From Candidatus Woesebacteria bacterium (lineage in GTDB: Bacteria > Patescibacteriota > Microgenomatia > UBA8517), in assembly GCA_003484955.1 (NCBI GenBank), contig DMZH01000002.1, positions 78,825-142,824 of the forward strand: a DNA stretch of 64,000 nucleotides. The letters are read 5' to 3'. Position numbers and translations under genes: made by a program. The notes beneath the pieces were generated by a model. The model saw only the letters and a program-made list of their open reading frames with translations. It was not told the DNA's origin and did no database searches. Every line of letters starts with the position of its first letter. Positions within the stretch are counted from its first letter, which is position 1. Below, piece by piece: positions 1 through 64,000 of this stretch.

Positions 1-67
1 GCTTGGTTCGATATTTGATCAAGCCAAAGATGTTTTTCCTCATCCACTGGCGTCATACTCTCAAAAA

Positions 68-1027
68 ATGCATACAAAATGGGGAGTTTTTTATGATTAT
101 ATGCAACTGATTGTAAAAAATGTTCCGAGTAATATGGCAATTTATAATCCGCCTCAAAACATCAGAGGTATTGAGGGAAACCAGTTTTTGATTAGAAGTT
201 TTCTATTTCCAAGAATATTGATATCTGCACAAAGAGTGTCTTGGAGTATTGCTAAAAGCGAAGCCGATTACGTGATGGTTACGGATTCGTGGCCTGGGTT
301 TGAACCTCCAAGAGAATCATTTGTGTATCTACCAAAGAACGTGCAGATTTTCTGGAAAAATTTTCTAGTTTATTTCCCTGACAGAATAGACAAAATTGAC
401 AATCTTTTGGAAATTGATAGCGATGGGGACAGAAAGATAGTAGAAAACAATAGTGAAGAAAAACATCTCTCGATAATCTATAATTCCTCCAACTATGACT
501 ACTGGGGTAGGAGTTATTCGAGAAACATGACCCCCGATAATATATCAGTTGATGTTTTGGTAAACCAAACCGAGAAAGTGAGTATTGTTGCGGGTTTTAA
601 ATTACAGAATGGAGCTACCATTGTGTTATCATCCCCACCGAACGATAAAAAAGAAGAGTATGTTCATTTGACCATAACTAATATACAAGCGAAGCTAGAT
701 AACATCACGAAGATTCAAGGCTTGCCACAAAAAGGTGCAACACTAAGCTTTGTAGCATTAAATCCAGGACAGGTGTATTTACATTCAGGCTATGCAGATT
801 TTGGCTTAATAAAGATTGATAAGAGTGGTCTGGTTGATTCAGAGAAGGCAATGCCCAAATATTATAATGATGCATACTTTCTAAATTTATATAGGCTTGC
901 GGTGTACAACAGTTCCTCAAAAAATATTGAGAAATATCGGACGCTAGTCTATGATTCAACATCGGGATTTGTAATTCCTGATGATGAGTATAATGAAGTT
1001 GAAAAAACAATAACCGGTAGAAAATAA
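68..1027 (+). CDS. hypothetical soluble protein; no recognisable domain, no transmembrane segment
   Basis: Complete 319-aa ORF with typical coding composition. Lies directly upstream of the glycan cluster. No motifs recognised. Confidence 0.4.
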   Translation: MHTKWGVFYDYMQLIVKNVPSNMAIYNPPQNIRGIEGNQFLIRSFLFPRILISAQRVSWSIAKSEADYVMVTDSWPGFEPPRESFVYLPKNVQIFWKNFLVYFPDRIDKIDNLLEIDSDGDRKIVENNSEEKHLSIIYNSSNYDYWGRSYSRNMTPDNISVDVLVNQTEKVSIVAGFKLQNGATIVLSSPPNDKKEEYVHLTITNIQAKLDNITKIQGLPQKGATLSFVALNPGQVYLHSGYADFGLIKIDKSGLVDSEKAMPKYYNDAYFLNLYRLAVYNSSSKNIEKYRTLVYDSTSGFVIPDDEYNEVEKTITGRK

Positions 1028-1028
1028 A

Positions 1029-2438
1029 ATGTTCTATATAATTTTTTTATCATTTTTTTTGCTCTCTTTCCAAATAATTTCAAGGTTGGATAAGAATATG
1101 AAATTTATTGAGAGAGCAGCAATGACATATTTGTTAGGAACCGCCGAGGTCTCCTTATTGGGATCGTTTTTTATATATACAAAAGGAAGAATCAACCTTC
1201 TTGAATTTATGATACCGGCAATAATTTCATTTGTTATTTCTTTACTGATTATTTTTAAAAAAGGGAACACCAACCTTAAGCTTCTTAAGAGAGTCAAAAA
1301 GGTTATATATGGCCAGCTCAAAAGAATTAATATTACCTCTTTTGAGGGAATTTGCCTGCTTATAATTGGATTATTACTTGCGACGACAATAATTAACGGA
1401 CTCTATTGGCCGGTGAGCTCCTGGGATTCATTAACTTTATATGATTTTCGCGGAAAGATAATCGCTCAAGGGTTTTCGTTAAGCGATTTATTTAAACAAA
1501 CGTTTAAAGATTGGGATTTTTATTCTTATTATTTTTCGTATCCGCTTTTCACCTCGATACTGCACAGTGTTTCGTATATGACGTCGGGGCCATCTCCTCA
1601 GATTTTCTATAGTCTTTATTATGTAAGTCTCGTAGTAATATTCTACTCAACTTTATTGAGATTTTCAGACAGAAAAACTACTGCATTTTTGACGTTGATG
1701 TTGGCTCTTTCACCAGTCATTTTTAGTCATACCACGATTGCTTATCCAAATTTACCATATGCTACATATTTTGTTACTGGATTTTTTATTTTTTATAGAT
1801 ATACCAAGGAAGGCCGTCCTATAGGTTTATTAATGTTATCTTTATTGATGAATGTCTTTGCGTATGCAGTCAGGCCAACAGAACCCTTTCTTGTAGCCTT
1901 TGCGCTCATATATATTATAGACATGCTTGTCAGCAGAAACATTAAAACGAAAATTATATATCTGTTTCTGTTTTTTATTTTGTTATATATATTAAATAAA
2001 TCATGGAGCCTATATTTTCAAAGAGAAGCTTTTGCAGCCATATCTTATCCCATCAATTTAGATAAAAGATCCTCTTTATTTGATGCCGGTTTAGCATGGG
2101 GCTCATTAAGAACTTTTTCCAATTTGCCGGAGATAATAAAATTTATATACAACAATAGTAAGGGCGCCGTTAGTCCGATTTTGGTTCTGATGTCTGCGAC
2201 TTCGGTATTTTTTTATAGGAATAAAATTAAAGATAACATCTATTCAATAATTTTTGTTGTTGCCTGCTATTTATTGATAGTTGCGGGAACATTGTATATT
2301 AGTTATATATATGATTTTTGGAAAATTATTGGGGAATCTTTGTCCAGAATAGTAATTTTTATTATTCCACTTTTACTTTTTACCATAGGTTGTTTTTGGC
2401 GCTTACCAAGTACTAGTATTTTGAAGTGGGAAGAATGA
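1029..2438 (+). CDS. polytopic membrane protein, putative GT-C fold glycosyltransferase (ArnT/PMT-like)
   Basis: 469 aa with more than 10 hydrophobic helices. An acidic/aromatic first-loop segment (WDSLTLYDFRGKIIAQG) resembles the GT-C loop motif. Sits in the glycosylation cluster. Confidence 0.5.
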   Translation: MFYIIFLSFFLLSFQIISRLDKNMKFIERAAMTYLLGTAEVSLLGSFFIYTKGRINLLEFMIPAIISFVISLLIIFKKGNTNLKLLKRVKKVIYGQLKRINITSFEGICLLIIGLLLATTIINGLYWPVSSWDSLTLYDFRGKIIAQGFSLSDLFKQTFKDWDFYSYYFSYPLFTSILHSVSYMTSGPSPQIFYSLYYVSLVVIFYSTLLRFSDRKTTAFLTLMLALSPVIFSHTTIAYPNLPYATYFVTGFFIFYRYTKEGRPIGLLMLSLLMNVFAYAVRPTEPFLVAFALIYIIDMLVSRNIKTKIIYLFLFFILLYILNKSWSLYFQREAFAAISYPINLDKRSSLFDAGLAWGSLRTFSNLPEIIKFIYNNSKGAVSPILVLMSATSVFFYRNKIKDNIYSIIFVVACYLLIVAGTLYISYIYDFWKIIGESLSRIVIFIIPLLLFTIGCFWRLPSTSILKWEE

Positions 2439-3529
2439 AAATCGGAATCAACACACTGTTTCTTATTCCAAATAAAGTTGGGGGGTCGGAGACATATTCA
2501 AGAGGATTAATTAAAGCTCTTTACGAGTATGACAAGAAAAATGAGTATGTTATATTTTGCAACAAAGAAAATTACAATACATTCGATAATAAGTACAATC
2601 GAATCTTAGTTCCAATAAATGCGACAAATAGATTTGTTAGGATTGTTGCTGAGCAATTAATCTTTCCAATATATCTGTATTTAAATAAAATTGACGTAGT
2701 ATATTCACTCGGATACACCTCTCCGTTTTTTACGACCTGCAAGGCAATTGTAAACATATTTGATCTTAATTGGTATTATCACCCTGAAGATTTTGGTTTT
2801 TTTCAAAAGTTAATCTTAAAATTTTTTGTAACCCACTCGGCAAACTTTGCAGATGCTATCACCACTTCCTCTTTTTCCTCAAAAAAATCAATTAAAGAAA
2901 AGCTTAATATTAAAAAGCCAGTTGAGGTTATGTATATGGGTATGCCATTAATGAATAAGCCAATTTCAAAAAATAGTCTTTTGAAATTGGGAGTGCGAAT
3001 GCCATATATTTTTTCATTAACGGCGGCTTATCCCCATAAAAACGTATTAGGACTATTAAATATTTTTAAATCAATTATTGATAGGGGACACAAGATCAAC
3101 TTAGTTATTGCTGGATTGGGGTGGAGATCGGAAAATGAAATGAAACAATTTATCAAGAAGAACAAACTAAATAGGAATGTTAAAATTTTAAGTTATGTGG
3201 ATAACGGTACTTTATCTGCGTTGTATAAGTATGCAAAATTATTTTTATTCGCTTCTTTTTATGAAGGGTTTGGAATTCCGTTGTTGGAATGTTTTCATTT
3301 TGGCGTTCCCATCATATCGTCCAATGCATTTTCTTTGAAGGAGGTTTTGGGTAACGGAGGTGTTAGTATAAATCCTCATGATCAGAAAATTTTTGTAAGA
3401 GAGATAGAAAAATCCCTAGTGGATAAAGAGTATCTTAATGCCCTAAAAATCAAAAGCACAGAACGCGTAAAAGGTTTTGATTGGGAAAAGAGCGTAAAAA
3501 TTTTTATTAACTTGTTAGGTAAAATATAA
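2435..3529 (+). CDS. glycosyltransferase family 1 (GT4, GT-B fold)
   Basis: C-terminal EGFGIPLLECFHFGVPIISSN matches the E-x7-E GT4 motif. The ATGA overlap with the upstream stop points to M4 (MKIGINTLF) as the likely start. Confidence 0.8.
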   Translation: MKIGINTLFLIPNKVGGSETYSRGLIKALYEYDKKNEYVIFCNKENYNTFDNKYNRILVPINATNRFVRIVAEQLIFPIYLYLNKIDVVYSLGYTSPFFTTCKAIVNIFDLNWYYHPEDFGFFQKLILKFFVTHSANFADAITTSSFSSKKSIKEKLNIKKPVEVMYMGMPLMNKPISKNSLLKLGVRMPYIFSLTAAYPHKNVLGLLNIFKSIIDRGHKINLVIAGLGWRSENEMKQFIKKNKLNRNVKILSYVDNGTLSALYKYAKLFLFASFYEGFGIPLLECFHFGVPIISSNAFSLKEVLGNGGVSINPHDQKIFVREIEKSLVDKEYLNALKIKSTERVKGFDWEKSVKIFINLLGKI

Positions 3530-3530
3530 G

Positions 3531-4442
3531 TTGAAAAACCATTTAAGCAAAAAAAATAAAATTGGAATTATCGTTGTCCATTACGGCAATCCGCAGGATA
3601 CGATCGAGCTATTAGGTTCTTTGTCTAAGATAAATATATTTAATGGCATTTTATATTTAGTCGATAATGATCCCAAAAACAGGCTTAGGAAAATTCCCCA
3701 GTATAACTTCAAAATTAACTATATTAAATCAAAGAAAAACTTGGGCTGGGCTGGCGGTGCAGATTTTGCTGCACGGAAGGCCTACTCACAAGGCTGTGAC
3801 ACCCTATGTTTTCTGACATGTGATACAGTTATTAACGATAAATTTTTCTTAGACAAGATGACGAAACCCCTGGGAGATACAAAGATAGGTGCAACGATAC
3901 CTTTAGTTGTGTTTCATAACAACCCCAATCGGATTTGGAGTGCGGGTGGAAAGTTATATAAATTAATTGCCTATACAAAACATTATGACTATAACCGCTT
4001 TGTAACGATTAAAAATTTGAACAAGTACCCCGACTTCGGTGGTATAGGTCTTACTATGAGATCAGATGTTTATAAAAAGATAGGGGGATGGGATCCAAAT
4101 TATTTTTTGTATTATGAAGATGTCGATATATGTTTCAAAATACTTAAACGTAAACTAAAAATAAAATTAGTTTCCCAGGCCATTGTTGAACACAAAGCAA
4201 CTACCCCATCACGCGGGATTGAGATGAAGCTGTCCCCATTTTCATCATTTCACTATGGGAGAAGCGCTTTTATTTTTATTAAGAAAAATCTCACCGGTTT
4301 TGGTGTTCTAACAGCAATATTTGGTCAGATATTTATACGTGCCCCTTTGTTTATGATTGCAATGATGAGACAAAATAATTTTAAGGCTTTGAAATCCTAC
4401 GTCCATGGTTCACTATCTGGGGTAAAAGAAGTTTTGTTTTAA
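3531..4442 (+). CDS. glycosyltransferase family 2 (GT-A)
   Basis: N-terminal IGIIVVHYGN and a DxD-like YEDVDICF motif. TTG start. C-terminal hydrophobic stretch. Confidence 0.7.
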   Translation: MKNHLSKKNKIGIIVVHYGNPQDTIELLGSLSKINIFNGILYLVDNDPKNRLRKIPQYNFKINYIKSKKNLGWAGGADFAARKAYSQGCDTLCFLTCDTVINDKFFLDKMTKPLGDTKIGATIPLVVFHNNPNRIWSAGGKLYKLIAYTKHYDYNRFVTIKNLNKYPDFGGIGLTMRSDVYKKIGGWDPNYFLYYEDVDICFKILKRKLKIKLVSQAIVEHKATTPSRGIEMKLSPFSSFHYGRSAFIFIKKNLTGFGVLTAIFGQIFIRAPLFMIAMMRQNNFKALKSYVHGSLSGVKEVLF

Positions 4443-5182
4443 ATTCTTTTACTAATAATAAATATCTTTCTATAACACTTGTCAAATGACAATGGTTTGG
4501 AAAGCCATCCGAAGCTGAACATAAAAAAACGAAAAGCAAAGGGTAGTATATCGATATGGATCCTATCCAATAGTTTTTGTAAGGCAAGAAGCGGTAAAAA
4601 GTCAAGGTTTGACAACACCACCAAAAAGATTTCGATTTTAGCGTTGAGATTATTAACCTCCTGTATACTTTCAGGTTTGTAAACTTTTATTTTTTTGACA
4701 ACTGCTTTCGATGAGGGGAGGCCGTTTTGAAGATGCTCCTTAATATATTTGATATGAGGAGAGTTTTTAAATGGAGAGACTAAGTTAAAGAATATTTTAT
4801 CCCGTTTTCGAGCAGCCGAATCACAAGGGAATCCAAGATATAAAGTTTTTTTTGTTACCCTCATCAGTTCAGAAAGGGCTTTGTTTCTAAGTTTTGGAGG
4901 GATGTGTTCAAGCATATCTAAAGAAATTACACTCTCAAAACTTTTGTCTTCAAACGGAAGCTTTAGAACGCTCCCAGTCTTGTAAAACACTGTTTTAAGT
5001 GATTTTCGTCTGAAACTGAAGTCAAATAAAGTAATTTTGGATGTTAGATTCAAAAATGGAGCTACTCCATAATCATCTGATCCCACCTCCAAAATTTTTT
5101 TATATTTGTTTTTCTTGATGTCGTTGACTATTGGTTCATATCTTAAGACAATATCTAGCATACACTGAAGAATATACAACAT
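4439..5182 (-). CDS. class I SAM-dependent methyltransferase
   Basis: ILEVGSDDYG (motif I, glycine-rich) and LDMLEHIPP, typical of the Methyltransf_11/23 fold. Confidence 0.7.
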   Translation of the reverse strand: MLYILQCMLDIVLRYEPIVNDIKKNKYKKILEVGSDDYGVAPFLNLTSKITLFDFSFRRKSLKTVFYKTGSVLKLPFEDKSFESVISLDMLEHIPPKLRNKALSELMRVTKKTLYLGFPCDSAARKRDKIFFNLVSPFKNSPHIKYIKEHLQNGLPSSKAVVKKIKVYKPESIQEVNNLNAKIEIFLVVLSNLDFLPLLALQKLLDRIHIDILPFAFRFFMFSFGWLSKPLSFDKCYRKIFIISKRI

Positions 5183-5284
5183 TTTCAGTCGAGAGACATC
5201 TGGTAATTGAGTGAGGTGGTTAAAATTCTGCGTGCGGGTTGATGATTGACATCTAAAGTGTTATGAGCTAATTTCTACGTATCA

Positions 5285-6559
5285 GTGGTAAAAGAATCTT
5301 TTGTAGATAAGGAACAAAACAAAGTACGTCTTTTGACGGTGTGTCAAGCGTGTAAGGGAAAAAAACTATACAAGTTTATAAATTTTGGGCCGATGCCCAA
5401 GCCGAATATATATCAAACACGTGAGGAAGTTATTCAACATGGTCAGATAAGTTATCAACTGGACGCAAATTTATGTATGAATTGTGGCCTGGTTCAACTA
5501 GGTGAAATAATCCCTTCAAGCGAACTTTTTGCAGACAATTACGCTTATCGTACCCCGGATGCTATGAAGTTTGATTTTAGAAATGGTGCTCACGAAACAA
5601 TAGATATCTCAAAAATACCAGAGGGATCTAAGGTTTTAGAAATTGGAAGCAATGTTGGGCTTTGTTTGAAAGAATATAAAAGATTGGGAATGAAAGTTAT
5701 TGGTGTCGACCCCGCCACAAAATATGCAAAGCAAGCCAACAAAGCAGGAATTAAAACTTTGATTGAACCATTTACACCGGTTTTGGCTAGTGAAATAGTC
5801 AAAAAAATGGGAAAGATGGATATTGTTACCGCAGCAAACGTATTGCAACACATTCCTGACATAAGAGGAACCATAGAGGGAATAGCGACACTACTTGCAC
5901 CAAAAGGTGTCTTTACTTTGGAATTCCCTTATCTGGGAAACATTCTTACAAATACAGATTTTGACACGTTCTATGCAGAGCATTACTATTATCTGTCTCT
6001 AAAACCACTACAAAGAATGTTTGAAGATTTCGGATTGACGATTGTTCATGCTAAACATTTGCCGGACATACACTGTGGTTCAATGAGGATTTTTGTTAAA
6101 CACGCTCCATCAAAAATGAGTCTAGTGGCAAAAGAAATACTAAAGCACGAAGAGGAACAGGGATTTTATGATCCAAATAAATTTGCTGCATTTAGAGTAA
6201 AGGTCAACGACATAATGTATCAAATACACGAACATCTTCACATAGCAAAAATGAGAGGCGAACGCATTGTTGCTCATGGCTCATCTGCCAAGTTTGTAAC
6301 GTTGACAAATTATGGACATATCGGTAGCGACATGATTGAATATGTTGCTGATTCAACCATCGCAAAACATGGAAAAGTCACTCCTGGTATGGGTATTCCT
6401 GTCGTATCTGAGGACAGGCTTATTAAAGACGCTCCAGACCTAATTTTTAATGGTATACGAAATTTTTATCAGCAAAATAAATCGAAATATGGCGAGATAA
6501 AGAGAAAAAATCCCAAGACGAAAATATTGATACCAATTCCAGAGGTAGAATATAAATAG
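5285..6559 (+). CDS. zinc-ribbon SAM-dependent C-methyltransferase (TylCIII/NovU-like sugar C-methyltransferase family)
   Basis: N-terminal CQAC...CMNC zinc-binding pairs, a central methyltransferase core (VLEIGSNVGL) and a C-terminal domain. This architecture is typical of NDP-hexose C-methyltransferases. GTG start is uncertain. Confidence 0.65.
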   Translation: MVKESFVDKEQNKVRLLTVCQACKGKKLYKFINFGPMPKPNIYQTREEVIQHGQISYQLDANLCMNCGLVQLGEIIPSSELFADNYAYRTPDAMKFDFRNGAHETIDISKIPEGSKVLEIGSNVGLCLKEYKRLGMKVIGVDPATKYAKQANKAGIKTLIEPFTPVLASEIVKKMGKMDIVTAANVLQHIPDIRGTIEGIATLLAPKGVFTLEFPYLGNILTNTDFDTFYAEHYYYLSLKPLQRMFEDFGLTIVHAKHLPDIHCGSMRIFVKHAPSKMSLVAKEILKHEEEQGFYDPNKFAAFRVKVNDIMYQIHEHLHIAKMRGERIVAHGSSAKFVTLTNYGHIGSDMIEYVADSTIAKHGKVTPGMGIPVVSEDRLIKDAPDLIFNGIRNFYQQNKSKYGEIKRKNPKTKILIPIPEVEYK

Positions 6560-6561
6560 AT

Positions 6562-7443
6562 CTATAATATCGCTTTTAATTCTTGTGCGAAGTCTTGGAT
6601 GGCTTCTTCCCATGTGGGTGGTTTTAAACCAAGTCTTTTTTCTGCGATTTCCGTAGCCAGGCCTCCAAATTTGGCGTATGGCTGTTTGCCGTTCATATCT
6701 TCAAATTTAGTAAGAGAGCCTTTCTTAATCCCTAATCCCAACCCCAATATCTTGTTTGTGTAAACACCGACTGCATATGGTGTGGTCAACCCTTTACATA
6801 CCCAGTGAAAAACCCCTGTTAATTTTAGTGTTGATAATTTCTCAATTACTGTTTGGAGAGATTTTATGTAGGTCGGTGTAAAATGTTGATCGGTAAATAA
6901 GGGATAACCCAATCTCACTGATTTTATAAGTTTTATTATATAGTCTTTGTCTGGAAAATCTGGATTCCCAAATGGATAGGCTATTCGAAGTATCGCTGCC
7001 TTTGCGCCGGACTTGTTAACTTCTATTTCTCCACGAAGTTTTGTGTAACCATATGGGCTAACTATTTTAAAATCGTCAAGCACTATTTCCGACTCGTCAT
7101 GAGGACCTTTGGATGTATTAAGGTAAGGAAACACTCCGTCGGTCGAGATGTGTATTAAAAACTTGCCCGTCTCTTTACACACCTCTGCAACATTTTTAGT
7201 TCCATCGACATTTAATTTCCAAGATGGACCATTTGGATCACGCGTTGCCGTTTTAACATCAGTGAAAGCGGCAAAATTAATTACAACATCAGCCATTTCT
7301 GCATATTGTCTAATAGAGTCTTTTTGGGTTATATCCAAGTCGGGAAATGGCGGGGAAATTACTTTTTGGAGAGGGGAGGAAAAACCTTGCAAAACTTTAG
7401 ATCCGACAAATCCATGTTTTCCAATAAACAGTATTTTTGACAT
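6562..7443 (-). CDS. NAD(P)-dependent sugar epimerase/reductase, RmlD-like (dTDP-4-dehydrorhamnose reductase family)
   Basis: N-terminal Rossmann motif ILFIGKHGFVGSKV. About 290 aa, the size of RmlD/short SDR epimerases. Adjacent to the C-methyltransferase. Confidence 0.6.
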   Translation of the reverse strand: MSKILFIGKHGFVGSKVLQGFSSPLQKVISPPFPDLDITQKDSIRQYAEMADVVINFAAFTDVKTATRDPNGPSWKLNVDGTKNVAEVCKETGKFLIHISTDGVFPYLNTSKGPHDESEIVLDDFKIVSPYGYTKLRGEIEVNKSGAKAAILRIAYPFGNPDFPDKDYIIKLIKSVRLGYPLFTDQHFTPTYIKSLQTVIEKLSTLKLTGVFHWVCKGLTTPYAVGVYTNKILGLGLGIKKGSLTKFEDMNGKQPYAKFGGLATEIAEKRLGLKPPTWEEAIQDFAQELKAIL

Positions 7444-7494
7444 TTAGCCATTTTATATCGGCACCTTTGATAAATGTAGTGGTAATATATATGT

Positions 7495-9066
7495 ATGTAC
7501 CTTAATCTTTCGGACTCCGCGAAGTTTGCAGACATTGCTAGAAATTTAGTAAATGGCTTAGGATATGGGAGTACTTTTTCCTTTTGGTCCATAAATATTT
7601 TTGAGCTAATTAAAACAAAAACATTTTGGTCTCCCTGGGTTCCTCCAGTAATACCTTATTCGATTGCAGCATTTTTTAAAATCTTTGGAGTAGGGGACTT
7701 TGCGGTAATTGCTACCTCGTTTTTCTATTTTATTCTCACTTTAGTTTTTGTTTACTTCTTGGGAAAGAGAATTTTCAACTCAAAATTAGTTGGGATTCTT
7801 TCTACTCTTACTATTGGATTTAGTTATGATCTGATCCACTATGCAACAAATGGTGCTTCAGAATCCCCTTTCATTTTTGAAATAGTGGCAGCTTCTTATT
7901 TTGCATCTATTAAAAAAAAGTGGGCGAGCGCAGTAACTATTTTATTATTGATTTTGATGTACTTCACCCGTCCCCAAGCGTTTATCTATATCACAGGGAT
8001 CGTGCTTTACTGGCTTTTAATTAACTTTAAGTTCAAAAAAGCATTGATTTTTTTTGGAATCATCTCAGTTGTTGGTTTTTTGGTTGATTATTTTGTACTA
8101 ATGTCACTTTCCGGAAAATATTTTTTGTATTCGATAATAGGCCGCGGAGTTGGCTCCTCCTTTAGCCAAACTTCAGTTGCCTCTGACGTTTTGCGCGGGG
8201 CCACCATTGTTGTTGAAGGAGGAATCTCACAAACCCTCAAAAACATTCTCTACAATCTTTACAACTTTTATAAACTTCTGCCACAAATAATATCATCATA
8301 CCTTTTTGGAATTTTTGTAACTGGTTTATTCCTTAAATCAAAAAACAAGACAGAAAGCTCATTTAAAATTGTCTCGACATTCATTGTGGCTTTTACTTTT
8401 TTAGTCACCGCCGCTAGTATTCCTTTTTTTAGGTATTTACACCCGGTTATTCCACTTGTGTACATTATTGCGACAGGGACACTCGTGGAAATAATTTCTA
8501 AATTCGAAATCCTAAATGCGAGACAGATTCCAAACCCCAAATCACAAATTCAAAATAAAAGATTCACAATTATTGCTTCCACATTCTTGATTCTTCTGTT
8601 TGGTGTTGGACAGACACTTGGAGTTTTAATTCTGGATTCAAGGTTTGAGGCAAAGACTCACAATGTTAGCAAACCTCCTGTGTACATCACACTTTCAAAG
8701 ATTTTGAATGAAAATACAGATAATAATCAGGTTGTTGTTACGAATCTTGATACCTGGGGGAGCTGGTACGGTGAGAGGAGAACCGCTTGGTTCCCTCTGG
8801 AACCAAAACAAATTATTGATCCGACGACGGGTAAAATTCCCTTTGATGCAATTTATCTGACAAACTACCTGATTGATGACGCAAATTATTATATGGGAAA
8901 TGATTGGAGAATGATCTTTAATAATCCAAACGATCCAAAGAAATGGACGTGCAGCAGCTGTGACGAGATTGCTAAGGAATTTACCTTGAAAGGTGTATAT
9001 AAAGTCCCCGCAAGTGACAATTATGAGCGTCTGGACTCTTCGGCTATTCTTCTAATCAAAAAGTAG
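7495..9066 (+). CDS. GT-C glycosyltransferase, ArnT/PMT-like (GT39/GT83-type)
   Basis: DSAKFADIARNLVNG closely resembles the ArnT/PMT first-loop motif DE-x2-YA-x2-AR-x-M. More than 10 transmembrane helices and a C-terminal soluble domain. The N-terminal TM1 usually found before the motif is absent (in-frame stop upstream). Confidence 0.7.
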   Translation: MYLNLSDSAKFADIARNLVNGLGYGSTFSFWSINIFELIKTKTFWSPWVPPVIPYSIAAFFKIFGVGDFAVIATSFFYFILTLVFVYFLGKRIFNSKLVGILSTLTIGFSYDLIHYATNGASESPFIFEIVAASYFASIKKKWASAVTILLLILMYFTRPQAFIYITGIVLYWLLINFKFKKALIFFGIISVVGFLVDYFVLMSLSGKYFLYSIIGRGVGSSFSQTSVASDVLRGATIVVEGGISQTLKNILYNLYNFYKLLPQIISSYLFGIFVTGLFLKSKNKTESSFKIVSTFIVAFTFLVTAASIPFFRYLHPVIPLVYIIATGTLVEIISKFEILNARQIPNPKSQIQNKRFTIIASTFLILLFGVGQTLGVLILDSRFEAKTHNVSKPPVYITLSKILNENTDNNQVVVTNLDTWGSWYGERRTAWFPLEPKQIIDPTTGKIPFDAIYLTNYLIDDANYYMGNDWRMIFNNPNDPKKWTCSSCDEIAKEFTLKGVYKVPASDNYERLDSSAILLIKK

Positions 9067-9144
9067 GGTAAAATATAGTGGTGAAAAGATACATCGAATT
9101 AGGCAAATCCATGCTTTTGTCGGCAACAGCCAAGGACAGATCTT

Positions 9145-10101
9145 ATGAGAAAAAATAATGCAAAATTAGTTATATACCAAACAAAATCAGGGTCGCTTGA
9201 ATTTAAAGGTGATTTTGAGAAAGATACTATTTGGGCTACACAGTCTCAAATAGTGGAACTTTTTTCTGTTGATCAGTCTGTAGTGTCCAGACATATCCGC
9301 AATATCTTTGATGAGGGTGAGGTTTCCTCTAAAAGCAATATGCAGAAAATGCATATTGCAAATTCTGATAAGCCGGTAGTTTTTTATTCACTTGATGTTG
9401 TATTGGCGGTTGGTTATAGAACTAATTCGAAAATTGCTATAGATTTCAGAAAATGGGCGACAAAAGTCCTAAGGCAGCATATTTTGGAAGGTTACACTAT
9501 AAATCGGAGACTTATCTCAAGAAATTACCAGTCATATTTGAAGGCTGTCGAGAATGTCAAAAAATACCTCCCTGTAAGTGACAAACTAAAAACATCAGAT
9601 GTTTTAGATTTGGTTAAAATGTTTGCTTCAACTTGGTTGTCCCTGGATTCGTATGACAAGGACGGATTACCCAAGAAGGGAAGTACTAAAAGACAAATAA
9701 CAGTTACATCAAATGATTTGTCGGAAGCTTTATCGAATCTCAAGGAAAGCCTGATAAAACAAGGTATAGCCACAGATCTTTTTGGTCAAGGAAGACAGAA
9801 AAACGATGTTGATTCAATCATCAAAAATGTTTTTCAATCCTATGCCGGCAAAGATTTATATCCGACCTTGGAGGAGAAAGCAGCAAATTTACTTTATTTC
9901 ATTGCAAAAGGTCACCCCTTTTTGGATGGAAACAAAAGAAGCGCTGCATTCGCATTTGTCTGGTTTTTGAGGAAAGCCAATATTTTAAATATTTCTGAGA
10001 TTACCCCGGAGGCATTAACTGCTTTGACTCTTCTTGTTGCAGAAAGTAACCCCAAGGATAAAGGAAAAATAATTGGATTGATTCTGATGTTAATAAAATA
10101 A
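9145..10101 (+). CDS. RhuM-family virulence protein fused to Fic/Doc domain (Doc-type toxin motif HxFxDGNKR)
   Basis: N-terminus (KLVIYQTKSGSLEF...QSQIVELFSVDQSVVSRHIRNIF) is typical of RhuM. C-terminus carries HPFLDGNKR at nt 9913-9939, identical to the Doc/Fic signature. Confidence 0.75.
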   Translation: MRKNNAKLVIYQTKSGSLEFKGDFEKDTIWATQSQIVELFSVDQSVVSRHIRNIFDEGEVSSKSNMQKMHIANSDKPVVFYSLDVVLAVGYRTNSKIAIDFRKWATKVLRQHILEGYTINRRLISRNYQSYLKAVENVKKYLPVSDKLKTSDVLDLVKMFASTWLSLDSYDKDGLPKKGSTKRQITVTSNDLSEALSNLKESLIKQGIATDLFGQGRQKNDVDSIIKNVFQSYAGKDLYPTLEEKAANLLYFIAKGHPFLDGNKRSAAFAFVWFLRKANILNISEITPEALTALTLLVAESNPKDKGKIIGLILMLIK

Positions 10102-10103
10102 TA

Positions 10104-11387
10104 ATGAAAAAAATATTTGATTGGGGAAGACAAATGCTTTTTTCTGCCACCGCCAAAGACACGTTTGTGCTTTTTGTCGGAAATTTAGGAGCTGCCTTTT
10201 GGGGTTTTCTTTTCATATTATTTGTTGCCCGCTCCTTGAGTGTTTATGATTTTGGTATTTTTTCTGCCGCACTCAATCTGGTTGTGATTCTTGCGTCCCT
10301 TGCTGATATAGGAATTTCGACAGGTTCTGTTAATTTTGTATCCGTCCACTCAGCAAAAGGTGAGCATGAAAAGGCCAATGAATATGTAAAAGCTTCATTT
10401 CTAATCAGACTTTTTATAGTTTTGGGAATTTCGGTGATAATCGTCGTATTTGCGCCTTTTGTTTCAAAGACTTTTCTGGCAACTCAGGACCCCAAAATCG
10501 CCATTTGGGCAGCCGTTATCCCAATTTTTCTTTTTCCGGATTTGTTTTTCCCATACATCCTGCAGGCAAAGAAAAAATTTCTTCACTCAACAATTATTGA
10601 TAATGCCTTTTATATTGCAAGGCTTTTATTTGCCCTGGCTTTTTACACAATTGGAGGCTTGACTATGTCCAAAGCTTTTTGGGCGTTTGGAGTAGGGTTC
10701 GCGGCGTCGCTTGTGTTTATTTTTATCTATTTGAAACCTGATTTTTTTAGGTCCCACCCAGGAAAAGAGGAATATAAAAAATTACTTAAATATTCCGGAT
10801 GGATTGGGGTCAACAGAATTATTTCTTCAGTTTCAGGGAGACTCGATGTTCAAATGCTGGCGACAATGGCAGGAGCTCTTGCAACAGGTCTTTATTCAAT
10901 TCCCTCAAGACTTGCATCTTTTATTATAGTTTTATCCGGAAGTTTTTCCGCAGTACTTGCTCCAAGACTTGCCGGATTTGGTAACAAAGAAAACGAGAAG
11001 AAATATATCCTTAAATCTCTTATCGCCCTTTTGCCGATTACGGCAGGAATAGTACTTTGGATAATAATTGCCAAACCTTTTATACTCACACTTTTCGGGG
11101 ATAAATATATAGACTCTGTTCCTGTTTTTCAGGCTTTGGCTCTCGCACAAATTCCATTTTTATTTACAGTTCCTTCCGTATCGGCCATTATTTACGCCAT
11201 GAAGAAAACCGTATTTATTGGAACTTTTTCATTTTTCCAGATAGCAGCCATTTTTCTTTTAAACTTTTTCCTGATTCCTAAATTCGGGGTTTTTGGGCCA
11301 ACTATTACCCTAGGAGTTACAAACATAATCCTAGCGGTCTATACGTGGGTGATAGTTATTAAATACTATTGGAAAGATAAATCCTAA
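10104..11387 (+). CDS. oligosaccharide flippase (Wzx-like, MOP superfamily polysaccharide biosynthesis protein)
   Basis: 427 aa with about 12-14 transmembrane helices, the layout of Wzx/polysacc_synt proteins. Sits in the glycan cluster. Confidence 0.65.
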   Translation: MKKIFDWGRQMLFSATAKDTFVLFVGNLGAAFWGFLFILFVARSLSVYDFGIFSAALNLVVILASLADIGISTGSVNFVSVHSAKGEHEKANEYVKASFLIRLFIVLGISVIIVVFAPFVSKTFLATQDPKIAIWAAVIPIFLFPDLFFPYILQAKKKFLHSTIIDNAFYIARLLFALAFYTIGGLTMSKAFWAFGVGFAASLVFIFIYLKPDFFRSHPGKEEYKKLLKYSGWIGVNRIISSVSGRLDVQMLATMAGALATGLYSIPSRLASFIIVLSGSFSAVLAPRLAGFGNKENEKKYILKSLIALLPITAGIVLWIIIAKPFILTLFGDKYIDSVPVFQALALAQIPFLFTVPSVSAIIYAMKKTVFIGTFSFFQIAAIFLLNFFLIPKFGVFGPTITLGVTNIILAVYTWVIVIKYYWKDKS

Positions 11388-13246
11388 ATAAAGTATGCTC
11401 TGTACCAAAGCTCCAATGACATGAGTGTCCAAAGGCGCGGACCAAAATCCTGAGTTTTGTTGTTATCCTCAATCATTGATTTAACATAGTTAACATCAAA
11501 TACGTCTTTTACAAATGATTTTTTATTGAGCAAAACACTTTTCGCGTAAGAGTTAAGTTCACCCGAGAACCATTTGTTTAAAGGGATGGTAAAGCCCATT
11601 TTTGGTCTATAAAGATTTTCTTTTGGCACAATCTTTTCAAAAGCTTTTTTCAAAATATATTTAGATTCTCCACTTTTCATTTTAAGATTGAATGGAATTT
11701 TGCAGGCCAGCTCAACCATCTTTTGATCCAGGAGGGGAGACCTGGCTTCAAGTGAAACAGCCATGGAAGCAATATCCACTTTTGTTAAGAGTTGATCGGG
11801 AAGAAAATATTGAAGATCAAATTTTAGCCCGGCATCTTTTAAATCCTTGCCGTTAAAATTTCTAAAACAATCATTTACTGTTTGATAAGGATTGCTTCTT
11901 TTTGCCAGTGAAAGAATATTCCCCCTTGAATGGTTTATCAGTTCATCCGGGTTAAAAATTTGATTGTATGATGCAAATCTGCTGTAAAGGGGAAGTTTCG
12001 CTTTCTCAAAAAAATTATTAGCTTTTGGGAATGATTTTAAGAGCTTTGCGGCAAGAGGTCTCATATCCTGAATCCAATAGTCATAATCTACATCCCGTTT
12101 TAGTCTCATGTATCTGTTTGGGTATCCGCCAAAATTTTCATCCCCTCCGTCACCGTTTAGGGCCACGGTTACATATTTTTTTGTCATTTTGGAAACCATA
12201 TAAGTAACAATATTACTTGCGTCTGCGAATGGTTCCTCATACTGCCTTGCCAGGCCGGGTAAGGTTTCAACAGATTGCGGCTTTGCAATTAAGACGTGGT
12301 GATCTGTCTTGTAGCGTTTAGCAATATTTTTAGCGTATCGGCTTTCATCTAATTTTTTATCCGCAAAAGCTATGGTAAAAGTTTTTACAGGCTTTGGAGA
12401 TAGGGCTGCCATAGCAGCTACCACGCCGCTACTGTCAACCCCTCCGGAAAGGAAGGCTCCAATAGGTACGTCCGAAATCATGCGAAGGCGGGTTGATTGC
12501 TCCAAGGTGTCGAGTATTCTTTTGCACCATTCGCGCTCACTTAAATGTAGTTTATTTCTATACCTTGGCTGCCAATATCGGATCTTTTGAACAGTTTTCC
12601 TGGCCAAGTTAATTAATAGATAAGTTCCTGGTTCCAGTTTCTTAATACTCTCAAAGCCTGTCATTGGAGCAGGACAGTATCCGTAAGTCAAATAAAGTTG
12701 TAAGGCTTTGTAGTCTGGAGATTTTGTAAATCCTGTTTGGGTGAGAATGGCTTTCAGCTCAGAAGCAAAAATTATTTGTGAGCCATCCAGAAAGTATTTA
12801 AGCGGTTTTTTGCCGATTCTATCGCGGGCCAGAAATAAAGTTTCGTTAACATTGTCATATATTGCAAAAGCAAACATTCCTCTTAAATGTTTGAGGCAGG
12901 AGACTCCATATTTTGAGTAAAGAGCCAAAACAACTTCCGTATCCGTTTCCGAACTAAATTTATATCCTTCCTTTACTAGTTTTTCTTTTTCTTCTTTGAA
13001 GTTGTAGATTTCTCCGTTAAAAGTTATTACATATCTGTCTCCGTATTTCATCGGTTGATGTCCCCGGGTGGATAAATCTATTATTGCCAGGCGCCTGCTG
13101 GCAAAACCCACTCTTTTATTTTTTGAAACGAAGAACCCTTCATCATCCGGACCCCTGTGGGTAATGGAGGTAGACATCATTTTCAGTTCACCCAGATGAA
13201 CTTCGTGGTTTTTATTAAAGTATGCCTTACCGGCAATTCCGCACAT
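11384..13246 (-). CDS. asnB: asparagine synthase (glutamine-hydrolysing), AsnB/WbpS-like amidotransferase
   Basis: MCGIAG N-terminal nucleophile (Cys2) and SGGVDSS PP-loop. The start is set at the Met-Cys; the 25-aa extension in the ORF track is rejected. Confidence 0.9.
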   Translation of the reverse strand: MCGIAGKAYFNKNHEVHLGELKMMSTSITHRGPDDEGFFVSKNKRVGFASRRLAIIDLSTRGHQPMKYGDRYVITFNGEIYNFKEEKEKLVKEGYKFSSETDTEVVLALYSKYGVSCLKHLRGMFAFAIYDNVNETLFLARDRIGKKPLKYFLDGSQIIFASELKAILTQTGFTKSPDYKALQLYLTYGYCPAPMTGFESIKKLEPGTYLLINLARKTVQKIRYWQPRYRNKLHLSEREWCKRILDTLEQSTRLRMISDVPIGAFLSGGVDSSGVVAAMAALSPKPVKTFTIAFADKKLDESRYAKNIAKRYKTDHHVLIAKPQSVETLPGLARQYEEPFADASNIVTYMVSKMTKKYVTVALNGDGGDENFGGYPNRYMRLKRDVDYDYWIQDMRPLAAKLLKSFPKANNFFEKAKLPLYSRFASYNQIFNPDELINHSRGNILSLAKRSNPYQTVNDCFRNFNGKDLKDAGLKFDLQYFLPDQLLTKVDIASMAVSLEARSPLLDQKMVELACKIPFNLKMKSGESKYILKKAFEKIVPKENLYRPKMGFTIPLNKWFSGELNSYAKSVLLNKKSFVKDVFDVNYVKSMIEDNNKTQDFGPRLWTLMSLELWYRAYFI

Positions 13247-13299
13247 CTCCCAGCAATTGTACAGCAGAAATTTAGGTTTAAAAAGGTTACAATTGAGGT

Positions 13300-14139
13300 A
13301 TGCAGGTTTGGGCCCATACACTTGTAAAGAACGAAGAAAAATGGCTTTGGTATTCTGTCACCTCAGTAATTGATCACGTAGATAAACTTCTCTTGTGGGA
13401 CACAGGAAGCACAGATAAAAGTATTGAGATAGAGAAAGAGTTAGAGAAAAAATACCCGGGAAAAATCGAACTTAAGCAAAGAAAAATTACTTCCCCCTCC
13501 GACTTTACAAAAACGCGTCAGGAAATGCTTGATGTGACATCCTCCGATTGGTTCATAGTTCTTGATGCAGATGAGATTTGGTATGAAGATTCTATAAAGA
13601 AATTTATTGGGACAATTAACAATAGAGGACAAAACATTGAATCGGTTGTTGTACCGACAATTAATTTAGTAGGGGATATCTTTCATCGACAAGCCGAGTC
13701 TGCCGGAAGATATAAGTTTGGCAGTAGAGTGGGGCATTATAATTTGAGAGCCGTAAAGCGGAATATCCCGGGACTTCATTCGGAGGGTGTTCATGGGGTT
13801 TGGGGTTGGGTAGATGATGAAAATAAAATGATCCAAGACAGAGACTCGGAAAAAGTAAAATTTGTCGATGCTCCTTATTTGCACGCCTCATTTTTACCAA
13901 GAGGTGGAACAAAAGGAAAGGATTTGGAAGTTGTCAAAAGATCAAAAAAACTAAAGCATGAGTTGGGAGAAAATCTTTCAAAAGATTTTTATTACCCCGA
14001 AGTTTTTTTCAAGGAGAAACCCAATTTTATTCCAAGTCCGTGGAGTACAATGTCAGCATCTTTTAAATTTAGAGCTTTTTTTGAAACACCTCTTCGGAAA
14101 ATGAAAAGGGTAATTTGGTGGGGTAGAGCCGGATACTAA
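13300..14139 (+). CDS. glycosyltransferase family 2-like
   Basis: FIVLDADEIWYED DxD motif and a GT-A like N-terminal half. Confidence 0.55.
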   Translation: MQVWAHTLVKNEEKWLWYSVTSVIDHVDKLLLWDTGSTDKSIEIEKELEKKYPGKIELKQRKITSPSDFTKTRQEMLDVTSSDWFIVLDADEIWYEDSIKKFIGTINNRGQNIESVVVPTINLVGDIFHRQAESAGRYKFGSRVGHYNLRAVKRNIPGLHSEGVHGVWGWVDDENKMIQDRDSEKVKFVDAPYLHASFLPRGGTKGKDLEVVKRSKKLKHELGENLSKDFYYPEVFFKEKPNFIPSPWSTMSASFKFRAFFETPLRKMKRVIWWGRAGY

Positions 14140-14148
14140 TAATAAATT

Positions 14149-15495
14149 ATGAAGAAAAAAGATTATATATTGGTGACTGGAATTTTAGCGGTTCATTTAT
14201 TGCTTTTGATTGTTTTAAAGTTTACTGCCTGGCCGGAAATGAGCCTTTGGCCATACCTTATTGCCAAAGGATGGTTGCCCTACAGGGATATCGCCATTGC
14301 CCATACTCCCCTCATGCTTTTTGACCTGGGTCTTTTCTACAAGATTTTCGGTACAGGAATACTTCAGCTGAAAATATTTACTTGGCTCCTGATTCTGATT
14401 TTTGACGGACTCGTCTTTTTTGTTGCCAGAAAACTTTGGAATACAAAAGCCGCATTTATTGCGCTTGGTGCCTTTGCCTTCTGGAACCTTTTTTACGATG
14501 GTAACGGGCTTTGGTTTGATCTTTATATGGGTCTAATGGTCTTTTGTTCTTTCTACTTTGCAAGACAGAAAAAGTGGCTTTGGACGGGAGTTTTCTGGGC
14601 ATTGGCTTTTGTTTCCAAACAAACAGCTGTTTGGTTTTTGATTCCAATCTTGTTGGAATTAGAACAAAGTACAAAGTACAGAGTACAGAATTTTAAAAAA
14701 CTAATTACAGGGACTCTGTCGGTTTTTGTTCCGTTCTTTTTGATAATGTGGGCGGTTGGGGTTTTGCCGGACTTCTGGAACTGGGCTGTAAAGTTTGGAA
14801 TTTTCATTCTTCCCAAAGCTCAGGGGCAAGTTCAGCTTCCGGATTTTAAAAATCTGGCTGTGGCAACATTCCCGTTTCTGATTTTTATTCCGCTTATTCT
14901 AAAATCCGGCCGCAAAAATCTTAATATATTAGTTTGGGCAGTTGCCGGAAGCCTCGGGGCGTTTCCCAGGTTTGAATTTTTCCATTTTCAGTCGGCAGTT
15001 CCCTTTTTGGCGATTGCAACAGGATTGGTGTTTGAAAGAGTCAAAAAGGAAAAAAAGTTATTCAAACCACTTGTTCCGGTTTACATTACCGTTTCAATAA
15101 TTCTTTTCGCGGGCTTTTTCATGAGAAATTTTAAGGAAGGCACCAGATTTTATGAAGCTAATGTTGTCAATGTTATAACGTTTGTAAATTACAACACAAA
15201 GCCTGGGGACAAAATATTTGTTCTGAACTGGTGGGACAACATATATGCACTAACAGATACGTTGCCAGCTACCGATCCCTGGGTTCCGCAGCTTTCCTGG
15301 TATATAGAGATTCCCGGGGTACAGGAAAAAATGGTGGAGGATCTGAAAGCAAATCCGCCGAAAATGATAATTTACAATTCCTATACAATGTCCGGACTTT
15401 CATCATATATTCCCCAAAAGGTTTACAATTTTGTCACGGAAAATTATAAAATCACTCAGAGGGTTGATAACCTGGAGGTATTAACTAAAAAATAA
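14149..15495 (+). CDS. polytopic membrane protein, possible GT-C-type glycosyltransferase
   Basis: 448 aa with about 9-11 transmembrane helices and a C-terminal soluble domain. Lies between GT2 and GT4 genes. Confidence 0.4.
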   Translation: MKKKDYILVTGILAVHLLLLIVLKFTAWPEMSLWPYLIAKGWLPYRDIAIAHTPLMLFDLGLFYKIFGTGILQLKIFTWLLILIFDGLVFFVARKLWNTKAAFIALGAFAFWNLFYDGNGLWFDLYMGLMVFCSFYFARQKKWLWTGVFWALAFVSKQTAVWFLIPILLELEQSTKYRVQNFKKLITGTLSVFVPFFLIMWAVGVLPDFWNWAVKFGIFILPKAQGQVQLPDFKNLAVATFPFLIFIPLILKSGRKNLNILVWAVAGSLGAFPRFEFFHFQSAVPFLAIATGLVFERVKKEKKLFKPLVPVYITVSIILFAGFFMRNFKEGTRFYEANVVNVITFVNYNTKPGDKIFVLNWWDNIYALTDTLPATDPWVPQLSWYIEIPGVQEKMVEDLKANPPKMIIYNSYTMSGLSSYIPQKVYNFVTENYKITQRVDNLEVLTKK

Positions 15496-15496
15496 G

Positions 15497-16435
15497 GTGA
15501 AAATCGCGTTTTTAAATAAATATCAAGAAAAAGTTCGGCGTGGAGCGGAGACTTTTGTCTTCGAGCTTTCGAATCGCCTGTCCGAGCACCACAAAGTTGA
15601 CGTCATCGCAGATATTAACTATTTGAATCTTCTGAAAGGCAAATACGATGTAATTATTCCGACAAACGGAAGATTCCAGGTTGTTCTGGTTAGGATTATT
15701 TCCCTACTGACTGGAGCCAAAATGATAGTTTCGGGCCAATCCGGAATGGGTTGGGATGATAAAGTGAATTTGTATTCATGCCCCAATGCTTTTGTCGCAC
15801 TTTCCAAGAAAGCTCTAGCTTGGGCAAAGGAGGTCAACCCCCGCGTTAAATCTTTGTATATTCCAAACGGAGTGGACCTAACTAAATTTAATCCAAAAGG
15901 GAAAGTGTATAAAACAAGGATTAAAAAACCTGTGGTTCTTTGTGGAGGTGCTTTTACTCCTCAAAAAAGAATGGATTTGTCGATTAAAGCTGTCGCCAAA
16001 CTTCCCGGGGTAAGCCTTTTAATGGTTGGTGGGGGAGGAGAGCTTAGGGGAGAGCTGGAAAGATATGGAGAAAAGATTTTGGGTAAGGACAGATTTGAAC
16101 TTTTATCGGTTCCTTTTGAGAAAATGCCAGAGATTTATAGAGCCGCAGATGTGTTTACACTTCCCTCAAGGCCGTCTGAATCATTCGGAAATGTTTTAGT
16201 TGAAGCAATGGCCACCAATTTGCCGGTTGTGGCAACAAATGACCCTGTCAGGAGCGGGATTGTTGGGGAGGCAGGGCTTCTGGTTGACCCGACGGATACA
16301 AAGGCTTATGCCAAGGCGATCGAAAAAGCACTGAATCAAAATTGGGAAGGTAAACCAAGAGAACAGGCAAAAAAGTTTTCCTGGGACGAAATCGCCAAAA
16401 AGTATGAAGACTTGTTTAATGAACTAAAAAAATGA
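15497..16435 (+). CDS. glycosyltransferase family 1 (GT4)
   Basis: ESFGNVLVEAMATNLPVVATN E-x7-E motif. GTG start. Confidence 0.8.
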   Translation: MKIAFLNKYQEKVRRGAETFVFELSNRLSEHHKVDVIADINYLNLLKGKYDVIIPTNGRFQVVLVRIISLLTGAKMIVSGQSGMGWDDKVNLYSCPNAFVALSKKALAWAKEVNPRVKSLYIPNGVDLTKFNPKGKVYKTRIKKPVVLCGGAFTPQKRMDLSIKAVAKLPGVSLLMVGGGGELRGELERYGEKILGKDRFELLSVPFEKMPEIYRAADVFTLPSRPSESFGNVLVEAMATNLPVVATNDPVRSGIVGEAGLLVDPTDTKAYAKAIEKALNQNWEGKPREQAKKFSWDEIAKKYEDLFNELKK

Positions 16436-17268
16436 TTTCAGTAATAATTCCCACATACAACGAAGAAAAAGTATTGTCCGATTGTATAGAGTCTTTAGGG
16501 TTCCAAACTTATACAGACTTTGAAATTATTATCGTTGATGACGGCTCTACCGACGGAACTTTAGAAATTCTCAAAAATTTGGAAAAGTCCCTGCCGAGTT
16601 TTAAATCTTTTCAGGAGAACCATAAGGGAGCAGGTGCGGCAAGAAATTTGGGGGCAGGGCACGCGAATGGGGAAATTCTGGTTTTTGTGGATGCAGACAT
16701 GACTTTTGATAAAAACTTCTTGGAAAAACTTACCGAGCCGATTCGTAAAAGTTTGGCAAAAGGAACTTTCAGCAAAGAAGAAATTGTATCCAATTGGGAT
16801 AACCCCTGGTCAAGATGCTGGAACATAAACGAGGGGTGGGAGGAGAAACGTCGCCACCCCAAAAACTTCCCCGATCACCAGCCTGTTTTTAGGGCAATTC
16901 TGAAAAGTGAATTTGATAAAGTCGGTGGATTTACCCCCGGAGGATATGATGACGATTGGAGCCTGAGTAGAAAGCTTGGCTATGAAGCGGTTATGGCACC
17001 AGGTGCCGTCTTCTACCATAAAAACCCTTCAAGCCCGGGTGAAATATTTAACCATGCAAAGTGGGTAGGGAAGAGGAAATACAAATTCGGAATTTTTGGA
17101 AGTTTTGCTGGTTTAATTAGGGCATCACTGCCCGTTTCTCTGATTGTGGGGATTTATAAATCTCTCTTAACATTAAATTTAAAATTTATGATTTTTAAAT
17201 TAGTTTATGATTTTGGCATTTTTGTGGGTATTCTGGAATACATAATCACAAAAAGAGGATCAAAGTGA
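16432..17268 (+). CDS. GT2 polyprenyl-phosphate sugar synthase-like (DPM1/GtrB/ArnC-type) with C-terminal TM helices
   Basis: Classic VIIPTYNEE...IIIVDDGSTDGT and VDAD. Two C-terminal hydrophobic helices as in GtrB/ArnC. ATGA-coupled to the downstream GT-C gene. Confidence 0.7.
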   Translation: MISVIIPTYNEEKVLSDCIESLGFQTYTDFEIIIVDDGSTDGTLEILKNLEKSLPSFKSFQENHKGAGAARNLGAGHANGEILVFVDADMTFDKNFLEKLTEPIRKSLAKGTFSKEEIVSNWDNPWSRCWNINEGWEEKRRHPKNFPDHQPVFRAILKSEFDKVGGFTPGGYDDDWSLSRKLGYEAVMAPGAVFYHKNPSSPGEIFNHAKWVGKRKYKFGIFGSFAGLIRASLPVSLIVGIYKSLLTLNLKFMIFKLVYDFGIFVGILEYIITKRGSK

Positions 17269-18599
17269 AAAAAATTCTTCTAAAAAACAGACTGCTACTG
17301 ACTTTGTTTGTAGGGTTACTACTTCGTCTGATATCCATTGATCAATCTCTTTGGCTTGATGAGGCAACAACCGCTCTCGCGGCTAAGATGCCTTTGGCGG
17401 ATATTTTTACCAAATTTCTACCGGGAGATTTCCACCCCCCGCTTTATTATCTTTTAATGAAAGGGTGGGGTAGCCTCTTTGGGTTGTCTGAAATTTCTCT
17501 CCGGACCCCCTCTGTTATTTTTGGTATTCTGACGATTTATTTTATTTATCTCATTGCCAAAAAAATATTTGATACCAAGACTGCAAGAATTGCCTCAATA
17601 TTGGCGGCAACGTCCGGCCTTTTAATTTATTACTCACAGGAAGCCAGAATGTACTCTTTGGCCGCGTTTTTGGCTACCCTGCTTTTTTATCTATTTCTGG
17701 AAAAGAAATGGGTGCTTTTTTCTATTTTTCTACCCATCCTGGCGATGACCGATTATGTTTCTCTTCTGATTATTCCGGTTTTTTGGCTTCTAGGATATAA
17801 GGACTGGAAAAAATTGGCTCTGGCCCACATTCCGCTTTTTATTATATTGATAGCCTGGCTGCCAACGTTCTTGAGCCAACTTTCGGGAGGGTTTTCGGTG
17901 CAGGGATCGGCCTGGTGGAACCTACTAGGTACAATCTCGCTTAAAAATATCGCATTGATCCCTGTTAAATTTATATTCGGAAGGATCAGCTTTAATAATA
18001 AAATTTTGTATGGCGCGGTTTCGCTGGCTTCGGCATTTTTATATGCCTTTTTACTGACCTTACGGCGGCCTTTAAAGGGTTTCTCCCACAAGGTTCTTTG
18101 GGCATGGCTCATTGTACCGATTCTTCTGTCAATTTTAATAAGCATTAAGATTCCTATTCTTTACTATTTCAGATTTCTTTTTTGTCTTCCTGCCTTTTAC
18201 ATTTTGGCGGCGGGAGGGCTGACAAGTTTAAAAGGCAAAACGTTTTGGATATTTTTATCCACAGCCATTTTGATAAACATTGCCTCATCCTCTCTATATT
18301 TATTTAATCCAAAGTTCCAAAGGGAAAATTGGAGAGCAGTTGCGGAGGCTGTTGGCGCAGACGCTATAATTTATCCCTCGAATTCTCAAAAAGAAGCACT
18401 TACCTATTACCAAAAAGGCGGACAAATAGTTTATTTTCAAAATTTCAGTGGAGAGCCGAGGGTGGTTTGGTTATCAAGATATGTCTGGCAGATATTTGAT
18501 TCCAAGGACATGGCGCGGATTAAAATCGAAAATTTAGGATATAATAAAGTCCAGGAACTGAACCTGAACGGCGTTGAGTTTTGGAAGTATATAAAATAA
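17265..18599 (+). CDS. GT-C glycosyltransferase, ArnT/PMT-like
   Basis: LWLDEATTALAAKM matches the ArnT loop motif DE-x2-YA-x2-A-x-M. 444 aa polytopic membrane protein. Confidence 0.7.
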   Translation: MKKILLKNRLLLTLFVGLLLRLISIDQSLWLDEATTALAAKMPLADIFTKFLPGDFHPPLYYLLMKGWGSLFGLSEISLRTPSVIFGILTIYFIYLIAKKIFDTKTARIASILAATSGLLIYYSQEARMYSLAAFLATLLFYLFLEKKWVLFSIFLPILAMTDYVSLLIIPVFWLLGYKDWKKLALAHIPLFIILIAWLPTFLSQLSGGFSVQGSAWWNLLGTISLKNIALIPVKFIFGRISFNNKILYGAVSLASAFLYAFLLTLRRPLKGFSHKVLWAWLIVPILLSILISIKIPILYYFRFLFCLPAFYILAAGGLTSLKGKTFWIFLSTAILINIASSSLYLFNPKFQRENWRAVAEAVGADAIIYPSNSQKEALTYYQKGGQIVYFQNFSGEPRVVWLSRYVWQIFDSKDMARIKIENLGYNKVQELNLNGVEFWKYIK

Positions 18600-18603
18600 T
18601 AAA

Positions 18604-19662
18604 TTGAAAATTGCTATCGACATCAGTCAAATTATTTACGGAACGGGTGTTTCTGTCTACACCAGAAAGCTGGTTGAGACTTTGCTTACACTTGATCGGG
18701 AAAATGAATATGTGCTCTTTGCAGGGGCTTTCAGAAGGCGTCAGGAGATTTTGGAAGCGTTTCCCAACTCCAAAGTTTTTCCTATTCCGCCGATTGCAGC
18801 AGACTTTATCTGGAACAGGCTTCACACCTTTCCGATCGAAAAATTAATTGGTGAAGTGGATGTTCTCCATACTTCCGATTGGTCGGAGCCCCCCAGCAAT
18901 GCTTTTAAGGTCACAACGGTACACGATCTTTATCCCTTAAAGTTTCCCAGACTGGTACATTCCAAAATACTGGAGGTTCATAAGAGAAGACTTTACTGGG
19001 TGATTAAGGAAAGTAAAAGAATAATCGTTCCCTCAGTTTCTACAAAAAATGACCTAGTCGACTTGGGGGTTAAGGAGGATATAATTCGTGTGATTCCCGA
19101 AGCTCCGTCCATAAAGAAGGTCGATGAAGAAAAAATTCTAGAGATCAAAAAGAAATATCAGATAAGGGAGGACTATCTTATCTCAATTGGAGTTACGCCC
19201 CTGAAAAATACCAAGAAGATAATAAAAGCATTTCACCTGGCCACTGCCGGGAAAGACCTGAAACTGATAATTGCAGGAAGACCATCGGGCATTAAAATTG
19301 ATCCGGAAAGAAACGTCAGGATACTCGGGCATATTCCCCAAAGTGACTTGGCCGCGCTTCTCAGTGGTTCAAAAGGCTTAATTTTTGCCTCGCTTTATGA
19401 GGGTTATGGAATTCCGATTCTGGACGGATTTACCTGCGAAGTGCCGGTAATCACCTCCAATATAGGTTCCATGCCTGAGGTTGCGGGAAACGCCGCGGAG
19501 CTGGTCGATCCTAATTCTGTGAATTCAATTGCCGAAGGGATTGCAAAAGTGGTTCGCGGAGGAAAAGGACTTGTTGATAAGGGGAAACTGCGCGTTAGAG
19601 ACTTTTCCTGGGAAAAAACCGCACAAATGACACTTGATGTGTACAAGGAGGGGCAAAAATGA
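18604..19662 (+). CDS. glycosyltransferase family 1 (GT4)
   Basis: EGYGIPILDGFTCEVPVITSN motif. TTG start. Confidence 0.8.
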   Translation: MKIAIDISQIIYGTGVSVYTRKLVETLLTLDRENEYVLFAGAFRRRQEILEAFPNSKVFPIPPIAADFIWNRLHTFPIEKLIGEVDVLHTSDWSEPPSNAFKVTTVHDLYPLKFPRLVHSKILEVHKRRLYWVIKESKRIIVPSVSTKNDLVDLGVKEDIIRVIPEAPSIKKVDEEKILEIKKKYQIREDYLISIGVTPLKNTKKIIKAFHLATAGKDLKLIIAGRPSGIKIDPERNVRILGHIPQSDLAALLSGSKGLIFASLYEGYGIPILDGFTCEVPVITSNIGSMPEVAGNAAELVDPNSVNSIAEGIAKVVRGGKGLVDKGKLRVRDFSWEKTAQMTLDVYKEGQK

Positions 19663-20786
19663 TTGTTGGCATCGACGGAAACGAGGCTAATGTTGAAAAA
19701 AGGGTGGGAGTGAACACTTATGCCTATGAGCTTCTGTGGAATTTCTGGAAACTACAAGACGAATGGAAAAATAACCATAAACTTATAGTTTTTCTTAAAA
19801 ATGAGCCCAGAGCGAACTTACCGAAGGAGACGAAGTTCTTCAGGTACAAAGTGATTAAGGGTGGGGGGGCATGGATACTGACCAAGCTTACCCCGAACCT
19901 ATTTTCGGGGGACCCTAAGTGTGATGTTTTCTTTTCCCCAAGCCACTACGCACCCCCTATTGCCCCAATGCCCAGGTTTTGTTCAATTATGGACCTTGGA
20001 TACCTCGAATTCTCGGGACAATTTCGAAAAAAGGACTTTTGGCAGTTAAAGTTATGGAGTGCCATTAGCATTTTTGTATCAAAAGCGGTCTTTGCTATAT
20101 CAAATAGTACAAAAGACGACATTGTACGACACTACCCCTCAGCTAAAGGTAAGATTTACGTTACCCCCCTTGCATATGACAATATGAAGTTCAATATGAG
20201 TGTTTCTGAAAAAGATGTGCGACGTGTAAGGGATAGGTACTCCATAGTTACGGACTATGTATTATATTTGGGTACTCTCAAGCCTAGCAAGAATGTCGAA
20301 GGCCTTGTCGAGGCTTTCTCCAGAATCAAGAATCAAGAATCAAGAATCAAGCTTGTTATAGCCGGTAAAAAGGGCTGGATGTATGAATCTATTTTTGAAA
20401 AAGTCAAAAAACTGGGGATGGAAGATAAAGTAATATTTACGGATTTTGTTTCTGAGGAAGATAAGCCCGGACTGATCAAGGGTGCGAAAGTATTTGTCCT
20501 GCCTTCATTTTGGGAGGGATTTGGGCTCGATGTCTTAAATGCCATGGCTAGCGGCGTGCCTGTAGTTGCCTCAAACATGGGAAGCTTGCCTGAAGTGGTT
20601 GGGGATGCCGGGATACTGATTAACCCCAAAAGTACAGATAGTATTGCCGAGGGGATTACCAAGGTGCTTTTGGCACCCATTGCGAAGTATAATAGTATGA
20701 AAGAGGCAGGTTTAGCTCAAGCTAAAAAGTTTTCCTGGGAGAAAACAGCAAGGAAAACCCTGGATATAATTACGAATAATGCTTAA
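19659..20786 (+). CDS. glycosyltransferase family 1 (GT4); carries a G7 homopolymer and a 7-bp x4 tandem repeat
   Basis: EGFGLDVLNAMASGVPVVASN motif. ATGA overlap with the upstream gene. Confidence 0.8.
   Translation: MIVGIDGNEANVEKRVGVNTYAYELLWNFWKLQDEWKNNHKLIVFLKNEPRANLPKETKFFRYKVIKGGGAWILTKLTPNLFSGDPKCDVFFSPSHYAPPIAPMPRFCSIMDLGYLEFSGQFRKKDFWQLKLWSAISIFVSKAVFAISNSTKDDIVRHYPSAKGKIYVTPLAYDNMKFNMSVSEKDVRRVRDRYSIVTDYVLYLGTLKPSKNVEGLVEAFSRIKNQESRIKLVIAGKKGWMYESIFEKVKKLGMEDKVIFTDFVSEEDKPGLIKGAKVFVLPSFWEGFGLDVLNAMASGVPVVASNMGSLPEVVGDAGILINPKSTDSIAEGITKVLLAPIAKYNSMKEAGLAQAKKFSWEKTARKTLDIITNNA
19863..19869 (+). repeat. G7 homopolymeric tract inside the GT4 CDS
   Basis: gtGGGGGGGc encodes KGGGA. 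This is the longest G run noticed in the low-GC window. Confidence 0.8.
20322..20351 (+). repeat. heptanucleotide tandem repeat (AGAATCA) x4 plus a partial copy, inside the GT4 CDS
   Basis: Read directly: AGAATCA at 20322, 20329, 20336 and 20343, then AG. It encodes SRIKNQESRIK. Confidence 0.9.
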
Positions 20787-21375
20787 AGATAAAAACGGAA
20801 AAAATCTTACAGGAGGTGAGGTAATAGAAAAGGTGCTCAACAGGATCAGTAATGTTATTCTTGATTTTGAGTTGATGACGCTCCGGTGGGTTTCCCATGT
20901 TCCCTCTCACACTTTTCGAAAAATAATTTATAAACTTTCCGGAATGAAAATCGGAAAGGGGTCGACGGTTCACATGTGGGCCAACTTTTTTGACCCTTCC
21001 GGTATTTCCATCGGCGAAGACACCATTGTCGGGGATCACGCTTTCTTGGATGGCAGGGCGGCGTTAACCATCGGTAGCCATGTAGACATTGCCTCATCGG
21101 TAATGATTTATAACTCCGAACATGATTTGGAGAGTGAAGAGTTTTCAGCCAGAACCGAGCCTGTGGAAATTGGCAATTATGTTTTTGTTGGTCCCAGGGC
21201 AATCATTCTTCCCGGAGTTAAAATCGGAAAGGGAGCCGTTGTTGCTGCAGGGGCGGTTGTAACAAAAGATGTTCCCGAGTTCACAATTGTCGGCGGAGTT
21301 CCTGCAGGGAAAATTGGAGAAAGGAGAGAAAGAAATCCTCATTACATTCTCGGTCGGGCAAGACTATTTCAGTAA
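20779..21375 (+). CDS. hexapeptide-repeat (LbH) sugar O-acetyltransferase (WbbJ/MAT-like)
   Basis: Repeated [LIV]G-x4 hexapeptides (IGEDTIVGDHAFLDGRAALTIGSHVDIASS...). About 200 aa. Confidence 0.7.
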   Translation: MLKDKNGKNLTGGEVIEKVLNRISNVILDFELMTLRWVSHVPSHTFRKIIYKLSGMKIGKGSTVHMWANFFDPSGISIGEDTIVGDHAFLDGRAALTIGSHVDIASSVMIYNSEHDLESEEFSARTEPVEIGNYVFVGPRAIILPGVKIGKGAVVAAGAVVTKDVPEFTIVGGVPAGKIGERRERNPHYILGRARLFQ

Positions 21376-21920
21376 TGTTTAAAAAAATTCTCAATATCTT
21401 CTACGCTATTTTTTGTATAGCCGGAATTTTATACCTAGCCCTGCCGAATTACACTTTTCCTGAACCTCCCACTGATTCCATTCAGTCAGAAGAACCTGCG
21501 GATTTGGAAACCCCTTTAAGGAGGGGATATTTTACAAATCACACCAGAGAGGAAGTGCTGGCCTGGTATAAACAACAGTTCGATCGTTCGAGCTTTATGG
21601 GTATTAAACTTCCGACACTCCTTCTTAATTACCCTCCGGAAAACGCTCAGACTATCATAAGGGACCAGACGGGGAGCACTTTCCTCCAGGAGTTTACCCA
21701 CCCTTTCCGGGAGAGTATATATATTAATGGCTTTAAGCCTCCTAGCGACAACAACCGGCCTATATTTTTTGTAGGTGGAAAGCCATGGCAGCAAAAAATA
21801 ATAATACGCTACGTACCCAGCAGTATTTGGGTTAGGGAGGCGGTATTTATTGCATCAGCCTTAATGATAGCCGTAATTTACAATGCTTTTGAAAAATCAT
21901 TAAGAAAAAGGAATGAGTAA
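21375..21920 (+). CDS. hypothetical bitopic membrane protein
   Basis: 181 aa with N- and C-terminal hydrophobic helices. No motifs. Confidence 0.35.
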   Translation: MFKKILNIFYAIFCIAGILYLALPNYTFPEPPTDSIQSEEPADLETPLRRGYFTNHTREEVLAWYKQQFDRSSFMGIKLPTLLLNYPPENAQTIIRDQTGSTFLQEFTHPFRESIYINGFKPPSDNNRPIFFVGGKPWQQKIIIRYVPSSIWVREAVFIASALMIAVIYNAFEKSLRKRNE

Positions 21921-22839
21921 CACACTCGATTTATCAATAATCATAGTATCGTCCAAAAAGGACTATCTCCTCGACTGCATTAAAACCCTCAAGCCCGCTC
22001 TTGAAGGTGTCGAGAGTGAAATTATTCTGATCGATAACGCATCGTCTGATGAATTGAACAGTTTGGTGAAAGAAAAGTCTCCTTATGTAAAAGTTTTGAG
22101 GCGGGAGGAAAACGGAGGCTTTGGGGAAAACAACAATATGGGAATAAAGATTGCCACCGGAAGGTATATTCTTCTCCTTAACGATGACACACGGATTATT
22201 GATAAAAATATCTTCAGGGAAATGATTGCCTGGATGGATGCCCACCCCAAGGCTGGCGTCTCAAGCTGCGCCCTCCTTAATCCGGACGGAGTTTCCTATC
22301 AAGGATCGGGGGGCTTTTATCCGACTCTTTTCAGGGTGTTGGCCTGGATGACTTTCTTGGACGATATTCCGGGAGTGGACAGACTTATCAAGCCTTATCA
22401 CCCACTTCATTCCGCATCTCCCATTTATAAAGGTGAAAAATTTTTCAAAAGTGAGCATAGACAAGACTGGGTAACCGGAGCATTTTTTTTGATGCGGAGG
22501 CAGGCTTTGAAAGAAGTCGGTATTTTTGATGAGGACTTTTTTCTTTATGTCGAGGAAGTGGAACTCTCGGCAAGATTTGCCAAAAAAGGTTGGGAAATCT
22601 GGTATTTGCCGGAATGGAAAATAGTTCACTTTGGACAGGCAACCTCCGGAAGTGAGAAAGCAATGATTTTTGAACTTAAAAACCTGGTTTTGATGTATAA
22701 AAAACACGAACCGAAGTGGAAAATTCCCATCCTTCGTGCAATCCTTAAATTGGGGGTCTTTTTGAGAATAATTCTTTGGGGCATTGCAGGAAAAAGAGAT
22801 GTTTCTAAAATATATGCAAAAGCTATTAATGCTTTCTGA
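21913..22839 (+). CDS. glycosyltransferase family 2
   Basis: LSIIIVSSKK...LIDNASSDE and LLNDDT motifs. Confidence 0.75.
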   Translation: MSNTLDLSIIIVSSKKDYLLDCIKTLKPALEGVESEIILIDNASSDELNSLVKEKSPYVKVLRREENGGFGENNNMGIKIATGRYILLLNDDTRIIDKNIFREMIAWMDAHPKAGVSSCALLNPDGVSYQGSGGFYPTLFRVLAWMTFLDDIPGVDRLIKPYHPLHSASPIYKGEKFFKSEHRQDWVTGAFFLMRRQALKEVGIFDEDFFLYVEEVELSARFAKKGWEIWYLPEWKIVHFGQATSGSEKAMIFELKNLVLMYKKHEPKWKIPILRAILKLGVFLRIILWGIAGKRDVSKIYAKAINAF

Positions 22840-24199
22840 AAAAATATCTAAATATTTGATTGCCGCGGTTCTGATAATAGTACCGCTTCTGCCGAAGTTT
22901 CCGCTGATTAGTGTTCCCGGAACTTACGTCTCAATCCGTCTTGAAGACGTTTTAATGTTTCTCCTGGCGCTTGTCCTGGTCCCCAAGTTCGTAATGGATT
23001 TTAAAAAGATTTGGAAAGACAAGATTTTTGTTGCAATCCTGATATTTTTTACAGTAACTTTCATTTCGCTTCTTGCCGGGATTCTTATTACGCAAACGGT
23101 AGAGTTAAGATTGGGGCTTTTGCATTGGGCAAGGCGCGTTGAGTATATTATTCCTTTTCTCGCAACTTATCTTTTGATTCCACGCGACAAAATAAAGGAA
23201 ACCGTTGAATTTTATTTTAAAATTTTATTGATTGTTATGGCCATCGCTTTTGTCTATGGCCTGGGGCAGCGATACCTGAATTTTCCCGTAATCATCACAC
23301 AAAATGAAGAATATTCCAAAGGAATTGCCCTGCGCTGGAGTCCCGGAGCCCACATAAATTCGACTTTCGCCGGACATTATGATCTGTCGGCCTTCATGGT
23401 TTTAGTGCTTCCCATATTTTTAGGAGTACTTTTTACATTAAAAGAAAAACTTTCAGAACTTTTTATAGCAATTTCTTCCGGAATGGGACTTTGGCTTTTG
23501 ATAAGTTCAGTTTCAAGGACCGCTCAGGCCTCGTATCTTTTGGCGGTTACTGTTACGCTTTTTCTATTAAAGAAATTTAAAGGCTGGCTGTTAGTAATTC
23601 TTATCAGTGTTATCTCAATGACCATGTCTTCGGGGCTTGATGCCAGATTTGGGCAGGCAATAAAGGTTCTATACGAGTATGTTACAACCGGAAAAGGCAT
23701 CAGTTATGTTCCGGGTTTTGTTGTTAGGGCGGATGAGGTTACGCTGACAACGCGCGAGATTATTCAGGCAACCCCGGCTCCGGCAGCCGTAAAAGTTATC
23801 AATGACGTTTCAATTGCAATCAGGTACAACGTTGAGTGGCCAAGGGCAATCAGGGCCTTTTCCAAAAATCCGATTTTGGGAACGGGCTATTCGTCAATAG
23901 ACCTGGCGACGGATAACGATTATTTAAGAATGCTTGGAGAAATCGGTCTCGTGGGATTCTCCGCTTTCGTGTTAATATTTCTAAGAATAGGGAAAGTTTT
24001 ATTAAAAACATTTTCATTAAAAGATAAGTTAAGCAGTTTTGAGAAAAGCTATCTATTTGGAATTATGGGAGGACTTATAGGGACTTTTGTTACGGCACTC
24101 CTGATTGATTTGTTTGAAGCGTCGAAATTTGCAATAATATTCTGGTTGCTTTTGGGTAGTTCCGTAAGTCTGATTAAAAGTAAACTAAATGAGAACTAA
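22829..24199 (+). CDS. O-antigen ligase/polymerase family membrane protein (Wzy_C domain)
   Basis: Polytopic. DNDYLRMLGEIGLVGF matches the Wzy_C motif (H/D)N-x-YL-x3-x-E-x-G. Start is uncertain; M11 and M16 of the ORF-track translation are candidates. Confidence 0.65.
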   Translation: MLSEKISKYLIAAVLIIVPLLPKFPLISVPGTYVSIRLEDVLMFLLALVLVPKFVMDFKKIWKDKIFVAILIFFTVTFISLLAGILITQTVELRLGLLHWARRVEYIIPFLATYLLIPRDKIKETVEFYFKILLIVMAIAFVYGLGQRYLNFPVIITQNEEYSKGIALRWSPGAHINSTFAGHYDLSAFMVLVLPIFLGVLFTLKEKLSELFIAISSGMGLWLLISSVSRTAQASYLLAVTVTLFLLKKFKGWLLVILISVISMTMSSGLDARFGQAIKVLYEYVTTGKGISYVPGFVVRADEVTLTTREIIQATPAPAAVKVINDVSIAIRYNVEWPRAIRAFSKNPILGTGYSSIDLATDNDYLRMLGEIGLVGFSAFVLIFLRIGKVLLKTFSLKDKLSSFEKSYLFGIMGGLIGTFVTALLIDLFEASKFAIIFWLLLGSSVSLIKSKLNEN

Positions 24200-25658
24200 A
24201 ATTATTCAATTTACAAAAAGTAAATATTTTGAGTACATTTTATTATCAATCATGCTTGTTTTAGGTTTTACGGTACGCCTTTACAAAATAAACAATCCTG
24301 TTGCCGATTGGCACAGCTGGCGTCAGTCGGATACGGCTTCCGTGAGCCGGGTGTATCTTGAAAACGGGATAAATTTGCTTTTACCCCGATACCATGACAT
24401 TTCAAGCATTCAAACGGGAATGGATAATCCCCAGGGCTACCGTATGGTGGAATTTCCTTTCTATAATGCCCTAAACGTCGTTCTGGCCAAATCTTTTACC
24501 TCTATTTCTCTTGAGGTTTGGGCAAGACTTTTGACTATAAGCATTGCCGTTGTCTCCGCATTTTTCCTGTATCTTATTGGGAAAAGATTGATGGGGAAAT
24601 ATGTGGGACTTCTTTCCGCATTTTTCTATTTGTTTATTCCCTACAACATTTATTTTACAAGGGTGATTTTGCCCGACCCGATGGGGGTGATGTTCGGAGT
24701 AATTTCCCTTTGGGCATTTCTGGAGTTTACTCACGGCAACAAAAAAGCTTTGCTTTTTATCTCCTCTGTTTTTTTTGCAATGGCTCTTCTTATCAAGCCT
24801 TATCTGGGATTCTACCTTTTTCCGATAATATATCTAGCAATTAAAAAATATGGAATTAAAAGTTTCTTTAAGGAAAAACGTGTTATTTTAGGAACTCTTG
24901 CCTATCTGGCAGTTGCTTTTATCCCTTTTCTTCTTTGGAGAGGATGGGAGGCAAAGTTTCCCGAAGGAATTCCTTTTTACGAATGGGCGTTTAACGGAAA
25001 CCTGATTAGATTTAAACCTTCCTGGTGGTACTGGATTTTCGGGGAAAGACTGGGCCACCTTATCCTGGGTTCTTTGGGGCTTATTCCTTTTACTTTCGGG
25101 GTTTTAAATACAAAGGTTAAAAATTTATTTATTCAGGCATTTTTAGGAGGCACCCTTTTTTATGTTGCTGCCGTAGCCAATGCCAATGTTATGCACGATT
25201 ATTATCAAATACTTTCTATTCCGGCTATAGCTCTAGCGGTAGCATCCGGAACAGTTTTTCTTTGGGAGGGGAGAATATTTAATAAAATTCTGACAAGGAT
25301 TATCGTTGTGATTTCAATTGGGGTTATGCTCATAACCGGTTGGAATCAAATAGTGGGAAACTTTAATATCAACCATCCGGAAATAATGGAGGCGGGGGAG
25401 GCGGTTGACAGGGTTACTCCGAAAGACGCCCTTATTGTTGCACCCTATAACGGCGACACGGCCTTTTTGTATCAAACTAAACGATTCGGTTGGCCAGCAA
25501 TTGATAACTCGATCGATAATATTATTGAAGAAGGGGCAGACTACTACGTATCCGTGAATTTGGGCAGCAAGGATACCAAAATGATAGAGGCAAGGTTTAA
25601 AACAGTAGAAAAGACGGATAAGTATATTATTATTGACCTTAACAAACCTATTAAATAA
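24189..25658 (+). CDS. GT-C-type membrane glycosyltransferase
   Basis: WHSWRQSDTASVSRVY first-loop acidic motif. About 11 transmembrane helices plus a C-terminal soluble domain. Confidence 0.55.
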   Translation: MRTKIIQFTKSKYFEYILLSIMLVLGFTVRLYKINNPVADWHSWRQSDTASVSRVYLENGINLLLPRYHDISSIQTGMDNPQGYRMVEFPFYNALNVVLAKSFTSISLEVWARLLTISIAVVSAFFLYLIGKRLMGKYVGLLSAFFYLFIPYNIYFTRVILPDPMGVMFGVISLWAFLEFTHGNKKALLFISSVFFAMALLIKPYLGFYLFPIIYLAIKKYGIKSFFKEKRVILGTLAYLAVAFIPFLLWRGWEAKFPEGIPFYEWAFNGNLIRFKPSWWYWIFGERLGHLILGSLGLIPFTFGVLNTKVKNLFIQAFLGGTLFYVAAVANANVMHDYYQILSIPAIALAVASGTVFLWEGRIFNKILTRIIVVISIGVMLITGWNQIVGNFNINHPEIMEAGEAVDRVTPKDALIVAPYNGDTAFLYQTKRFGWPAIDNSIDNIIEEGADYYVSVNLGSKDTKMIEARFKTVEKTDKYIIIDLNKPIK

Positions 25659-25660
25659 CC

Positions 25661-26872
25661 ATGAAGATATTAATGTTGACCCCCTACCTACCCTTTCCGG
25701 ATTCATCCGGCGGGCAAATCCGCTCATATAATTTAATTAAGGGTTTAAGCAAGAAACATAAAATCACCCTTTTTTCCCTAATTAAAGATGACTCTGAAAG
25801 AAAGTTTATTCCGGAACTTGAAAAATATTGTGTAAAAGTAAAAGTTTTTAAACGCTCGAAATCCCCATGGACTTTAAGGAATATTCTTTTAACCGGTTTC
25901 GGGCCTTACCCCTTCCTGGTTATCAGAAACCTTTCACCGTACGAAACAAAAGCTGTTCAGGAAGAAATTACCCAGGTTGATTACGACTTAATTCACGCAG
26001 AAACATTTTATGTTATGCCTCATATTCCCGAAACTAAAACCCCGATCCTTTTGGTCGAACAGACGATAGAGTATCTGGTTTATAAGCATTATGTGGAAGG
26101 GATAAAAAACCCCATATTACGCTCTCTTTTATCAATTGATGTCGCAAAGCTTAAATACTGGGAGACGAAGTTTTGGAAAAAAGCCGATGGGGTGGTCGCG
26201 GTATCTGAGTCGGACAGGAAAGAGATGCTGAAACTGGTCCCCAATCTTAAGGTCAACCTTGTTCCGAATGGGGTAAATCTGGATTTCTTTAAAGAGAAGG
26301 ATAGCTGGCACTCACCGGAATTCAAAATTCTTTTTATTGCCAATTTCAAATGGTTGCAAAATGTTGAAGCGGCTGAACTTCTTCTAAAAGAAGTCTTTCC
26401 GCGGGTACATGCCAAAAGTCCCAAAGTAAAAGTTTGGGTTGTCGGTCAGCATATACCTGAAGAAATTTTAAAATATAAATCCGAAAATATAATTATCGAT
26501 AATTTAAGCGAAGACGATCAGGAAGGGATAAGAAATGCTTATTACGAATCCTCAGTTTTTGTCTCGCCTCTTAGGGGGCCCGGAGGAACCAGACTTAAGC
26601 ATTTGGCGGCAATGGCTGCAAAGTTGCCTCTGGTTACGACATCGGTGGGTGCTGAAGGTCTTGGTGCGGCCGACGGCAGGGAAGTAATAATCAGGGACAC
26701 TTCCAAAGAGATTGCCGATGCAACCTTACGGATTTTGGGAAATGAAAAGTTGGCAAAAAAGATAGCGGAAAACGCCAGAAAACTGGTTGAGCAAAAGTTC
26801 AGTTGGTATAAAATGGGGGAATATTTGGACAAAATATATGAAAAAACCGCTACTCACGATAGTAATTCTTAA
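25661..26872 (+). CDS. glycosyltransferase family 1 (GT4)
   Basis: N-terminal MKILMLTPYLPFPDSSGGQIR and a C-terminal GT-B domain. Confidence 0.75.
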   Translation: MKILMLTPYLPFPDSSGGQIRSYNLIKGLSKKHKITLFSLIKDDSERKFIPELEKYCVKVKVFKRSKSPWTLRNILLTGFGPYPFLVIRNLSPYETKAVQEEITQVDYDLIHAETFYVMPHIPETKTPILLVEQTIEYLVYKHYVEGIKNPILRSLLSIDVAKLKYWETKFWKKADGVVAVSESDRKEMLKLVPNLKVNLVPNGVNLDFFKEKDSWHSPEFKILFIANFKWLQNVEAAELLLKEVFPRVHAKSPKVKVWVVGQHIPEEILKYKSENIIIDNLSEDDQEGIRNAYYESSVFVSPLRGPGGTRLKHLAAMAAKLPLVTTSVGAEGLGAADGREVIIRDTSKEIADATLRILGNEKLAKKIAENARKLVEQKFSWYKMGEYLDKIYEKTATHDSNS

Positions 26873-27719
26873 TTACAATACAAAAGAGCTTTTGGAAGAC
26901 TGCCTTAATTCCGTTAAGGCACACATTAATGAGGTACCCTTGGAGGTAATAGTGTCTGATAATTCTTCGGCCGACGGGAGCCCCGAAATGGTCCGGAGAA
27001 AATTTCCCTGGGTGAAGTATACCGAAGGACCAAATGAAGGATTTTCTAAAGGCAATAATAGGGCTAGACCCATGGTTACCGGAGATATGGTTCTTTTTTT
27101 AAATCCAGATACGATTGTTCATAAAGATGTTTTTGCAAAAACAGTCATATTTTTAAAGGAACATCCGAATGCTGGCGCGGTAACCTGTAAACTGGTACTT
27201 CCGAACGGTAAAATGGATAAGGACACCAGACGCCGTTTTCCTACTCCTAAAATTGCCTTTCAGCACTTAATTTTAGGTAACGGCAAGGCTTATTGGTACG
27301 AAGACATTTCCGAAAATATAACTCATGAAGTGGAAGCAATTCAGGGTGCTTTCTTTTTGACCCGGAAAAAGGTGTTGGATGAAGTGGGTTGGTTTGACGA
27401 AAAATATTTTTTTGATGGGGAGGACATTGACCTTTGCTACCAAATACACAAAGCCGGCTACAAAATTTTTTATTATCCGGAGGTAACAGTAACCCATCTT
27501 AAAGGCGTTACCAAAGGCAAAGTTTCGGAGTGGAAACATAAAGTCAGTCCCAAACAGCGTAAAAAAATCCGCTTGGCAGGAGTTACTTCCATGGAAAGGT
27601 TTTTCAGAAAGAATTTGTGGAAAAAATATCCGCTGGTTTTCGATTATTTTGTTGTTTTCGGGATAAAAGTATTTAAAGTATTTAGGTATATCAAAGTGGC
27701 CCTATTATCCTCATACTAA
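26838..27719 (+). CDS. glycosyltransferase family 2
   Basis: LLTIVILNYN... and DGEDIDLCYQ. Start is taken at M18 of the ORF (MKKPLL). Confidence 0.7.
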   Translation: MKKPLLTIVILNYNTKELLEDCLNSVKAHINEVPLEVIVSDNSSADGSPEMVRRKFPWVKYTEGPNEGFSKGNNRARPMVTGDMVLFLNPDTIVHKDVFAKTVIFLKEHPNAGAVTCKLVLPNGKMDKDTRRRFPTPKIAFQHLILGNGKAYWYEDISENITHEVEAIQGAFFLTRKKVLDEVGWFDEKYFFDGEDIDLCYQIHKAGYKIFYYPEVTVTHLKGVTKGKVSEWKHKVSPKQRKKIRLAGVTSMERFFRKNLWKKYPLVFDYFVVFGIKVFKVFRYIKVALLSSY

Positions 27720-27726
27720 AAAATTT

Positions 27727-28854
27727 ATGACAAAAATATTATTGGATGCCCGTCTTTATGGGCTTGAAAATGCAGGTCTGGGGAGATATTTAATTAATCT
27801 TGTAGGCGAACTTTCGAAGCTGGATTCAAAGAACGAATATGTTATTCTTCTCAGGAAAAAATATTTTGATTCCTTGAAACTGCCGGATAATTGGAAAAAA
27901 ATATTGGCGGACTATCGACATTACAGTTTAGCGGAGCAAATAATGATCCCCGGGATCATTAAAAAAGAAAAACCCGACATAACCCACTTTCCGCATTTTA
28001 ATGTACCCATATTTTTCAGAGGTAAATTTATTGTGACAATTCACGATATGCTGATGCATAAAAGCGTGGGACTTGCGGCGACAACACTCCCTGCGCCGGT
28101 TTATTTTATTAAAAGGCTGGGGTATAGATTTGTATTTGATAATGCGGTTAAAAAATCAAAAATGATTTTGGTGCCAAGCTACGCAGTCAGGGATGAACTG
28201 ATGGAAGAGTACAAAGTGGATTCCGATAAAATAAAGGTGACTTATGAAGGATTTGATAGAAAAATCTCCGGAGGGTCTGAAGTTGAAATGCCAAAGCCAT
28301 ACTTTGTTTATACGGGAAACGCATATCCCCACAAGAATTTATCAAGGCTAATCGAGGCTATAAGACTATTGAACACAAAAAGTAAACAGAAGGTGTTTTT
28401 GGCAATTGCATCATCGAGGAATATTTTTACCCAAAGAATAGAAAAACAGGCTCAAAAGTGGGGTGTAATTGAATTGGTAAAACTTGTTGGTTTTGTTCCC
28501 GATGAAAAACTCGGGGGTTTGTATAAAAATTCCATAGGATTTGTGTTCCCGTCCCTTTCCGAAGGTTTTGGCCTTCCCGGACTTGAAGCAATGGCCTCCG
28601 GAACTTTACTTTTGGCATCGGATATAAAGGTTTTTAAAGAAATATACGGCGAGAATGCTTTGTATTTCGACCCGAAAGACCCCAACTCAATTGCAGCTGC
28701 CATGGAAACTGCAATGTCTATGGGTAGCTCCGATCGTGCCAGAAAGATTTCAAATTCAATCAAGTTTGTAAATAAATATTCTTGGGTTAAAATGGCGAAT
28801 GAAACCTTGGAAGCATACAAAAAAAGTTGCGATAGTATACGACAGGGTCAATAA
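27727..28854 (+). CDS. glycosyltransferase family 1 (GT4)
   Basis: EGFGLPGLEAMASGTLLLASD motif. Confidence 0.8.
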   Translation: MTKILLDARLYGLENAGLGRYLINLVGELSKLDSKNEYVILLRKKYFDSLKLPDNWKKILADYRHYSLAEQIMIPGIIKKEKPDITHFPHFNVPIFFRGKFIVTIHDMLMHKSVGLAATTLPAPVYFIKRLGYRFVFDNAVKKSKMILVPSYAVRDELMEEYKVDSDKIKVTYEGFDRKISGGSEVEMPKPYFVYTGNAYPHKNLSRLIEAIRLLNTKSKQKVFLAIASSRNIFTQRIEKQAQKWGVIELVKLVGFVPDEKLGGLYKNSIGFVFPSLSEGFGLPGLEAMASGTLLLASDIKVFKEIYGENALYFDPKDPNSIAAAMETAMSMGSSDRARKISNSIKFVNKYSWVKMANETLEAYKKSCDSIRQGQ

Positions 28855-29920
28855 GTGGGGAGGTGCCGAACGTGTACTCCTGGCTCTTCATGAAATTTTT
28901 CCCGATGCACCTCTTTATACCTCCGTATATGATTCCAAAAAGGCTTCTTGGGCAAAAGTTTTTCCGGCAGTTAAAACATCATTTTTGCAAAAGATTCCTC
29001 TTGTCAAGTCGCTTCATGAACTTTTCGGTTGGTTGATGCCTGTTGCCTTTGAGTCATTTAATTTTGATAAATTTGATCTGGTAATTAGTGTTACGTCGGA
29101 GGCCGCTAAGGGTATAAAAACCAAACCCGACACTTTGCATATCTGCTATTGTCTGACGCCAACCAGATATCTCTGGAGTTTAAATGACTATTATTTTAAA
29201 AACCCTCCGGTTTACTTTAAAATATTTCCTTTTTTTCGTGTAATCTCAAAACCTTTTGTCGGATACCTTAAGACATGGGAGGTAAAAGCTGCAAAACGGC
29301 CCGACAAGATGATTGCCATTTCGACCGAAGTAAAAAAGAGAATAAAGAAATATTACAAACGCGATTCAGAAATGATATTTCCTCCGGTTGAATTTAAAAG
29401 TCCCAGGTCAAAAACTCTTGGTAAGCGCGGACATTATTTGGTTGTAAACAGACTGGTTCCTTATAAAAAAGTTGATCTTGCAGTTTCCGCTTTTAATCAA
29501 TTGGGGCTCCCATTAATAGTTGTTGGAACGGGAAGTGAAAGAGTGAAGTTGAAGCGCAGTGCCAAGGAAAATATAAAATTTGTCGGCGAGGTTTCCGAAA
29601 CAAAGCTTGCCAAATACTATCAAAATGCCAAAGCTCTTATTATGCCCCAGGAAGAAGATTTTGGTATAGTTGCCGTAGAGGCCCAGAGTTACGGCGTACC
29701 CGTCATTGCCTATAAAAAAGGAGGATCACTTGACACTGTTATCGATGGAAAAACCGGAATTCTTTTTGATAAACAAAACCCCAAAACGCTAATTAGGGCA
29801 GTCAGGAAATTTGAAAAAATGAAGTTTGATAAAAAGCGGCTTACCGAAAATGCCCGGAAGTTTTCAAAAGCTAGATTTAAAAAAGAGTTTCTTGACTTAA
29901 CTAAAAAGATGTTAAACTAA
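28799..29920 (+). CDS. glycosyltransferase family 1 (GT4)
   Basis: VAIVYDRVNKWGGAERV N-terminus and DFGIVAVEAQSYGVPVIAYK C-terminal motif. Confidence 0.75.
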   Translation: MKPWKHTKKVAIVYDRVNKWGGAERVLLALHEIFPDAPLYTSVYDSKKASWAKVFPAVKTSFLQKIPLVKSLHELFGWLMPVAFESFNFDKFDLVISVTSEAAKGIKTKPDTLHICYCLTPTRYLWSLNDYYFKNPPVYFKIFPFFRVISKPFVGYLKTWEVKAAKRPDKMIAISTEVKKRIKKYYKRDSEMIFPPVEFKSPRSKTLGKRGHYLVVNRLVPYKKVDLAVSAFNQLGLPLIVVGTGSERVKLKRSAKENIKFVGEVSETKLAKYYQNAKALIMPQEEDFGIVAVEAQSYGVPVIAYKKGGSLDTVIDGKTGILFDKQNPKTLIRAVRKFEKMKFDKKRLTENARKFSKARFKKEFLDLTKKMLN

Positions 29921-29926
29921 TAGCTA

Positions 29927-31081
29927 ATGAAAGTTTTCGGATTTTTGTCTAAAATACAAAAAGTGGAAAACGGCAATTACAAAGATCATCTTTATGCATT
30001 GATTTTAGCGGGCGGTGGTGGAACAAGACTTTGGCCCAGGTCCAGACAGAAAACCCCAAAACAATTTTTAAAACTTTTTGATAACCAAACTTTAACTCAA
30101 GTCGCCGTAAAACGTTTTGCTGAAATTCTTCCTTGGGAGAAAATCTTCATTGTCACAGTTTCACCGGAATATAAGAAAGAAGTTCTCAGGGAAAATCCAA
30201 GGCTTCACCCCGAAAATGTTATTGTCGAACCGGTCAGGCGCGAAACAGGGCCGGCTCATGCACTTGGCGCCCTCTTTATTGAATCAAAAGATCCCGACGC
30301 GGTTATTATGACCGAGGCGGCAGACAGGGTGGTCAAGCCGATTTCAAGATATTTGGAAACTTTAGTCCGGGCAGCAAAAGAAGCTTATGAAAAGCATGTG
30401 CTTATTGCTATGGGGGTTGAACCAAGATATCCCCATACGGGTCTGGGACACATCAAAAAAGGAGATAAGGTTAGGGTAAAGGGAAACGTGGATTTTTACA
30501 AACTGGACGGATTTGTTGAGAAGCCCCCCATTGAACTGGCCAAGGAGTATACGGCATCCGGAAAATATCTTTGGAATGCGGGCCAATACGTGTGGAGAGC
30601 GGATGATCTTTTGAATTCTTTTAAAAAACATCAGCCGGGAATCTATAAGAATCTTCAGGATATCAAGCCGCATATAGGCAAAGCCGATGAAGCAAGAGTC
30701 ATGGCATCCGAGTATAAAAAAATGCCTGCGATATCCGTTGATTATGCGATAAGCGAGCGGGAGAAGAACTTTTTGGCTGTCGCCGGAGATTTTTTTTGGA
30801 CGGATATAGGGGATTGGAGAGAAGTTTGGGCGAATTCCAAAAAAGACAATAAAAGCAATGTAATAATTTCAGGGGATGAGCCCGGCGGAGAGGTATTAAC
30901 AATCGACACGACCGATGCTCTGGTACACTCCGACGGTAGAATGATTGCCGTAGTAGGCCTTGATAACATCGTGGTGGTCGATACAAAAGACGCGCTTTTG
31001 GTTTGCTCCAAGAGTCATGCGCAATCCGTTAAAAAAGTTGTGGAACAGCTTAAAGAAGAAAAGAATGTAAATCTTCTTTGA
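29927..31081 (+). CDS. manC: mannose-1-phosphate guanylyltransferase (GDP-mannose pyrophosphorylase)
   Basis: ALILAGGGGTRLWPRSRQKTPKQFL nucleotidyltransferase signature, typical of ManC/CpsB. Confidence 0.75.
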   Translation: MKVFGFLSKIQKVENGNYKDHLYALILAGGGGTRLWPRSRQKTPKQFLKLFDNQTLTQVAVKRFAEILPWEKIFIVTVSPEYKKEVLRENPRLHPENVIVEPVRRETGPAHALGALFIESKDPDAVIMTEAADRVVKPISRYLETLVRAAKEAYEKHVLIAMGVEPRYPHTGLGHIKKGDKVRVKGNVDFYKLDGFVEKPPIELAKEYTASGKYLWNAGQYVWRADDLLNSFKKHQPGIYKNLQDIKPHIGKADEARVMASEYKKMPAISVDYAISEREKNFLAVAGDFFWTDIGDWREVWANSKKDNKSNVIISGDEPGGEVLTIDTTDALVHSDGRMIAVVGLDNIVVVDTKDALLVCSKSHAQSVKKVVEQLKEEKNVNLL

Positions 31082-31085
31082 AAAT

Positions 31086-31736
31086 ATGTTATACGAAATT
31101 GTTAAAAGAGGTATGGATATTGTCTTATCAATATTTCTTTTGGTTCTTTTTTCTCCATTAATGCTTGTTACCGCTCTTGTAATCAAAATGACTTCCTCCG
31201 GACCGATCCTGGTTGAAAAATCAAATATTCATATGAAAAGAATTGGCAAAGGGGGAAGGATTTTCAGACTTTACAAATTCCGTTCGATGGCAGTTAATGC
31301 CGATTATCTTTTAACAAAAGATCCCAGATTCAAAAAACTTTACAGCGAATATAAAAAATCCAGTTTTAAACTCCATGAAGACCCGCGCGTGACCAGGTTT
31401 GGAAAATTTATCAGAAAATATTCCATTGATGAAATGCCCCAATTTTTAAATGTTTTAAAGGGTGAGATGAGTATAGTTGGGCCGCGTCCGTATCATGCCG
31501 ATGAACTTGCCGAGCAGCAAAAAAGATATCCCGGGACGGAGCCGTATGTAAAAGAGACTCAAACGGTAAAACCCGGCATCACCGGCTTTTGGCAGGTAAC
31601 AGGGAGAAGCAATATCAATTTCGACAAGAGAATAAAAATGGATGCGGACTATGCCAGAAAGAAATCACTCCTAATGGACTTGGCCATTATCCTAAGAACC
31701 CCAATCGCAATGATTAGCGGTGTCGGAGCCGTCTGA
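31086..31736 (+). CDS. initiating phosphoglycosyl transferase (bacterial sugar transferase, PglC/WbaP C-terminal family)
   Basis: A single N-terminal transmembrane helix and conserved KFRSM...PGITGFWQV motifs. Confidence 0.8.
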   Translation: MLYEIVKRGMDIVLSIFLLVLFSPLMLVTALVIKMTSSGPILVEKSNIHMKRIGKGGRIFRLYKFRSMAVNADYLLTKDPRFKKLYSEYKKSSFKLHEDPRVTRFGKFIRKYSIDEMPQFLNVLKGEMSIVGPRPYHADELAEQQKRYPGTEPYVKETQTVKPGITGFWQVTGRSNINFDKRIKMDADYARKKSLLMDLAIILRTPIAMISGVGAV

Positions 31737-31755
31737 TTTGTTGTATTATTAATGC

Positions 31756-33744
31756 ATGGAAAATGGCTCAATATTGGTTCCGAAAATCAATGTTGCCGAA
31801 AACGACATAGTGCAAAAGCTTGCTCCGGAAGAACAGGCTAGAGAAATAATAAATCCTGTAAAGCCCAGGAGGGTGTGGGTAAAAATAACCCTAGGAATCT
31901 TACTGGCAATCGCAATCCTCTTGGTTTACAACATCATATCGGGACTTCTGATTTATCAAAAAACAACCAAGCTGGTAAATGGTGCCAAAACTTTGTCTGA
32001 AACAGCCAAATCGCAGGATCTTGCGAAGATAAAGACGGAAGTGGGTAATACGAAAAAATTATTAAATAGTGTTTCAGGTACATATAAACTGGTAGCCTGG
32101 GAAAAATTTTTGCCGTTTGTCGGTGCCTACATTGCCGATGGAAGCCACGCAATTGCTGCAGGACAGGCAGGGCTTGATGTCGGGGAATCGCTTCTGACGG
32201 TAATTGAACCATATGCAGATCTCCTTGGCTTTGCCGGTGGCCAGAATGTTTTGGGGGCAAAAACGGGAGAGGAAACAGCTGAGGATAGAATTGACTTTAT
32301 TGCCAAGACAATTCCGGACCTCATTCCCCAAATTGATACAATTTCAGGAAAAATGAAAACGGTTCAGAGCGAAATATCACAAATAAACCCGGACAGGTAT
32401 CCCGAGAAAGTCCAGGGAAAAGCCGTCAGGGCGCAAATTAAAAGTATTGTAGACACGGTAAACGAAACATCGACATTTTTGGTTAACGGAAAACCTTTTC
32501 TGGAATCTGCCCAGTATCTTTTGGGAATGGACTCTCCAAGAACCTATCTTCTCTTGTTTCAAAATGACAAGGAATTGAGGCCCACCGGAGGGTTTATGAC
32601 TGCTTATGCTATCTTGAAAGTCGATAAGGCAAAGGTGAGCACTGTCACAAGCAATGATATTTACGCTCTTGATGCGGTTTACAAATCTTCCGTAGACGCA
32701 CCTAATCCGATCATTAAATATATAAAAGGGCCTTACATTTTGTCGAAGAAATGGAGATTGAGGGATATGAATTGGTCGCCGGATTTTGTTGAAAGCATGA
32801 AAGTTGTGGTTCCTGCGGCGGAGGATGCCGGGGTGGAAGACATTGATGGCGTAATTGCGGTTGACACACAAATTCTGGTAAACATATTGGACGTCATAGG
32901 GCCGATCGGGGTACCCGGTTTTGGAAATTTCAGTACGGAGGTGTCCCCCGAGTGCAACTGTGCCCAGGTGATTCACGAACTCGAAGCCTTTGCTGATGTT
33001 GAGGGGCCTGTCATTTGGGATCCTATAACAGGAAAAATTATTCAGAGACCTCCGAATTCTGACAACAGAAAGAAAATAATAGGGCCTTTAATGAATTCGA
33101 TTTTGGCAAACTCCATGGGTCAGCCAAAAGACAAGATCCCGGGTCTCCTGCAGGCAGGTTTTAAATCTTTAATGGAAAAGCATGTCCTTTTCTATCTGTT
33201 GGATGACAATGTCCAAAAGGCCGTTGCAGATTTTGGGTTGAGCGGAACGATAAAAAATTATGACGGAGACTATTTGCATATAAATGATGCAAACCTTGGA
33301 GGTAGAAAATCCAACCTTTATGCCTATGAAAATGTCGAACAGGATATTCAAGTTGCAGGGGACGGATCCGTAACAAAAACGGTCACAATAACATACCAAA
33401 ATCCCGAAAAACAGGACGGTTGGCTGAACTCGGTTCTGCCAACCTGGGTAAGAGTTTATGTTCCCAAAGGGAGCGAGCTCATTGCCGCTGAGGGGTTGGA
33501 GATGGCGGCAGAACCCTATGAAGATTTGGGGAAAACAGTATTCGCGGGATTTTTCCAGCTTCGTCCTGAAGGGGTTGCCAAAGTCACATTTAAATATAAG
33601 CTGCCTTTCAAAGTCGCCAAAGAATATAAACTCCTTTTACAGAAACAGCCGGGTACCGACGGGTTTTTGTATACGGTGAACCTTGGCAAGCATTCCGAAG
33701 AATTTAAACTGACGACAGACAAGGAGATAAAAATTGAATTGTAG
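31756..33744 (+). CDS. large membrane-anchored exported protein (DUF4012-like)
   Basis: 662 aa with an N-terminal transmembrane helix after about 45 residues; the rest is predicted extracytoplasmic. Proteins of this size, architecture and location are recalled from Actinobacteria/CPR glycan loci; assignment by recollection. Confidence 0.4.
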   Translation: MENGSILVPKINVAENDIVQKLAPEEQAREIINPVKPRRVWVKITLGILLAIAILLVYNIISGLLIYQKTTKLVNGAKTLSETAKSQDLAKIKTEVGNTKKLLNSVSGTYKLVAWEKFLPFVGAYIADGSHAIAAGQAGLDVGESLLTVIEPYADLLGFAGGQNVLGAKTGEETAEDRIDFIAKTIPDLIPQIDTISGKMKTVQSEISQINPDRYPEKVQGKAVRAQIKSIVDTVNETSTFLVNGKPFLESAQYLLGMDSPRTYLLLFQNDKELRPTGGFMTAYAILKVDKAKVSTVTSNDIYALDAVYKSSVDAPNPIIKYIKGPYILSKKWRLRDMNWSPDFVESMKVVVPAAEDAGVEDIDGVIAVDTQILVNILDVIGPIGVPGFGNFSTEVSPECNCAQVIHELEAFADVEGPVIWDPITGKIIQRPPNSDNRKKIIGPLMNSILANSMGQPKDKIPGLLQAGFKSLMEKHVLFYLLDDNVQKAVADFGLSGTIKNYDGDYLHINDANLGGRKSNLYAYENVEQDIQVAGDGSVTKTVTITYQNPEKQDGWLNSVLPTWVRVYVPKGSELIAAEGLEMAAEPYEDLGKTVFAGFFQLRPEGVAKVTFKYKLPFKVAKEYKLLLQKQPGTDGFLYTVNLGKHSEEFKLTTDKEIKIEL

Positions 33745-33768
33745 AATGTCTTCACGATATACCGCACA

Positions 33769-34314
33769 ATGACACCCAGAGGCTACACGTCGGAAGGAAT
33801 AATACTGGGGAGAAGAAATTATGGGGAAGCCGACAGAATTCTTCTTGTTTACTCTGAAGACAAAGGTAAATTATCACTTCTTGCCAAAGGAATAAGGCGT
33901 CCGAAAAGCCGTAAAAGGGGACACCTGGAAATTTTCACCAGGATTCGGTTTCAAGCAGTCTCGGGCAGAGGCCTTGGAATCATAACCGAGGTCGAGACAG
34001 TTGATGATTATGAAAGCATCAGGCAATCAATAAAGAAAGTTTCCCTGGCATATTATTTTGTTGAAGTTTTGGGAAAAGCCATTCATGAGGGTGAGGCAAA
34101 TCCCGAAGTGTACTCTCTCCTTGTGGGCTCCATGGAGAAGCTAAAAACCGCAAAAAAACTTAAGGAGCTGAGGATGGAGTTTGTCGTAAATCTTTTAAAA
34201 TTGCTTGGTTATTGGCCGAAAGATATGAAACTACCCCTTCCCGATGAAAAATTGGAAGAGGTGTTGGAAAGACAAATCTATTCGATAAGAGTTGGAAAGA
34301 TAATGTTAGAATAA
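33769..34314 (+). CDS. recO: DNA repair protein RecO (compact form)
   Basis: N-terminal EGIILGRRNYGEADRILLVYSEDKGKLSLLAKGIRRPKS matches the RecO OB-fold signature. Confidence 0.75.
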   Translation: MTPRGYTSEGIILGRRNYGEADRILLVYSEDKGKLSLLAKGIRRPKSRKRGHLEIFTRIRFQAVSGRGLGIITEVETVDDYESIRQSIKKVSLAYYFVEVLGKAIHEGEANPEVYSLLVGSMEKLKTAKKLKELRMEFVVNLLKLLGYWPKDMKLPLPDEKLEEVLERQIYSIRVGKIMLE

Positions 34315-34317
34315 ATT

Positions 34318-35034
34318 ATGCAGGAAGATATTTTGACGGTTTCCGGATTAAGCGTTGAATTTGACAACCATACCGTACTTGATGACATAAGTTTTGCGGT
34401 CAGACGCGATTCAACCATGGCAATAATCGGACCAAACGGCGCGGGAAAATCGGTTCTTTTCAGATCGCTCCTGAATTTGATTCCTTACAAAGGCACGGTT
34501 TCTTGGAGTGAAGATACTCGAATCGGATATGTTCCCCAAAAACTGGCTATTGATAAAGAGTTGCCGTTAACCGTATATGAATTCTTGAGTTTTAAAGAAA
34601 AAAGTAGAGATAAAATCCTTGAGGTAATGGGGGCGGTTGGCTTTTTGAAAGAAGCGAACCATATTCACAATGACACAAGAGTTCTAAAAACCCGTATAGG
34701 AAACCTGTCAGGAGGGGAATTACAAAGAGTTCTCATCGCCTATGCACTTCTCGGGAAACCCAACGTTTTGCTTTTTGACGAACCAACCGCCGGGGTTGAT
34801 ATTGCCGGCGAAGAAACTGTATATGGGCTTATTCATAAACTAAAAGCAGACAAAGACCTGACAATTATTTTTATTTCCCACGAATTGGAAGTTGTAAATA
34901 AATATGCCGACTCGGTCCTTTGTCTTAATAAGGAAAAAGTTTGTTTTGGTCCGCCAAAGACAGCAATTGATAAAGAAAGTCTGGAAAAAATGTACGGAGA
35001 GGAAACTCATATATATCACCACCATGACCACTAA
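34318..35034 (+). CDS. znuC: metal (Zn/Mn) ABC transporter ATP-binding protein with His-rich C-terminal tail
   Basis: Walker A GPNGAGKS, signature LSGGELQRV, Walker B LLFDEPTAGVD, and a C-terminal HIYHHHDH tail. Confidence 0.8.
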   Translation: MQEDILTVSGLSVEFDNHTVLDDISFAVRRDSTMAIIGPNGAGKSVLFRSLLNLIPYKGTVSWSEDTRIGYVPQKLAIDKELPLTVYEFLSFKEKSRDKILEVMGAVGFLKEANHIHNDTRVLKTRIGNLSGGELQRVLIAYALLGKPNVLLFDEPTAGVDIAGEETVYGLIHKLKADKDLTIIFISHELEVVNKYADSVLCLNKEKVCFGPPKTAIDKESLEKMYGEETHIYHHHDH

Positions 35035-35791
35035 CTTACTACTACTCCTGGCAGTCGGTGCTCTTTCAGGAGCAGTTTCGGGATATCTTGGAAGCTTTAT
35101 GGTTTTAAGAAGAATGTCTCTTGTTGGAGATGCTCTTTCCCATGTGGCACTGCCCGGAATTGCGGTTGCCCTGGCAATAGGGGTCAATCCCATGCTGGGA
35201 GCTCTTCTTGCGCTTACCCTGGCAGCTGTCGGCATTTGGTATCTTAGTGATCACTCCGAAATTTATCCGGAAGCTTTGGTGGGAATATTTTTTACGGCCT
35301 CCTTGGCAGCCGGAATTTTGATTACTCCCGAGGTGGAACTTTTGGAAGCTCTTTTCGGAGATATAGATAAAATTGGCCCGATAGACGCCATATTTACTTT
35401 CATCGGTGCCGTGACAATTTTTGCGGTCACGATGGCAGTTTCCAAAAAGCTTCTTTTAATGGTTGTCTCAAAGGATTTGGCCAAGTCCCAAAAGATAAAA
35501 ACATCAAAAATAGACTTAATTTACTTGCTTTTGGTTTGTGGTGTTGTTGCCTTAGGGGTTAAGTTTTTAGGAACCCTTTTGACGGGAGCCATGGTGATAA
35601 TCCCTGCGGTTACCGCCAAAAACATTGCCGGAAACATAAAGGCATATCAAATCCTTTCCGTAGTTTTGGGAACTCTGGCAACAGCTGCCGGAATTCTGAT
35701 TGCCTCATATTTTAAATTCCCCTCCGGTCCTACGATAGTTCTTACCGCAATCTCCTTTTTTATCTTCAGCTTTGTGTTTAAAAAGAGGTGA
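35024..35791 (+). CDS. znuB: metal ABC transporter permease (ZnuB-like)
   Basis: MTTNLLLLLAVGALSG...GDALSHVALPGIA, typical of ZnuB/MntB. ATG at 35024 overlaps the znuC stop. The upstream extension in the ORF track is rejected. Confidence 0.8.
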   Translation: MTTNLLLLLAVGALSGAVSGYLGSFMVLRRMSLVGDALSHVALPGIAVALAIGVNPMLGALLALTLAAVGIWYLSDHSEIYPEALVGIFFTASLAAGILITPEVELLEALFGDIDKIGPIDAIFTFIGAVTIFAVTMAVSKKLLLMVVSKDLAKSQKIKTSKIDLIYLLLVCGVVALGVKFLGTLLTGAMVIIPAVTAKNIAGNIKAYQILSVVLGTLATAAGILIASYFKFPSGPTIVLTAISFFIFSFVFKKR

Positions 35792-35827
35792 TAAAACTTT
35801 GGCTTTAAGGTAGAATATTTGTTGCCC

Positions 35828-36439
35828 ATGAATTATTTTGAGGTAATTTTTGATACCGAAACAAAGAAATTTTTTGAGGATATTGAAGGGTATGATCCAG
35901 GTAAACTCGGCGTGTCAATAACTTCGGTTTATTCAAGAACTCTTGACGAGAATTTGAAAGAAGTTGAGGGAAAAATGCAAAGCTTTTGGGAAAAGGATTT
36001 CGGAGAAATGTTCAAGTTGTTTGAAAAGGCAGACAGAATAATAGGATTCAATTCGATAAGCTTCGATATTCCGGCACTTTCGCCATACCTTCCGCCCCAT
36101 TGGCCGAAACTAAAACATTTTGACATTCTCTCCGAGATAAAAATGGTTGAGGGTAAAAGAATGTCGCTGGACTCATTGGCCAAAGCGACTTTGGGGACAA
36201 AGAAAAACGATAGCGGTGAAAATGCCATCAAATATTGGAACCAGGGGACTTCCGAAAGCTTAACCAAGCTTAAAAAATACTGTGAAATGGATGTTGCTAT
36301 AACCCGCGACATTTATGACCACACACTGAAGAATAAAGTTTTAAAATATATTGACTTTTGGAATGAAACACACGAAATAACACTGGACTTTTCTTACCCA
36401 CGACAAGACACATCGGAAACCCAAGGGAGTTTATTTTAA
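35828..36439 (+). CDS. DEDD-family 3'-5' exonuclease (RNase H-like fold)
   Basis: Exo I FDTET, Exo II GFNSISFDIPAL, Exo III YCEMDVAITRDIY. Confidence 0.6.
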   Translation: MNYFEVIFDTETKKFFEDIEGYDPGKLGVSITSVYSRTLDENLKEVEGKMQSFWEKDFGEMFKLFEKADRIIGFNSISFDIPALSPYLPPHWPKLKHFDILSEIKMVEGKRMSLDSLAKATLGTKKNDSGENAIKYWNQGTSESLTKLKKYCEMDVAITRDIYDHTLKNKVLKYIDFWNETHEITLDFSYPRQDTSETQGSLF

Positions 36440-36449
36440 TTTTTAACCA

Positions 36450-36833
36450 TCACTTCTCGGCTTTTTCAGCGCGCATGGCATCCTCTTTAGTGTCATGAAC
36501 AGTTCCGTCCGGATGGTGTGCGGGGGAATAAATCGTATACAGCTTCAATTCCTTTTCCTGAGAAGTGTTGACCACATTGTGATAGTTACCTGCCGGTATT
36601 ATTACGCAATCTCCCGCCTCGCCTGTAAATTTTTCGCCGGAAATTTCTGCCATCCATTCACCTTCCTCAAATCTCAAAAATTGATCGTTATCTGAGTGAA
36701 CTTCCATCCCGATTTCCTCTCCGGGCTTAAGGCTCATTAGTACCAACTGTGAATGCGGCGCAGTGTAGATTACATGCCTAAAGTGAGTGTTTTCTAAAGC
36801 GTCTTTTTCGAGACTTCCTTTGTATCCTGCCAT
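36450..36833 (-). CDS. cupin domain protein
   Basis: Two-His cupin motifs (GMEVHSDNDQ...GDCVIIPAGNYHNV). Start is set at MAGYKGS, which is preceded by a strong AGGAAAGAGGGTGA RBS. Confidence 0.65.
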   Translation of the reverse strand: MAGYKGSLEKDALENTHFRHVIYTAPHSQLVLMSLKPGEEIGMEVHSDNDQFLRFEEGEWMAEISGEKFTGEAGDCVIIPAGNYHNVVNTSQEKELKLYTIYSPAHHPDGTVHDTKEDAMRAEKAEK

Positions 36834-36911
36834 TTTTATCACCCTCTTTCCTGAGAAAGAATCCTGTGCACCAGTCGAAGGACCCTTCAATACATTGTAT
36901 ACTAAACCGGC

Positions 36912-37739
36912 ATGAAGTTTGTATCGAAAATACTATTGATTATACTGTCGGTTCCCATCCTTGTCCTGTGTGTTTTGTCGATAAATGTCAGGCTCCAATT
37001 TTTATCATCCGACTTTTGGATAGGAACTTTTGAAAAGGCTGACGTCTATACTCAGATTTCAACATCCTTGAGCAGTCGGCTTTTTGATAAAGTGGTAGCC
37101 GGAGGAGGAAAAGGCAGCGATGTTGCAGTTCTTTCCAGTTTAATTTCCCCAAACATATTAAAGATATTTTTTGAAGAAAATATCAAAAGCATATTGCTGT
37201 ACGCCAACGGGAAATCTTCCGAAATTGTTGTGTTTACGCCATTTTCCACCGACAGTATCCTTCGGGGTGTGAAGGCGGAAGACCTGGGTAACTTTTCGGA
37301 GAAGATGACTTTAGACGACTTTTTAAAAAAATTTAACATAACGGGAATTAATGAAAAAGATATTCAAATAGTTTCAAAATTTGGAATTTGGTCTTGGCTC
37401 TTTGTAATCGGGTCATTATCACTTCTGGCTTTAGTTTTGGTACTGACATATCTTCTTACCGGAACCGGGAAACGCCTGACTACGATGGGGATAGAGTTAA
37501 CTTTATCGGGGATTTGTGTGCTTGTCGTGAATTTCCTGGCGGATTTTATAGTAAAAAGTTTTACGGAAAATTTTGCGGGAAGCGCCAATGTGGGCACTTC
37601 GCTTATTGCCATTACCGCCCCTCCGATAATTCAAAACATCACTCAAATCTGGATTTGGTTTGGTATTTCCTCACTGATCTTGGGGGTTTTGCTATTTTTT
37701 ATCAAAAAACCGGGCAATAGTATTCGCCGTAAGGGATGA
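36912..37739 (+). CDS. hypothetical membrane protein
   Basis: N-terminal signal/TM segment and 3-4 C-terminal transmembrane helices. Confidence 0.35.
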   Translation: MKFVSKILLIILSVPILVLCVLSINVRLQFLSSDFWIGTFEKADVYTQISTSLSSRLFDKVVAGGGKGSDVAVLSSLISPNILKIFFEENIKSILLYANGKSSEIVVFTPFSTDSILRGVKAEDLGNFSEKMTLDDFLKKFNITGINEKDIQIVSKFGIWSWLFVIGSLSLLALVLVLTYLLTGTGKRLTTMGIELTLSGICVLVVNFLADFIVKSFTENFAGSANVGTSLIAITAPPIIQNITQIWIWFGISSLILGVLLFFIKKPGNSIRRKG

Positions 37740-37770
37740 TGGTATAATTATTTGAAGTGAAATATTTTAT

Positions 37771-38232
37771 ATGAAATACTTTAGTACAGCTTTTGTTACT
37801 GCTGTTATAGTCTTTCTCGGGGCGACAATTTATTATAAGGGTTTGCCCAACTTTGTTAGTCCGAGCGGAGTTTCAGTCACCTCTACCGAAGTGGCTATAA
37901 CGGATGCTCCATCTCCTTCACCGGCACCAGTTGACGAAACCACATCTTTGACTCTTGCAGTTAAGGAAGCTCTTGTTGCAAAGTACGGGTCGGCTGCGGC
38001 GTCCTTAAGTGTGAGTGTTTCCAAAATTGAAGGGAATTATGCCGGAGGAACAGTTTCGGAGCAGGGCGGAGGCGGCGGATGGTTTGCCGCCAAAACAGGA
38101 ACAGAATGGAAGCTTGTTTGGGATGGAAACGGGCAAATCGACTGTAAAAATATTTCCGGCTATCCTGATTTTCCAAAAAGTATGATTCCGGAATGTTGGA
38201 ACTCGGTTTCGGGTAAACTCATTACACGCTAA
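37771..38232 (+). CDS. hypothetical secreted/anchored protein
   Basis: N-terminal transmembrane helix, Pro/Ser-rich linker and a Gly-rich segment. Confidence 0.35.
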   Translation: MKYFSTAFVTAVIVFLGATIYYKGLPNFVSPSGVSVTSTEVAITDAPSPSPAPVDETTSLTLAVKEALVAKYGSAAASLSVSVSKIEGNYAGGTVSEQGGGGGWFAAKTGTEWKLVWDGNGQIDCKNISGYPDFPKSMIPECWNSVSGKLITR

Positions 38233-38251
38233 AATTGCTGTATAATTAGCC

Positions 38252-39088
38252 ATGGCCATTGATGAATATTCGGCGACATGGGTTTCCCACTCTTCAATAT
38301 CGGATTTCCTCAAGTGTCCGAGAGCGTATTACCTGAGAAACGTTTATAAAAATCCAAGAACAGGGCATAAGATGACCATAGTCACACCACCTTTAGCACT
38401 CGGACAAGCGGTGCATGAAGTTATAGAATCTTTGGCAATTCTTCCGGTAGAGGAGCGCTTGAAAATATCGCTTGTCAAAAAGCTTGACCCTGTTTGGTTG
38501 AAGATTACCGGTAAAAGGGGTGGGTTTAAAGATAATAAAGAGGAGATGGAATACAAGCAGCGAGGAGTACAAATGCTAATTAATCTTCAGGAAAACCCCG
38601 GTCCCATTTTGGAAAAAGCAATAAAAATAAAATCAAAAATGAACCTGCCTCACTTTTGGCTCAACCAGGATGACGGGATTATCCTTGGCGGTAAAATCGA
38701 TTGGTTAAAATATAACCAGACGGATGATTCGGTGCAAATCATTGATTTTAAAACCGGTAAGAATGAAGAAAAAGAAGACAGCCTGCAGCTGCCGATATAT
38801 CTTTTGGTAGCCACCAACACTCAAAGCAAAAAAGTAGATGGAGCAGCCTATTGGTATTTGGACAGAGACGACGGCATTTTTGAAAAAAAGCTCCCCGACG
38901 CACGCGAGGCCTACGAAAGGGTTTATAAAATTGCAAAAAGAATTCAGCTGGCCCGCAAAATCAACCATTTCAAATGCCCTACGGGCGGATGTTTTGCCTG
39001 CAGACCTTTTGAGAAAATACTTAAAGGTGAAGGAGAGTTTGTGGGAGTAAGTGATACCCGGCAGGATGTTTACATGCTCAATGACTAA
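38252..39088 (+). CDS. PD-(D/E)xK nuclease with Cas4/AddB-type 4-Cys cluster (RecB-family nuclease)
   Basis: N-terminal Cys (KCPRAYY), the core IIDFKTGK within a D...E-K motif, and C-terminal C-x4-C-x2-C (CPTGGCFAC). Confidence 0.6.
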   Translation: MAIDEYSATWVSHSSISDFLKCPRAYYLRNVYKNPRTGHKMTIVTPPLALGQAVHEVIESLAILPVEERLKISLVKKLDPVWLKITGKRGGFKDNKEEMEYKQRGVQMLINLQENPGPILEKAIKIKSKMNLPHFWLNQDDGIILGGKIDWLKYNQTDDSVQIIDFKTGKNEEKEDSLQLPIYLLVATNTQSKKVDGAAYWYLDRDDGIFEKKLPDAREAYERVYKIAKRIQLARKINHFKCPTGGCFACRPFEKILKGEGEFVGVSDTRQDVYMLND

Positions 39089-40122
39089 ATGTTTTGGGAA
39101 ATGTAGCTTTTAATATCCGTAAAATTAAACATTCCGGCTTTGGGTATCAAAATATATTGTCCGTCGTTGCTTTTGTTTTCATTTAAAACGTTATCCGTTG
39201 TTAATTGAACTTCTGTTTTTGAGTAAATGGCCGGGTCTCCAAATATTTCAATTAAACTTTTAATTTTTCCCAAGCTCAGATCGGTTTTGATCATGTTTGA
39301 TAAAGCATCGATTGTCGAATCAAGTTTTCCCACAGACTTGAGAGATATTAGTTTTTTGGCGATGCCGGCTATTACTGCAAATTGCCGTTTGCTTCTGCCG
39401 AAATCGCTGTCACCGTGGCGCGAGCGGACGAATTTTAGAGCCTCGCTCCCTGTAAGAACCACCGGGCCCTGATTGTAGCTAATTTTTTCATAGCGGCATG
39501 TAAATTGTTTTTCCAGCTCAAACCCGGAATATTTTGCTTTAAATTCATTGATTTCGTTTTCGGTAAAGCCGCAAGTCTCATTTTCAAGACCGGGAATTGG
39601 ATAGAAGGAGTCTGTAAATGCATTTGGGACTTCGACACTAATACCTCCGAGGTTGTCGATAATTTTGGAGTAATTCGTAAAATCCACAGAAATAAAGTTC
39701 TCGATTGGAAGGCCGGTTATCACTTGAAGCGCGGGCCCGACGCTTTGAAAGCCGTTTACCGAAGCCTCGGCGTTTATCTTGCGGTTTGCCTGTGTCCATA
39801 AATCCCTGGGTATGGAGATGAGCGCGTATTTTTTTGTGTTGGTATCGATGTGAAAGACAATTAAACTGTCGGTAAGGCCTCCTCCTGAATGGCCACTGCC
39901 GCCGTAGCCAAGGAGAAGAATATTAAAAACTCCTTTAGTGGCATCAATTGGCTCCGGGGCCGCGTTCGTATAGAAATTGGCAGCCGGACTTAAATCCTTT
40001 TTAACGAATACATTGGATATTTTTAAACTAAGATAAGTAATACCGAAGACCAGAAAAAAAACCGCAACCAGGGCGGCGGCAAAGAGGATGCCATCTTTTG
40101 ATAATTTAATTTTTGGCAGCAT
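39085..40122 (-). CDS. LytR-CpsA-Psr (LCP) family glycopolymer-PG ligase
   Basis: N-terminal transmembrane helix (MLPKIKLSKDGILFAAALVAVFF) and the LCP core NILLLGYGGSGHSGGGLTDSLIVFHID...ISIPRDLW. Confidence 0.8.
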   Translation of the reverse strand: MLPKIKLSKDGILFAAALVAVFFLVFGITYLSLKISNVFVKKDLSPAANFYTNAAPEPIDATKGVFNILLLGYGGSGHSGGGLTDSLIVFHIDTNTKKYALISIPRDLWTQANRKINAEASVNGFQSVGPALQVITGLPIENFISVDFTNYSKIIDNLGGISVEVPNAFTDSFYPIPGLENETCGFTENEINEFKAKYSGFELEKQFTCRYEKISYNQGPVVLTGSEALKFVRSRHGDSDFGRSKRQFAVIAGIAKKLISLKSVGKLDSTIDALSNMIKTDLSLGKIKSLIEIFGDPAIYSKTEVQLTTDNVLNENKSNDGQYILIPKAGMFNFTDIKSYISQNI

Positions 40123-40159
40123 ATTGATACCAATTATACATATGTGATAGTCTAAAAGA

Positions 40160-40633
40160 ATGAGTAAACCGCTCAAGTTATTCGCTTCTATCCTAGTATG
40201 TTTTCTGGCTGCCGGACTTGGAGCTATATTTACCGTTTCTGCAATTCCGACTTGGTACGCGGGCCTTAATAAACCATTTTTCAGTCCACCCAACTGGCTT
40301 TTTGGTCCTGCCTGGACAATCCTTTATTTATTAATGGGAATTGCACTTTTCCTTGTTTGGCAGAAAGGGACGAAGGATAAAAAAATACGGGAAGCTATAA
40401 AACTTTTTGCAATTCAACTTGCTCTGAACGCTTCCTGGTCGCCTATATTTTTTGGAGCAAAAAATCTTTTTCTGGCTTTGATAGTAATTATTTTTATGTG
40501 GATTTTTATATTAAAAACAATTTTGGCTTTCGCGAAAATCAATAAAACCGCCAGTTATCTGCTTTATCCATATATTGCTTGGGTAAGTTTCGCTTCCGTA
40601 TTAAATTTCTCCGTTTGGTTTTTGAACCGTTAG
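40160..40633 (+). CDS. tspO: TspO/MBR family (tryptophan-rich sensory protein)
   Basis: 157 aa with 5 transmembrane helices. WYAGLNKPFFSPPNWLFGPAWTILY is the typical TspO signature. Confidence 0.7.
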   Translation: MSKPLKLFASILVCFLAAGLGAIFTVSAIPTWYAGLNKPFFSPPNWLFGPAWTILYLLMGIALFLVWQKGTKDKKIREAIKLFAIQLALNASWSPIFFGAKNLFLALIVIIFMWIFILKTILAFAKINKTASYLLYPYIAWVSFASVLNFSVWFLNR

Positions 40634-40676
40634 ATAATATAATTCTTGTTATATGGACGCGAAGGCTTCGTCGGTG

Positions 40677-41954
40677 ATGGAAAAGATTACTTCTTTGGCA
40701 AAACGCCGCGGCTTTATCTTTCAGGGTAGTGAAATTTACGGTGGATACCAGGGATTTTGGGATTATGGACCGGCCGGGGTTGAGATGAAAAATAACATCA
40801 AGAAAGAATGGTGGAAATATACGGTTTATGACAGGGAAGATGTGGTCGGAATTGATGCGGCTATCATTATGAACCCCACAGTCTGGGAAAAATCCGGACA
40901 CCTTAAAGCTTTTACCGACCCACTTGTCGAGTGCAAGGTTTGCCACAAAAGAGTCAGGGCGGACAATGAGGAAGCCGTTGCCGATCACGAAAAAACACAC
41001 AAAGATAAAAAAGATATTTGGACAGAGCCAAAAACCTTTAACTTAATGACCGAAGTCCTTCTCGGAACCACGGAGCCTAAAGAAAAATCATATCTCAGAG
41101 GAGAGATCACACAAGGAGCCTTTGTTGATTTCAGGAATGTAGTTGACTCTACCCGAGTCAGGATTCCTTTTGGAATCGCTCAAATAGGAAAGGCTTTCAG
41201 AAATGAAATTACTCCGGGCAATTTAACTTTCCGCTCCCGCGAGTTTGAGCAGATGGAGCTTGAATATTTTGTAAAGCCGGATGAGGAGGACAGTAAAAAA
41301 ATCTTTGAATACTGGAAAGAAAAGAGAAAAAGATGGTATGAGGATTTGGGAATTGATCCTAAAAAATTAAGGTTCCACGATCACGAACCCGAAAAGAGGG
41401 CTCACTATGCCAAATATGCCACCGATTTGGAATATGAAGCACCTTTCGGCTGGAGCGAGTTTGAAGGAATCCACCACAGGGGAGACTTTGATTTAGGCAA
41501 TCACAATCTTTCCTATAGAGACAATCTGACCGGAGAAGAGTACACGCCTTGGGTAATCGAAACTTCGGGCGGGGTGGACCGGGCAATGCTTTTCTTCCTT
41601 ATTGATGCATACCGTGAGGATGGAGAAAGAATTTACCTTAAGCTCAATCCCAAAATTGCTCCCTACAAAGTTGCCGTTTTCCCTCTTTTGGCCAATAAAC
41701 CTGAACTTCTGGCTAAAGCCAAAGAAATATACAAAAATCTTAAGCAAAAATTAAACGTTGTTTGGGACGACAGGGGAAACATCGGCAAGCGCTATTTTGC
41801 ACAGGATGAGATAGGGACTCCGTGGTGTGTAACGGTTGATTTTGAGTCCTTAAATGATGCTACAGTGACCGTACGCGATAGGGACAGCGCCAAGCAGGAA
41901 AGAATTGCCATTGACAATTTGACAGAATATTTTCAAAATAAGTTAGCAGCATGA
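40677..41954 (+). CDS. glyQS: glycine--tRNA ligase (homodimeric glyQS type)
   Basis: ITSLAKRRGFIFQGSEIYGGYQGFWDYGPAG N-terminus, class II synthetase motifs and a C-terminal anticodon-binding domain. The start is likely the second Met. Confidence 0.85.
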   Translation: MEKITSLAKRRGFIFQGSEIYGGYQGFWDYGPAGVEMKNNIKKEWWKYTVYDREDVVGIDAAIIMNPTVWEKSGHLKAFTDPLVECKVCHKRVRADNEEAVADHEKTHKDKKDIWTEPKTFNLMTEVLLGTTEPKEKSYLRGEITQGAFVDFRNVVDSTRVRIPFGIAQIGKAFRNEITPGNLTFRSREFEQMELEYFVKPDEEDSKKIFEYWKEKRKRWYEDLGIDPKKLRFHDHEPEKRAHYAKYATDLEYEAPFGWSEFEGIHHRGDFDLGNHNLSYRDNLTGEEYTPWVIETSGGVDRAMLFFLIDAYREDGERIYLKLNPKIAPYKVAVFPLLANKPELLAKAKEIYKNLKQKLNVVWDDRGNIGKRYFAQDEIGTPWCVTVDFESLNDATVTVRDRDSAKQERIAIDNLTEYFQNKLAA

Positions 41955-42616
41955 AAAAAACTTTACCGATAATTGTCGGAGCCCTGGTTTTAGTGGTTCT
42001 TGTAGTTGGATTTGTTATCAAAGGTAAAAACAAAGCTTCAAATACTTCCGAAAATGATGACATCTCAAATGTTCCCGTTCTTTCCGAGTCCGAGTGGCCA
42101 GCCATTAGCCTTACTCCAACCAACAAGTCCGGAATTTCAGGATCCGACGGACACTGGCTGAATTTTAAAGTTGAAAAAATCAACGTTTCCGGAGCGGCCT
42201 CGATGGACTACCTGATGGTCTATAGCACCAGCGATGGAGGCCAACAGGGCGTGCCGGGGACCGTTAAACTAACAGATACCAGTATAGAAAGGATGCTCCT
42301 TTTGGGCTCGGAGTCATCCGGAAAATTCAGGTATGATGCGGGAGTTGAGCAGGGCACGATGACTATTACTTTCAGGGACGGGAATGGAAAAATGATAGGA
42401 AAGCTGACCACGGATTTTCATCTCCAATCAGGTGTCACGGAACTAACCTCTGTTGACGGGATTTTTAAGTATACCCTGGATAAAATTGCCAAAAATGTTT
42501 ACTTTGTAACAATGAAAACATATAAGGAACCCTCCGTAGCCCCAGTTGTTTGGCAGAACGGCTATGGAGTTTTTGCTTCAGATGGTCTTGCCCACACAGG
42601 GGAACTTGGTCAGTAA
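41951..42616 (+). CDS. hypothetical exported protein
   Basis: N-terminal transmembrane/signal segment, then a soluble domain. Confidence 0.35.
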   Translation: MKKTLPIIVGALVLVVLVVGFVIKGKNKASNTSENDDISNVPVLSESEWPAISLTPTNKSGISGSDGHWLNFKVEKINVSGAASMDYLMVYSTSDGGQQGVPGTVKLTDTSIERMLLLGSESSGKFRYDAGVEQGTMTITFRDGNGKMIGKLTTDFHLQSGVTELTSVDGIFKYTLDKIAKNVYFVTMKTYKEPSVAPVVWQNGYGVFASDGLAHTGELGQ

Positions 42617-42671
42617 TCTTCATTCAAATATTCCGGTAATAACCATATAAAGATCTTCCGTGAAGCGGGTC

Positions 42672-42700
42672 TTGACAGCACCGTGAAAATAATATTAAAT
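42672..42700 (+). promoter_or_regulatory. sigma70-like promoter upstream of mraZ (TTGACA -35 with AT-rich -10 candidates)
   Basis: TTGACA at 42672-42677. TATTAA/TTAAAT hexamers lie 15-17 nt downstream. This is the only long intergenic region before the dcw operon. Confidence 0.5.
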
Positions 42701-42723
42701 GGTTGTTAATGGTGAGAAATGGT
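42698..42723 (+). promoter_or_regulatory. three direct AATGGT repeats at exact 10-bp spacing: putative MraZ operator
   Basis: AATGGTtgttAATGGTgagaAATGGT at 42698, 42708 and 42718, between the promoter and the mraZ start. Confidence 0.5.
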
Positions 42724-42762
42724 AATTACTGTTTCTAACCACATCTGCCCAGATGAAAAGAA

Positions 42763-43200
42763 ATGTTTTTAGGTACATATTTGGTGAGCGTGACTTCGGG
42801 GAAAAGAATCTCCATTCCTTCTGTCTTTCGGGAAAATCTGGGAAAAGAATTGATTTTGTCGCAGTGGTACGAAGAATGTCTGGTTCTTGTTGGTAAAAGC
42901 TCTTTAAATACACTTTTAGGGAGGGTTACGGGGGATCAAAGAACAATAATTGAGCCCATAAGAAAGACCGAACATTTCATTTTTGCGTCTTCTTATGAAG
43001 TTGTTCCCGATGATCAGGGCCGGATAGTAGTACCCGACAGGCTGGTGGCTTATGCAAATCTGAAAGATCAGGTTTACTTTTTGGGAGTTGGCGATCGGGT
43101 AGAAATTTGGAATAAAGAGATTTGGGAAGAGCGGGAAAAAGAAGTGGCCAAAGACGCAGCCAGTTATATTGAAGATCTGGCAAAAAGAAATGAAAAATGA
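42763..43200 (+). CDS. mraZ: transcriptional regulator MraZ
   Basis: MFLGTYLVSVTSGKRISIPSVFRE. Two-SpoVT/AbrB-like repeat architecture. About 145 aa. First gene of the dcw cluster. Confidence 0.85.
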   Translation: MFLGTYLVSVTSGKRISIPSVFRENLGKELILSQWYEECLVLVGKSSLNTLLGRVTGDQRTIIEPIRKTEHFIFASSYEVVPDDQGRIVVPDRLVAYANLKDQVYFLGVGDRVEIWNKEIWEEREKEVAKDAASYIEDLAKRNEK

Positions 43201-44068
43201 ATTTCACGAATCAGTATTAGTTAAAAAGGCTATAGAGGCCTTGCACATTGAAAAAGGTAGTAAATATATTGACGCAACACTCGGAAATGCGGGGCATACT
43301 TTGGAAATCTTGAATTTGGGAGGAATGGTTTTAGGAATAGAGATCGACCCCAAAATGCTTGAAATAGCCGAAGGAAGGCTGAAAACTGCTAATAAAAAGG
43401 ATTTCAAGCTAGTTGGAGGGAACTTTACCGAGATTGACAGAATTGCCAAAGAAAACGGCTGGTACCCTGTTGCCGGAATTCTTTTTGACCTTGGTGTAAC
43501 AAATTTACACTTGAAAGATCTCGAAAGAGGGTTTTCATTTGGTAATTCAGAGGCACCATTAGACATGAGAATGAATCCGGAAACTCAGGGAGTAAAGGGG
43601 TCCGATCTTTTAAATGTTTTGAGGGAGGATCAGCTGAGGGATCTTTTTGAGGCAACAATGGAGCCTGGAGCGGCGAAATGGATTTCGGGTCGGGTTATGC
43701 ATTCGAGAATGGATAAACCCATAGAAACGGTCGGAGACCTTTTGGAAATTTCCGAGGGACTTAAAGTTGGCAAGCCGGGATTAAATGAGGCAACTTTGCC
43801 GTTTTTAGCCGTCAGGATTGCGGTCAATAGCGAGTTGACCAATCTGGAAGAGGTTTTACCTAAGGCGTTTGACTTGATTGAAAAAGGCGGAAGGCTGGTT
43901 GTTATAAGTTTTCATTCAAAGGAGGACGTTTTGGTTAAGAACTTTTTTAAAGAAATGACAAAAGTGGGGGCAAAACAGATAACTTTTAAACCCATCATGG
44001 CTGAGGCTGATGAGATTGGAATTAATAGAAGAGCCAGGAGCGCAAAGATGCGGGTTTTAGAAAAATAG
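43190..44068 (+). CDS. rsmH: 16S rRNA (cytosine1402-N4)-methyltransferase RsmH (MraW)
   Basis: FHESVL (HxPVL-type), DATLGNAGHT and FHSKED motifs. Start is taken at the second Met. Confidence 0.85.
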   Translation: MKNEFHESVLVKKAIEALHIEKGSKYIDATLGNAGHTLEILNLGGMVLGIEIDPKMLEIAEGRLKTANKKDFKLVGGNFTEIDRIAKENGWYPVAGILFDLGVTNLHLKDLERGFSFGNSEAPLDMRMNPETQGVKGSDLLNVLREDQLRDLFEATMEPGAAKWISGRVMHSRMDKPIETVGDLLEISEGLKVGKPGLNEATLPFLAVRIAVNSELTNLEEVLPKAFDLIEKGGRLVVISFHSKEDVLVKNFFKEMTKVGAKQITFKPIMAEADEIGINRRARSAKMRVLEK

Positions 44069-44090
44069 TGTTTTTACAAAAATAAAAATT

Positions 44091-44417
44091 ATGATAAGAA
44101 GAAAAAATTTTAACAGTCACGACAAAGGAACGTCGGCTTGGAAAATGAAGAAATACATGTTACTTGCCGTAGGGGCGGTTTTGGCAATTTCATCCGTTTT
44201 TATGACTGTTGAAACAGCAACCTCGGGAGTGGAAGTTTCCAGCCTTAGGCAAAAACAAGGTGAACTTTCCATGGAAAAAAGAAATATGGAAAGCACTCTT
44301 GTTCGTTCACTTTCCATAAACGGTTTGGAAGAAAAAAGCGGTGAGATGGGTTATATAAAACCAAACATGATGGTATATGTTTCTCAGTCTCAGGAGGCTA
44401 TGGCTAAACTTCCATAG
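44091..44417 (+). CDS. ftsL: cell division protein FtsL-like (small bitopic membrane protein)
   Basis: 108 aa with a single transmembrane helix followed by a coiled-coil-like region. Canonical position between rsmH and ftsI. Confidence 0.55.
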   Translation: MIRRKNFNSHDKGTSAWKMKKYMLLAVGAVLAISSVFMTVETATSGVEVSSLRQKQGELSMEKRNMESTLVRSLSINGLEEKSGEMGYIKPNMMVYVSQSQEAMAKLP

Positions 44418-44419
44418 AT

Positions 44420-46129
44420 ATGCCTGTAAAAATTCGCTTACTTTCGGTCCTTTTTATAATACTTTTCCTGGCGTTGACGGCAAGACTTTTCTATTGGCAG
44501 GTTATTAAAGGCAGCACGCTTGCGGATCAGGCAAGAAATCAGCATAGCACCTCGACAGTGACCACTGCTCCCCGTGGAAATATTCTGGCTTCAGACGGGA
44601 CTCCTTGGGTTGCAAGGGCTCCTTCCTGGAATCTTTGGGTAAACCCTCATCTTTTGAACCTTTCAGCTCCGGAGGTATCAGGCAAACTTGCACCGCTTTT
44701 GATGGATGAAGAAGGGGATACTGATGCGCTTACAAACGAAAAAGAAAGACTCCGAATCCTTTTGGAAAAAGATTCGAATTGGGTTTCATTAAAGCAAAAA
44801 ATAGATGACAGCATCAAAATAAACATTGAGGCTTTGGATATTGAAGGGATTGGGTATGACGCTGCGGAAGCTTCGTTTTATCCCGAATCGTCCTCCGCGG
44901 CCCAGCTTTTGGGGTTTGTGGGAAAGGATAATGACGGAGCCGATATCGGCTACTTCGGATTGGAGGGGTATTACAACCTTCCTCTGAGCGGAAAACCGGG
45001 TTTTGTGGGCGGCGAAAAAGATGCAAAGGGTTCACCAATACTCCTTGGCGGCACTACACAGATCTCAGCAATTTCGGGAGTGGACCTTTTGACCAGTATT
45101 GACAAAAGAGTCCAGATTGTTGTCGAAGACGAGCTTGCAAAAGGAATTGAAAAATATGGAGCCGCCGGAGGCAGTATTACAATAATGGATCCTAAAAGCG
45201 GGAAAATTTTAGCAATGGCAAGCCTTCCTTCGTTCGATCCTGCTGATTATGGTTTATACAATGACTCTCTTTTTAAAAACCCCGTCATCAGCAACACTTT
45301 CGAACCGGGATCGATCTTAAAAGTTGTGGTAATGGCTGCCGGACTGGATGCGGGCGTGGTGGAGCCGGATACACCTTGTGATATTTGCAGCGGCCCCTTG
45401 AAGCTGGATAAGTATTTTATTAAAACCTGGAATGATAAATATACGGCAGATATATCCATGACAGATGTAATAGTGGAGTCGGATAACATCGGAATGTCTT
45501 TCGTTGGCCAAAAACTGGGGACAGATACCCTTTATGATTATTTTGTTAAATTCGGAATTGGACAAAAAACAGGCATAGATTTACAGGGTGAAGTAGCACC
45601 CAAACTGAGAGAAAAAGGAACCTGGAATGTGGTGGACCTGGCAACAGCCAGTTTTGGTCAGGGAGTAGCCGTTACCGGAATTGAAATAGTGAGGGCAGTA
45701 TCCGCCATAGCCAATGGCGGCTATCTTGTCACTCCGAGGGTTGTAACTGCCGTAAACGGAGACGGTTGGGAGGAAAAAATAGAGGCAGATCCTCCTGTCA
45801 GAATAATTAAACAGCAAGCCGCGAAAGAAATTACCCAGATGATGGTTGAAGCGGCTGAGCGCGGTGAGGCTAAATGGGTTAAAATCCCGGGCTTTAAGGT
45901 TGCCGGAAAAACGGGTACGGCCCAAATTCCGGTTGCGGGGCATTATGACGCAACAAACACAATTCATTCGTTTGTCGGTTTTGCTCCTGCCGGCAATCCT
46001 AAATTTGTAATGCTTGTTACGCTCAACTCCCCACAGAGTTCGCCCTGGGCCGCGGAAACCGCGGCTCCCCTTTGGTTTGCAATCGCAAAAGATCTTTTCC
46101 CATATTTTGGGATTCAGCCTGAGGGGTGA
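44420..46129 (+). CDS. ftsI: penicillin-binding protein 2 / FtsI (peptidoglycan D,D-transpeptidase)
   Basis: N-terminal transmembrane helix, RGNILASDGT dimerisation-domain motif, active-site S-x-x-K (GSILK) and KTGTA. Confidence 0.85.
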   Translation: MPVKIRLLSVLFIILFLALTARLFYWQVIKGSTLADQARNQHSTSTVTTAPRGNILASDGTPWVARAPSWNLWVNPHLLNLSAPEVSGKLAPLLMDEEGDTDALTNEKERLRILLEKDSNWVSLKQKIDDSIKINIEALDIEGIGYDAAEASFYPESSSAAQLLGFVGKDNDGADIGYFGLEGYYNLPLSGKPGFVGGEKDAKGSPILLGGTTQISAISGVDLLTSIDKRVQIVVEDELAKGIEKYGAAGGSITIMDPKSGKILAMASLPSFDPADYGLYNDSLFKNPVISNTFEPGSILKVVVMAAGLDAGVVEPDTPCDICSGPLKLDKYFIKTWNDKYTADISMTDVIVESDNIGMSFVGQKLGTDTLYDYFVKFGIGQKTGIDLQGEVAPKLREKGTWNVVDLATASFGQGVAVTGIEIVRAVSAIANGGYLVTPRVVTAVNGDGWEEKIEADPPVRIIKQQAAKEITQMMVEAAERGEAKWVKIPGFKVAGKTGTAQIPVAGHYDATNTIHSFVGFAPAGNPKFVMLVTLNSPQSSPWAAETAAPLWFAIAKDLFPYFGIQPEG

Positions 46130-46147
46130 TACAATACTTTTATTGTT

Positions 46148-47404
46148 ATGTCGAAATTTATAATAGTCGGCGGCAACAAGCTTGAGGGAAAAATTAAGCT
46201 TTCCGGTAATAAAAACTCGGCTTTGAAGTTAATTCCCGCCGCACTTCTTGCCGATTCCCCCACGACCTTAACTAATGTGCCTGAAATTTCCGATGTTTCC
46301 GTAATGCTTGACCTTGTTTCAAAGCTTGGGGTTAAGGTTACAAAACGCGACCATGAAGTGACAATTGATCCTCAAGGGTTAGATTCTTTTGATCCGGATC
46401 CTGATTTGTCCGCGAAATTTAGAGCCTCCGTCGTTTTAGCTGCGCCTCTTTTGGTTCGGTTTGGGAAGGCAGTTGTAACTCCTCCCGGGGGAGACCAGAT
46501 CGGGGAAAGACTTCTTGATACCCATTTTGCCATGATGCAAAAGATGGGAGTGGAAATTAAGCGCACTGACGGGAGATATTTTTTGAACTGGAAGAAAAAA
46601 GTGTCCCCTGACATTTTTTTGGATGAGCCGTCCGTTACGGCTACTGAAATGGGACTTATAATGGCATCCTCCATGCCTGACGGTATAACTATCGACGATG
46701 CCGCAACAGAACCGCATGTTCTGGATTTGGCAAAAATGCTTTCCAAAATGGGTGCGGACATTTCCGGAATAGGATCCAATGTCTTAAAAATCAGAGGGGG
46801 AAAACTGCACGGAGTTGAGCACAGAGTCTGTCCGGATCATATTGAGGGCGGCACTTTTGCAATAGCGGCAGCCATAACCGGCGGAAAAATAGAAATAGAA
46901 GACTTCGACTTCAGGCAGTACCCCATGATGTTAAATTACTTGGGCTATATGGGTGTGAATTATAAACCCGGAGAAAATTCCCTTACGGTACTGCCTTCCA
47001 AACTGGTTTCTACTCGTGGAAAGTTTCAGACAAGGCCCTGGCCAGGTTTTCCGACTGATTTAATGAGCCCTTTCATTGTTCTTGCAACGCAGACTAAAGG
47101 CACTGTTGTCTGCCACGACTGGATGTATGAATGGAGAATGTTTTTTGTGGACGATCTTATTTCGATGGGTGCGAAAATATTTATCGCTGACCCCCATAGG
47201 GTTATAGTCAGCGGCCCGACGCCACTTATGAGTGACAGGCTTTTTTGTAAAGACATAAGAGCCGGTATTTCGGTAATTTTAGCCGCTCTTGCGGCTTCGG
47301 GCAGAAGTGAAATAGAAAATGTAGAGGTTGTTGCCAGGGGGTATGAAAATATTGGACAAAGACTTCGTTCGCTAGGAGCGGAGATTTTTGAAAAGAATGA
47401 GTAA
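46148..47404 (+). CDS. murA: UDP-N-acetylglucosamine 1-carboxyvinyltransferase
   Basis: MSKFIIVGGNKLEGKIKLSGNKNSALKLIPAALLAD, the typical EPSP-synthase-fold MurA. Confidence 0.9.
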   Translation: MSKFIIVGGNKLEGKIKLSGNKNSALKLIPAALLADSPTTLTNVPEISDVSVMLDLVSKLGVKVTKRDHEVTIDPQGLDSFDPDPDLSAKFRASVVLAAPLLVRFGKAVVTPPGGDQIGERLLDTHFAMMQKMGVEIKRTDGRYFLNWKKKVSPDIFLDEPSVTATEMGLIMASSMPDGITIDDAATEPHVLDLAKMLSKMGADISGIGSNVLKIRGGKLHGVEHRVCPDHIEGGTFAIAAAITGGKIEIEDFDFRQYPMMLNYLGYMGVNYKPGENSLTVLPSKLVSTRGKFQTRPWPGFPTDLMSPFIVLATQTKGTVVCHDWMYEWRMFFVDDLISMGAKIFIADPHRVIVSGPTPLMSDRLFCKDIRAGISVILAALAASGRSEIENVEVVARGYENIGQRLRSLGAEIFEKNE

Positions 47405-48392
47405 AATTCCCAATATTGTCATTATTGGAGGAGGGACGGGTTCGTACGTTGTTGCTTCGGGATTAAGCCGCGCTCCTGTTCACATTACAATGTTGATGAC
47501 AATGGTGGATGATGGAGGTTCAAACCGAATAATCCGCGACGAATTCGGTCTACTTCCGACCTCAGGCATCAGACAGGCAATAGTTGCCCTGTCTGAAAAC
47601 AAAACCGTTTTGAGAAAATTGTTTACATACCGCTACAGCAAAGGAGGAGAGGGTTTGGACGGGATGACATTTGGGAATCTATTCATGGCTGCAATGGCTG
47701 ACATAATGGGTTCGCAAAAAAAAGGGATAGAAGAAACCTGCAGACTTTTACAGGTAAAAGGGGATATTATTCCGATTAGCTATGACAATGCCAGATTAAT
47801 GGCTAAATATGAAGACGGTTCCGAGGCCGTCGGCGAACACAATATAGATATATCCAGAAGTGCAGGAGTCAGAATTAAGAATCTGAAGATTTTACCGGCT
47901 GTGAAGTTAAATTCCAAGGCAAAAAAGGCAATTTTGGAAGCAGACATCATAATTATCGGACCGGGAGATTTTTATACCAATACAATTGCTAACCTGGTGG
48001 TTGACGATGTCGTAAATGCTTTAAAAAAATCCAAAGGAGAAATTTTGTTTATAGCCAATTTAATGAATTCACGCAGCGAAACTCCGGGATATGCGTTATC
48101 GGATTTTTTTGCCGACCTGAAAAAATATATGCCGCTTGGTCTGGTGAAAAAAGTCTTGGTTAACAACAACAATAATTTTCCAAAGCCCGCTCTTAAAGCT
48201 TATGCGCTTGAAAACACATTTCCTGTAAAAGATGATTTAAAGACTAAAATTTTTGGTAATGGAGTTAAAATAATCAGAACAGACCTCCTTTCCGATAAAA
48301 TTCCAAAGAAAGAAAAAGGGGATGCTCTCAACAGAAGTATGATACGCCATGATCCGGATAAACTTCGTGCGGCAATTTTGAATAGTTTTTAA
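47388..48392 (+). CDS. yvcK: YvcK/GlmR-family (UPF0052/CofD-like) gluconeogenesis factor
   Basis: IVIIGGGTGSYVVASGL...MVDDGGS signature. Confidence 0.8.
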   Translation: MKRMSKIPNIVIIGGGTGSYVVASGLSRAPVHITMLMTMVDDGGSNRIIRDEFGLLPTSGIRQAIVALSENKTVLRKLFTYRYSKGGEGLDGMTFGNLFMAAMADIMGSQKKGIEETCRLLQVKGDIIPISYDNARLMAKYEDGSEAVGEHNIDISRSAGVRIKNLKILPAVKLNSKAKKAILEADIIIIGPGDFYTNTIANLVVDDVVNALKKSKGEILFIANLMNSRSETPGYALSDFFADLKKYMPLGLVKKVLVNNNNNFPKPALKAYALENTFPVKDDLKTKIFGNGVKIIRTDLLSDKIPKKEKGDALNRSMIRHDPDKLRAAILNSF

Positions 48393-48397
48393 AAAAT

Positions 48398-50173
48398 ATG
48401 TGCGGAATATTTGGATATGTTGGTAATAGAAATGACGGACAGAAACTGGTTTTTAGTGGTTTGAAAAGTCTTGAATACCGCGGATACGACAGTTGGGGAG
48501 TTGGGGTAATCCCCGAGGAAAGTAAAAACACGATAGCCATAAAGAAGAAAGTTGGTAAAATCGGAAACGCCAACGTCAGCGATTTGCCGGGAGGCAGTCT
48601 TTCATTCGGCCATACACGCTGGGCAACCCACGGCGGCGTGACGGACGCAAACGCACACCCGCATCTTGATTGCAGCGGTACCATTGCCGTCATCCATAAT
48701 GGGATTTTTGAAAATTATGAGGAGATAAAAAAAGGGCTATTGAGGAAGGGTCATAAATTTGTTTCCGAAACGGATACGGAAACTCTGACACACCTCCTTG
48801 AGGATTTTAGTAAAGACAAGCCTTTTGCCGAGGCGGTAAGGGCGGCATTTAACCGCATGGATGGGCTTAATGCCGTGATAGCTGTCAGTGCTAAGGAAAA
48901 TTTACTGGTAGCCGCCAGGAACGGATCCCCTCTGGTAATCGGGTTTGGTAAGAATGAAAATTTTTTGGCAAGCGACGCGTCGGCACTTCTTCCCTATACG
49001 AGAGATGTTTATTTCCTTGAAGATAATGAAATGGCCGTTCTTGCCCCCGGCAAAGTTACTATTTTGAATGTAAAAACCGCCAAAGAGATTACCCCTAAAA
49101 GAAAAAGGCTGGATTGGAAAATTGAACAAGGTGAAAAGGGAAAATATAAGTTTTATATGCTTAAAGAAATTTTTGAGCAGCCTCAAATTATTACGGATAT
49201 TGCCGTATCCGGAGCTTCTCAGGCTGAAGAAATAGCAAAAAAAATCAAGGACGCGCGGGGAACTTATTTGGTTGGCTGTGGGACAGCTTCATATGCCTGT
49301 CTCGCGGGCTCGTATTTGTTTTCTAAACTGGCAAAACGGCATGTAAACTTTGCGATAGGTAGCGAGTTTGGCTACAGTTTGGATTTCTTAAACAAAGATA
49401 GTCTGGTGATTGCAATTTCACAGTCCGGAGAAACGATGGATATTCTGGAATCGGTTAAAAAAGCCAAAGATAAGGGCGCAAAAATTCTGAGTCTGGTAAA
49501 TGTTCCCGGTTCATCCCTTTACAGGCTATCCGATTATAAAATGCTGATTGGAGCCGGTCAGGAGAGGGCGGTTGCGTCAACAAAGGCTTTTACCGGCATG
49601 GTTGCGCACCTAGTGCTTTTGGCCAATTCATTAAACGGCGGAGTAAAAGAAGGTCAAAAATCACTGATGGCAGCAGTTAAGTCGGTTAATCAGATATTAT
49701 CCCTCAAATCTCTAAGAAAAATTAAAGAACTTACATCGCGAATTGTAGACAAAAAACATATCTATGTAATCGGGCGTGGGCTTTCTTATCCGGCAAGCCT
49801 TGAAACAGCACTTAAAATTAAGGAAATTTCATACATCCATGCCGAAGGCCTTGCCGCGGGCGAACTTAAGCATGGCCCGCTTGCTTTGATTGAAAAAGGT
49901 ACTCCGTGTATCAGTTTTCTCCCTAACGATGAGACTTACGGATCAAATCTTGCCGGAGCTATGGAAATGAAGGCAAGAGGAGGCTATATTATCGGGATTT
50001 CTCATAAACCTCGCGAGGTTTTTGATTATTATATACATGTTTCCGATGCCGGGGAGTCCAGTATTATTCCCGAGGTTATTGTTGCTCAGCTTCTTGCCTA
50101 CTACCTCACAATAAAGAAAGGACTTGATCCGGATAAACCCAGAAATTTGGCAAAGTCCGTTACAGTTAAATAA
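48398..50173 (+). CDS. glmS: glutamine--fructose-6-phosphate aminotransferase (isomerising)
   Basis: MCGIFGYVG Ntn-Cys start and two SIS domains. Confidence 0.9.
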   Translation: MCGIFGYVGNRNDGQKLVFSGLKSLEYRGYDSWGVGVIPEESKNTIAIKKKVGKIGNANVSDLPGGSLSFGHTRWATHGGVTDANAHPHLDCSGTIAVIHNGIFENYEEIKKGLLRKGHKFVSETDTETLTHLLEDFSKDKPFAEAVRAAFNRMDGLNAVIAVSAKENLLVAARNGSPLVIGFGKNENFLASDASALLPYTRDVYFLEDNEMAVLAPGKVTILNVKTAKEITPKRKRLDWKIEQGEKGKYKFYMLKEIFEQPQIITDIAVSGASQAEEIAKKIKDARGTYLVGCGTASYACLAGSYLFSKLAKRHVNFAIGSEFGYSLDFLNKDSLVIAISQSGETMDILESVKKAKDKGAKILSLVNVPGSSLYRLSDYKMLIGAGQERAVASTKAFTGMVAHLVLLANSLNGGVKEGQKSLMAAVKSVNQILSLKSLRKIKELTSRIVDKKHIYVIGRGLSYPASLETALKIKEISYIHAEGLAAGELKHGPLALIEKGTPCISFLPNDETYGSNLAGAMEMKARGGYIIGISHKPREVFDYYIHVSDAGESSIIPEVIVAQLLAYYLTIKKGLDPDKPRNLAKSVTVK

Positions 50174-50248
50174 CTTGCCAAAACTGGGCAGAGCTTGCAT
50201 ATACACTATATACTATATAGTTTATAGTTATAAGCTATAATTAATATT

Positions 50249-50572
50249 ATGTCTACGGAAAACATGGGTGAGTTTATTAGAAGCCTCCTTCAGAAGGACG
50301 ATTCTTTGACGGATCTAAACAATTGCCGTAATTCTACGTCAAAAATAGGGAAAGAAGTAAAAGGCAAATTTCCTGAAGCTAAAACAGAAGTTTTGGTCTA
50401 TCCGGAACCCAGCGCAGGATACGGTGTGCATTATTCGCTTTTGATTGCCCAGGGCGATGAAGAAATTCTGGTTAACGCCGTAGCCGCTCCAGGGTTCCCC
50501 GAGTATATTGGAAGTTCTAAGGCTGCTCCTCCAACGTTTACAGCAATGAAGGTAACGCCGAGGGTAATATAG
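50249..50572 (+). CDS. hypothetical small protein
   Basis: 107-aa ORF, no motifs. Confidence 0.3.
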   Translation: MSTENMGEFIRSLLQKDDSLTDLNNCRNSTSKIGKEVKGKFPEAKTEVLVYPEPSAGYGVHYSLLIAQGDEEILVNAVAAPGFPEYIGSSKAAPPTFTAMKVTPRVI

Positions 50573-50588
50573 TTTTTCGAAAAAGAGG

Positions 50589-51761
50589 TTAACCTCTAAA
50601 AGTGTAAATAATCCGGTTTTCTTTCAAGTCTGCAATTTTCTTAAATCCGTAGTTTGTATAAAGTTTGTTCGCATGGACGTTGTCTTTCGCCGTGCTAAGC
50701 CAGACCCCTTTTTCATTGGATACCCTAAAATCTTTAAAGACAATATACATAAATTTTGATGAAAGTCCTTTGCTGCGGGCCGGAGGATAATTTCTTATTG
50801 CAAAAGTGTAGCCACAGTTAGATGTCTTTAAAAGTTTGGAAACTCTGACGGGTGCGGTTTTGCTGCTAAACCAAATTATTCCGAGGAGTTTATTTCTACG
50901 CCCGACCATTACATAAATTTTTTTTCCACGCTTTTTCCAGGAAATAAAGGCCTTGAATGAACTGAAACGCTCCCTGTCATGTGTAAATTTTTTGATCAAG
51001 TTGTCTTTGCCGGTTGAGTGAATTAATTGTTCAATTTGGGGCTTGGAAATTTCTCTTAATATAGAAATATTTTCTTTTATATTCCTTTGAGACAAGATGC
51101 CTACGAAATTTTTCAGATAATGAATAAGATTTTCGGAAGAATCCGTTTCATAATCAATCGATATTTTATCCTTTGGCAGAATATTCTTATATTTTCCAAA
51201 CCTGAACCAGACAGTGATACATCCAGGGTCAACTCTTTTAGCTTTTTCCAGAAAATGGGCTCTATCATCCACCATTATTATTTGGTTATAGCCGGACGCT
51301 TTGAATTTCAGAATTGTACCCCCGAGTGCGGTTTTTTTATTTTTCAGAATTACGATATTGTCTTTGCCTATTAATTTTTCAATTCCGCTTCCATTTATTT
51401 TAGTAGGTTGGTAATGGGCATCACCCAAGGAGTAGAGGGTTACTTTTCCGCCACCCTTCAATATTTTTATTAGTTTGTCCGAGTGCTTGAAAACGAATTT
51501 TTTAAACTCCGCTTTGAAAAACAAGTCCTCAAAATCCTTTGCCGAACCATCCCCGAATTTTTTGTGTAAATCTTTGGAAATTTCTTTAATATCAACATAT
51601 TTCAAAGCTTTAACCGATTCGGCGTAAGTTTTCCAAAATAGGGATAAGTTTTTATCGCCAAATCTTTTTTTGAAATTTTCGGAGATGGATCTTTTTAGGG
51701 CATCGGTATCAAAAAGGGTGTTGTCAAAATCGATAAGATAAACTCTTTTGGGTTCTCTCAT
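50589..51761 (-). CDS. HAD-superfamily hydrolase/phosphomutase domain fused to a GNAT N-acetyltransferase domain
   Basis: HAD motif I LIDFDNTLFDTD (DxDxT), a cap region, motif IV IIMVDDRAH. C-terminal GNAT motif A ARSKGLS (R-x-x-G-x-S) and motif B NVHANKLYTNYGFKK. Confidence 0.65.
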   Translation of the reverse strand: MREPKRVYLIDFDNTLFDTDALKRSISENFKKRFGDKNLSLFWKTYAESVKALKYVDIKEISKDLHKKFGDGSAKDFEDLFFKAEFKKFVFKHSDKLIKILKGGGKVTLYSLGDAHYQPTKINGSGIEKLIGKDNIVILKNKKTALGGTILKFKASGYNQIIMVDDRAHFLEKAKRVDPGCITVWFRFGKYKNILPKDKISIDYETDSSENLIHYLKNFVGILSQRNIKENISILREISKPQIEQLIHSTGKDNLIKKFTHDRERFSSFKAFISWKKRGKKIYVMVGRRNKLLGIIWFSSKTAPVRVSKLLKTSNCGYTFAIRNYPPARSKGLSSKFMYIVFKDFRVSNEKGVWLSTAKDNVHANKLYTNYGFKKIADLKENRIIYTFRG

Positions 51762-51824
51762 TGTTATAATCTTGCCCTTGCCTCAATTGGAGTCGGGCTC
51801 GATTGCTGATATAATATACCACAG

Positions 51825-53834
51825 ATGATCAAAAATCTTGGGGAATTAATCGGAAAGCTTTCCAGTTACAAAGGTTTGACCGACGACTCGAGAAAGGTTG
51901 AAAAAGGCCATATTTTTGTTGCCGTCAGAGGTGTTGGAAGTGACGGTCACGACTATATTAAAGACGCTTTCAAAAACGGCGCTTCCCTGGTAGTGGGCGA
52001 AAAGGATATCAAAATCGGGAATTATCTTAAAGTTAAAGACAGCCGCGAAGCCCTGGGACAACTTGCGTCCGTTTGGTTTGGCCGCCCTTCCGAAAAACTT
52101 AAAATGATCGGGATTACCGGAACAAAAGGAAAAACCACGACTGCACACATTATTCATCACATTTTAAATTCCCTTGGAAAAAGAGTTGGAATTTTGTCCT
52201 CAATTTCGGTGCCCGGCCTTCATGTTACAAGTCCTGATGTAATTTCTTTGCATAAATTCCTAAAGAAATTTGTCGATGATGGGGACGAATATGCAGTTGT
52301 CGAAGTCAGCTCTCATGGGATTGACCAAAAAAGAATCGCCGGGATTCACTTTGACGTTGGAGTGCTGACCAATATAGCGCCGGAGCACTTGGATTATCAC
52401 AGGACCTTCAAAGAGTATAAAAAGGTAAAAAAGTCATTTATAAATTCCTGTAAATGGAAAGTTATTTCTCCCAAAGACACTTCCATAAATGTATTGCCGG
52501 GAAAATACAATAATTTGAACGTCGAGGTGGCTATCTCAGCGGTTGAAAAATTTGGTATTTCAAGGAATAGTGCCCTAAAAGTGCTTAAAGATTTTAGACT
52601 GCCGGAAGGAAGACTTGCCGAAATAAAAAACGATATAGGCGCAAACATTATTATAGATTTTGCGCATACTCCAGATTCGCTTGAGGCGGTATTGACCCAT
52701 CTTCGCGGGACTACTCGGGGAAAACTTATTTCCTTATTCGGGTGTGCGGGGGAAAGAGATCCAAGAAAAAGATTTAAAATGGGCAAAATTTCAGCAAAGT
52801 TAAGCGACATTTCAGTTTTTACCGCAGAGGATCCGAGAAGCGAGAATGTCTTTGACATCTTGTCAAAAATGTCGGAAGGGGCGAGAAGTGCAAACGCCAA
52901 AGAAGATAAAACTTTTTTCAAAATTGCGGAGCGTGGTGAAGCAATTGCCTATGCCCTCTCTCTTTGCAAAAAAGGAGATACGGTTGCAATTTTAGGAAAA
53001 GGCCATGAAAAAAGCATGGCATATGGGGTTTACGAACACCCTTGGAGCGACAAGGAAATAGTTGAAAACTTTCTGGGCAGAAGTAAGGACATATCTGCCG
53101 TGATTCTGGCTGCTGGAAAAGGGACGAGAATGAAATCAACTCTGCCTAAAGTTATTCACAAAATTTGTGGACGGCCGATGATTGCCTACACATTGGAAAA
53201 TTTAAGATCCGCAGGAGTAGGAAGCATTACTGCAGTTATTTCTTTTAAAAGGAATCAGGTGGCAAAGTACATTAAAGGTGCCATTGAGCTTGCTATACAG
53301 AAAAATCCCAAGGGAGGAACTGCGGATGCGGCCAGGGCAGGTTTTGTAAAAGTACCTCCTTCCTCAAAGATACTGATTGTTATAAACGGAGATGACAGTG
53401 CCTTTTACAAGCCGGAAACAATCAGGCAAATTATTAAGATTCATGTTGAGAGGCAAAGGGCGCTGACATTTGTTTCACTTATGAAAAACAACCCAACCGG
53501 GCTTGGTAGGGTTATCAGGGGTAAAAACGGTCTTATTACAAAAATCGTTGAAGAAAGAGATGCCACACCCGAGGAAAAAAATATTAAAGAGGTTAATGAC
53601 GGCCTTTATGTTTTCGATAAAGACTGGTTTGCCAAAAATATCGATAATGTCAAAAAGAGCAAGCAGGGCGAATATTATCTGGTAGATTTAATTAAGATGG
53701 CGATTGATCAGGGAATGAGGATGGCAACCTATACTTTGCCGGATGACAGTGAATGGCAGGGAATAAATACTCCTGAGGAATTGGAAAAAGCCAGGATAAA
53801 AATGGAAGAAAGATTGGGGACTTTCAATGAATAA
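51825..53834 (+). CDS. murE: MurE (UDP-MurNAc-L-Ala-D-Glu:diamino acid ligase) fused to a GlmU-type sugar-1-phosphate uridylyltransferase domain (no LbH acetyltransferase domain)
   Basis: Mur ligase GITGTKGKTTT at aa 1 to about 420. The C-terminal third (about nt 53090-53831) carries the GlmU N-domain signature: ILAAGKGTRM, LPKVIH, GTADA, GLGR, QGEYYLVDLI. A single uninterrupted frame. Confidence 0.8.
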   Translation: MIKNLGELIGKLSSYKGLTDDSRKVEKGHIFVAVRGVGSDGHDYIKDAFKNGASLVVGEKDIKIGNYLKVKDSREALGQLASVWFGRPSEKLKMIGITGTKGKTTTAHIIHHILNSLGKRVGILSSISVPGLHVTSPDVISLHKFLKKFVDDGDEYAVVEVSSHGIDQKRIAGIHFDVGVLTNIAPEHLDYHRTFKEYKKVKKSFINSCKWKVISPKDTSINVLPGKYNNLNVEVAISAVEKFGISRNSALKVLKDFRLPEGRLAEIKNDIGANIIIDFAHTPDSLEAVLTHLRGTTRGKLISLFGCAGERDPRKRFKMGKISAKLSDISVFTAEDPRSENVFDILSKMSEGARSANAKEDKTFFKIAERGEAIAYALSLCKKGDTVAILGKGHEKSMAYGVYEHPWSDKEIVENFLGRSKDISAVILAAGKGTRMKSTLPKVIHKICGRPMIAYTLENLRSAGVGSITAVISFKRNQVAKYIKGAIELAIQKNPKGGTADAARAGFVKVPPSSKILIVINGDDSAFYKPETIRQIIKIHVERQRALTFVSLMKNNPTGLGRVIRGKNGLITKIVEERDATPEEKNIKEVNDGLYVFDKDWFAKNIDNVKKSKQGEYYLVDLIKMAIDQGMRMATYTLPDDSEWQGINTPEELEKARIKMEERLGTFNE

Positions 53835-55035
53835 ATTAAAGAAGATCCACATGATGGGAATCGGCGGGAGTGGAATATCTGCCGTTGCCCTCCTCGCCTC
53901 CAAAATGGGCTATGAGGTTACGGGCTGTGATCTGGAGGAGCAGACCGCCTACGCTAAGAATTTTTTTAAAGGACATGATCCAAGCCACCTGGAAGGAATA
54001 GACTTTCTTATAGTTTCGCCTGCAATTTATTATCAAAACAAAGAAAATCCGGAGCTTATCGAGGCGGAGAAAAGAAAAATCGTAATGACCTGGCAGGAGT
54101 TTCTCGGAAAATATTTGACCGAGGGCAAGAAAGTAATTTGCATTGCGGGCACCCACGGCAAGTCTACAACAACAGCAATGGTAGGTAAGCTTTTAGTTGA
54201 TGCAGGTTTGGACCCTTCAGTTGTTGTCGGCGCAAAAATACCAGAATGGGAGGCAAATGCAAGGTTTGGCAAAGGAGAATATTTTGTAATCGAGGCAGAC
54301 GAATTTAATAATAATTTCCTAAACTATCATCCCGACATAATTATTATTAACAATATTGAGTTTGACCATCCCGATTTTTTCAAAAACGAAGAGGAAGTAC
54401 GGGAAGCTTTCAGAAAATTTGTGAACAATCTTAAAGGAGAGAAAATTTTAATTATGGAAAAAGATAATTCTGGGAAAAAGTTTCATTTAAAGATTTTTGG
54501 AGAACACAATCAGAAGAATGCAAACCTGGTTTATGTTTTGGGTAAAAAGTTGGGAATAGCCGAAGAGACCATTGTTAAATCTTTGGAGAGTTTTTCCGGA
54601 ATCGGGAGGAGAATGGAGCTTATTGCGGGTCGTGGTGGCGTAAAGATTTTTGATGATTATGCTCACCATCCGACCGCCATAAAAACAACGATTGAAGGTT
54701 TAAGAAAAGAATTTCCCGAATCAAAAATTTGGGTAATTGATGAACCGCACGGTTTTGCGAGGACTCATGCGCTTCTTCCGAAATATGATGGAGTTTTTAA
54801 TGCGGCGGATAAAATTATAGTTGGACCGATTTTTAAAGCTCGTGACAGTGAAACTTTTGGGATAACTCCGGAAGATGTTGCCCGTGCCACCGGCAACAAA
54901 AACGCGATTGGGATTAATTCTTTTGAAAAAATTAAGAAAATGTTATTGGAAGAAGTTAAATCGGGAGATATTATTTTGGTAATGGGAGCAGGAAAAAGTT
55001 ATTTATGGGCCAGGGAGATTGCCGAGTTGATATAA
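53827..55035 (+). CDS. murC: UDP-N-acetylmuramate--L-alanine ligase
   Basis: IHMMGIGGSGISAVALLASKMGYEVTGCD (MurC N-domain) and CIAGTHGKSTTT. Confidence 0.8.
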   Translation: MNKLKKIHMMGIGGSGISAVALLASKMGYEVTGCDLEEQTAYAKNFFKGHDPSHLEGIDFLIVSPAIYYQNKENPELIEAEKRKIVMTWQEFLGKYLTEGKKVICIAGTHGKSTTTAMVGKLLVDAGLDPSVVVGAKIPEWEANARFGKGEYFVIEADEFNNNFLNYHPDIIIINNIEFDHPDFFKNEEEVREAFRKFVNNLKGEKILIMEKDNSGKKFHLKIFGEHNQKNANLVYVLGKKLGIAEETIVKSLESFSGIGRRMELIAGRGGVKIFDDYAHHPTAIKTTIEGLRKEFPESKIWVIDEPHGFARTHALLPKYDGVFNAADKIIVGPIFKARDSETFGITPEDVARATGNKNAIGINSFEKIKKMLLEEVKSGDIILVMGAGKSYLWAREIAELI

Positions 55036-55043
55036 TTAGTTCT

Positions 55044-56057
55044 ATGAAAATAATTGAAGACAAAAAATTTAAAGATTTAACGACTTTCCGCATCGGAGGG
55101 AAGATAAAATATTATGTTGAAGTAAAAAGCGAGGGTGAGATAAGAGAGATGATCCGGTTTGCAAAAACCAACAACCTGCCGATTTTTATAGTTGGTGACG
55201 GAAGCGATTTTTTGGCCAGCGACAGGAAGTATGAGGGGCTGGTAATTAAATATACAGGCGATGGTTTAAAATTCGAAGTTCAAGATTCTGAGGTTTTTGT
55301 AACAGCGGGGGCGGGACTCAATTGGGATAAATTGGTTGAAGAAACCGTAAAAAGAAATCTTCAAGGATTGGAATGCCTTTCGGGGGTTCCCGGGACAGCA
55401 GGGGCAGCTCCGATTCAAAATATGGGTGCTTACGGACAGGAAGTGGCAGATACTTTTTATAAGCTTGAGGCCTATGATATTCAAAATGAAGAGCATAAAA
55501 CTTTTACCAAAGAGGACTGTAAATTCGGCTACAGGGAAAGTGTTTTTAAGGATAAAGAAAACTGGCAGAAATATCTGATTATCAGTGTAACTTTCAAGTT
55601 GAGTAAAGACGGGAAACCAAACACAAGCTATGAGTCGTTGAAAAATTCTGTCGGCGAGGGAGCAACACTGCAAGAGGTTAGGAAAGCGGTTTTGAAAACC
55701 AGAAAGGAAAAACTGGAGGATCCGAAAGAAGTCGGCAATGCTGGATCGTTTTTTAAAAATCCCGTGATAGATGTCGATGAGAAAGTCAGGATTGAAAAAG
55801 AGTTTGCCGATGCAAAAATCTTTCCGTTTAAAAATATGTATAAAGTTTCCGCTGCCTGGATGATAGAAAGAGCCGGATGGAAAGGAAAAAGCGAAGACGG
55901 GGTTGCGGTTTCGCCCAAACACGCTCTTATTTTGATAAACAAAAGCGGATATGCATCTGCCGAGGATGTCTATAAACTTTCGGAGATGATAATAAAGGAT
56001 GTTTCTGAGAAATTCGGAGTTAAGCTTGAGAGGGAAGTTCAGTTGATCAATTTTTAA
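55044..56057 (+). CDS. murB: UDP-N-acetylenolpyruvoylglucosamine reductase
   Basis: TTFRIGGKIKYYVEVKSEGEI...PIFIVGDGSD FAD-binding domain and a C-terminal MurB domain. Confidence 0.85.
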   Translation: MKIIEDKKFKDLTTFRIGGKIKYYVEVKSEGEIREMIRFAKTNNLPIFIVGDGSDFLASDRKYEGLVIKYTGDGLKFEVQDSEVFVTAGAGLNWDKLVEETVKRNLQGLECLSGVPGTAGAAPIQNMGAYGQEVADTFYKLEAYDIQNEEHKTFTKEDCKFGYRESVFKDKENWQKYLIISVTFKLSKDGKPNTSYESLKNSVGEGATLQEVRKAVLKTRKEKLEDPKEVGNAGSFFKNPVIDVDEKVRIEKEFADAKIFPFKNMYKVSAAWMIERAGWKGKSEDGVAVSPKHALILINKSGYASAEDVYKLSEMIIKDVSEKFGVKLEREVQLINF

Positions 56058-56084
56058 CTACAGCGCATTAATGCACCATAATTT

Positions 56085-57332
56085 ATGAATAATAAAATTG
56101 CGATTTTGGGATATGGTCTTGAAGGTCAGGATGCAGAAAAGTATTTCAAGAATCTTGGAGACGAAGTTACTGTTTTAGATAAGAAATTTGACGAAAATTA
56201 TCTTAAAAATCTGAATGACTTTAATATTATTGTTCGTTCTCCGGGTGTTTACAGATATCTGCCCGAAATTGTAAAAGCAGAAGAAAACGGGGTTAAAATA
56301 ACATCCTCTTTAAAAATATTTTTTGATAACTGTCCGGGAAATATTATCGGCGTGACCGGAACAAAGGGAAAAGGAACAACCTCAACTTTAATTTATGAAA
56401 TTCTTAAGAATGCCGGAAAAGACGTTTATCTGGTAGGGAATATCGGGAAACCTTATTTGGAACTTCTTTCAAAACTCACAAAAAACAGTTTCGTAATAAT
56501 GGAGCTTTCTTCTTTTCAGTTAATCGACTTAACCAAAAGTCCGCATATTGCGGTAGTCTTAAATATCACCCTTGATCATATGGATTGGCATAAGAGTAAA
56601 GAAGAATATGTAGAGGCCAAGAAAAATATCCTGAGTTACCAAAGTCCCGACGATTTTGCAATATTAAACGAGGAATATGAAACACCAAAAAGTTTTGTAG
56701 AAGCCGCAAAAGGAAAAACAGTTTTTTTCTCAAAGACCAAGCTTGAACAGAAATACAAAGAGAATTTACTTCTTCGTGGTGAGCATAATTTGGAAAACAT
56801 TGCCGCTGCCGTTGCTGCCGCAAAAATTGTCGGCATTAACGAGGGGACAATTCTGGAAACCGTGAGGTCTTTTAAGGGGTTGGAGCACAGACTTGAGTTG
56901 GTTGACACGATAGAAGGCATAGCCTTTTACAACGATTCTTTTGCAACCGGCCCCCAGCCGACGATTGCGGCAATGAACTCGTTTACTGATCCCGAAACTC
57001 TGATTCTTGGCGGAAGCGATAAAGGCCTGGACTATCAGGAATTAATGCGCGAGATAGAAAAAAAGGAAAACATCAAAAATCTTATTTTGATTGGCGACGT
57101 CGGAAATAAAATTACCGATATCTTGAAGGGTTACGCCTTTCAAGGCAGTGTAATCAACATGGGGCACTCATCGATGGAGGAAATCGTCAAAAAAGCTTTC
57201 GAGATAACCCCTAGGGGCGGCATTGTAATCCTGTCACCGGCAGCGGCCAGTTTTGATATGTTCAAAGACTATAAAGACAGGGGAAACCAATTTAAGAAGT
57301 CAGTTTTTAAACTCAGAGACCTACCTGTATAA
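56085..57332 (+). CDS. murD: UDP-N-acetylmuramoylalanine--D-glutamate ligase
   Basis: IAILGYGLEGQ...GVTGTKGKGTT. Confidence 0.85.
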   Translation: MNNKIAILGYGLEGQDAEKYFKNLGDEVTVLDKKFDENYLKNLNDFNIIVRSPGVYRYLPEIVKAEENGVKITSSLKIFFDNCPGNIIGVTGTKGKGTTSTLIYEILKNAGKDVYLVGNIGKPYLELLSKLTKNSFVIMELSSFQLIDLTKSPHIAVVLNITLDHMDWHKSKEEYVEAKKNILSYQSPDDFAILNEEYETPKSFVEAAKGKTVFFSKTKLEQKYKENLLLRGEHNLENIAAAVAAAKIVGINEGTILETVRSFKGLEHRLELVDTIEGIAFYNDSFATGPQPTIAAMNSFTDPETLILGGSDKGLDYQELMREIEKKENIKNLILIGDVGNKITDILKGYAFQGSVINMGHSSMEEIVKKAFEITPRGGIVILSPAAASFDMFKDYKDRGNQFKKSVFKLRDLPV

Positions 57333-57341
57333 TCTCCAGTC

Positions 57342-58391
57342 ATGATATCAACGCAGCCAATCTTAAGTTTCCGGTATTTTAAATTTAAAAAGAATAAACT
57401 TGCCGAAAATGTTAAACGTTTGTTCTATCTTTCCTGGGAGGACGCTTTCTGGGATATCCTACTCAAGAAAAAAGTACCTAAAGGATCATATGTTTTACTT
57501 CCCGATTTTTTTTGCGGTGACGTTGAGAGTAACATCAGATTGCATGGCTGCAAGCCGGTTTACTACAAAATCAATACCAACCTGACAGCAGACAAAAAAT
57601 CTTTTAAATCGAAAATCGACCGGGTTAAGCCAAGTGTGATCGTAATATTTCACCCTGTCGGGATAAAAAGCAATCTGATGGATGACCTAAAGTGGCTTAA
57701 AAAAATCACTGGAAGCTCAATCCTGATAGAGGACTCTGTTCATAGAATTGTTGATCCGGAAGAAATTAAAATTTTTAAAAAAGACCATTTTATTATCGAT
57801 AGTCTAAGGAAAGTAGTTCCCCTGCAGGGGTCAAATATTTATGGAAGAGTTGAAGATTTGGACTTTTCGGCACCCCCTTTTTACCAGTCGTTTTTTTATT
57901 CGATCAGGGTTAATCTGCTTTGGGCTTTAATGGTTTTAGGTTGGTCGTTAAGATTTGGTCGAATTGCGGAAAGGTTGATGCTAAGGGGATACTCCCTGAT
58001 AGGGGACTCAATGCTGCCTGCGCGGGGACCTTTCCCGGCAAACTTTTTAAGCTCCAGAATAAATACCGGGGAAATCCGGGATATTAGGAAACACCAAGCC
58101 ATTTATTACGAAAAAGAATTGGGCAAATTTCTACCCGTAAAAATAAGTCTTTCTGGTGAAGACCGTGCCAGCCTGCGTGCCTACCCAGTAATTTTAGACA
58201 AAGAATATGCCGGCTGGATTTTAAAGTTTTTAAGAACAAACGACCTTCTTGTCAGGTTTGAGTTGAATGATTCGGGCTGGTCCAGGAAACAAAAAATAAT
58301 TTATTTGCCACTTGGAATTCAAATGACCGAAAAGGAGCAAGGTACGGTCTGTGGTTTGGTTAAATCAGCGCTTTTAGGCTATCGGGCATAA
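57342..58391 (+). CDS. hypothetical protein, possible divergent DegT/DnrJ-like PLP-fold enzyme
   Basis: Weak, spaced similarity to sugar aminotransferases: VLLPDFFCGDV...GCKPVYYKIN...VIVIFHPVGI...ILIEDSVHRI...SLRKVVPLQGSNIYG with a candidate Lys. Confidence 0.3.
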   Translation: MISTQPILSFRYFKFKKNKLAENVKRLFYLSWEDAFWDILLKKKVPKGSYVLLPDFFCGDVESNIRLHGCKPVYYKINTNLTADKKSFKSKIDRVKPSVIVIFHPVGIKSNLMDDLKWLKKITGSSILIEDSVHRIVDPEEIKIFKKDHFIIDSLRKVVPLQGSNIYGRVEDLDFSAPPFYQSFFYSIRVNLLWALMVLGWSLRFGRIAERLMLRGYSLIGDSMLPARGPFPANFLSSRINTGEIRDIRKHQAIYYEKELGKFLPVKISLSGEDRASLRAYPVILDKEYAGWILKFLRTNDLLVRFELNDSGWSRKQKIIYLPLGIQMTEKEQGTVCGLVKSALLGYRA

Positions 58392-59222
58392 TTGTCATAT
58401 AATACCTTTATGCTTAGGGAGCAAGATAAGCCTGTCGGGGTTTTTGACTCGGGTCTTGGAGGTTTAACGGTAGTCAAAGAACTGACTAAAATTTTACCGC
58501 ATGAGAACCTGGTATATTTGGGCGATACCGCCAGGGTTCCTTACGGCCCGCGCGGAGTAGAAACAATTAAACGCTTTTCTGAAGAAAATACCAGATTTTT
58601 AATAGGAGAGAATGTCAAAGCGGTGGTGATTGCCTGCAACACATCTTCGGCGGTTGCGGCGGACTTCCTGAAAAGTACTTTTCCAAAAATTCCGATATTT
58701 GAAGTGATAAGCTCGGCTTCCAATGAGGCTTCGCGAGGTACCCGTTCTATTGGGGTTATCGGGACATACGGAACAGTAGGGAGTCATGCTTACGCTAAAA
58801 ATATTTCCAAAAATTTGTCCCGAACAAAAGTTATTGAAAAGGCGTGTCCCCTCTTTGTCCCGTTTATTGAGGAAGGGGAGATAGGGAGTAAAGCGCTAAA
58901 GCTGGTTGCAAAAGGGTACCTGTCGGAGCTTAAAAAACAAAAAGTAGGCACCTTGATTATGGGCTGCACCCATTACCCTATCATTAAAAATATTATTAGT
59001 GAAACAATGGGTAAGGGTGTTACCTTGATCAATCCCGGAAAATCTGTCGCAAAAGAAGTTTTTGATTTTTTAAAGAAAAATAATTTATTAAACAGGCAAA
59101 AAAAGAAGGGAACTGCCGACTTCTATGTTACGGACCTCACAGATAGATTCACAAAGGTTGCGGAAATGTTTCTAGGGAAAAAGATAAAAAATGATCTAAA
59201 AATCGCCAGGCTGACAAAATGA
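58392..59222 (+). CDS. murI: glutamate racemase
   Basis: PVGVFDSGLGGLTVVKEL...YLGDTARVPYGPRG...ACNTSS...GCTHYP. Confidence 0.9.
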   Translation: MSYNTFMLREQDKPVGVFDSGLGGLTVVKELTKILPHENLVYLGDTARVPYGPRGVETIKRFSEENTRFLIGENVKAVVIACNTSSAVAADFLKSTFPKIPIFEVISSASNEASRGTRSIGVIGTYGTVGSHAYAKNISKNLSRTKVIEKACPLFVPFIEEGEIGSKALKLVAKGYLSELKKQKVGTLIMGCTHYPIIKNIISETMGKGVTLINPGKSVAKEVFDFLKKNNLLNRQKKKGTADFYVTDLTDRFTKVAEMFLGKKIKNDLKIARLTK

Positions 59223-60148
59223 ACAAAAAACTAAAAGTAGCGGTACTAATGGGCGGCAAGTCATCGGAACATGAGGTATCGATAGTGTCCGGCAAAGAAG
59301 TTATAAAAAACTTAGACAAGAAGAAATATATGGTTTATCCTCTGGTAATTTCGAAAGACGGAAAAGGACTAAATAAAATTGTCAAAATTAATCCGGATAT
59401 CGCCTTTATAGCCCTTCACGGAAAATACGGAGAGGATGGAAAAATTCAAGGTTTCCTTGAAGTAATAGGTATTCCATACGTTGGTTCGGGCGTGCTTGCG
59501 TCCGCCATTGGAATGGATAAGGAAATTTTCCGAGAGTTGATGAATTTTCATAAAGTACCCATCCCCGAATATGTGTTTTTGAAGAAGGGTGAAAAATATC
59601 AAAGTGTTTATAAAACATTGGGTGCTCCGCCTTACTTTGTGAAACCGGTCGAGGGAGGTTCCTCGATAGGTGTTTCGCCGGCAAAAAATTTAAATGAGCT
59701 TAAAAAATCCATGAACCTGGCGTTTGAGTATGACAACAGAATTTTAGTGGATAAATATATAAAAGGAAGAGAGTTTACCTGTGCCGTTACGGGAAACGAT
59801 AAACCGATAGCACTTCCGGTCGTGGAAATAAAACCCCTGAAAGGGAGTTTTTTTGATTATGAATCAAAATATGCCGAAAGCGGTTCGGAAGAAATAGTTC
59901 CGGCTAGAATTTCGAAAACCCTTACGGAAAAAATCCAGAAAATCGCGTTGGAAGTTTATAGAATTGTCGGATGCCGTGGCTTTGGAAGAGTTGATTTTAT
60001 TTTAAAGGACGGCAGAACCCCTGTTGTTTTGGAAGTCAATACAATACCGGGACTTACGCCGATGTCTCTTTTTCCCAAGGCGGCAAAAGCGGCGGGTATT
60101 TCATATCCCCGTCTGCTTGATATGATCATCGACTTAGTCAAGTCGTAG
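59219..60148 (+). CDS. ddl: D-alanine--D-alanine ligase
   Basis: KVAVLMGGKSSEHEVSIVSGK and an ATP-grasp C-terminal domain. Confidence 0.9.
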   Translation: MNKKLKVAVLMGGKSSEHEVSIVSGKEVIKNLDKKKYMVYPLVISKDGKGLNKIVKINPDIAFIALHGKYGEDGKIQGFLEVIGIPYVGSGVLASAIGMDKEIFRELMNFHKVPIPEYVFLKKGEKYQSVYKTLGAPPYFVKPVEGGSSIGVSPAKNLNELKKSMNLAFEYDNRILVDKYIKGREFTCAVTGNDKPIALPVVEIKPLKGSFFDYESKYAESGSEEIVPARISKTLTEKIQKIALEVYRIVGCRGFGRVDFILKDGRTPVVLEVNTIPGLTPMSLFPKAAKAAGISYPRLLDMIIDLVKS

Positions 60149-60182
60149 AATCATCAGTCTTGCTGATGTAAAATGATTAAAG

Positions 60183-61403
60183 ATGCAATCGAAAAAAATT
60201 AACACCATCCTCAAATGGTGGGTGACCCCAAAGCTTCCTCCGGAAGATATATTTGCCAGGCATAATTTTGTCTCCCAATGGCTGACACATCCGATTAAAA
60301 GGAGACTTGCCAGAACCTACTTGAAGTATTTGCAAAAACATACGAATCTTAAAGTAATTGGCATTACAGGGAGTACCGGCAAGACCACCACTACCGAAAT
60401 TTTAGCGTCAATTCTCAGTAGAATCGGTAAAACTGTCTGGTCGGCAGAGGGGGTAGACCCTGTTTACAATATTCCCAACACGATTCTCAGAGCAACTCCG
60501 GACACAAAATATTTAATCCTCGAAATGTCAGTGGAATATGTAAACGAAATGGATTATTATCTCTGGCTTGCGAAGCCCGATATCGGAATTATAACCAACA
60601 TCGCTGTTACCCATACCCAATTTTTAGGGGACGAAAAAGGTGTTGCTTGTGAAAAAGGAAAGTTGATTAAAGGGTTATCCACGGGCGGAACAGCCATACT
60701 TAACAAAGAAGACAAACTGGTATGCTCACTGGGGAATGGATGGATATGTAAAGTCGCATTTTTTGGTAACACCGCCAATATTTATGCAAAAAATATCAGG
60801 TTGAATCCTGATTTGAGTACTAATTTTACCCTAGTAATTAATCAGAGTATAAAAACTGTTCATATGAAAGCCTTGGGAAGCCAGTTTGTGAGCAACGCCC
60901 TGGCTTCTGCCGCCGCCGCAGACAGTCTCGGTGTGGGCCTTAATCAAATTGTCCGGGGAATGGAACTTTTTAAGCCACCGACCCACAGGCTCAACATTTT
61001 TAGAAGTAAGCTGTATGGGATTATATTTGATGACAGCTATAACAGTAATCCTAAAGCGGCGAACGAATCCCTGGATACTTTTGAGGTAGTTTCCAAGGGT
61101 AAAAAGAAAATAGCTGTAATTGGAGACATGCTTGAGCTGGGTAAATTTGAGGAAAGCGCCCACAGAGAACTTGGCAAAAAAGTCGGAAAAATGAAATTTG
61201 ACTGCATTATCGGAGTCGGTAATGCCGCAAGATTTATGGTAGACGAAGCCTCCCGTGAGTGGGGAAATAAAAATTGCTTTTTAGTGGCAGATTATCTTGA
61301 GGCTTTGGAGATTGTTAAGCCAATTTTGGACAAAGATTCCGCCCTTTTTGTAAAGGGTTCACGCTCCATTCATCTTGACAAACTTGTTGATGCCTTAAAA
61401 TGA
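60183..61403 (+). CDS. murF: UDP-MurNAc-tripeptide--D-alanyl-D-alanine ligase
   Basis: VIGITGSTGKTTT. Mur ligase domains. Sits between ddl and mraY. Confidence 0.85.
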   Translation: MQSKKINTILKWWVTPKLPPEDIFARHNFVSQWLTHPIKRRLARTYLKYLQKHTNLKVIGITGSTGKTTTTEILASILSRIGKTVWSAEGVDPVYNIPNTILRATPDTKYLILEMSVEYVNEMDYYLWLAKPDIGIITNIAVTHTQFLGDEKGVACEKGKLIKGLSTGGTAILNKEDKLVCSLGNGWICKVAFFGNTANIYAKNIRLNPDLSTNFTLVINQSIKTVHMKALGSQFVSNALASAAAADSLGVGLNQIVRGMELFKPPTHRLNIFRSKLYGIIFDDSYNSNPKAANESLDTFEVVSKGKKKIAVIGDMLELGKFEESAHRELGKKVGKMKFDCIIGVGNAARFMVDEASREWGNKNCFLVADYLEALEIVKPILDKDSALFVKGSRSIHLDKLVDALK

Positions 61404-61429
61404 ATGCTGTTATAATCTAACTGATCCGT

Positions 61430-62479
61430 ATGACAAACTATTTAACTCTAAATTTGGGGCTTATAATTTTCTCCTTTCTTATCTGCGGTGTATTGATAGT
61501 CCCCTTTATTAATTTGCTTTATAGGTTGAAGCTTACAAGAAGGAAAGAGGCCCCGGAACACGGTAAAGTGCCTCTTTTTGATAAACTTCACGATATTAAA
61601 GAAGGAACTCCTGTAGGGGGTGGAATTTTGATTATTGCTGTAGTTACAATACTTTTTGCGATTTCTTTCCCGCTGGCATCATTTTTAGGACTTTTTGTCA
61701 GAAGTTCGTTTTCGCTGAGAGCGGAGCTTTTTGTAATATTTTTTGCCTTTATTTCTTTTGGGCTTCTTGGATTGTCCGATGATCTTTTGAAAGTTTTCAG
61801 CAAGCCCACAAAAGGCGTTTTAGGACTTTGGTTTGGCCTCAGACGCAGACAAAAATTCATTTTACAGTGGGTTCTGGGCCTTCTTTTGGGGTTTTTCATA
61901 TATAAATATTTAGGAGTTCATATAGTCAACATTCCCGGTTTTGATACGGTTTGGGATTTGGGCATATGGTATATACCGTTCTCGGCTTTTGTTATCGTCG
62001 CGTTTTCGAATGCTTTTAATATTACCGATGGGCTCGACGGACTTTCCACTGGGCTTTTGCTAATCTGCCTTGGCGTTTTTGAAATAATTGCGATCGGAAA
62101 TCTGGATACTCCACTTCTCTTCTTTATTTCACTCTGGGCGGGTGCTCTATTCGCGTTTTTGTACTTTAATGTTTGGCCGGCAAGGATTTTTCTGGGGGAT
62201 GCCGGAGCCCTTTCTTTCGGGGCAATGCTGGCGGTAATAGGTCTTATTACCGGAAAAATCTTGGCGCTTGTTGTTGTCGGAGGAATTTTTGTTATTGAAG
62301 CCACCACTTCTCTTATTCAAATTTTGGGTTGGAAATATTTGAAAAGACCCATCTTTCCTTTGGCTCCGATTCACCACACTTTTCTGGCAAGAGGCTGGAA
62401 AGAGCCCAAAATTGTTATACGTGCATGGATTCTGGGCCTTCTTTTGGGAGTGTTCGGACTCTGGCTGGCGACAATGTAA
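61430..62479 (+). CDS. mraY: phospho-N-acetylmuramoyl-pentapeptide transferase
   Basis: NAFNITDGLDGLSTG and a polytopic membrane layout. Confidence 0.9.
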   Translation: MTNYLTLNLGLIIFSFLICGVLIVPFINLLYRLKLTRRKEAPEHGKVPLFDKLHDIKEGTPVGGGILIIAVVTILFAISFPLASFLGLFVRSSFSLRAELFVIFFAFISFGLLGLSDDLLKVFSKPTKGVLGLWFGLRRRQKFILQWVLGLLLGFFIYKYLGVHIVNIPGFDTVWDLGIWYIPFSAFVIVAFSNAFNITDGLDGLSTGLLLICLGVFEIIAIGNLDTPLLFFISLWAGALFAFLYFNVWPARIFLGDAGALSFGAMLAVIGLITGKILALVVVGGIFVIEATTSLIQILGWKYLKRPIFPLAPIHHTFLARGWKEPKIVIRAWILGLLLGVFGLWLATM

Positions 62480-62490
62480 GTTTATCTTAA

Positions 62491-63597
62491 GTGAGAAATA
62501 GAAAACTGACACTTTCAAAGCAAAACAAGTCTTTTGACAATAAATTATTTTTTCTTGTCATAGCATTCGTTGTTCTGGGAATAATTGCGGTTGCCGATGT
62601 TTCGGCTCCGCAATCCTTAAGCAACTACGGAGATAAATTTTATTTGTTGAAGCAGCAAATTCTCTCAGCCGGTATCGGGATAGTGGCTTTTTTTGTTGTT
62701 TCGAGAATAAAATATACTTTTTGGGAAAAAATAGGAACACCACTTTTCTTTCTTTCTTTAATACTTCTTGTTCTGGTTTTGTTGCAGCGCTTTGGCATTT
62801 CGGCGCTTGGAGCCAGGCGCTGGATCAGTTTTGGCCCCGTTAACTTTCAGCCTTCGGAACTTGTAAAATTTACGGTTGCAATATATCTTGCCAAAGTTGC
62901 CGCAAGTAAAAAATCCCCGCTTGCGTATTTTATTCCACTAGTGCTAATCGCCGGACTTATCATGCTTCAGCCAGATTTAGGAACAACACTTGTAGTCCTG
63001 GTTATAGGATTTTCCCAGATTTTTGTGGCGGATGTAGGCCTTCTTTATGTCATAGGGGCAGCAGCGGCCGGTGGTTTGGCCACATTTTTGTTAATTATAG
63101 CCTCTCCCTACAGACGCGCCAGATTATCGACATTTTTGGAAAGTACAACTGACCCTCTGGGCAAGTCTTATCATATTAGACAGGTTCTTTTGGCGCTTGG
63201 TTCGGGAGGGATTTTTGGAGTTGGTTTTGGCGCATCACGCCAAAAATATTCATTTTTACCTGAAGCCTCAACAGACTCTATTTTTGCCGTAATTGCCGAG
63301 GAGTTGGGCTTGGTAGGTGCCTCGGTTATTATATTCCTTTTTATTTTTTTTGTGATTAGGGGACTCCGAATTGCCAAAAACGCGCCGGATAAATTCTCTT
63401 CAGTCCTTGCTGTCGGAATTTCGGCATGGATTGGCGGACAGGCATTTTTAAATATTGGCTCGATGGTTTCACTGGTTCCTTTAACCGGAATTCCCCTGCC
63501 GTTTTTTTCCTACGGTGGAAGCAGTTTGGTGATGATACTTTCCGCTTGCGGTATACTACTAAATATATCGAAGTTTACGACTCATGAGCAAAAATAG
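62491..63597 (+). CDS. ftsW: SEDS-family peptidoglycan glycosyltransferase FtsW/RodA
   Basis: 10 transmembrane helices and a C-terminal PLPFFSYGGSSLV motif. GTG start. Confidence 0.85.
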   Translation: MRNRKLTLSKQNKSFDNKLFFLVIAFVVLGIIAVADVSAPQSLSNYGDKFYLLKQQILSAGIGIVAFFVVSRIKYTFWEKIGTPLFFLSLILLVLVLLQRFGISALGARRWISFGPVNFQPSELVKFTVAIYLAKVAASKKSPLAYFIPLVLIAGLIMLQPDLGTTLVVLVIGFSQIFVADVGLLYVIGAAAAGGLATFLLIIASPYRRARLSTFLESTTDPLGKSYHIRQVLLALGSGGIFGVGFGASRQKYSFLPEASTDSIFAVIAEELGLVGASVIIFLFIFFVIRGLRIAKNAPDKFSSVLAVGISAWIGGQAFLNIGSMVSLVPLTGIPLPFFSYGGSSLVMILSACGILLNISKFTTHEQK

Positions 63598-64000
63598 ATT
63601 GGTTCTTACCGGCGGACATGCCGCAACAACCGCAGTTGCAGTTGTTGAGGAAATAAAATCGCAGAATAGAGATTGGAGACTCTACTGGATCGGGGTAAAA
63701 AATGCGATTGAGGGAAAAAAAGTTGTAACTCTGGAATCCGAAGTCTTGCCGCGGCTTGGCGTGAAATTTTTGCCATTGATCACGGGCAGGCTTCAGCGAA
63801 GGTTTACCGTGTGGACTATCCCGTCGTATTTGAAAATTCCGATAGGATTTGTTCAGTCTCTCTATTATCTAGTGAAGATCAAACCAAAGGCGGTACTTTC
63901 GTTTGGTGGATTTGCTTCTTTTCCCGTTGTATTTAATGCCAAGCTTTTGGGAATTCCGGTTATTATTCATGAACAAACCTCAGCCGCTGGACGGGCAAAT
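63584..64000 (+). CDS. murG: UDP-GlcNAc:undecaprenyl-PP-MurNAc-pentapeptide GlcNAc transferase MurG (5' partial, runs off the window)
   Basis: Not in the ORF track because it is open at the window end. ATG at 63584 overlaps the ftsW stop. Translation MSKNRLVLTGGHAATTAVAVVEE...IIHEQTS matches MurG. Confidence 0.8.
   Translation, partial: MSKNRLVLTGGHAATTAVAVVEEIKSQNRDWRLYWIGVKNAIEGKKVVTLESEVLPRLGVKFLPLITGRLQRRFTVWTIPSYLKIPIGFVQSLYYLVKIKPKAVLSFGGFASFPVVFNAKLLGIPVIIHEQTSAAGRAN

Follow-up and report, generated by a model that had tools for sequence, protein, structure and literature searches.

We found that the window, by which we mean the whole stretch of 64,000 nucleotides analysed, carries what is best explained, with slightly better than even confidence, as the main envelope-glycan biosynthesis locus of this genome of Candidatus Woesebacteria (Microgenomates, CPR/Patescibacteria), a groundwater bacterium with a tiny genome of which more than 30 kb are devoted to surface-glycan assembly genes (Table 1). 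The locus has two parts, a densely packed one-strand core operon (16432-33744) and a variable part which covers 1-16400 and runs on leftward from the window start for 10 kb or more. All genes between 13300 and 34314 lie on the same strand and overlap by 1-56 nt or leave gaps of at most 24 nt (ORF coordinates), and GC content is 0.33-0.37 in the left part versus about 0.40-0.42 in the core. Identity to the nearest relative is 95% for GT-C E, 85% for A and 73-77% for B. The ORFs were found where an earlier note on this DNA had placed them, and two of its claims, an envelope-glycan locus with an unusual density of GT-C enzymes and its presence in a tiny-genome lineage, were borne out, the former by Pfam, profile-profile comparison, structure models and loop residues and the latter by the closest genomes, which belong to Candidatus Woesebacteria and have chromosomes near 1 Mb in size. 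The label "island" does not fit, since the right 17 kb are a deeply conserved, collinear Microgenomates operon.

Table 1. Features of the glycan locus and of the nearby ligase gene; loci are those with full flanks around GT-C E orthologs
Feature	Position	Strand	Evidence or occurrence
Membrane protein of 546 aa truncated at the window start; the 3' portion of its gene (319 aa) remains	68..1027	+	
GT-C A, rare divergent glycosyltransferase of predicted GT-C fold	1029..2438	+	PMT_2 20.7 bits; AlphaFold2; hhalign
GT4 glycosyltransferase	2426..3529	+	Glycos_transf_1 99.6 bits
GT2 glycosyltransferase, rhamnosyltransferase-like	3531..4442	+	Pfam GT2; weak NCBIfam rhamnosyltransferase subfamily match
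SAM methyltransferase (sugar modification)	4439..5182	-	Methyltransf_11
NDP-sugar C-methyltransferase-type enzyme	5285..6559	+	Methyltransf_13, Methyltransf_23, Methyltransf_14 (104 bits)
RmlD-like NAD(P)-dependent sugar reductase/epimerase	6562..7443	-	RmlD_sub_bind 125.8 bits
GT-C B, conserved Microgenomates family	7495..9066	+	PMT_2 35.8 bits; hhalign to D family 81.7%
Wzx/MOP-family flippase	10104..11387	+	Polysacc_synt 90.8 bits
AsnB-like glutamine amidotransferase (probable sugar amidation)	11384..13321	-	Asn_synthase 311 bits + GATase_7
GT2 glycosyltransferase	13300..14139	+	Glycos_transf_2 52.5 bits
GT-C C, PIG-M/PimE-like candidate mannosyltransferase, motif LPYRDIAIAHTP	14149..15495	+	PMT_2 35.3 bits
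GT4 glycosyltransferase	15497..16435	+	Glycos_transf_1 94.2 bits
Membrane-anchored GT2 with cytoplasmic catalytic domain, first gene of the conserved core	16432..17268	+	Glycos_transf_2 124.3 bits; C-terminal TM hairpin 221-268
GT-C D, PMT_2-type, loop-1 motif WLDEA	17265..18599	+	PMT_2 43.7 bits; hhalign to E family 98.4%; 28/38 loci
GT4	18604..19662	+	38/38 loci
GT4	19659..20786	+	37/38 loci
Hexapeptide-repeat acyltransferase (sugar O- or N-acetylation)	20779..21375	+	Hexapep 52.9 bits; 37/38 loci
181-aa bitopic membrane protein, two TMs around an outside loop of ~125 aa	21375..21920	+	24/38 loci
GT2	21913..22839	+	31/38 loci
Wzy_C-family polytopic protein (polymerase or ligase/oligosaccharyltransferase)	22784..24199	+	Wzy_C 33.8 bits, cut-off 31.7; 38/38 loci
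GT-C E, universal core GT-C, small C-terminal alpha/beta domain	24189..25658	+	PMT_2 51.0 bits; 38/38 loci
GT4	25661..26872	+	38/38 loci
GT2	26787..27719	+	30/38 loci
GT4	27727..28854	+	36/38 loci
GT4	28799..29920	+	36/38 loci
ManC, mannose-1-phosphate guanylyltransferase (GDP-mannose supply)	29927..31081	+	NTP_transferase 108.7 + ManC_GMP_beta-helix 65.3 bits; 35/38 loci
Small monotopic phosphoglycosyl transferase (PGT), initiating enzyme	31086..31736	+	Bac_transf 203.8 bits; 36/38 loci
DUF4012 protein, N-terminal TM + large outside domain	31756..33744	+	DUF4012 85.5 bits; 36/38 loci
LytR-CpsA-Psr (LCP) glycopolymer-to-peptidoglycan ligase candidate	39085..40293	-	LytR_cpsA_psr 102.1 bits

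Comparative genomics, proposed earlier as a check, revealed a collinear core around the E orthologs (36-97% identity): gene order was nearly invariant among the 75 genomes examined, and all core genes were co-stranded in the 38 loci with full 10-kb flanks. The order is (GT2-GT-C D)-GT4-GT4-acyltransferase-GT2-Wzy_C-GT-C E-GT4-GT2-GT4-GT4-ManC-PGT-DUF4012. As the right half is conserved gene for gene across the Microgenomates lineage, it probably makes a core cell-envelope polymer, uncharacterised so far; in the literature searched a description of this locus or pathway was not found, in line with the earlier suggestion of a possibly undescribed system. The small 181-aa membrane protein occurs mainly in close relatives and had no Pfam or NCBIfam match. 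The enzyme inventory of the earlier note held for Wzx, Wzy_C, PGT, ManC and the five GT2 (confirmed by Pfam), while the GT4 count had to be corrected from six to seven (starts 2426, 15497, 18604, 19659, 25661, 27727 and 28799).

The PGT, which matches EPS_sugtrans, WbaP and WcaJ C-terminal domain in NCBIfam (216-254 bits), is in 36 loci directly followed by the DUF4012 protein, which has the invariant motif FQND.ELR.TGGF, had no sequence match in PDB and belongs to a family enriched in CPR (PMC6744442). The same PGT-DUF4012 adjacency is found in a Bifidobacterium EPS/CPS locus (PMC5412050), and PGT, Wzx, Wzy_C and many glycosyltransferases form a standard EPS/CPS gene set, which would agree with a released exopolysaccharide or capsule made by the ordinary Wzx/Wzy pathway, the GT-C enzymes being unrelated neighbours or acting on other substrates. 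However, we consider this very improbable: EPS/CPS loci are normally hypervariable whereas a class-level lineage shares this core in collinear order, profile searches of the locus and neighbouring genes did not detect a Wzz/tyrosine-kinase module, and the GT-C are translationally coupled to Wzy_C and GT2 in most genomes, even fused to Wzy_C, and are therefore integral to the pathway. Wzy_C and E are a universal pair that overlaps or lies at most 30 nt apart in 68 of 73 loci, and 12 loci, none of which has D, encode a fusion of Wzy_C with a GT-C-like domain (DDFTW...FFYRP...YH..S...H).

The five GT-C candidates proved to be real. Four exceed the gathering score of Pfam PMT_2 (PF13231; 26.1 bits), and A, under that cut-off, is backed by an AlphaFold2 model (pLDDT 75.5, pTM 0.82) and by its family profile, which hhalign matched to the E family (probability 91.6%) so that the loop motifs align; on this modelling and profile comparison A is a predicted GT-C despite its sub-threshold score. 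Each has 6-10 hydrophobic segments, and profile-profile comparison connects the C and D families as well (97.8%). The five were previously called paralogs, which is misleading, as B, C and D are mutually 24-28% identical over about 95 residues only and A gave no match to the other GT-C in pairwise BLAST/phmmer, indicating separate old families. The acidic loop motifs and the topology of the catalytic loops had been named as checks. Each of the five families conserves acidic residues in its first outside loop, and by a crude application of the positive-inside rule the loops with these motifs lie on the outside in A, C, D and E. Invariant residues are D133 and D139 in A, S6, D7, A9 and K10 in B, E30, K157, R274 and H279 in C (with D47 in 36 of 42 sequences and D/E124 in all) and D40, H42, R45, Q46 and D48 in E; D32 and E33 of D are conserved in at least 90%. 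All five are membrane-embedded sugar transferases that probably act from the membrane's outer face, and their unusual density implies outer-face steps with polyprenyl-phosphate-linked donors, which supports the proposal of the earlier note.

The families differ in architecture. In A, additional N-terminal TM helices precede the catalytic loop (WPVSSWDSLTLYDFRG). In B, the loop-1-like motif SD.AKFADIARN stands at the extreme N-terminus without TM1, which was present in just 4 of 29 aligned sequences, and there is an in-frame stop codon 10 nt before the start; with a conserved soluble domain at the C-terminus and at least 515 homologs (the best 120 at 56% identity or more), B is a GT-C of uncertain topology and activity. 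The C family comprises 717 representative clusters and its profile matches GPI mannosyltransferase 1 in PDB (E 4.6e-5). For E there are at least 4076 homologs, the best 120 at 66% identity or more, and with its model (pLDDT 81.4) the best 46 PDB matches in Foldseek are all GT-C, among them STT3 (E 1e-8), ArnT (TM 0.59/0.55) and ALG12 (0.60/0.61).

That the best structural matches of E are protein oligosaccharyltransferases (STT3, also PglB and AglB) brings in the serious rival, which we nevertheless regard as unlikely, that the locus serves protein O-glycosylation of S-layer, pilin or other surface proteins. Wzy_C would then be an O-oligosaccharyltransferase of PglL/WsaB type that transfers the flipped glycan en bloc to Ser/Thr/Tyr, and the PMT_2-type GT-C would O-mannosylate proteins or lengthen the protein-bound glycan. 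The Wzy_C family does include the O-OTases PglL, PilO and WsaB, the GT-C matches are all to PMT_2, D has the DE motif typical of PMTs, and many E orthologs have a precomputed PF02366 (PMT) match in addition. However, the structure matches do not discriminate, as ArnT, ALG12 and ALG9 score equally (TM 0.54-0.61), E of the window has no PF02366 match at E<=0.01, no MIR or PMT_4TMC domain was found, the operon holds no glycoprotein target gene, and an LCP ligase and peptidoglycan genes adjoin the locus.

Regarding donor supply, the first GT2 of the core (16432) overlaps D by 4 nt in the window, and the two overlap or leave a gap of at most 17 nt in 25 of 27 loci. In the Woesebacteria chromosome OY970314 a polytopic PF19528 protein (DUF6056/GT_STM0557_N) replaces D after the ortholog of this GT2, which indicates, as far as gene order and families tell, that its acceptor-specific partner is swappable, the pattern known from Gtr systems. 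The GT2 is a candidate polyprenyl-P-sugar synthase coupled to D and GtrB-like only in its architecture, its best family and PDB matches being generic GT2 that cover the N-terminal half only. The DPM1/GtrB-type GT2 previously reported within the window could not be convincingly located there; a clear DPM1/AglJ-type enzyme of 353 aa with C-terminal TMs lies about 7 kb to the left (best NCBIfam matches AglJ, 91 bits, PpgS and dolichyl-P-hexose transferase). Profile searches of the locus and neighbouring genes gave no family match for a GtrA-type flippase or Wzz/PCP.

This upstream GT2, ManC within the core, the many GT4 genes (a family that includes PimA and PimB) and the match of C to PIG-M, a Dol-P-Man-dependent enzyme, are what a membrane-anchored lipoglycan of LM/LAM type would call for, in which GT4 enzymes mannosylate a glycolipid inside and GT-C extend it outside from polyprenyl-P-mannose. 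Yet PGT, Wzx and Wzy_C follow a polyprenyl-PP-linked repeat-unit logic that the LM/LAM pathway does not use, a Pfam search of the locus gave no match to the Emb/Aft (arabinosyltransferase) families, and genes for PI synthesis or for the acyltransferases of the PIM pathway were not seen. A lipoglycan is accordingly improbable, and the earlier likening to lipomannan, LAM or AG could not be upheld, given the PGT-primed carrier with Wzx and Wzy_C and the missing Emb/Aft family.

We therefore lean towards an undecaprenyl-PP-primed heteroglycan of Wzx/Wzy_C type that is completed outside the membrane by the GT-C, for which gene content and conservation are observed and the chemistry (sugars, linkages, acceptor) is read from the named families. 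At the inner face, the PGT would place a sugar-1-phosphate onto undecaprenyl phosphate. This primer would be lengthened by the cytoplasmic GT4 and GT2 from nucleotide sugars, among them GDP-mannose supplied by ManC, and the hexapeptide enzyme would acetylate. Wzx would carry the lipid-linked oligosaccharide outward, where Wzy_C, together with the translationally coupled E, may polymerise or transfer it. D and E would either use undecaprenyl-monophosphate-sugars as donors for the addition of sugars or transfer an oligosaccharide, the donors coming from membrane-anchored GT2 enzymes, with 16432 as a candidate (with D) beside the AglJ/PpgS-type one left of the window. The variable left part would provide modified sugars through its methyltransferases, RmlD-like reductase and AsnB-like amidotransferase, and A, B and C may decorate the polymer outside in a strain-specific manner. 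The adjacency of B and Wzx is conserved, and the two directly adjoin in OY970314. At the left edge, the truncated ORF 68-1027 had no Pfam or NCBIfam match; its whole gene (8359-9999 in L084/L085) encodes four N-terminal TM segments.

Most likely, the LCP enzyme would take the finished polymer off its lipid-PP carrier and attach it to peptidoglycan. Its gene lies 5.3 kb downstream of the locus and adjoins the peptidoglycan (dcw/mur) cluster. This proximity was seen in the present genome and in the near-identical relatives retrieved, and the LCP gene fell outside the 10-kb flanks used for comparing loci. Judged from proximity only, the polymer is probably wall-linked through this ligase. The earlier view that the acceptor cannot be inferred thus gives way to a candidate, peptidoglycan, and stands in so far as this is deduced rather than observed.

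Compared to known systems, mycobacterial LM is a PI-anchored lipomannan, whereas the genes here indicate a PGT-primed polyprenyl-PP pathway. The same logic as here, with PGT priming on polyprenyl-PP, Wzx and multicomponent GT-C decoration, is found in Gram-positive cell-wall and capsular polysaccharides, and our model was the known mechanism in which a Wzx-type flippase is part of a multicomponent GT-C system (PMC9574508). The rhamnose-rich cell-wall polysaccharides of streptococci and lactococci likewise combine Wzx with multicomponent GT-C, although the enzyme set described here is unrelated and CPR-specific.

Analysis of the window revealed a glycan locus of about 31 tightly packed genes across 68-34314, all on the plus strand except four, with families assigned by Pfam. 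The gene inventory of the earlier note held overall, apart from its count of GT4 glycosyltransferases, of which the Pfam assignment gives seven and not six.

Genes of the glycan locus and the nearby LCP gene: position in the window (start only, where a single number is given), strand, basis of assignment and presence among the 38 related loci with full 10-kb flanks
Feature	Position	Strand	Basis	Loci
GT-C candidate A	1029-2438	+	PMT_2 20.7 bits, under 26.1 cut-off	
GT4	2426	+	Pfam	
GT2	3531	+	Pfam	
Methyltransferase	4439	-	Pfam	
Methyltransferase, NDP-sugar C-methyltransferase type	5285	+	Pfam	
RmlD-like reductase	6562	-	Pfam	
GT-C candidate B	7495-9066	+	PMT_2 35.8 bits	
Wzx/MOP flippase	10104-11387	+	Polysacc_synt 90.8 bits	
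AsnB-like amidotransferase	11384	-	Pfam	
GT2	13300	+	Pfam	
GT-C candidate C	14149-15495	+	PMT_2 35.3 bits	
GT4	15497	+	Pfam	
GT2	16432	+	Pfam	26/38
GT-C candidate D	17265-18599	+	PMT_2 43.7 bits	28/38
GT4	18604	+	Pfam	38/38
GT4	19659	+	Pfam	37/38
Hexapeptide acyltransferase	20779	+	Pfam	37/38
GT2	21913	+	Pfam	31/38
Wzy_C protein	22784	+	33.8 bits vs 31.7 cut-off	38/38
GT-C candidate E	24189-25658	+	PMT_2 51.0 bits	38/38
GT4	25661	+	Pfam	38/38
GT2	26787	+	Pfam	30/38
GT4	27727	+	Pfam	36/38
GT4	28799	+	Pfam	36/38
ManC	29927	+	Pfam	35/38
Small Bac_transf phosphoglycosyl transferase (PGT)	31086	+	203.8 bits	36/38
DUF4012 protein	31756-33744	+	Pfam	36/38
LytR-CpsA-Psr (LCP) protein	39085-40293	-	102 bits	

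The 3' side of the locus is occupied by RecO, an ABC transporter and the LCP protein, followed by a dcw/mur peptidoglycan cluster (MraZ, MraW, PBP, MurA, GlmS, Mur ligases, MurB, Ddl and MraY). A TspO/MBR family protein (40160-40633, +) and a CofD/YvcK-type protein (47388-48392, +) flank or sit within these cell-wall genes, and in a 669-aa protein (51825-53834, +) a Mur ligase with all of its N, M and C domains is fused to NTP_transferase at the C-terminus. Four ORFs had no Pfam match (57342-58391, 36912-37739, 37771-38232 and 41951-42616, all +); one of the Pfam-less ORFs (349 aa) lies inside the mur/dcw cluster, at a position that would suit a gene for cell division or the wall. Neither Rfam nor tRNA scans gave a match in the window, and the taxonomic placement was taken from protein neighbours. 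A promoter/terminator consensus scan of 13000-32999 stayed near shuffle expectation.

For the comparison, 75 genome loci around orthologs of E (36-97% identity) were collected from Woese-, Levy-, Collier-, Davies-, Beckwith-, Gottesman- and Pacebacteria among others, and each ORF was assigned to its best-matching window gene. The genes are always on the same strand and follow a near-invariant order: (GT2_16432-D)-GT4-GT4-acyltransferase-(orf21375)-GT2-Wzy_C-E-GT4-GT2-GT4-GT4-ManC-PGT-DUF4012-RecO, genes being named by start coordinate where needed. This order, together with the presence counts in the table, indicates that 16432-33744 is a vertically inherited core operon. The region had previously been called an island, a term that does not suit a stretch collinear across the compared Microgenomates loci, and horizontal acquisition of the whole region was rejected on the conserved gene order and the 38-locus counts. 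The suggestion of a tiny-genome lineage, on the other hand, agrees with the closest genomes, those of Candidatus Woesebacteria/Microgenomates (Patescibacteria), whose chromosomes measure 0.98-1.08 Mb. The exact E protein (ACD_13C00144G0048) was found on at least 22 contigs from several groundwater metagenomes. Many MAG records that carry the Microgenomates operon (L007, L011, L012, L021, L037, L061, L074, L078 and others) are labelled as Gammaproteobacteria, Pseudomonadales, Bathyarchaeia, Limnocylindrales or TM6, and these taxonomy labels appear unreliable.

Within the core operon, the Wzy_C protein and the GT-C enzymes show physical coupling. In 68 of 73 loci the distance between Wzy_C and E is at most 30 nt or the two genes overlap, and the same holds for GT2_16432 and D in 25 of 27, the overlap of the latter pair being 4 nt in the window. 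In 12 loci (L043 5098-8295, L045, L046, L047, L056, L058, L059, L069, L070, L075, L077 and L078), all lacking gene D, the Wzy_C protein reaches about 1000-1080 aa, with a Wzy_C-like N-terminal half and a polytopic C-terminal half. The C-terminal domain has no Pfam match and carries a conserved 'F..DDFTW..W...FFYRP..K...YH..S...H', which we take to be the loop-1 signature of TMTC/PMT_2-type GT-Cs. Two further loci (L066 8595-11365 and L067 8601-11368) contain two tandem E-family paralogs after Wzy_C. In the Woesebacteria chromosome OY970314.1 (L082, 16059-18361) a PF19528 protein takes the place of D behind the GT2_16432 ortholog; the local Pfam lists this family as 'DUF6056' and the precomputed labels as 'GT_STM0557_N', STM0557 being a Salmonella GtrC.

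A-E are GT-C enzymes, with evidence that differs in grade among them. They are polytopic, with 6-10 hydrophobic segments each by crude hydropathy (about 8-13 TM helices are expected for GT-C), and in the predicted models A and E form all-helical bundles that resemble solved GT-C enzymes, ArnT being among the best structural neighbours of both. The model of E (pLDDT 81.4, pTM 0.85) gave 46 consecutive top Foldseek matches that were all GT-C, including STT3 (E 1e-8), PglB, AglB, ArnT (TM 0.59/0.55) and ALG12 (0.60/0.61), and further DPY19, ALG9, Pmt4, AftA/D and Emb. Alignment of family profiles with hhalign connected E to D (98.4% over 358 columns, loop-1 motifs aligned), C to D (97.8%), A to E (91.6%, 'WPVSSWD' of A opposite 'NPVADWH' of E), and, from a single sequence, B to D (81.7%). 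Loss of the acidic loop motif, which the earlier note had named as evidence against a GT-C identity, was not seen: in each family, the loop that comes behind the relevant TM helix has retained acidic residues, namely D133 and D139 in A (invariant), D7 in B (invariant), E30 (invariant), D47 (36/42) and D/E124 (42/42) in C, D32 and E33 in D (conserved at 90% or more) and D40 and D48 in E (invariant). A crude positive-inside count placed these loops outside in A, C, D and E. From what is known of such families, A-E would use polyprenyl-phosphate-linked sugar donors.

The five genes are distant from each other. All-vs-all BLAST/phmmer found 24-28% identity among B, C and D over only about 95 residues, a weak C-E match and none for A, which rules out recent paralogs. 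The A family is also rare, with 14 homologs among 5.8 billion clusters and a Pfam match in none of them. Single-sequence and profile searches of PDB sequences gave no match for A, D, E, Wzy_C or DUF4012, and in NCBIfam the GT-Cs, Wzy_C, DUF4012 and ORFs 68-1027 and 21375-21920 all fell below every curated cut-off. The sole PDB sequence match among the families tried was that of the C-family profile to GPI mannosyltransferase 1 (PIG-M; E 4.6e-5), limited to profile positions 42-198, and C had no Pfam GT87 or PIG-M match at E<=0.01. In B, the loop-1-like motif lies at residues 5-18 with no TM1 ahead and an in-frame stop 10 nt upstream of the start. A truncated pseudogene was considered and rejected, as the orthologs are 56-84% identical and have the same length and start; S6, D7, A9 and K10 are invariant at the extreme N-terminus of the family, and an N-terminal TM1 extension occurs in only 4 of 29 aligned orthologs, most of which share the same start.

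The left part of the locus is variable. Its first 12 kb have a GC content of 0.33-0.37 compared to about 0.40-0.42 in the core, and identity to the nearest relative is 95% for E, 85% for A and 73-77% for B. According to the contigs bearing the exact A protein (L084/L085, 1-10000), the glycan locus runs at least 10 kb further left of the window. This extension contains a second A-family gene (hhalign 100%), an epimerase, a methyltransferase-like protein, a 546-aa gene whose 3' end is the window ORF 68-1027, and two GT2 genes. One of these GT2 proteins, located about 7 kb left of the window, has 353 aa with C-terminal TMs and AglJ as its best NCBIfam match (91 bits), along with PpgS and dolichyl-phosphate hexose transferase; judged by sequence, it is of the polyprenyl-phosphate-sugar synthase type. 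In L085, two polytopic proteins with lengths of 628 and 519 aa resemble GT-Cs on visual inspection ('SWDSLAYH', and 'FVDDG' after a TM); they had no Pfam match and no hhalign match to the D family and were therefore left out of the GT-C count. The super-locus of OY970314.1 has a different sugar-modifying set (DegT aminotransferase, methyltransferases) and again many GT-C-type genes, among them four PMT_2-type proteins: B, one on the minus strand, one A-like and one C-like below the cut-off. Its content suggests that GT-C density is a conserved property of the locus, while individual decorating GT-Cs are exchangeable. In the same chromosome Wzx comes directly after B; in the window a protein with RhuM and Fic/DOC domains (9145-10101, +) lies between the two, and the adjacency in OY970314.1 suggests that a toxin or mobile-type gene was inserted here.

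Starting from the observed gene content, coupling, conservation and GT-C fold, we infer a working order of synthesis, which follows the logic of the multicomponent GT-C systems for making and decorating rhamnose-rich wall polysaccharides. The initiating PGT, the Wzx flippase and a Wzy-type protein, that is, the trio of a Wzx/Wzy pathway, are all present, the Wzy_C protein being either a polymerase or a ligase. On family knowledge, PGT would prime on undecaprenyl phosphate, after which GT4 and GT2 enzymes would extend the glycan in the cytoplasm with nucleotide sugars including GDP-mannose, and acetylation would be added. The lipid-linked product, the presumed substrate of Wzx, would be flipped and then polymerised or transferred by Wzy_C together with E. 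Outside, the GT-Cs would glycosylate from undecaprenyl-phosphate-sugars made by membrane-anchored GT2 enzymes. A putative candidate for donor synthesis within the window would be GT2_16432, a GT-C-coupled gene with the architecture of a membrane-anchored GT2. No family matched it specifically; its similarity to ArnC is 30 bits in the N-terminal part only, against a cut-off of 529. Treating it and the AglJ-like GT2 as one subfamily was rejected, as their similarity is limited to the first 107 residues. The Wzz/PCP family of chain-length regulators is not represented in the window, where neither Wzz nor GtrA matched any ORF of at least 100 aa, and DUF4012 and orf21375 are possible candidates for that role.

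In the last step, LCP would move the polymer to peptidoglycan. The acceptor could instead be a protein, as Wzy_C-family O-oligosaccharyltransferases exist and the best Foldseek matches of E are STT3, PglB and AglB; however, ArnT, ALG12 and ALG9 score equally well with E. For transfer to peptidoglycan, the proximity of the LCP gene in the window may point to a link to the operon, and a metagenome scan with the LCP protein gave only three near-identical loci. Our tentative proposal, which may well turn out otherwise, is that the conserved 17-kb operon makes an undescribed, lineage-defining secondary cell-wall polymer of Microgenomates, which in CPR would correspond to the teichoic acids, arabinogalactan or rhamnose polysaccharides known elsewhere. 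Its route would be a hybrid, with an obligate pair of Wzy_C and a dedicated GT-C (sometimes fused) and with strain-variable extra GT-Cs diversifying the surface in contact with hosts and phages.

To our knowledge, next to nothing is known of the envelope chemistry of CPR/Patescibacteria, which account for much of bacterial diversity and spend their lives attached to other cells. Inside the window the locus occupies about 34 kb, rising to about 44 kb when the upstream extension is included, which in related chromosomes of about 1 Mb corresponds to roughly 3-5% of the coding capacity. Half of it keeps the same gene order throughout a class-level lineage, and this speaks for a strongly constrained, core structural polymer. 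The analysis names candidate genes for a CPR wall glycopolymer and for its surface-variable decorations, which are likely to be determinants of phage and host recognition. It also brings into view experimentally uncharacterised families (five GT-C families, DUF4012 and a bitopic 181-aa protein). The pairing and fusion of Wzy_C and GT-C could inform how polymerase- or ligase-type proteins and GT-Cs cooperate, with the prospect of defining the unknown wall polymer of CPR.

The individual parts of the locus are familiar, and the surprise is its scale and deep conservation in a minimal genome. In literature of incomplete coverage, we found no GT-C enzymes or operon of this kind in Patescibacteria/Microgenomates, the sole link being DUF4012. 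This family is enriched in CPR and Gram-positives according to Méheust et al. 2019 (PMC6744442), who point to the Bifidobacterium EPS locus with adjacent PGT and DUF4012 (PMC5412050). The window DUF4012 protein has an N-terminal TM, a stretch of about 200 aa with only insignificant PDB matches (coiled coils and chemoreceptor stalks), and then a globular part that is conserved and in which 'FQND.ELR.TGGF' and two cysteines, both invariant, are found. The EPS/CPS locus of Bifidobacterium longum (PMC5412050) shares DUF4012 beside the priming phosphoglycosyl transferase, but its order is priming GT-DUF4012-Wzz, whereas the window has neither Wzz nor a tyrosine kinase; a GT-C set is not reported there. 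The lineage-wide collinear core, the invariant (sometimes fused) Wzy_C-GT-C pair and the PGT-DUF4012 pair look new.

Of the systems with many GT-Cs, mycobacterial lipomannan/LAM and arabinogalactan share the use of many GT-Cs within a single envelope pathway, a supply of GDP-mannose, a candidate of PIG-M/PimE-like type (C) and, for arabinogalactan, LCP-mediated wall attachment. However, the window gave no Pfam or NCBIfam matches to Emb/Aft, GT53/GT85/GT89, PimE/MptA/MptB, Ppm1 or PI-anchor families, contains no decaprenyl-phospho-arabinose genes and uses a PGT and Wzx/Wzy_C chassis; the likeness stays at the level of the GT-C fold. With the Emb/Aft families missing and PGT priming combined with Wzx and Wzy_C, this is not LM/LAM/AG machinery, and the lipomannan-like glycan considered in the earlier note is unlikely.

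Bacterial and eukaryotic enzymes of protein glycosylation (PMT/GT39, the O-OTases PglL/WsaB, and PglB/STT3) share PMT_2 membership, the DE motif in D, a Wzy_C protein and the STT3/PglB top matches of E. In contrast to them, no MIR domain is present, the WWDYG-type catalytic C-terminal domain of OST was not identified, and the operon encodes no target glycoprotein. At E<=0.01 the window proteins matched only PMT_2, with no PF02366, PMT_4TMC or MIR; the locus is therefore no demonstrable GT39 PMT system, although PF02366 is among the precomputed matches for about 40% of the E orthologs, which makes a distant GT39 relationship possible. The enterobacterial and phage GtrA-GtrB-GtrC systems for O-antigen glucosylation and the ArnC-ArnT systems for modifying lipid A share the logic in which a GT2 loads undecaprenyl phosphate and a GT-C transfers outside. 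An acceptor-specific GT-C partner is found in D after GT2_16432 and, as PF19528, in the relative where this Gtr-type family replaces D. The flippase corresponds to the four-component variant with Wzx, which adjoins B in relatives. By contrast, GtrA is missing, GT2_16432 is not a clear member of the GtrB/ArnC family, and the likeness to ArnT is structural, with no NCBIfam ArnT match, no PDB sequence match and no ArnC equivalog in the window. The locus does not count as an ArnT system; the organism is presumably monoderm and without lipid A.

The closest parallel seems to lie in Gram-positive bacteria, and the locus would work like their multicomponent GT-C wall-polysaccharide pathways with CPR-specific families. 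GT-C systems with a Wzx-type instead of a GtrA flippase have been described as four-component, and in the lactococcal pathway the flipped lipid-linked oligosaccharide is the substrate of a GT-C and of a protein of polymerase type (PMC9574508). The window shares with Wps/Csd of Lactococcus lactis and GacI-J-K-L of Streptococcus pyogenes (PMC9574508; PMC8035078; PMC11127046) a membrane-anchored GT2 beside a polytopic GT-C, a Wzx-family flippase in place of GtrA, a polymerase-type polytopic protein beside a GT-C, many cytoplasmic GTs, a candidate LCP ligase for wall attachment, and sequence-divergent GT-C partners swapped between strains. Unlike these, it has no rhamnan backbone module (no rgp and no ABC exporter in the operon). 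Compared to the Gac pathway, a GacJ-type activator was not identified in the window, and priming is by a Bac_transf PGT (lipid-PP) and not by a GacI/J-type lipid-P-GlcNAc synthase. The GT-C families A-E are specific to CPR, the locus holds from five to at least eight GT-C-type genes, and its core has been kept across a class-level lineage while the cores of the lactococcal and streptococcal systems are variable.

Follow-up and report, generated by a model that had tools for sequence, protein, structure and literature searches.

Within the window (the whole 64-kb stretch of DNA analysed here), a gene joining a RhuM-type N-terminal domain to a Doc-type Fic domain (hereafter RhuM-Doc) lies between the genes for a GT-C-type glycosyltransferase and a Wzx-type flippase; the coordinates of genes, domains and sequence features are given in Table 1. 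As described in the first-pass annotation, all three genes are on the + strand and closely spaced, with 78 nt between GT-C and RhuM-Doc and 2 nt between RhuM-Doc and the flippase. The domain assignment made there for 9145-10101 (RhuM N-domain, Doc C-domain) agrees with the ORF, the Pfam matches and the motif position, and HPFLDGNKR is encoded exactly at 9913-9939 (CAC CCC TTT TTG GAT GGA AAC AAA AGA). Further neighbours identified with Pfam include RmlD-like, C-methyltransferase, Asn-synthase-like and GT2 genes. The GC content of RhuM-Doc (about 0.36) matches that of the neighbouring genes, so base composition gives no signal of foreign DNA. No tRNA gene that might serve as an integration site occurs within the 64-kb window, and promoter and terminator signals in the interval 7300-11600 do not rise above shuffled expectation, with no terminator between the genes. 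RhuM-Doc is probably co-transcribed with the glycan genes.

Table 1. Genes, domains and sequence features at the RhuM-Doc locus (positions are those of the window).
Feature	Position	Strand	Basis or remark
GT-C-type (PMT_2) glycosyltransferase gene	7495..9066	+	Pfam PF13231; left neighbour
26-codon ORF at the left insertion boundary	9078..9158	+	ORF listing; its stop and the RhuM-Doc ATG (9145) overlap in different frames
Left flippase-start copy, 63 nt, diverged	9081..9143	+	alignment to the first 21 codons of the flippase
RhuM-N / Doc-type Fic fusion gene, 318 aa	9145..10101	+	ORF with ATG start, Pfam, PADLOC
Putative DNA-binding domain (Bro-N / KilA-N / antirepressor-like), residues 1-112	9145..9480	+	AF2, Foldseek, PHROG
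Helical linker, residues 113-188	9481..9708	+	contains the conserved motif
Linker motif K158-MFASTWLSLDSYDK-D173	9616..9663	+	near-invariant; possible Phd-like Doc-neutralising helix
Doc-type Fic domain, residues 189-318	9709..10098	+	Foldseek, PHROG, PDB match
Catalytic motif HPFLDGNKRSAA	9913..9948	+	direct reading; fits the Doc D1 consensus
Right flippase-start copy, 63 nt	10104..10166	+	continuous with the intact flippase gene
Wzx-type (Polysacc_synt) flippase gene	10104..11387	+	Pfam PF01943, E 1e-25; starts 2 nt past the RhuM-Doc stop

Pfam recovers Virulence_RhuM (PF13310; residues 72-131, 56.5 bits against a cut-off of 33.7) and Fic (PF02661; residues 204-275, 49.2 bits against a cut-off of 24) in the protein. 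The PF13310 match covers only profile positions 15-76 of 252, i.e., less than a full-length RhuM domain, and the NCBIfam model TIGR01550 (DOC_P1) scores 38.4 bits, marginally below its curated cut-off of 38.65. Three PADLOC models of PDC-S23 match residues 4-318 (E = 1.4e-100, 3.2e-89 and 8.7e-89), the first of these being a full-length match (profile positions 3-324 of 327). Homologs with this architecture number more than 7,997 in the database. The best 120 homologs all contain both Pfam domains, are 315-342 amino acids long (with one truncated exception of 250 amino acids) and have 59-77% identity to the query, in addition to one fragment at 100%; hosts of the top homologs include Patescibacteria, Peregrinibacteria, Spirochaetia, Schekmanbacteria and other groups. 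Homologs already bear the NCBI/RefSeq name ‘virulence protein RhuM/Fic/DOC family protein’. By these profile and homology matches, RhuM-Doc is a further member of the already catalogued RhuM/Fic/DOC (PDC-S23) family, a single-gene candidate for phage defence.

The RhuM-Doc fusion and its association with restriction-modification (R-M) genes were described in 2013 (PMC3710099). The PDC systems, PDC-S23 among them, were presented as ‘145 untested phage defence candidates’ and are defined by their embedding in type I R-M, BREX or DISARM operons. The window protein shares with PDC-S23 its length, its two-domain architecture and the HxFxDGNKR motif but differs in context: PDC candidates were defined within defence operons, whereas the window copy lies outside an R-M or defence island, has glycan genes as neighbours, and sits at the start of a flippase gene. 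One RhuM gene of the related PDC-S05 type protected E. coli from T7, T5 and T4, with plating of T7 and T5 reduced about 1,000-fold. The N-terminal part of the window protein resembles that of classical RhuM/PDC-S05, while the classical C-terminal part is replaced by Doc.

The C-terminal domain is assigned to the Doc type by both structure and sequence. Top structural matches in the PDB to the AF2 model (Foldseek) are the phage P1 Doc chains 3k33_A and 3dd7_A (TM 0.65-0.71 on target, probability 1.00, 22-24% identity); residues 199-301 match the PHROG ‘Doc-like toxin’ (E 4e-17), and PDB entry 9vzc (‘Death-on-curing family protein’) is also matched (E 1e-5). Kinase-type Doc proteins of class D1 have the consensus Hxxx[D/E]GNKRxx[not R], and AMPylases have GNGRxxR (PMC4454073); HPFLDGNKRSAA agrees with the former and disagrees with the latter. 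The pattern HxFxDGNKRxx!R is present in 113 of the 120 top homologs, and in a 91-sequence alignment H257, P258, D261, G262 and N263 are invariant, with K264 and R265 conserved at ≥90%. The catalytic His and Asn, whose loss would have argued against a working toxin domain, are thus retained throughout the alignment, and the kinase-type Doc active site is, to judge from its residues, complete. The likeness to P1 Doc extends to the fold and to the motif, in which Lys takes the place of the second Gly and the final Arg is absent. P1 Doc, however, is a single domain of roughly 126 amino acids with an upstream phd gene, while the window protein has 188 additional N-terminal residues and no antitoxin gene.

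A full-length AF2 model, built from the 91-sequence alignment, contains two confident domains (about residues 6-110, pLDDT 78-93, and residues 180-318) joined by a helical linker with pLDDT <50. The N-terminal domain matches Bro-N, KilA(-N) and antirepressor proteins in BFVD (Foldseek), residues 27-118 match the PHROG ‘anti-repressor Ant’, and PADLOC models of PDC-S05 (RhuM) match the N-terminal ~130-200 residues with E values down to 2e-52. Within the linker, F160, A161, T163, W164, S166, L167, Y170 and D171 are conserved at ≥98%. P1 Doc is a kinase of EF-Tu, and Phd neutralises it with its C-terminal helix (PMC9207808). An hhalign comparison pairs linker residues 158-173 with Phd residues 54-69 (AEFASLFDTLDSTNKE), placing F160, W164 and L167 on Phd F56, F60 and L63, with a non-significant E value of 0.25. 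A permutation test of Phd-likeness gave P = 0.02, with 6 of 706 unrelated background proteins scoring as high, and a phmmer search of the PDB with the linker did not retrieve Phd. The PDC-S05 models of RhuM proteins also extend over the linker region. When residues 140-318 are modelled by themselves, AF2 predicts one compact domain (pTM 0.80; linker helix pLDDT about 68). It is possible that the linker helix mimics the Doc-neutralising helix of Phd, and we keep this as a weak lead.

The absence of an upstream Phd-like antitoxin, noted in the first-pass annotation, holds on closer inspection of the 78-nt gap: its sole + strand ORF of ≥20 codons is the 26-codon fragment of the flippase start. 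To place this in the context of the family, 80 homolog loci were taken from GTDB species representatives and rough gene maps were drawn by longest-ORF calling, which splits genes in code-25 lineages. BLAST clustering of the neighbours in these 80 loci yielded no conserved partner gene. Ten small, tightly coupled upstream ORFs are unrelated to one another (methylase fragment, HIT, cupredoxin, HTH_3 and unknown types). Since there is no conserved neighbour and the small ORFs are unrelated, the RhuM-Doc family behaves as a single-gene unit.

The position of RhuM-Doc was compared among relatives using two kinds of anchor. Look-ups anchored on RhuM-Doc at first suggested a conserved gene order: its closest homologs, P0001 (77% identity) and P0006 (69-70%), lie 0-3 nt upstream of an orthologous flippase. 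Starting from the flippase instead (520 homologs with E ≤ 1e-30) avoids bias as to the presence of RhuM-Doc; a scan of metagenomes with the flippase alignment, based on only two N-terminal patterns, returned 5 loci. Seven distinct flippase-anchored loci were compared, of which five are empty, one has only a pseudogene and one has another gene. In the most informative empty locus (L094; flippase 85% identical), the gene order is that of the window (C-methyltransferase, RmlD, GT-C of 523 amino acids, flippase, AsnS, GT2), and the GT-C gene, an ortholog with 84% identity, is directly beside the flippase gene at a distance of 24 bp. Three more empty loci have a GT2 gene upstream of the flippase (L100, 95% flippase identity; L095, 81%; L101-104, 79%), and a fourth has a 239-aa minus-strand ORF there (L087/88, 72%). 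An NYN-domain gene occupies the upstream position in L097 (83%). L092/93 (94%) has a RhuM-Doc pseudogene, with the first 73 residues 84% identical to those of the window protein and then an internal deletion to the last codons, plus a second, three-ORF unannotated cassette. Neither a flippase nor this GT-C occurs near family members from other genomes (0 of 80 loci). The window arrangement itself recurs at 100% and 99.99% identity in AMFJ01005431 and DOYR01000039.1.

Because relatives are empty, pseudogenised or occupied by a different gene, RhuM-Doc is optional cargo in a variable slot; and since orthologous loci do not all contain it, it is not a core glycan gene. The first-pass annotation had proposed insertion into a core envelope locus. 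Insertion is borne out by the adjacency of GT-C and flippase in L094, the other empty loci and the L092 pseudogene; the notion of a stable core is not, as the locus is a recombination mosaic (in the same relative GT-C is 72% and the flippase 94% identical to the window). The further idea that the slot collects defence genes was dropped: the ORFs of the second cassette and a bAvd-like gene have no PADLOC match, and for the NYN gene the sole match is a weak one to HEC-09.

A footprint of the insertion lies at the left boundary of RhuM-Doc, where 63 nt upstream of the gene duplicate the start of the flippase gene; this duplication is new relative to the first-pass annotation. In the alignment, the left copy (VKRYIELGKSMLLSATAKDRS) is paired with the flippase start (MKKIFDWGRQMLFSATAKDTF), and no 63-nt stretch other than 9081-9143 reaches ≥60% identity to the latter on either strand of the 64-kb window. 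A repeat search of the window with exact seeds did not pick up this copy, because it is too diverged for such seeds, and found no other cassette-like repeats. The left copy is closer to the flippase starts of other strains (73-76%) than to that of the window (63%); relative to the flippase start of L003, the right copy is 90% and the left copy only 63% identical. The left copy directly follows the GT-C stop codon, as does the flippase start in the empty locus L094, and is therefore the resident start, with RhuM-Doc inserted after codon 21. A full flippase start lies 3' of the inserted gene, and an intact flippase is thus preserved.

L091, with a RhuM-Doc protein 62% identical to that of the window, has the same left junction (...ACTTTT|TATGAG...), which is also found in L092. 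The left copy of L091 matches the empty locus L100 over its first 17 nt and the preceding spacer, while the right copy and the adjoining 3' end of RhuM-Doc resemble the contiguous RhuM-Doc/flippase junction of L003; the latter likeness points to a donor in which RhuM-Doc was already located directly upstream of a flippase. L091 and L092 each carry two cassettes, the second following a further flippase-start copy and joined about 4 nt earlier (...GACAC|ACCG...), and there are three flippase-start copies in L092, as in L091. A 29-nt core of the flippase start (ATGCTTTTTTCTGCNACNGCCAAAGACAC) is nearly invariant. In the simplest account, each cassette arose through one rare illegitimate or Campbell-type event and then spread by homologous recombination, for which the 29-nt core and the flippase body would serve as recombination arms; the insertion may reflect ordinary homologous exchange after a single rare illegitimate event. 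Two observations are left unexplained by that account, namely two independent junctions within about 5 nt of each other and the retention of an intact 25-26-codon ORF (in the window and L091). The overlap between the stop of this leftover ORF and the RhuM-Doc ATG would allow translational coupling, and RhuM-Doc may be coupled in this way to the 26-codon ORF. The duplicated gene end, the remnant and the variable cargo resemble those of gene-end-restoring integrative elements (islands in tRNA genes) and of mosaic O-antigen and capsule loci. Unlike integrative elements, the insertion has no visible integrase or recombinase, comprises a single 1-kb gene and duplicates the 5' end of a protein-coding gene.

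Rates of substitution point to a functional gene with a history of its own. RhuM-Doc has a dN/dS of 0.08 relative to L001 and 0.11 relative to L003; by this measure the gene, which is intact, is under purifying selection and still working. Relative to L003/L005, the flippase is 94-95% identical (dS 0.29), against 69-70% for RhuM-Doc, where dS is saturated. In the same comparison, local identity within RhuM-Doc varies between 43% and 88% and steps up exactly at 10104. On the evidence of these alignments, RhuM-Doc and the flippase have had separate histories. It is the L003-L006 allele that has the aberrant N-terminal segment; the window allele is typical of the family. A ‘breakpoint at 9423’ initially read from BLAST was replaced by a multi-segment mosaic relative to L005 with a clean step at the flippase start.

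As read from these comparisons, RhuM-Doc proves to be dispensable cargo, exchanged horizontally, and the variable slot that it occupies lies at the 5' end of the flippase gene in a Microgenomates (CPR) surface-glycan locus. We favour, with a probability of roughly 0.6, the complete reading that it is a stand-alone RhuM-N/Doc fusion inserted as accessory cargo and acting as a single-chain toxin-type system of defence or addiction. A function in defence, abortive infection or addiction is suggested by analogy, i.e., by the precedent of P1 Doc and the defence-island contexts of the family. In such a system the N-terminal domain would sense foreign DNA or protein, and the Doc domain would then phosphorylate a translation factor (EF-Tu, if P1 Doc is a guide) and halt growth; the same polypeptide would carry its own inhibitor, possibly the linker helix, and would need no separate Phd antitoxin. 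Should this internal Phd-like helix be confirmed, it would account for the harmlessness of thousands of ‘orphan’ Doc fusions and would provide a simple model for a very common, uncharacterised defence candidate. For annotation, the gene is best labelled a RhuM/Fic/DOC (PDC-S23) accessory defence or toxin candidate, neither a glycan enzyme nor part of a two-gene toxin-antitoxin system. The case shows that surface-glycan loci of CPR bacteria, themselves recombination mosaics, also take up cargo of the toxin type, at a defined position and with the flippase left intact.

A more elaborate version adds that the first ~63 nt of the flippase gene may be a reusable docking site for accessory cassettes in CPR glycan loci. 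With a flippase-start copy at the boundary of each cassette, arrays could build up while the flippase stays intact. A preference of cassettes for the flippase start, if borne out, would add a small new case of insertion that restores a gene end with no visible recombinase. That this docking site, translation of the toxin driven by the leftover start ORF and a single-chain toxin-antitoxin system acting through the MFASTWLSLDSYDK helix all hold jointly seems doubtful to us. Unusual about the locus are the duplicated flippase start with its tandem cassettes at a single site and, possibly, a built-in inhibitory helix, neither of which is established.

Alternatively, RhuM-Doc could have co-evolved with the glycan operon as an integral part of it, with Doc phosphorylating an envelope-synthesis protein and the DNA-binding domain regulating the operon. 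With left flanks of three different kinds, the closest homologs (69-77%) all keep a spacing of 0-3 nt to the orthologous flippase, which could reflect a functional link to the flippase rather than cargo status; the shared strand, the lack of a terminator and strong purifying selection also fit, and P0003 likewise adjoins sugar-nucleotide genes. Five independent related loci with otherwise the same genes nevertheless lack RhuM-Doc and L092 has only a pseudogene, no flippase or GT-C gene accompanies the family in the 80 loci from other genomes, and the divergence of RhuM-Doc is decoupled from that of the flippase, which together make operon membership decidedly improbable. The related suggestion in the first-pass annotation, a regulator co-opted for envelope stress, found nothing in its support.

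At the opposite extreme, the gene could be an inert hitch-hiker, a decaying selfish element that has lost its function in this genome, as the L092 pseudogene and the presence/absence polymorphism across relatives might imply. This is very unlikely, given an intact ORF that is identical in the other assemblies carrying it, a dN/dS of about 0.1 and the retention of all catalytic residues.

Rated lower again is an effector aimed at another cell, with the CPR episymbiont delivering a Doc kinase into its host. The model for this is BifA of Streptococcus equi subsp. zooepidemicus, a RhuM-N/Fic-C protein horizontally acquired on an island, with Fic-histidine-dependent activity (PMC6529018); its RhuM domain was dispensable, and its reported target is eukaryotic moesin during infection (PMC6529018), two points that also count against the toxin-type defence reading. 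The window protein has the same domain order, BifA needs its Fic histidine to affect host cells, CPR/Patescibacteria are very rich in members of the family, and the gene resides in a cell-surface locus. Moesin, however, is a eukaryotic target that a groundwater CPR bacterium does not have; moreover, there are no secretion genes among the annotated neighbours, the motif is Doc-type, and the family extends to many free-living phyla and to plasmids, where it lies beside transposases and R-M genes.

Least probable is a classical two-gene Phd-Doc type II module in which RhuM-Doc would be the toxin and the antitoxin was overlooked: the Doc fold and motif are compatible with it, as are the few homologs preceded by a small ORF in tight coupling (HTH_3 in one case), but the 78-nt gap holds only the flippase-start remnant, the flippase follows 2 nt downstream, and the search for an adjacent partner gene in 80 loci turned up no conserved neighbour family and only unrelated small ORFs, by which this reading is largely refuted.

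The commonest type of neighbour in the 80 loci is an R-M methylase (14 of 80), and plasmid relatives (35-41% identity) adjoin Tn3 transposase or HTH/DUF262 genes; both are points in favour of a link with defence. In phages, it is mainly the N-terminal domain alone that is found.

DNA-level identities show the surface-glycan locus to be a recombination mosaic that switches at the cassette slot, the variable site at the 5' end of the flippase gene. Between the window and the related loci L005 and L006, the GT-C gene (7495-9066) is only ~72% identical, while the region containing the flippase, AsnS and GT2 genes (10104-13751) is 91-93% identical. The opposite pattern is found with L094, for which identity reaches up to 95% in GT-C and is ~75% in the flippase. 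Coordinates of the features discussed are collected in the table.

Features of the window and of related glycan loci (an empty cell indicates that no value was recorded)
Feature	Locus	Position	Strand	Remarks
26-codon ORF, flippase-start copy	window	9078-9158	+	diverged duplicate of flippase codons 1-21
Linker motif KMFASTWLSLDSYDKD	window	9616-9663		residues 158-173; near-invariant
RhuM-Doc pseudogene	L092 (also in L093)	2894-3195		internal deletion
Second cassette	L092; L091	3196-4470; 5888-6066		ORFs of 67, 78 and 211 aa
23S_rRNA_IVP / bAvd-like gene	L003	5515-5898	-	127 aa; four-helix bundle; PHROG 'Avd protein of DGR'
RhuM-Doc allele	L003	6001-6969
GIY-YIG ORF	L003	10579-10860		93 aa; between PMT_2 and GT4 genes
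NYN-domain (PIN-like nuclease) gene	L097	3824-4417		fills the slot upstream of the flippase

In the window, the stop of the 26-codon ORF and the start of RhuM-Doc overlap in different frames, and an equivalent, uninterrupted ORF is present in L091 (4843-4920). The RhuM-Doc genes of the window and L091 are only 62% identical, and because the short ORF nonetheless remains intact, its preservation suggests either selection (as an upstream ORF or through translational coupling) or gene conversion. L091 carries the RhuM-Doc cassette and a second cassette in tandem; the latter enters the flippase start ~4 nt from the RhuM-Doc junction, and its ORFs had no matches in Pfam, PADLOC or PHROG. Since a further flippase-start copy borders this second cassette, L092 contains three such copies. 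The L092 RhuM-Doc pseudogene lacks the Doc domain, with the first 73 codons (84% identical to those of the window gene) fused to the final ~10 codons (GLVLMLIKK*).

Other small genes and remnants occur in the related loci. In L003-L006 the bAvd-like gene is placed between GT-C and a RhuM-Doc allele in which residues ~40-100 are a swapped segment of the classical RhuM type. The GIY-YIG ORF of L003, missing at window positions 15451-15497 within otherwise 90-93% identical sequence, adds a further small insert of selfish appearance to this glycan locus. The NYN gene of L097 matches PADLOC HEC-09 weakly, and a stranded 24-residue fragment in that locus (1887-1958), 75% identical to the GT-C N-terminus, is a further remnant of a gene start.

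RhuM-Doc homologs with 56-66% identity occur in L007-L086 (e.g., L020, L012 and L024), in MAGs labeled as Pacearchaeota (DPANN archaea), Gammaproteobacteria, Rhizobium, Bdellovibrionales, Methylomirabilis and many CPR phyla, a distribution that indicates extensive horizontal transfer or else contamination during binning. The motif KMFASTWLSLDSYDKD in the RhuM-Doc linker is similar to the helix (AEFASLFDTLDSTNKE) with which the phage P1 antitoxin Phd neutralises Doc, a likeness of weak statistical significance (hhalign E 0.25; permutation P 0.02).

Follow-up and report, generated by a model that had tools for sequence, protein, structure and literature searches.

A putative non-canonical UDP-GlcNAc supply module in the dcw cluster of a Woesebacteria lineage

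The window analysed here, a 64-kb stretch of DNA, stems from Candidatus Woesebacteria (Microgenomates), a CPR bacterium whose genome measures about 0.77 Mb. Within its dcw cluster GlmS, YvcK/GlmR, a HAD-GNAT fusion protein and a uridylyltransferase domain fused to MurE may form a non-canonical module for the supply of UDP-GlcNAc, a reading of the sequence which, together with the roles it gives to GNAT and HAD in this lineage, is on balance probable. HAD-GNAT is genetically coupled to an LbH-less uridylyltransferase. A functional tie to this enzyme and to GlmS is supported by the divergent adjacency of the genes, by GlmU_N-HAD(-GNAT) fusions and by stand-alone HADs located next to glmS, yvcK or GlmU_N.

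The gene yvcK/glmR (47388..48392, plus strand; TIGR01826, 239.5 bits against a cutoff of 196), encoding a CofD-related, UDP-GlcNAc-binding protein, is placed between murA (46148..47404, plus strand; TIGR01072, 440 bits), the first committed user of UDP-GlcNAc, and glmS (48398..50173, plus strand; TIGR01135, 616 bits against a cutoff of 418; Pfam GATase and two SIS domains). In Firmicutes, YvcK/GlmR is an activator of GlmS and an accessory uridyltransferase (PMC7525490, PMC6171935, PMC10128056). Neither a glmS ribozyme nor any other Rfam match was found across 42-56 kb. An ORF of 107 amino acids (50249..50572, plus strand) without Pfam or NCBIfam match is convergent with the HAD-GNAT gene; it was called in the window's own lineage (L001-L008), is missing from L025 and L026 and is kept in close relatives only. 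HAD-GNAT (50589-51761, minus strand, 390 aa) and the MurE-GlmU_N fusion (51825-53834, plus strand, 669 aa) diverge from an intergenic region of 63 bp (51762..51824), in which sigma-70 or terminator signals were not above chance. The rest of the collinear dcw cluster (53827..63597, plus strand; Pfam, NCBIfam) comprises murC, murB, murD, a DegT-like gene, murI, ddl, murF, mraY and ftsW. The DegT-like gene (57342-58391, plus strand), with a predicted PLP-type fold and located between murD and murI, is the sole conserved gene of the cluster without an assignment.

The original prediction was correct on the position of glmS, on the divergent HAD-GNAT fusion, on the MurE with a fused LbH-less uridylyltransferase and on the lack of glmM in the cluster. 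Its picture of the cluster needs amending: alr is missing from the cluster, murG is not inside the 64-kb window, and yvcK/glmR and one LbH protein are also present. The latter (20779-21375), a WcaF-type polysaccharide O-acetyltransferase (NF007797, 101 bits; GlmU, only 34 bits), sits inside a glycan cluster.

The MurE part of the fusion covers residues 1 to about 419 (51825..53081, plus strand; TIGR01085, 403 bits; Mur_ligase, Mur_ligase_M and Mur_ligase_C) and is followed by a GlmU-type GlcNAc-1-P uridylyltransferase domain of about residues 420-669 (53082..53834, plus strand). GlmU models (approximately 195-207 bits) are matched by this domain (nt ~53082-53831) only at model positions 2-240 (NF010934, 207 bits), and no hexapeptide/LbH match was found in the ORF with Pfam or NCBIfam. 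Like the E. coli-type bifunctional GlmU, the domain has the LAAGKGTRM loop and the catalytic and sugar-binding residues R18, K25, Q76, G81, T82, D105, G140, E154, N169 and N227. The sole change among the residues checked concerns Y103: the clade signature is NGDDS (Y103N), whereas E. coli GlmU has YGD. Unlike E. coli-type GlmU, the enzyme lacks the LbH domain for GlcN-1-P acetylation and trimerisation and is attached to the C-terminus of MurE.

In HAD-GNAT, Pfam detected only Acetyltransf_1 (residues 265-373, E 3e-5), and the NCBIfam search yielded nothing significant. The N-terminal half (residues 1 to about 225; 51087..51761, minus strand) is a HAD domain with a helical C1-type cap, the invariant motif I DFDNT (D11, D13, T15) and D165-D166. 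The invariant D13 is the Asp+2 residue, which typically serves HAD phosphatases and mutases as general acid/base. The domain belongs to an uncharacterised family and not to beta-PGM: its profile matches PDB 2P11 (E 1.4e-19), a structural-genomics HAD of unknown function (BXE_B1342) from Burkholderia xenovorans. With the HAD phosphomutases (beta-phosphoglucomutase, eukaryotic-type PMM and the Lactococcus alpha-PGM PgmH) it shares the HAD core, a DxD with both Asp conserved and a helical cap between motifs I and II, and an Asp-phosphate/bisphosphate mechanism is plausible. The C-terminal domain (residues ~226-390; 50592..51086, minus strand) has a GNAT fold in the AF2 model; its conserved loop (R329, K331, G332) is read as a predicted acetyl-CoA-binding motif, and Y368 is invariant. 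The earlier comparison of this domain with GNA1 was not borne out, its matches being generic (RimI, YycN, Naa50 and SpeG; AAC(6')/RimI/Naa50-like at E 1e-2 to 1e-5) and no GNA1 structure appearing among the PDB matches listed. A homologue of HAD-GNAT carries the JGI label 'FMN phosphatase YigB / RimI-like'.

The divergent arrangement of HAD-GNAT and MurE-GlmU_N is not due to chance, since it recurs in every examined locus with a full-length homologue: L001-L008, L012 (94% identity), L013 (79%), L025 (54%), L026 (50%), L014 (40%) and L024 (39%). An exhaustive phmmer search with the GlmU_N domain covered 1.84 billion representatives, and architectures were read in the best 150 matches. These closest relatives are mostly LbH-less; 103 of the 150 were stand-alone proteins without LbH and only 8 were full GlmU proteins with LbH. 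Twelve were clusters of GlmU_N-HAD fusions, whose HAD matches the HAD family of HAD-GNAT at E 1e-23 to 1e-36, and one cluster (P0073) was a GlmU_N-HAD-GNAT triple fusion (HAD E 7e-54, GNAT E 2e-37). GlmU_N-HAD fusions also occur in dcw clusters, directly after murE in L112 and before murC in L111. Stand-alone homologues of the HAD were found in the orders yvcK-ABC-HAD-glmS in Moraniibacteriota, HAD-yvcK in a Eubacteriales MAG and HAD-GlmU_N in Magasanikbacteria. In P0060, a GlmU_N domain of this clade is joined to an APH-type kinase; judging by Pfam family membership alone, we infer an anomeric sugar kinase, the partner that would supply the sugar-1-phosphate, and a HAD providing the 1-phosphate would be a parallel to this. 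The association is confined to part of the 2P11 family: members of the CPR branch are either fused to UDP-GlcNAc genes or lie beside them, whereas 2P11 and many relatives from soil bacteria stand alone and show no obvious connection to glmS, glmU or yvcK, which counts against the module. The same applies to HAD homologues at 20-33% identity in MAGs of Clostridia and Bacilli, which are presumed to carry GlmM and GlmU.

Informative flanks were available for three GlmU_N-HAD loci. Two of them (L111 and L112/L113), both without GNAT, have an adjoining Arch_glmU-like protein composed of an NTP-transferase and LbH (TIGR03992, 214-249 bits, full-length alignment; ST0452-like), which presumably supplies the LbH acetyltransferase. 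The third (L114) lacks such a neighbour and lies outside any dcw cluster. The window and the sequence up to 10 kb from every HAD-GNAT locus contain no Arch_glmU-like LbH protein, whose functional slot the GNAT may occupy there. The LbH partner where GNAT is missing fits a displacement of LbH by GNAT. In this respect the idea of GNAT as supplier of the N-acetyl group fits the complementary distribution, although a specific likeness to GNA1 is not supported. GlmM was searched for with the E. coli protein (phmmer --max) in all of the window's six-frame ORFs from 50 aa upwards, with nothing better than E 3, and no homologue was found in approximately 275 kb of related CPR loci.

In the proposed module, GlmS would convert Fru-6-P to GlcN-6-P and the GNAT, as a non-orthologous replacement of LbH, would N-acetylate a glucosamine phosphate with acetyl-CoA, a step for which the case is fairly strong. 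More tentatively, the 2P11-type HAD may handle the phosphate and deliver the 1-phosphate to the uridylyltransferase; its most likely activity would be that of a 6-P to 1-P phosphomutase in the place of GlmM, acting via an aspartyl-phosphate formed at D11 and via a 1,6-bisphosphate. GNAT might act on GlcN-6-P and HAD then on GlcNAc-6-P, or HAD on GlcN-6-P and GNAT then on GlcN-1-P; the LbH partner of the sister lineages would, if anything, point to acetylation of GlcN-1-P. The mutase role is plausible. Against it, P0052, a GlmU_N-HAD protein from Beckwithbacteria, has Asn at the position of the HAD nucleophile, and, to our knowledge, the known HAD mutases acting on alpha-anomers have C2b caps, in contrast to the C1-type cap found here.

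The module resembles the eukaryotic GNA1/GNPNAT1-AGM1-UAP1 route in that a GNAT-fold enzyme is proposed for the N-acetyl group and separate enzymes take the place of one bifunctional GlmU. It differs in that no specific sequence or fold relationship of the GNAT to GNA1 was detected, that the candidate mutase is a HAD, unlike the alpha-D-phosphohexomutase AGM1, and that the uridylyltransferase is of the GlmU type, unlike UAP1. The term 'archaea-like' used in the original prediction is a misnomer, as archaea employ GlmM and an LbH-containing GlmU-type enzyme. That prediction is thus partly supported, through the tie of HAD-GNAT to the uridylyltransferase and GlmS; specific parallels to GNA1, beta-PGM and archaea are not.

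The explanation that competes most directly is possible but doubtful: a mutase encoded elsewhere, GlmM or a promiscuous PGM/PMM, would make GlcN-1-P, to be acetylated by GNAT and uridylylated by GlmU_N with the help of YvcK/GlmR. The HAD would then be accessory, as a pyrophosphatase pulling uridylyl transfer, a sugar-phosphate phosphatase controlling hexosamine-phosphate pools (housekeeping or proofreading), or a structural or regulatory domain. ManC, encoded in the window (29927-31081), needs Man-1-P and hence a phosphomannomutase somewhere in the genome, which probably encodes some phosphohexomutase that could double as GlmM; GlmM was, however, absent from all of the ~275 kb of neighbourhoods. 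An accessory HAD would also agree with the homologues next to yvcK in Firmicutes MAGs with presumably complete canonical pathways, with the Asn of P0052, and with hydrolases (NANP, YfnB, PH0459) as the closest structural neighbours besides 2P11. The LbH partner of the sister lineages fits as well, the LbH domain of characterised GlmU enzymes acting on GlcN-1-P. Yet in genomes of about 0.8 Mb a hydrolase that destroys an intermediate would be an odd recurrent fusion partner for a biosynthetic uridylyltransferase, and for the stand-alone HADs beside glmS or yvcK, with no adjoining nucleotidyltransferase, a sugar phosphate is a more fitting substrate than PPi.

A bypass by phosphatase and kinase, resembling MupP/AmgK/MurU or GmhB, is improbable. 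Here the HAD would turn GlcNAc-6-P into GlcNAc and an anomeric kinase would form GlcNAc-1-P, or a kinase would form GlcN(Ac)-1,6-bisphosphate and the HAD would take off its 6-phosphate; either way, UDP-GlcNAc would then be made by GlmU_N. The precedent is the recycling of peptidoglycan in Pseudomonas, where MupP, a HAD phosphatase, supplies AmgK and MurU (PMC5371407, PMC5371409); there too, a HAD, a step forming the sugar-1-phosphate and a small LbH-less uridylyltransferase provide a UDP-amino-sugar to the Mur pathway, and P0060 joins the GlmU_N clade to an APH-family kinase. Neither the window nor any related locus examined, however, yielded an APH-type kinase, and the unassigned DegT-like gene encodes a PLP fold, not a kinase fold. 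Moreover, the nucleotidyltransferase is GlmU-type and not MurU-type (homologue P0047, approximately 210-221 bits with GlmU models versus 45 bits with MurU), the bypass would require one more ATP and one more gene in a minimal genome, and the location with glmS points to synthesis de novo and not to recycling. Very unlikely, and already disfavoured, is that HAD-GNAT is unrelated to UDP-GlcNAc synthesis and owes its position to historical accident; it could then be, for example, a generic phosphatase joined to an acetyltransferase of small molecules or proteins. The family-level matches, all of them generic, and the JGI label would suit such a protein, but the adjacency persists down to 39% identity, other lineages have the HAD or the HAD-GNAT pair in one polypeptide with GlmU_N, and the HAD adjoins glmS, yvcK and GlmU_N independently in other phyla.

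If the proposed module is correct, these bacteria would harbour a variant of an essential pathway, in which the enzyme finishing UDP-GlcNAc appears without its acetyltransferase half and the gap appears to be filled by a neighbouring, unstudied HAD-GNAT protein.

The 3′ third of the window consists of a collinear dcw (cell-wall) and peptidoglycan gene cluster on the forward strand. Its upstream part comprises mraZ, rsmH, an ftsL-like ORF and ftsI; murA (46148-47404, +), yvcK/glmR (47388-48392, +) and glmS (48398-50173, +) form a contiguous block with overlaps or 6-bp gaps (47388-50173 region). The glmS assignment is unambiguous (TIGR01135, 616 bits). YvcK/GlmR has been described as a UDP-GlcNAc-binding GlmS activator (PMC7525490, PMC6171935) and as an accessory GlcNAc-1-P uridyltransferase (PMC10128056), and its contiguity with murA and glmS shows that this Firmicutes factor is integrated in a CPR dcw cluster. 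A 107-aa ORF without family affiliation (50249-50572, +) separates glmS from the 3′ end of the gene for HAD-GNAT, a two-domain protein of 390 amino acid residues encoded on the opposite strand (50589-51761, -). Every close relative has a gene call for this ORF, which homologous loci of 50-54% identity lack. The cluster continues with a fusion of murE and the N-terminal domain of GlmU (51825-53834, +; MurE part TIGR01085, 403 bits) and, in this order on the forward strand, with murC, murB, murD, a 349-aa gene, murI, ddl, murF, mraY and ftsW; no alanine racemase is encoded in it. Rfam, promoter and terminator scans of the locus gave nothing informative, and a glmS ribozyme was not found. The database entries EKE12656.1 and EKE12657.1 (ACD_13C00145G0005/6, Rifle aquifer) and KKR53676.1 (Candidatus Woesebacteria) match proteins of the window with full identity; the contigs that carry these proteins reach 750-770 kb, in keeping with a small CPR genome. 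In public databases, the proteins discussed here are annotated as "hypothetical", "MurE" or "GlmU, partial".

Comparison with Pfam, NCBIfam and PDB sequences gave no significant match for the 349-aa gene in the murD/murI interval (57342-58391, +). Homologues of the gene make up at least 228 clusters, the few named sources being Roizmanbacteria and 'Patescibacteria group bacterium'. Its AlphaFold2 model (pLDDT 95) shows a DegT/ArnB-like fold-type-I PLP fold with an invariant K157, and the gene product is thus predicted as a divergent PLP-fold enzyme within the dcw cluster. This fold rules it out as a missing kinase or mutase.

Residues ~420-669 of the MurE fusion align to GlmU models at positions 2-240 only, with 195-207 bits, below the cutoff of 367 for bifunctional GlmU (TIGR01173). 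The protein ends at residue 669, directly after the uridylyltransferase, and has no Hexapep or left-handed beta-helix (LbH) match in Pfam or NCBIfam. Compared with E. coli GlmU, 17 of the 19 checked positions are identical. The LAAGKGTRM loop is kept, as are ten catalytic and sugar-binding residues (R18, K25, Q76, G81, T82, D105, G140, E154, N169, N227); a difference occurs at Y103, inside an NGDDS motif specific to the clade. The domain, hereafter GlmU_N, hence shares the N-terminal uridylyltransferase and its catalytic residues with bifunctional GlmU but lacks the C-terminal LbH GlcN-1-P acetyltransferase. An affiliation with MurU was ruled out, as GlmU models score far higher. With E. coli GlmM as the query, phmmer set to maximum sensitivity found nothing in any frame of the 64-kb window, nor was GlmM found in ~275 kb of related loci.

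Positions 1-34000 hold a very large glycan-synthesis cluster with about 14 GT1/GT2/GT4 glycosyltransferases, five PMT_2 (protein-mannosyltransferase-like) membrane proteins, a Wzy_C ligase/polymerase and a flippase. It also encodes an RmlD-like reductase, a sugar C-methyltransferase, AsnB, a WcaF-type acetyltransferase, ManC (29927-31081; TIGR01479, 295 bits), a Bac_transf priming transferase, a DUF4012 protein and, at 9145-10101 (+), a RhuM/Fic-domain protein. The LbH protein at 20779-21375 was considered as a stand-alone GlmU C-terminal domain and rejected: it is a WcaF-type polysaccharide O-acetyltransferase within the glycosyltransferase cluster.

The AlphaFold2 model of HAD-GNAT, calculated on the homologue alignment, is confident and consists of two domains (pLDDT 90.9, pTM 0.88). 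In the alignment of its 15 homologues, HAD motif I (D11-F-D13-N-T15) is invariant and D165-D166 is also seen; in the secondary structure of the model, helices 19-104 are located between strand 1 and strand 2. The HAD domain affiliates with the family of PDB 2P11, a structural-genomics protein of an uncharacterised family, by a full-length profile match, by its fold and by a shared G-D-x-x-Y-Q-x-x-K signature. In 24 diverse members of the family, D13, T15, K121 and D166 never vary and D11 hardly does. The Ser/Thr of the canonical motif II is not kept, and the signature named above is particular to the family. With beta-phosphoglucomutase (beta-PGM), against which the original prediction had proposed to class it, the domain has in common the HAD core, the DxD motif I with Asp+2 as general acid/base and a helical C1 cap, yet beta-PGM is neither its closest structural nor its closest sequence relative. 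Functionally informative relatives obtained much lower scores that are all similar to one another (NANP 16.1, beta-PGM 13.4, the HAD pyrophosphatase BT2127 13.3, the Glc-1-P phosphatase YihX 13.3, GmhB 12.5-12.7), so that the fold comparison does not separate mutase, phosphatase and pyrophosphatase. The wider 2P11 family is large: JGI metagenomes yielded more than 448 relatives, the majority on soil contigs of high GC content. These soil relatives show no link to glmS, glmU or yvcK and serve as a negative control for gene context; a scan of the JGI metagenomes for GlmU_N-HAD fusions yielded stand-alone 2P11-like HADs only. The association with UDP-GlcNAc synthesis is specific to the CPR/Firmicutes branch of the family. 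At two of 80 soil-metagenome loci (L054 6998-8830 and L081 10618-12336), a stand-alone 2P11-like HAD is directly followed by a phosphoglucomutase-like gene of 570-610 aa.

The GNAT half gave a weak match to Pfam Acetyltransf_1 (residues 265-373), and the model matches GNAT structures. A loop with R329, K331 and G332 is conserved and Y368 is invariant in the 15-homologue alignment. The fold and the acetyl-CoA-binding motif are common to this domain and the eukaryotic-type enzyme GNA1 (EC 2.3.1.4), but no specific sequence or structural kinship was detected: GNA1 chains were missing from the 60 PDB sequence matches listed (out of 77 at E<=10) and from the Foldseek top 50. The best matches were generic (YycN, Naa50, RimI, SpeG and also AAC(6')). 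The sequence-level observations of the original prediction, i.e. glmS, the HAD-GNAT fusion, a MurE carrying an LbH-less GlmU-type domain and the missing glmM in the window, thus stand, while its comparisons of the GNAT with GNA1 and of the HAD with beta-PGM did not lead to a specific relationship.

On four independent lines of comparative sequence evidence, we consider the genetic coupling of HAD-GNAT to the uridylyltransferase established. HAD-GNAT is a narrow family of 20 clusters among 5.8 billion proteins, and it divergently adjoins MurE-GlmU_N in every examined locus with a full-length homologue (94, 79, 54, 50, 40 and 39% identity). An exhaustive HMMER search with GlmU_N against 1.84 billion representatives returned 16,501 matches, the best 150 of which were sorted by local profile searches. 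Among these 150, 103 were stand-alone LbH-less proteins of ~250 aa and only eight were full GlmU with LbH; nine were Mur-ligase fusions caught by the MurE query, and two "other" proteins consisted of GlmU_N followed by a Mur ligase according to Pfam. Twelve combined GlmU_N with a HAD of the same type (HAD E 1e-23 to 1e-36), and one, P0073 with 626 aa, is a triple fusion GlmU_N-HAD-GNAT (HAD E 7e-54, GNAT E 2e-37). In P0060, a protein from the same GlmU_N clade, the partner is an APH-family kinase. The partners of LbH-less GlmU_N vary altogether (P0031, P0037, P0154, P0060, P0065, P0101 and P0119), including Mur ligases in either order, the APH-family kinase, a short-chain dehydrogenase, a C39 peptidase and a PD-(D/E)XK nuclease domain.

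Three GlmU_N-HAD fusion loci were informative, three further fusions being located on contigs too short for context. The gene order ftsI-murE-[GlmU_N-HAD]-[NTP-transferase+LbH]-murC-murB-yvcK-murA was observed in L112/L113, and in L111 (Beckwithbacteria) yvcK and murC enclose the fusion, which again adjoins this NTP-transferase+LbH gene. The product of this neighbor aligns over the full length of TIGR03992, the model of the archaeal-type bifunctional nucleotidylyltransferase/acetyltransferase (214-249 bits); a protein of this kind is encoded neither in the window nor at a distance of up to 10 kb from any HAD-GNAT locus. The fusion locus L114 lies outside a dcw cluster and has no such neighbor. 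Fusion loci without GNAT therefore have an adjoining LbH acetyltransferase in two of three informative cases, and loci with GNAT have none, a complementary presence as expected of non-orthologous displacement. In Beckwithbacteria, the GlmU_N-HAD protein P0052 (L111 6329-7753) has an Asn at the position of the nucleophile Asp (VNLDNT), reflecting either an inactive HAD domain or a sequence error.

Stand-alone HAD homologues in other phyla (20-33% identity) were found in the order yvcK-ABC transporter-HAD-glmS in two Moraniibacteriota, as HAD-yvcK in an Eubacteriales MAG, and upstream of a 245-aa stand-alone GlmU_N in two Magasanikbacteria. The Magasanikbacteria operon (L016 9062-13965, L018 31-3402) encodes a TrmB-like regulator, the HAD, the stand-alone GlmU_N and a Zn-dependent alcohol dehydrogenase; a class I/II aminotransferase is present in L016 only, the L018 contig ending before that position. 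It is a different context for the pair. The locus of the most distant HAD-GNAT lineage (L024, 39%) encodes a 271-aa NUDIX-GNAT fusion between yvcK and glmS (6211-7026, -) and a murB fused to a Mur ligase (571-2808, -; 745 aa). In B. subtilis, too, a NUDIX gene, yvcI, precedes yvcK.

That the uridylyltransferase of the window has no acetyltransferase of its own and that the UDP-GlcNAc pathway needs one is established. Supply of the N-acetylation by the GNAT, in place of the LbH acetyltransferase, is the best-supported inference. The HAD is most economically read as a phosphomutase replacing GlmM, a reading that faces real counter-evidence. On this reading, GlmS together with the GNAT, HAD and GlmU_N domains would account for each of the four steps that lead from Fru-6-P to UDP-GlcNAc. 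Tentatively, and with the balance of probability rather against it, we propose that an unrecognised phosphohexosamine mutase of the 2P11 HAD type, a GNAT and an LbH-less GlmU would constitute a new route of three domains leading from GlcN-6-P to UDP-GlcNAc in Woesebacteria and, in other domain combinations, in other Microgenomates. The label "archaea-like" of the original prediction does not fit, since archaea rely on GlmM together with a GlmU-type enzyme that contains an LbH domain. The LbH acetyltransferase of characterised GlmU-type enzymes acts on GlcN-1-P; the LbH partner in the sister lineages therefore argues mildly against a strictly eukaryote-like order of steps.

A mutase would account for the observation that the HAD consistently accompanies GlmU_N whereas the acetyltransferase changes, and for the lack of GlmM in every neighborhood examined. 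It would likewise account for the swap in P0060, whose kinase is inferred to be an anomeric sugar kinase and would also deliver a sugar-1-phosphate. However, P0052 has an Asn at the HAD nucleophile, HAD homologues occur in Firmicutes MAGs that are presumed carriers of GlmM, and the alpha-anomer HAD mutases known to us have a different cap type. Furthermore, ManC needs Man-1-P and no phosphomannomutase is encoded in the window, so that some phosphohexomutase is probably encoded elsewhere in the genome. The HAD may possibly act as an accessory pyrophosphatase or phosphatase instead, or as the phosphatase of a phosphatase-plus-kinase bypass similar to MupP/AmgK/MurU or GmhB. For the bypass, the MupP/AmgK/MurU salvage provides a precedent (PMC5371407), but phmmer with the APH domain of P0060 found no associated anomeric sugar kinase of the APH family in the window or in the fetched loci. 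The variant pathway as a whole is backed by strong comparative-genomic evidence and makes a specific biochemical prediction that is directly testable, as the proteins are small and appear soluble.

The GlmS-GlmM-GlmU route to UDP-GlcNAc, an antibiotic target, is regarded as both universal and essential among bacteria. In the literature, we found no description of LbH-less GlmU, 2P11-type HAD, HAD-GNAT or the status of glmM in CPR. The 103 stand-alone proteins among the best 150 relatives indicate that a large, mostly uncultured bacterial radiation commonly has a GlmU without the acetyltransferase half. In Woesebacteria and Beckwithbacteria at least, an uncharacterised HAD has been recruited to the pathway, accompanied by a GNAT or by a separate LbH protein. 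Should the proposal be true, annotations such as "MurE", "hypothetical protein" and "GlmU, partial", as well as calls of pathway completeness, would be misleading for these genomes. Two non-orthologous displacements would then have occurred within a core cell-wall pathway, and the large uncharacterised 2P11 HAD family would have its first functional lead.
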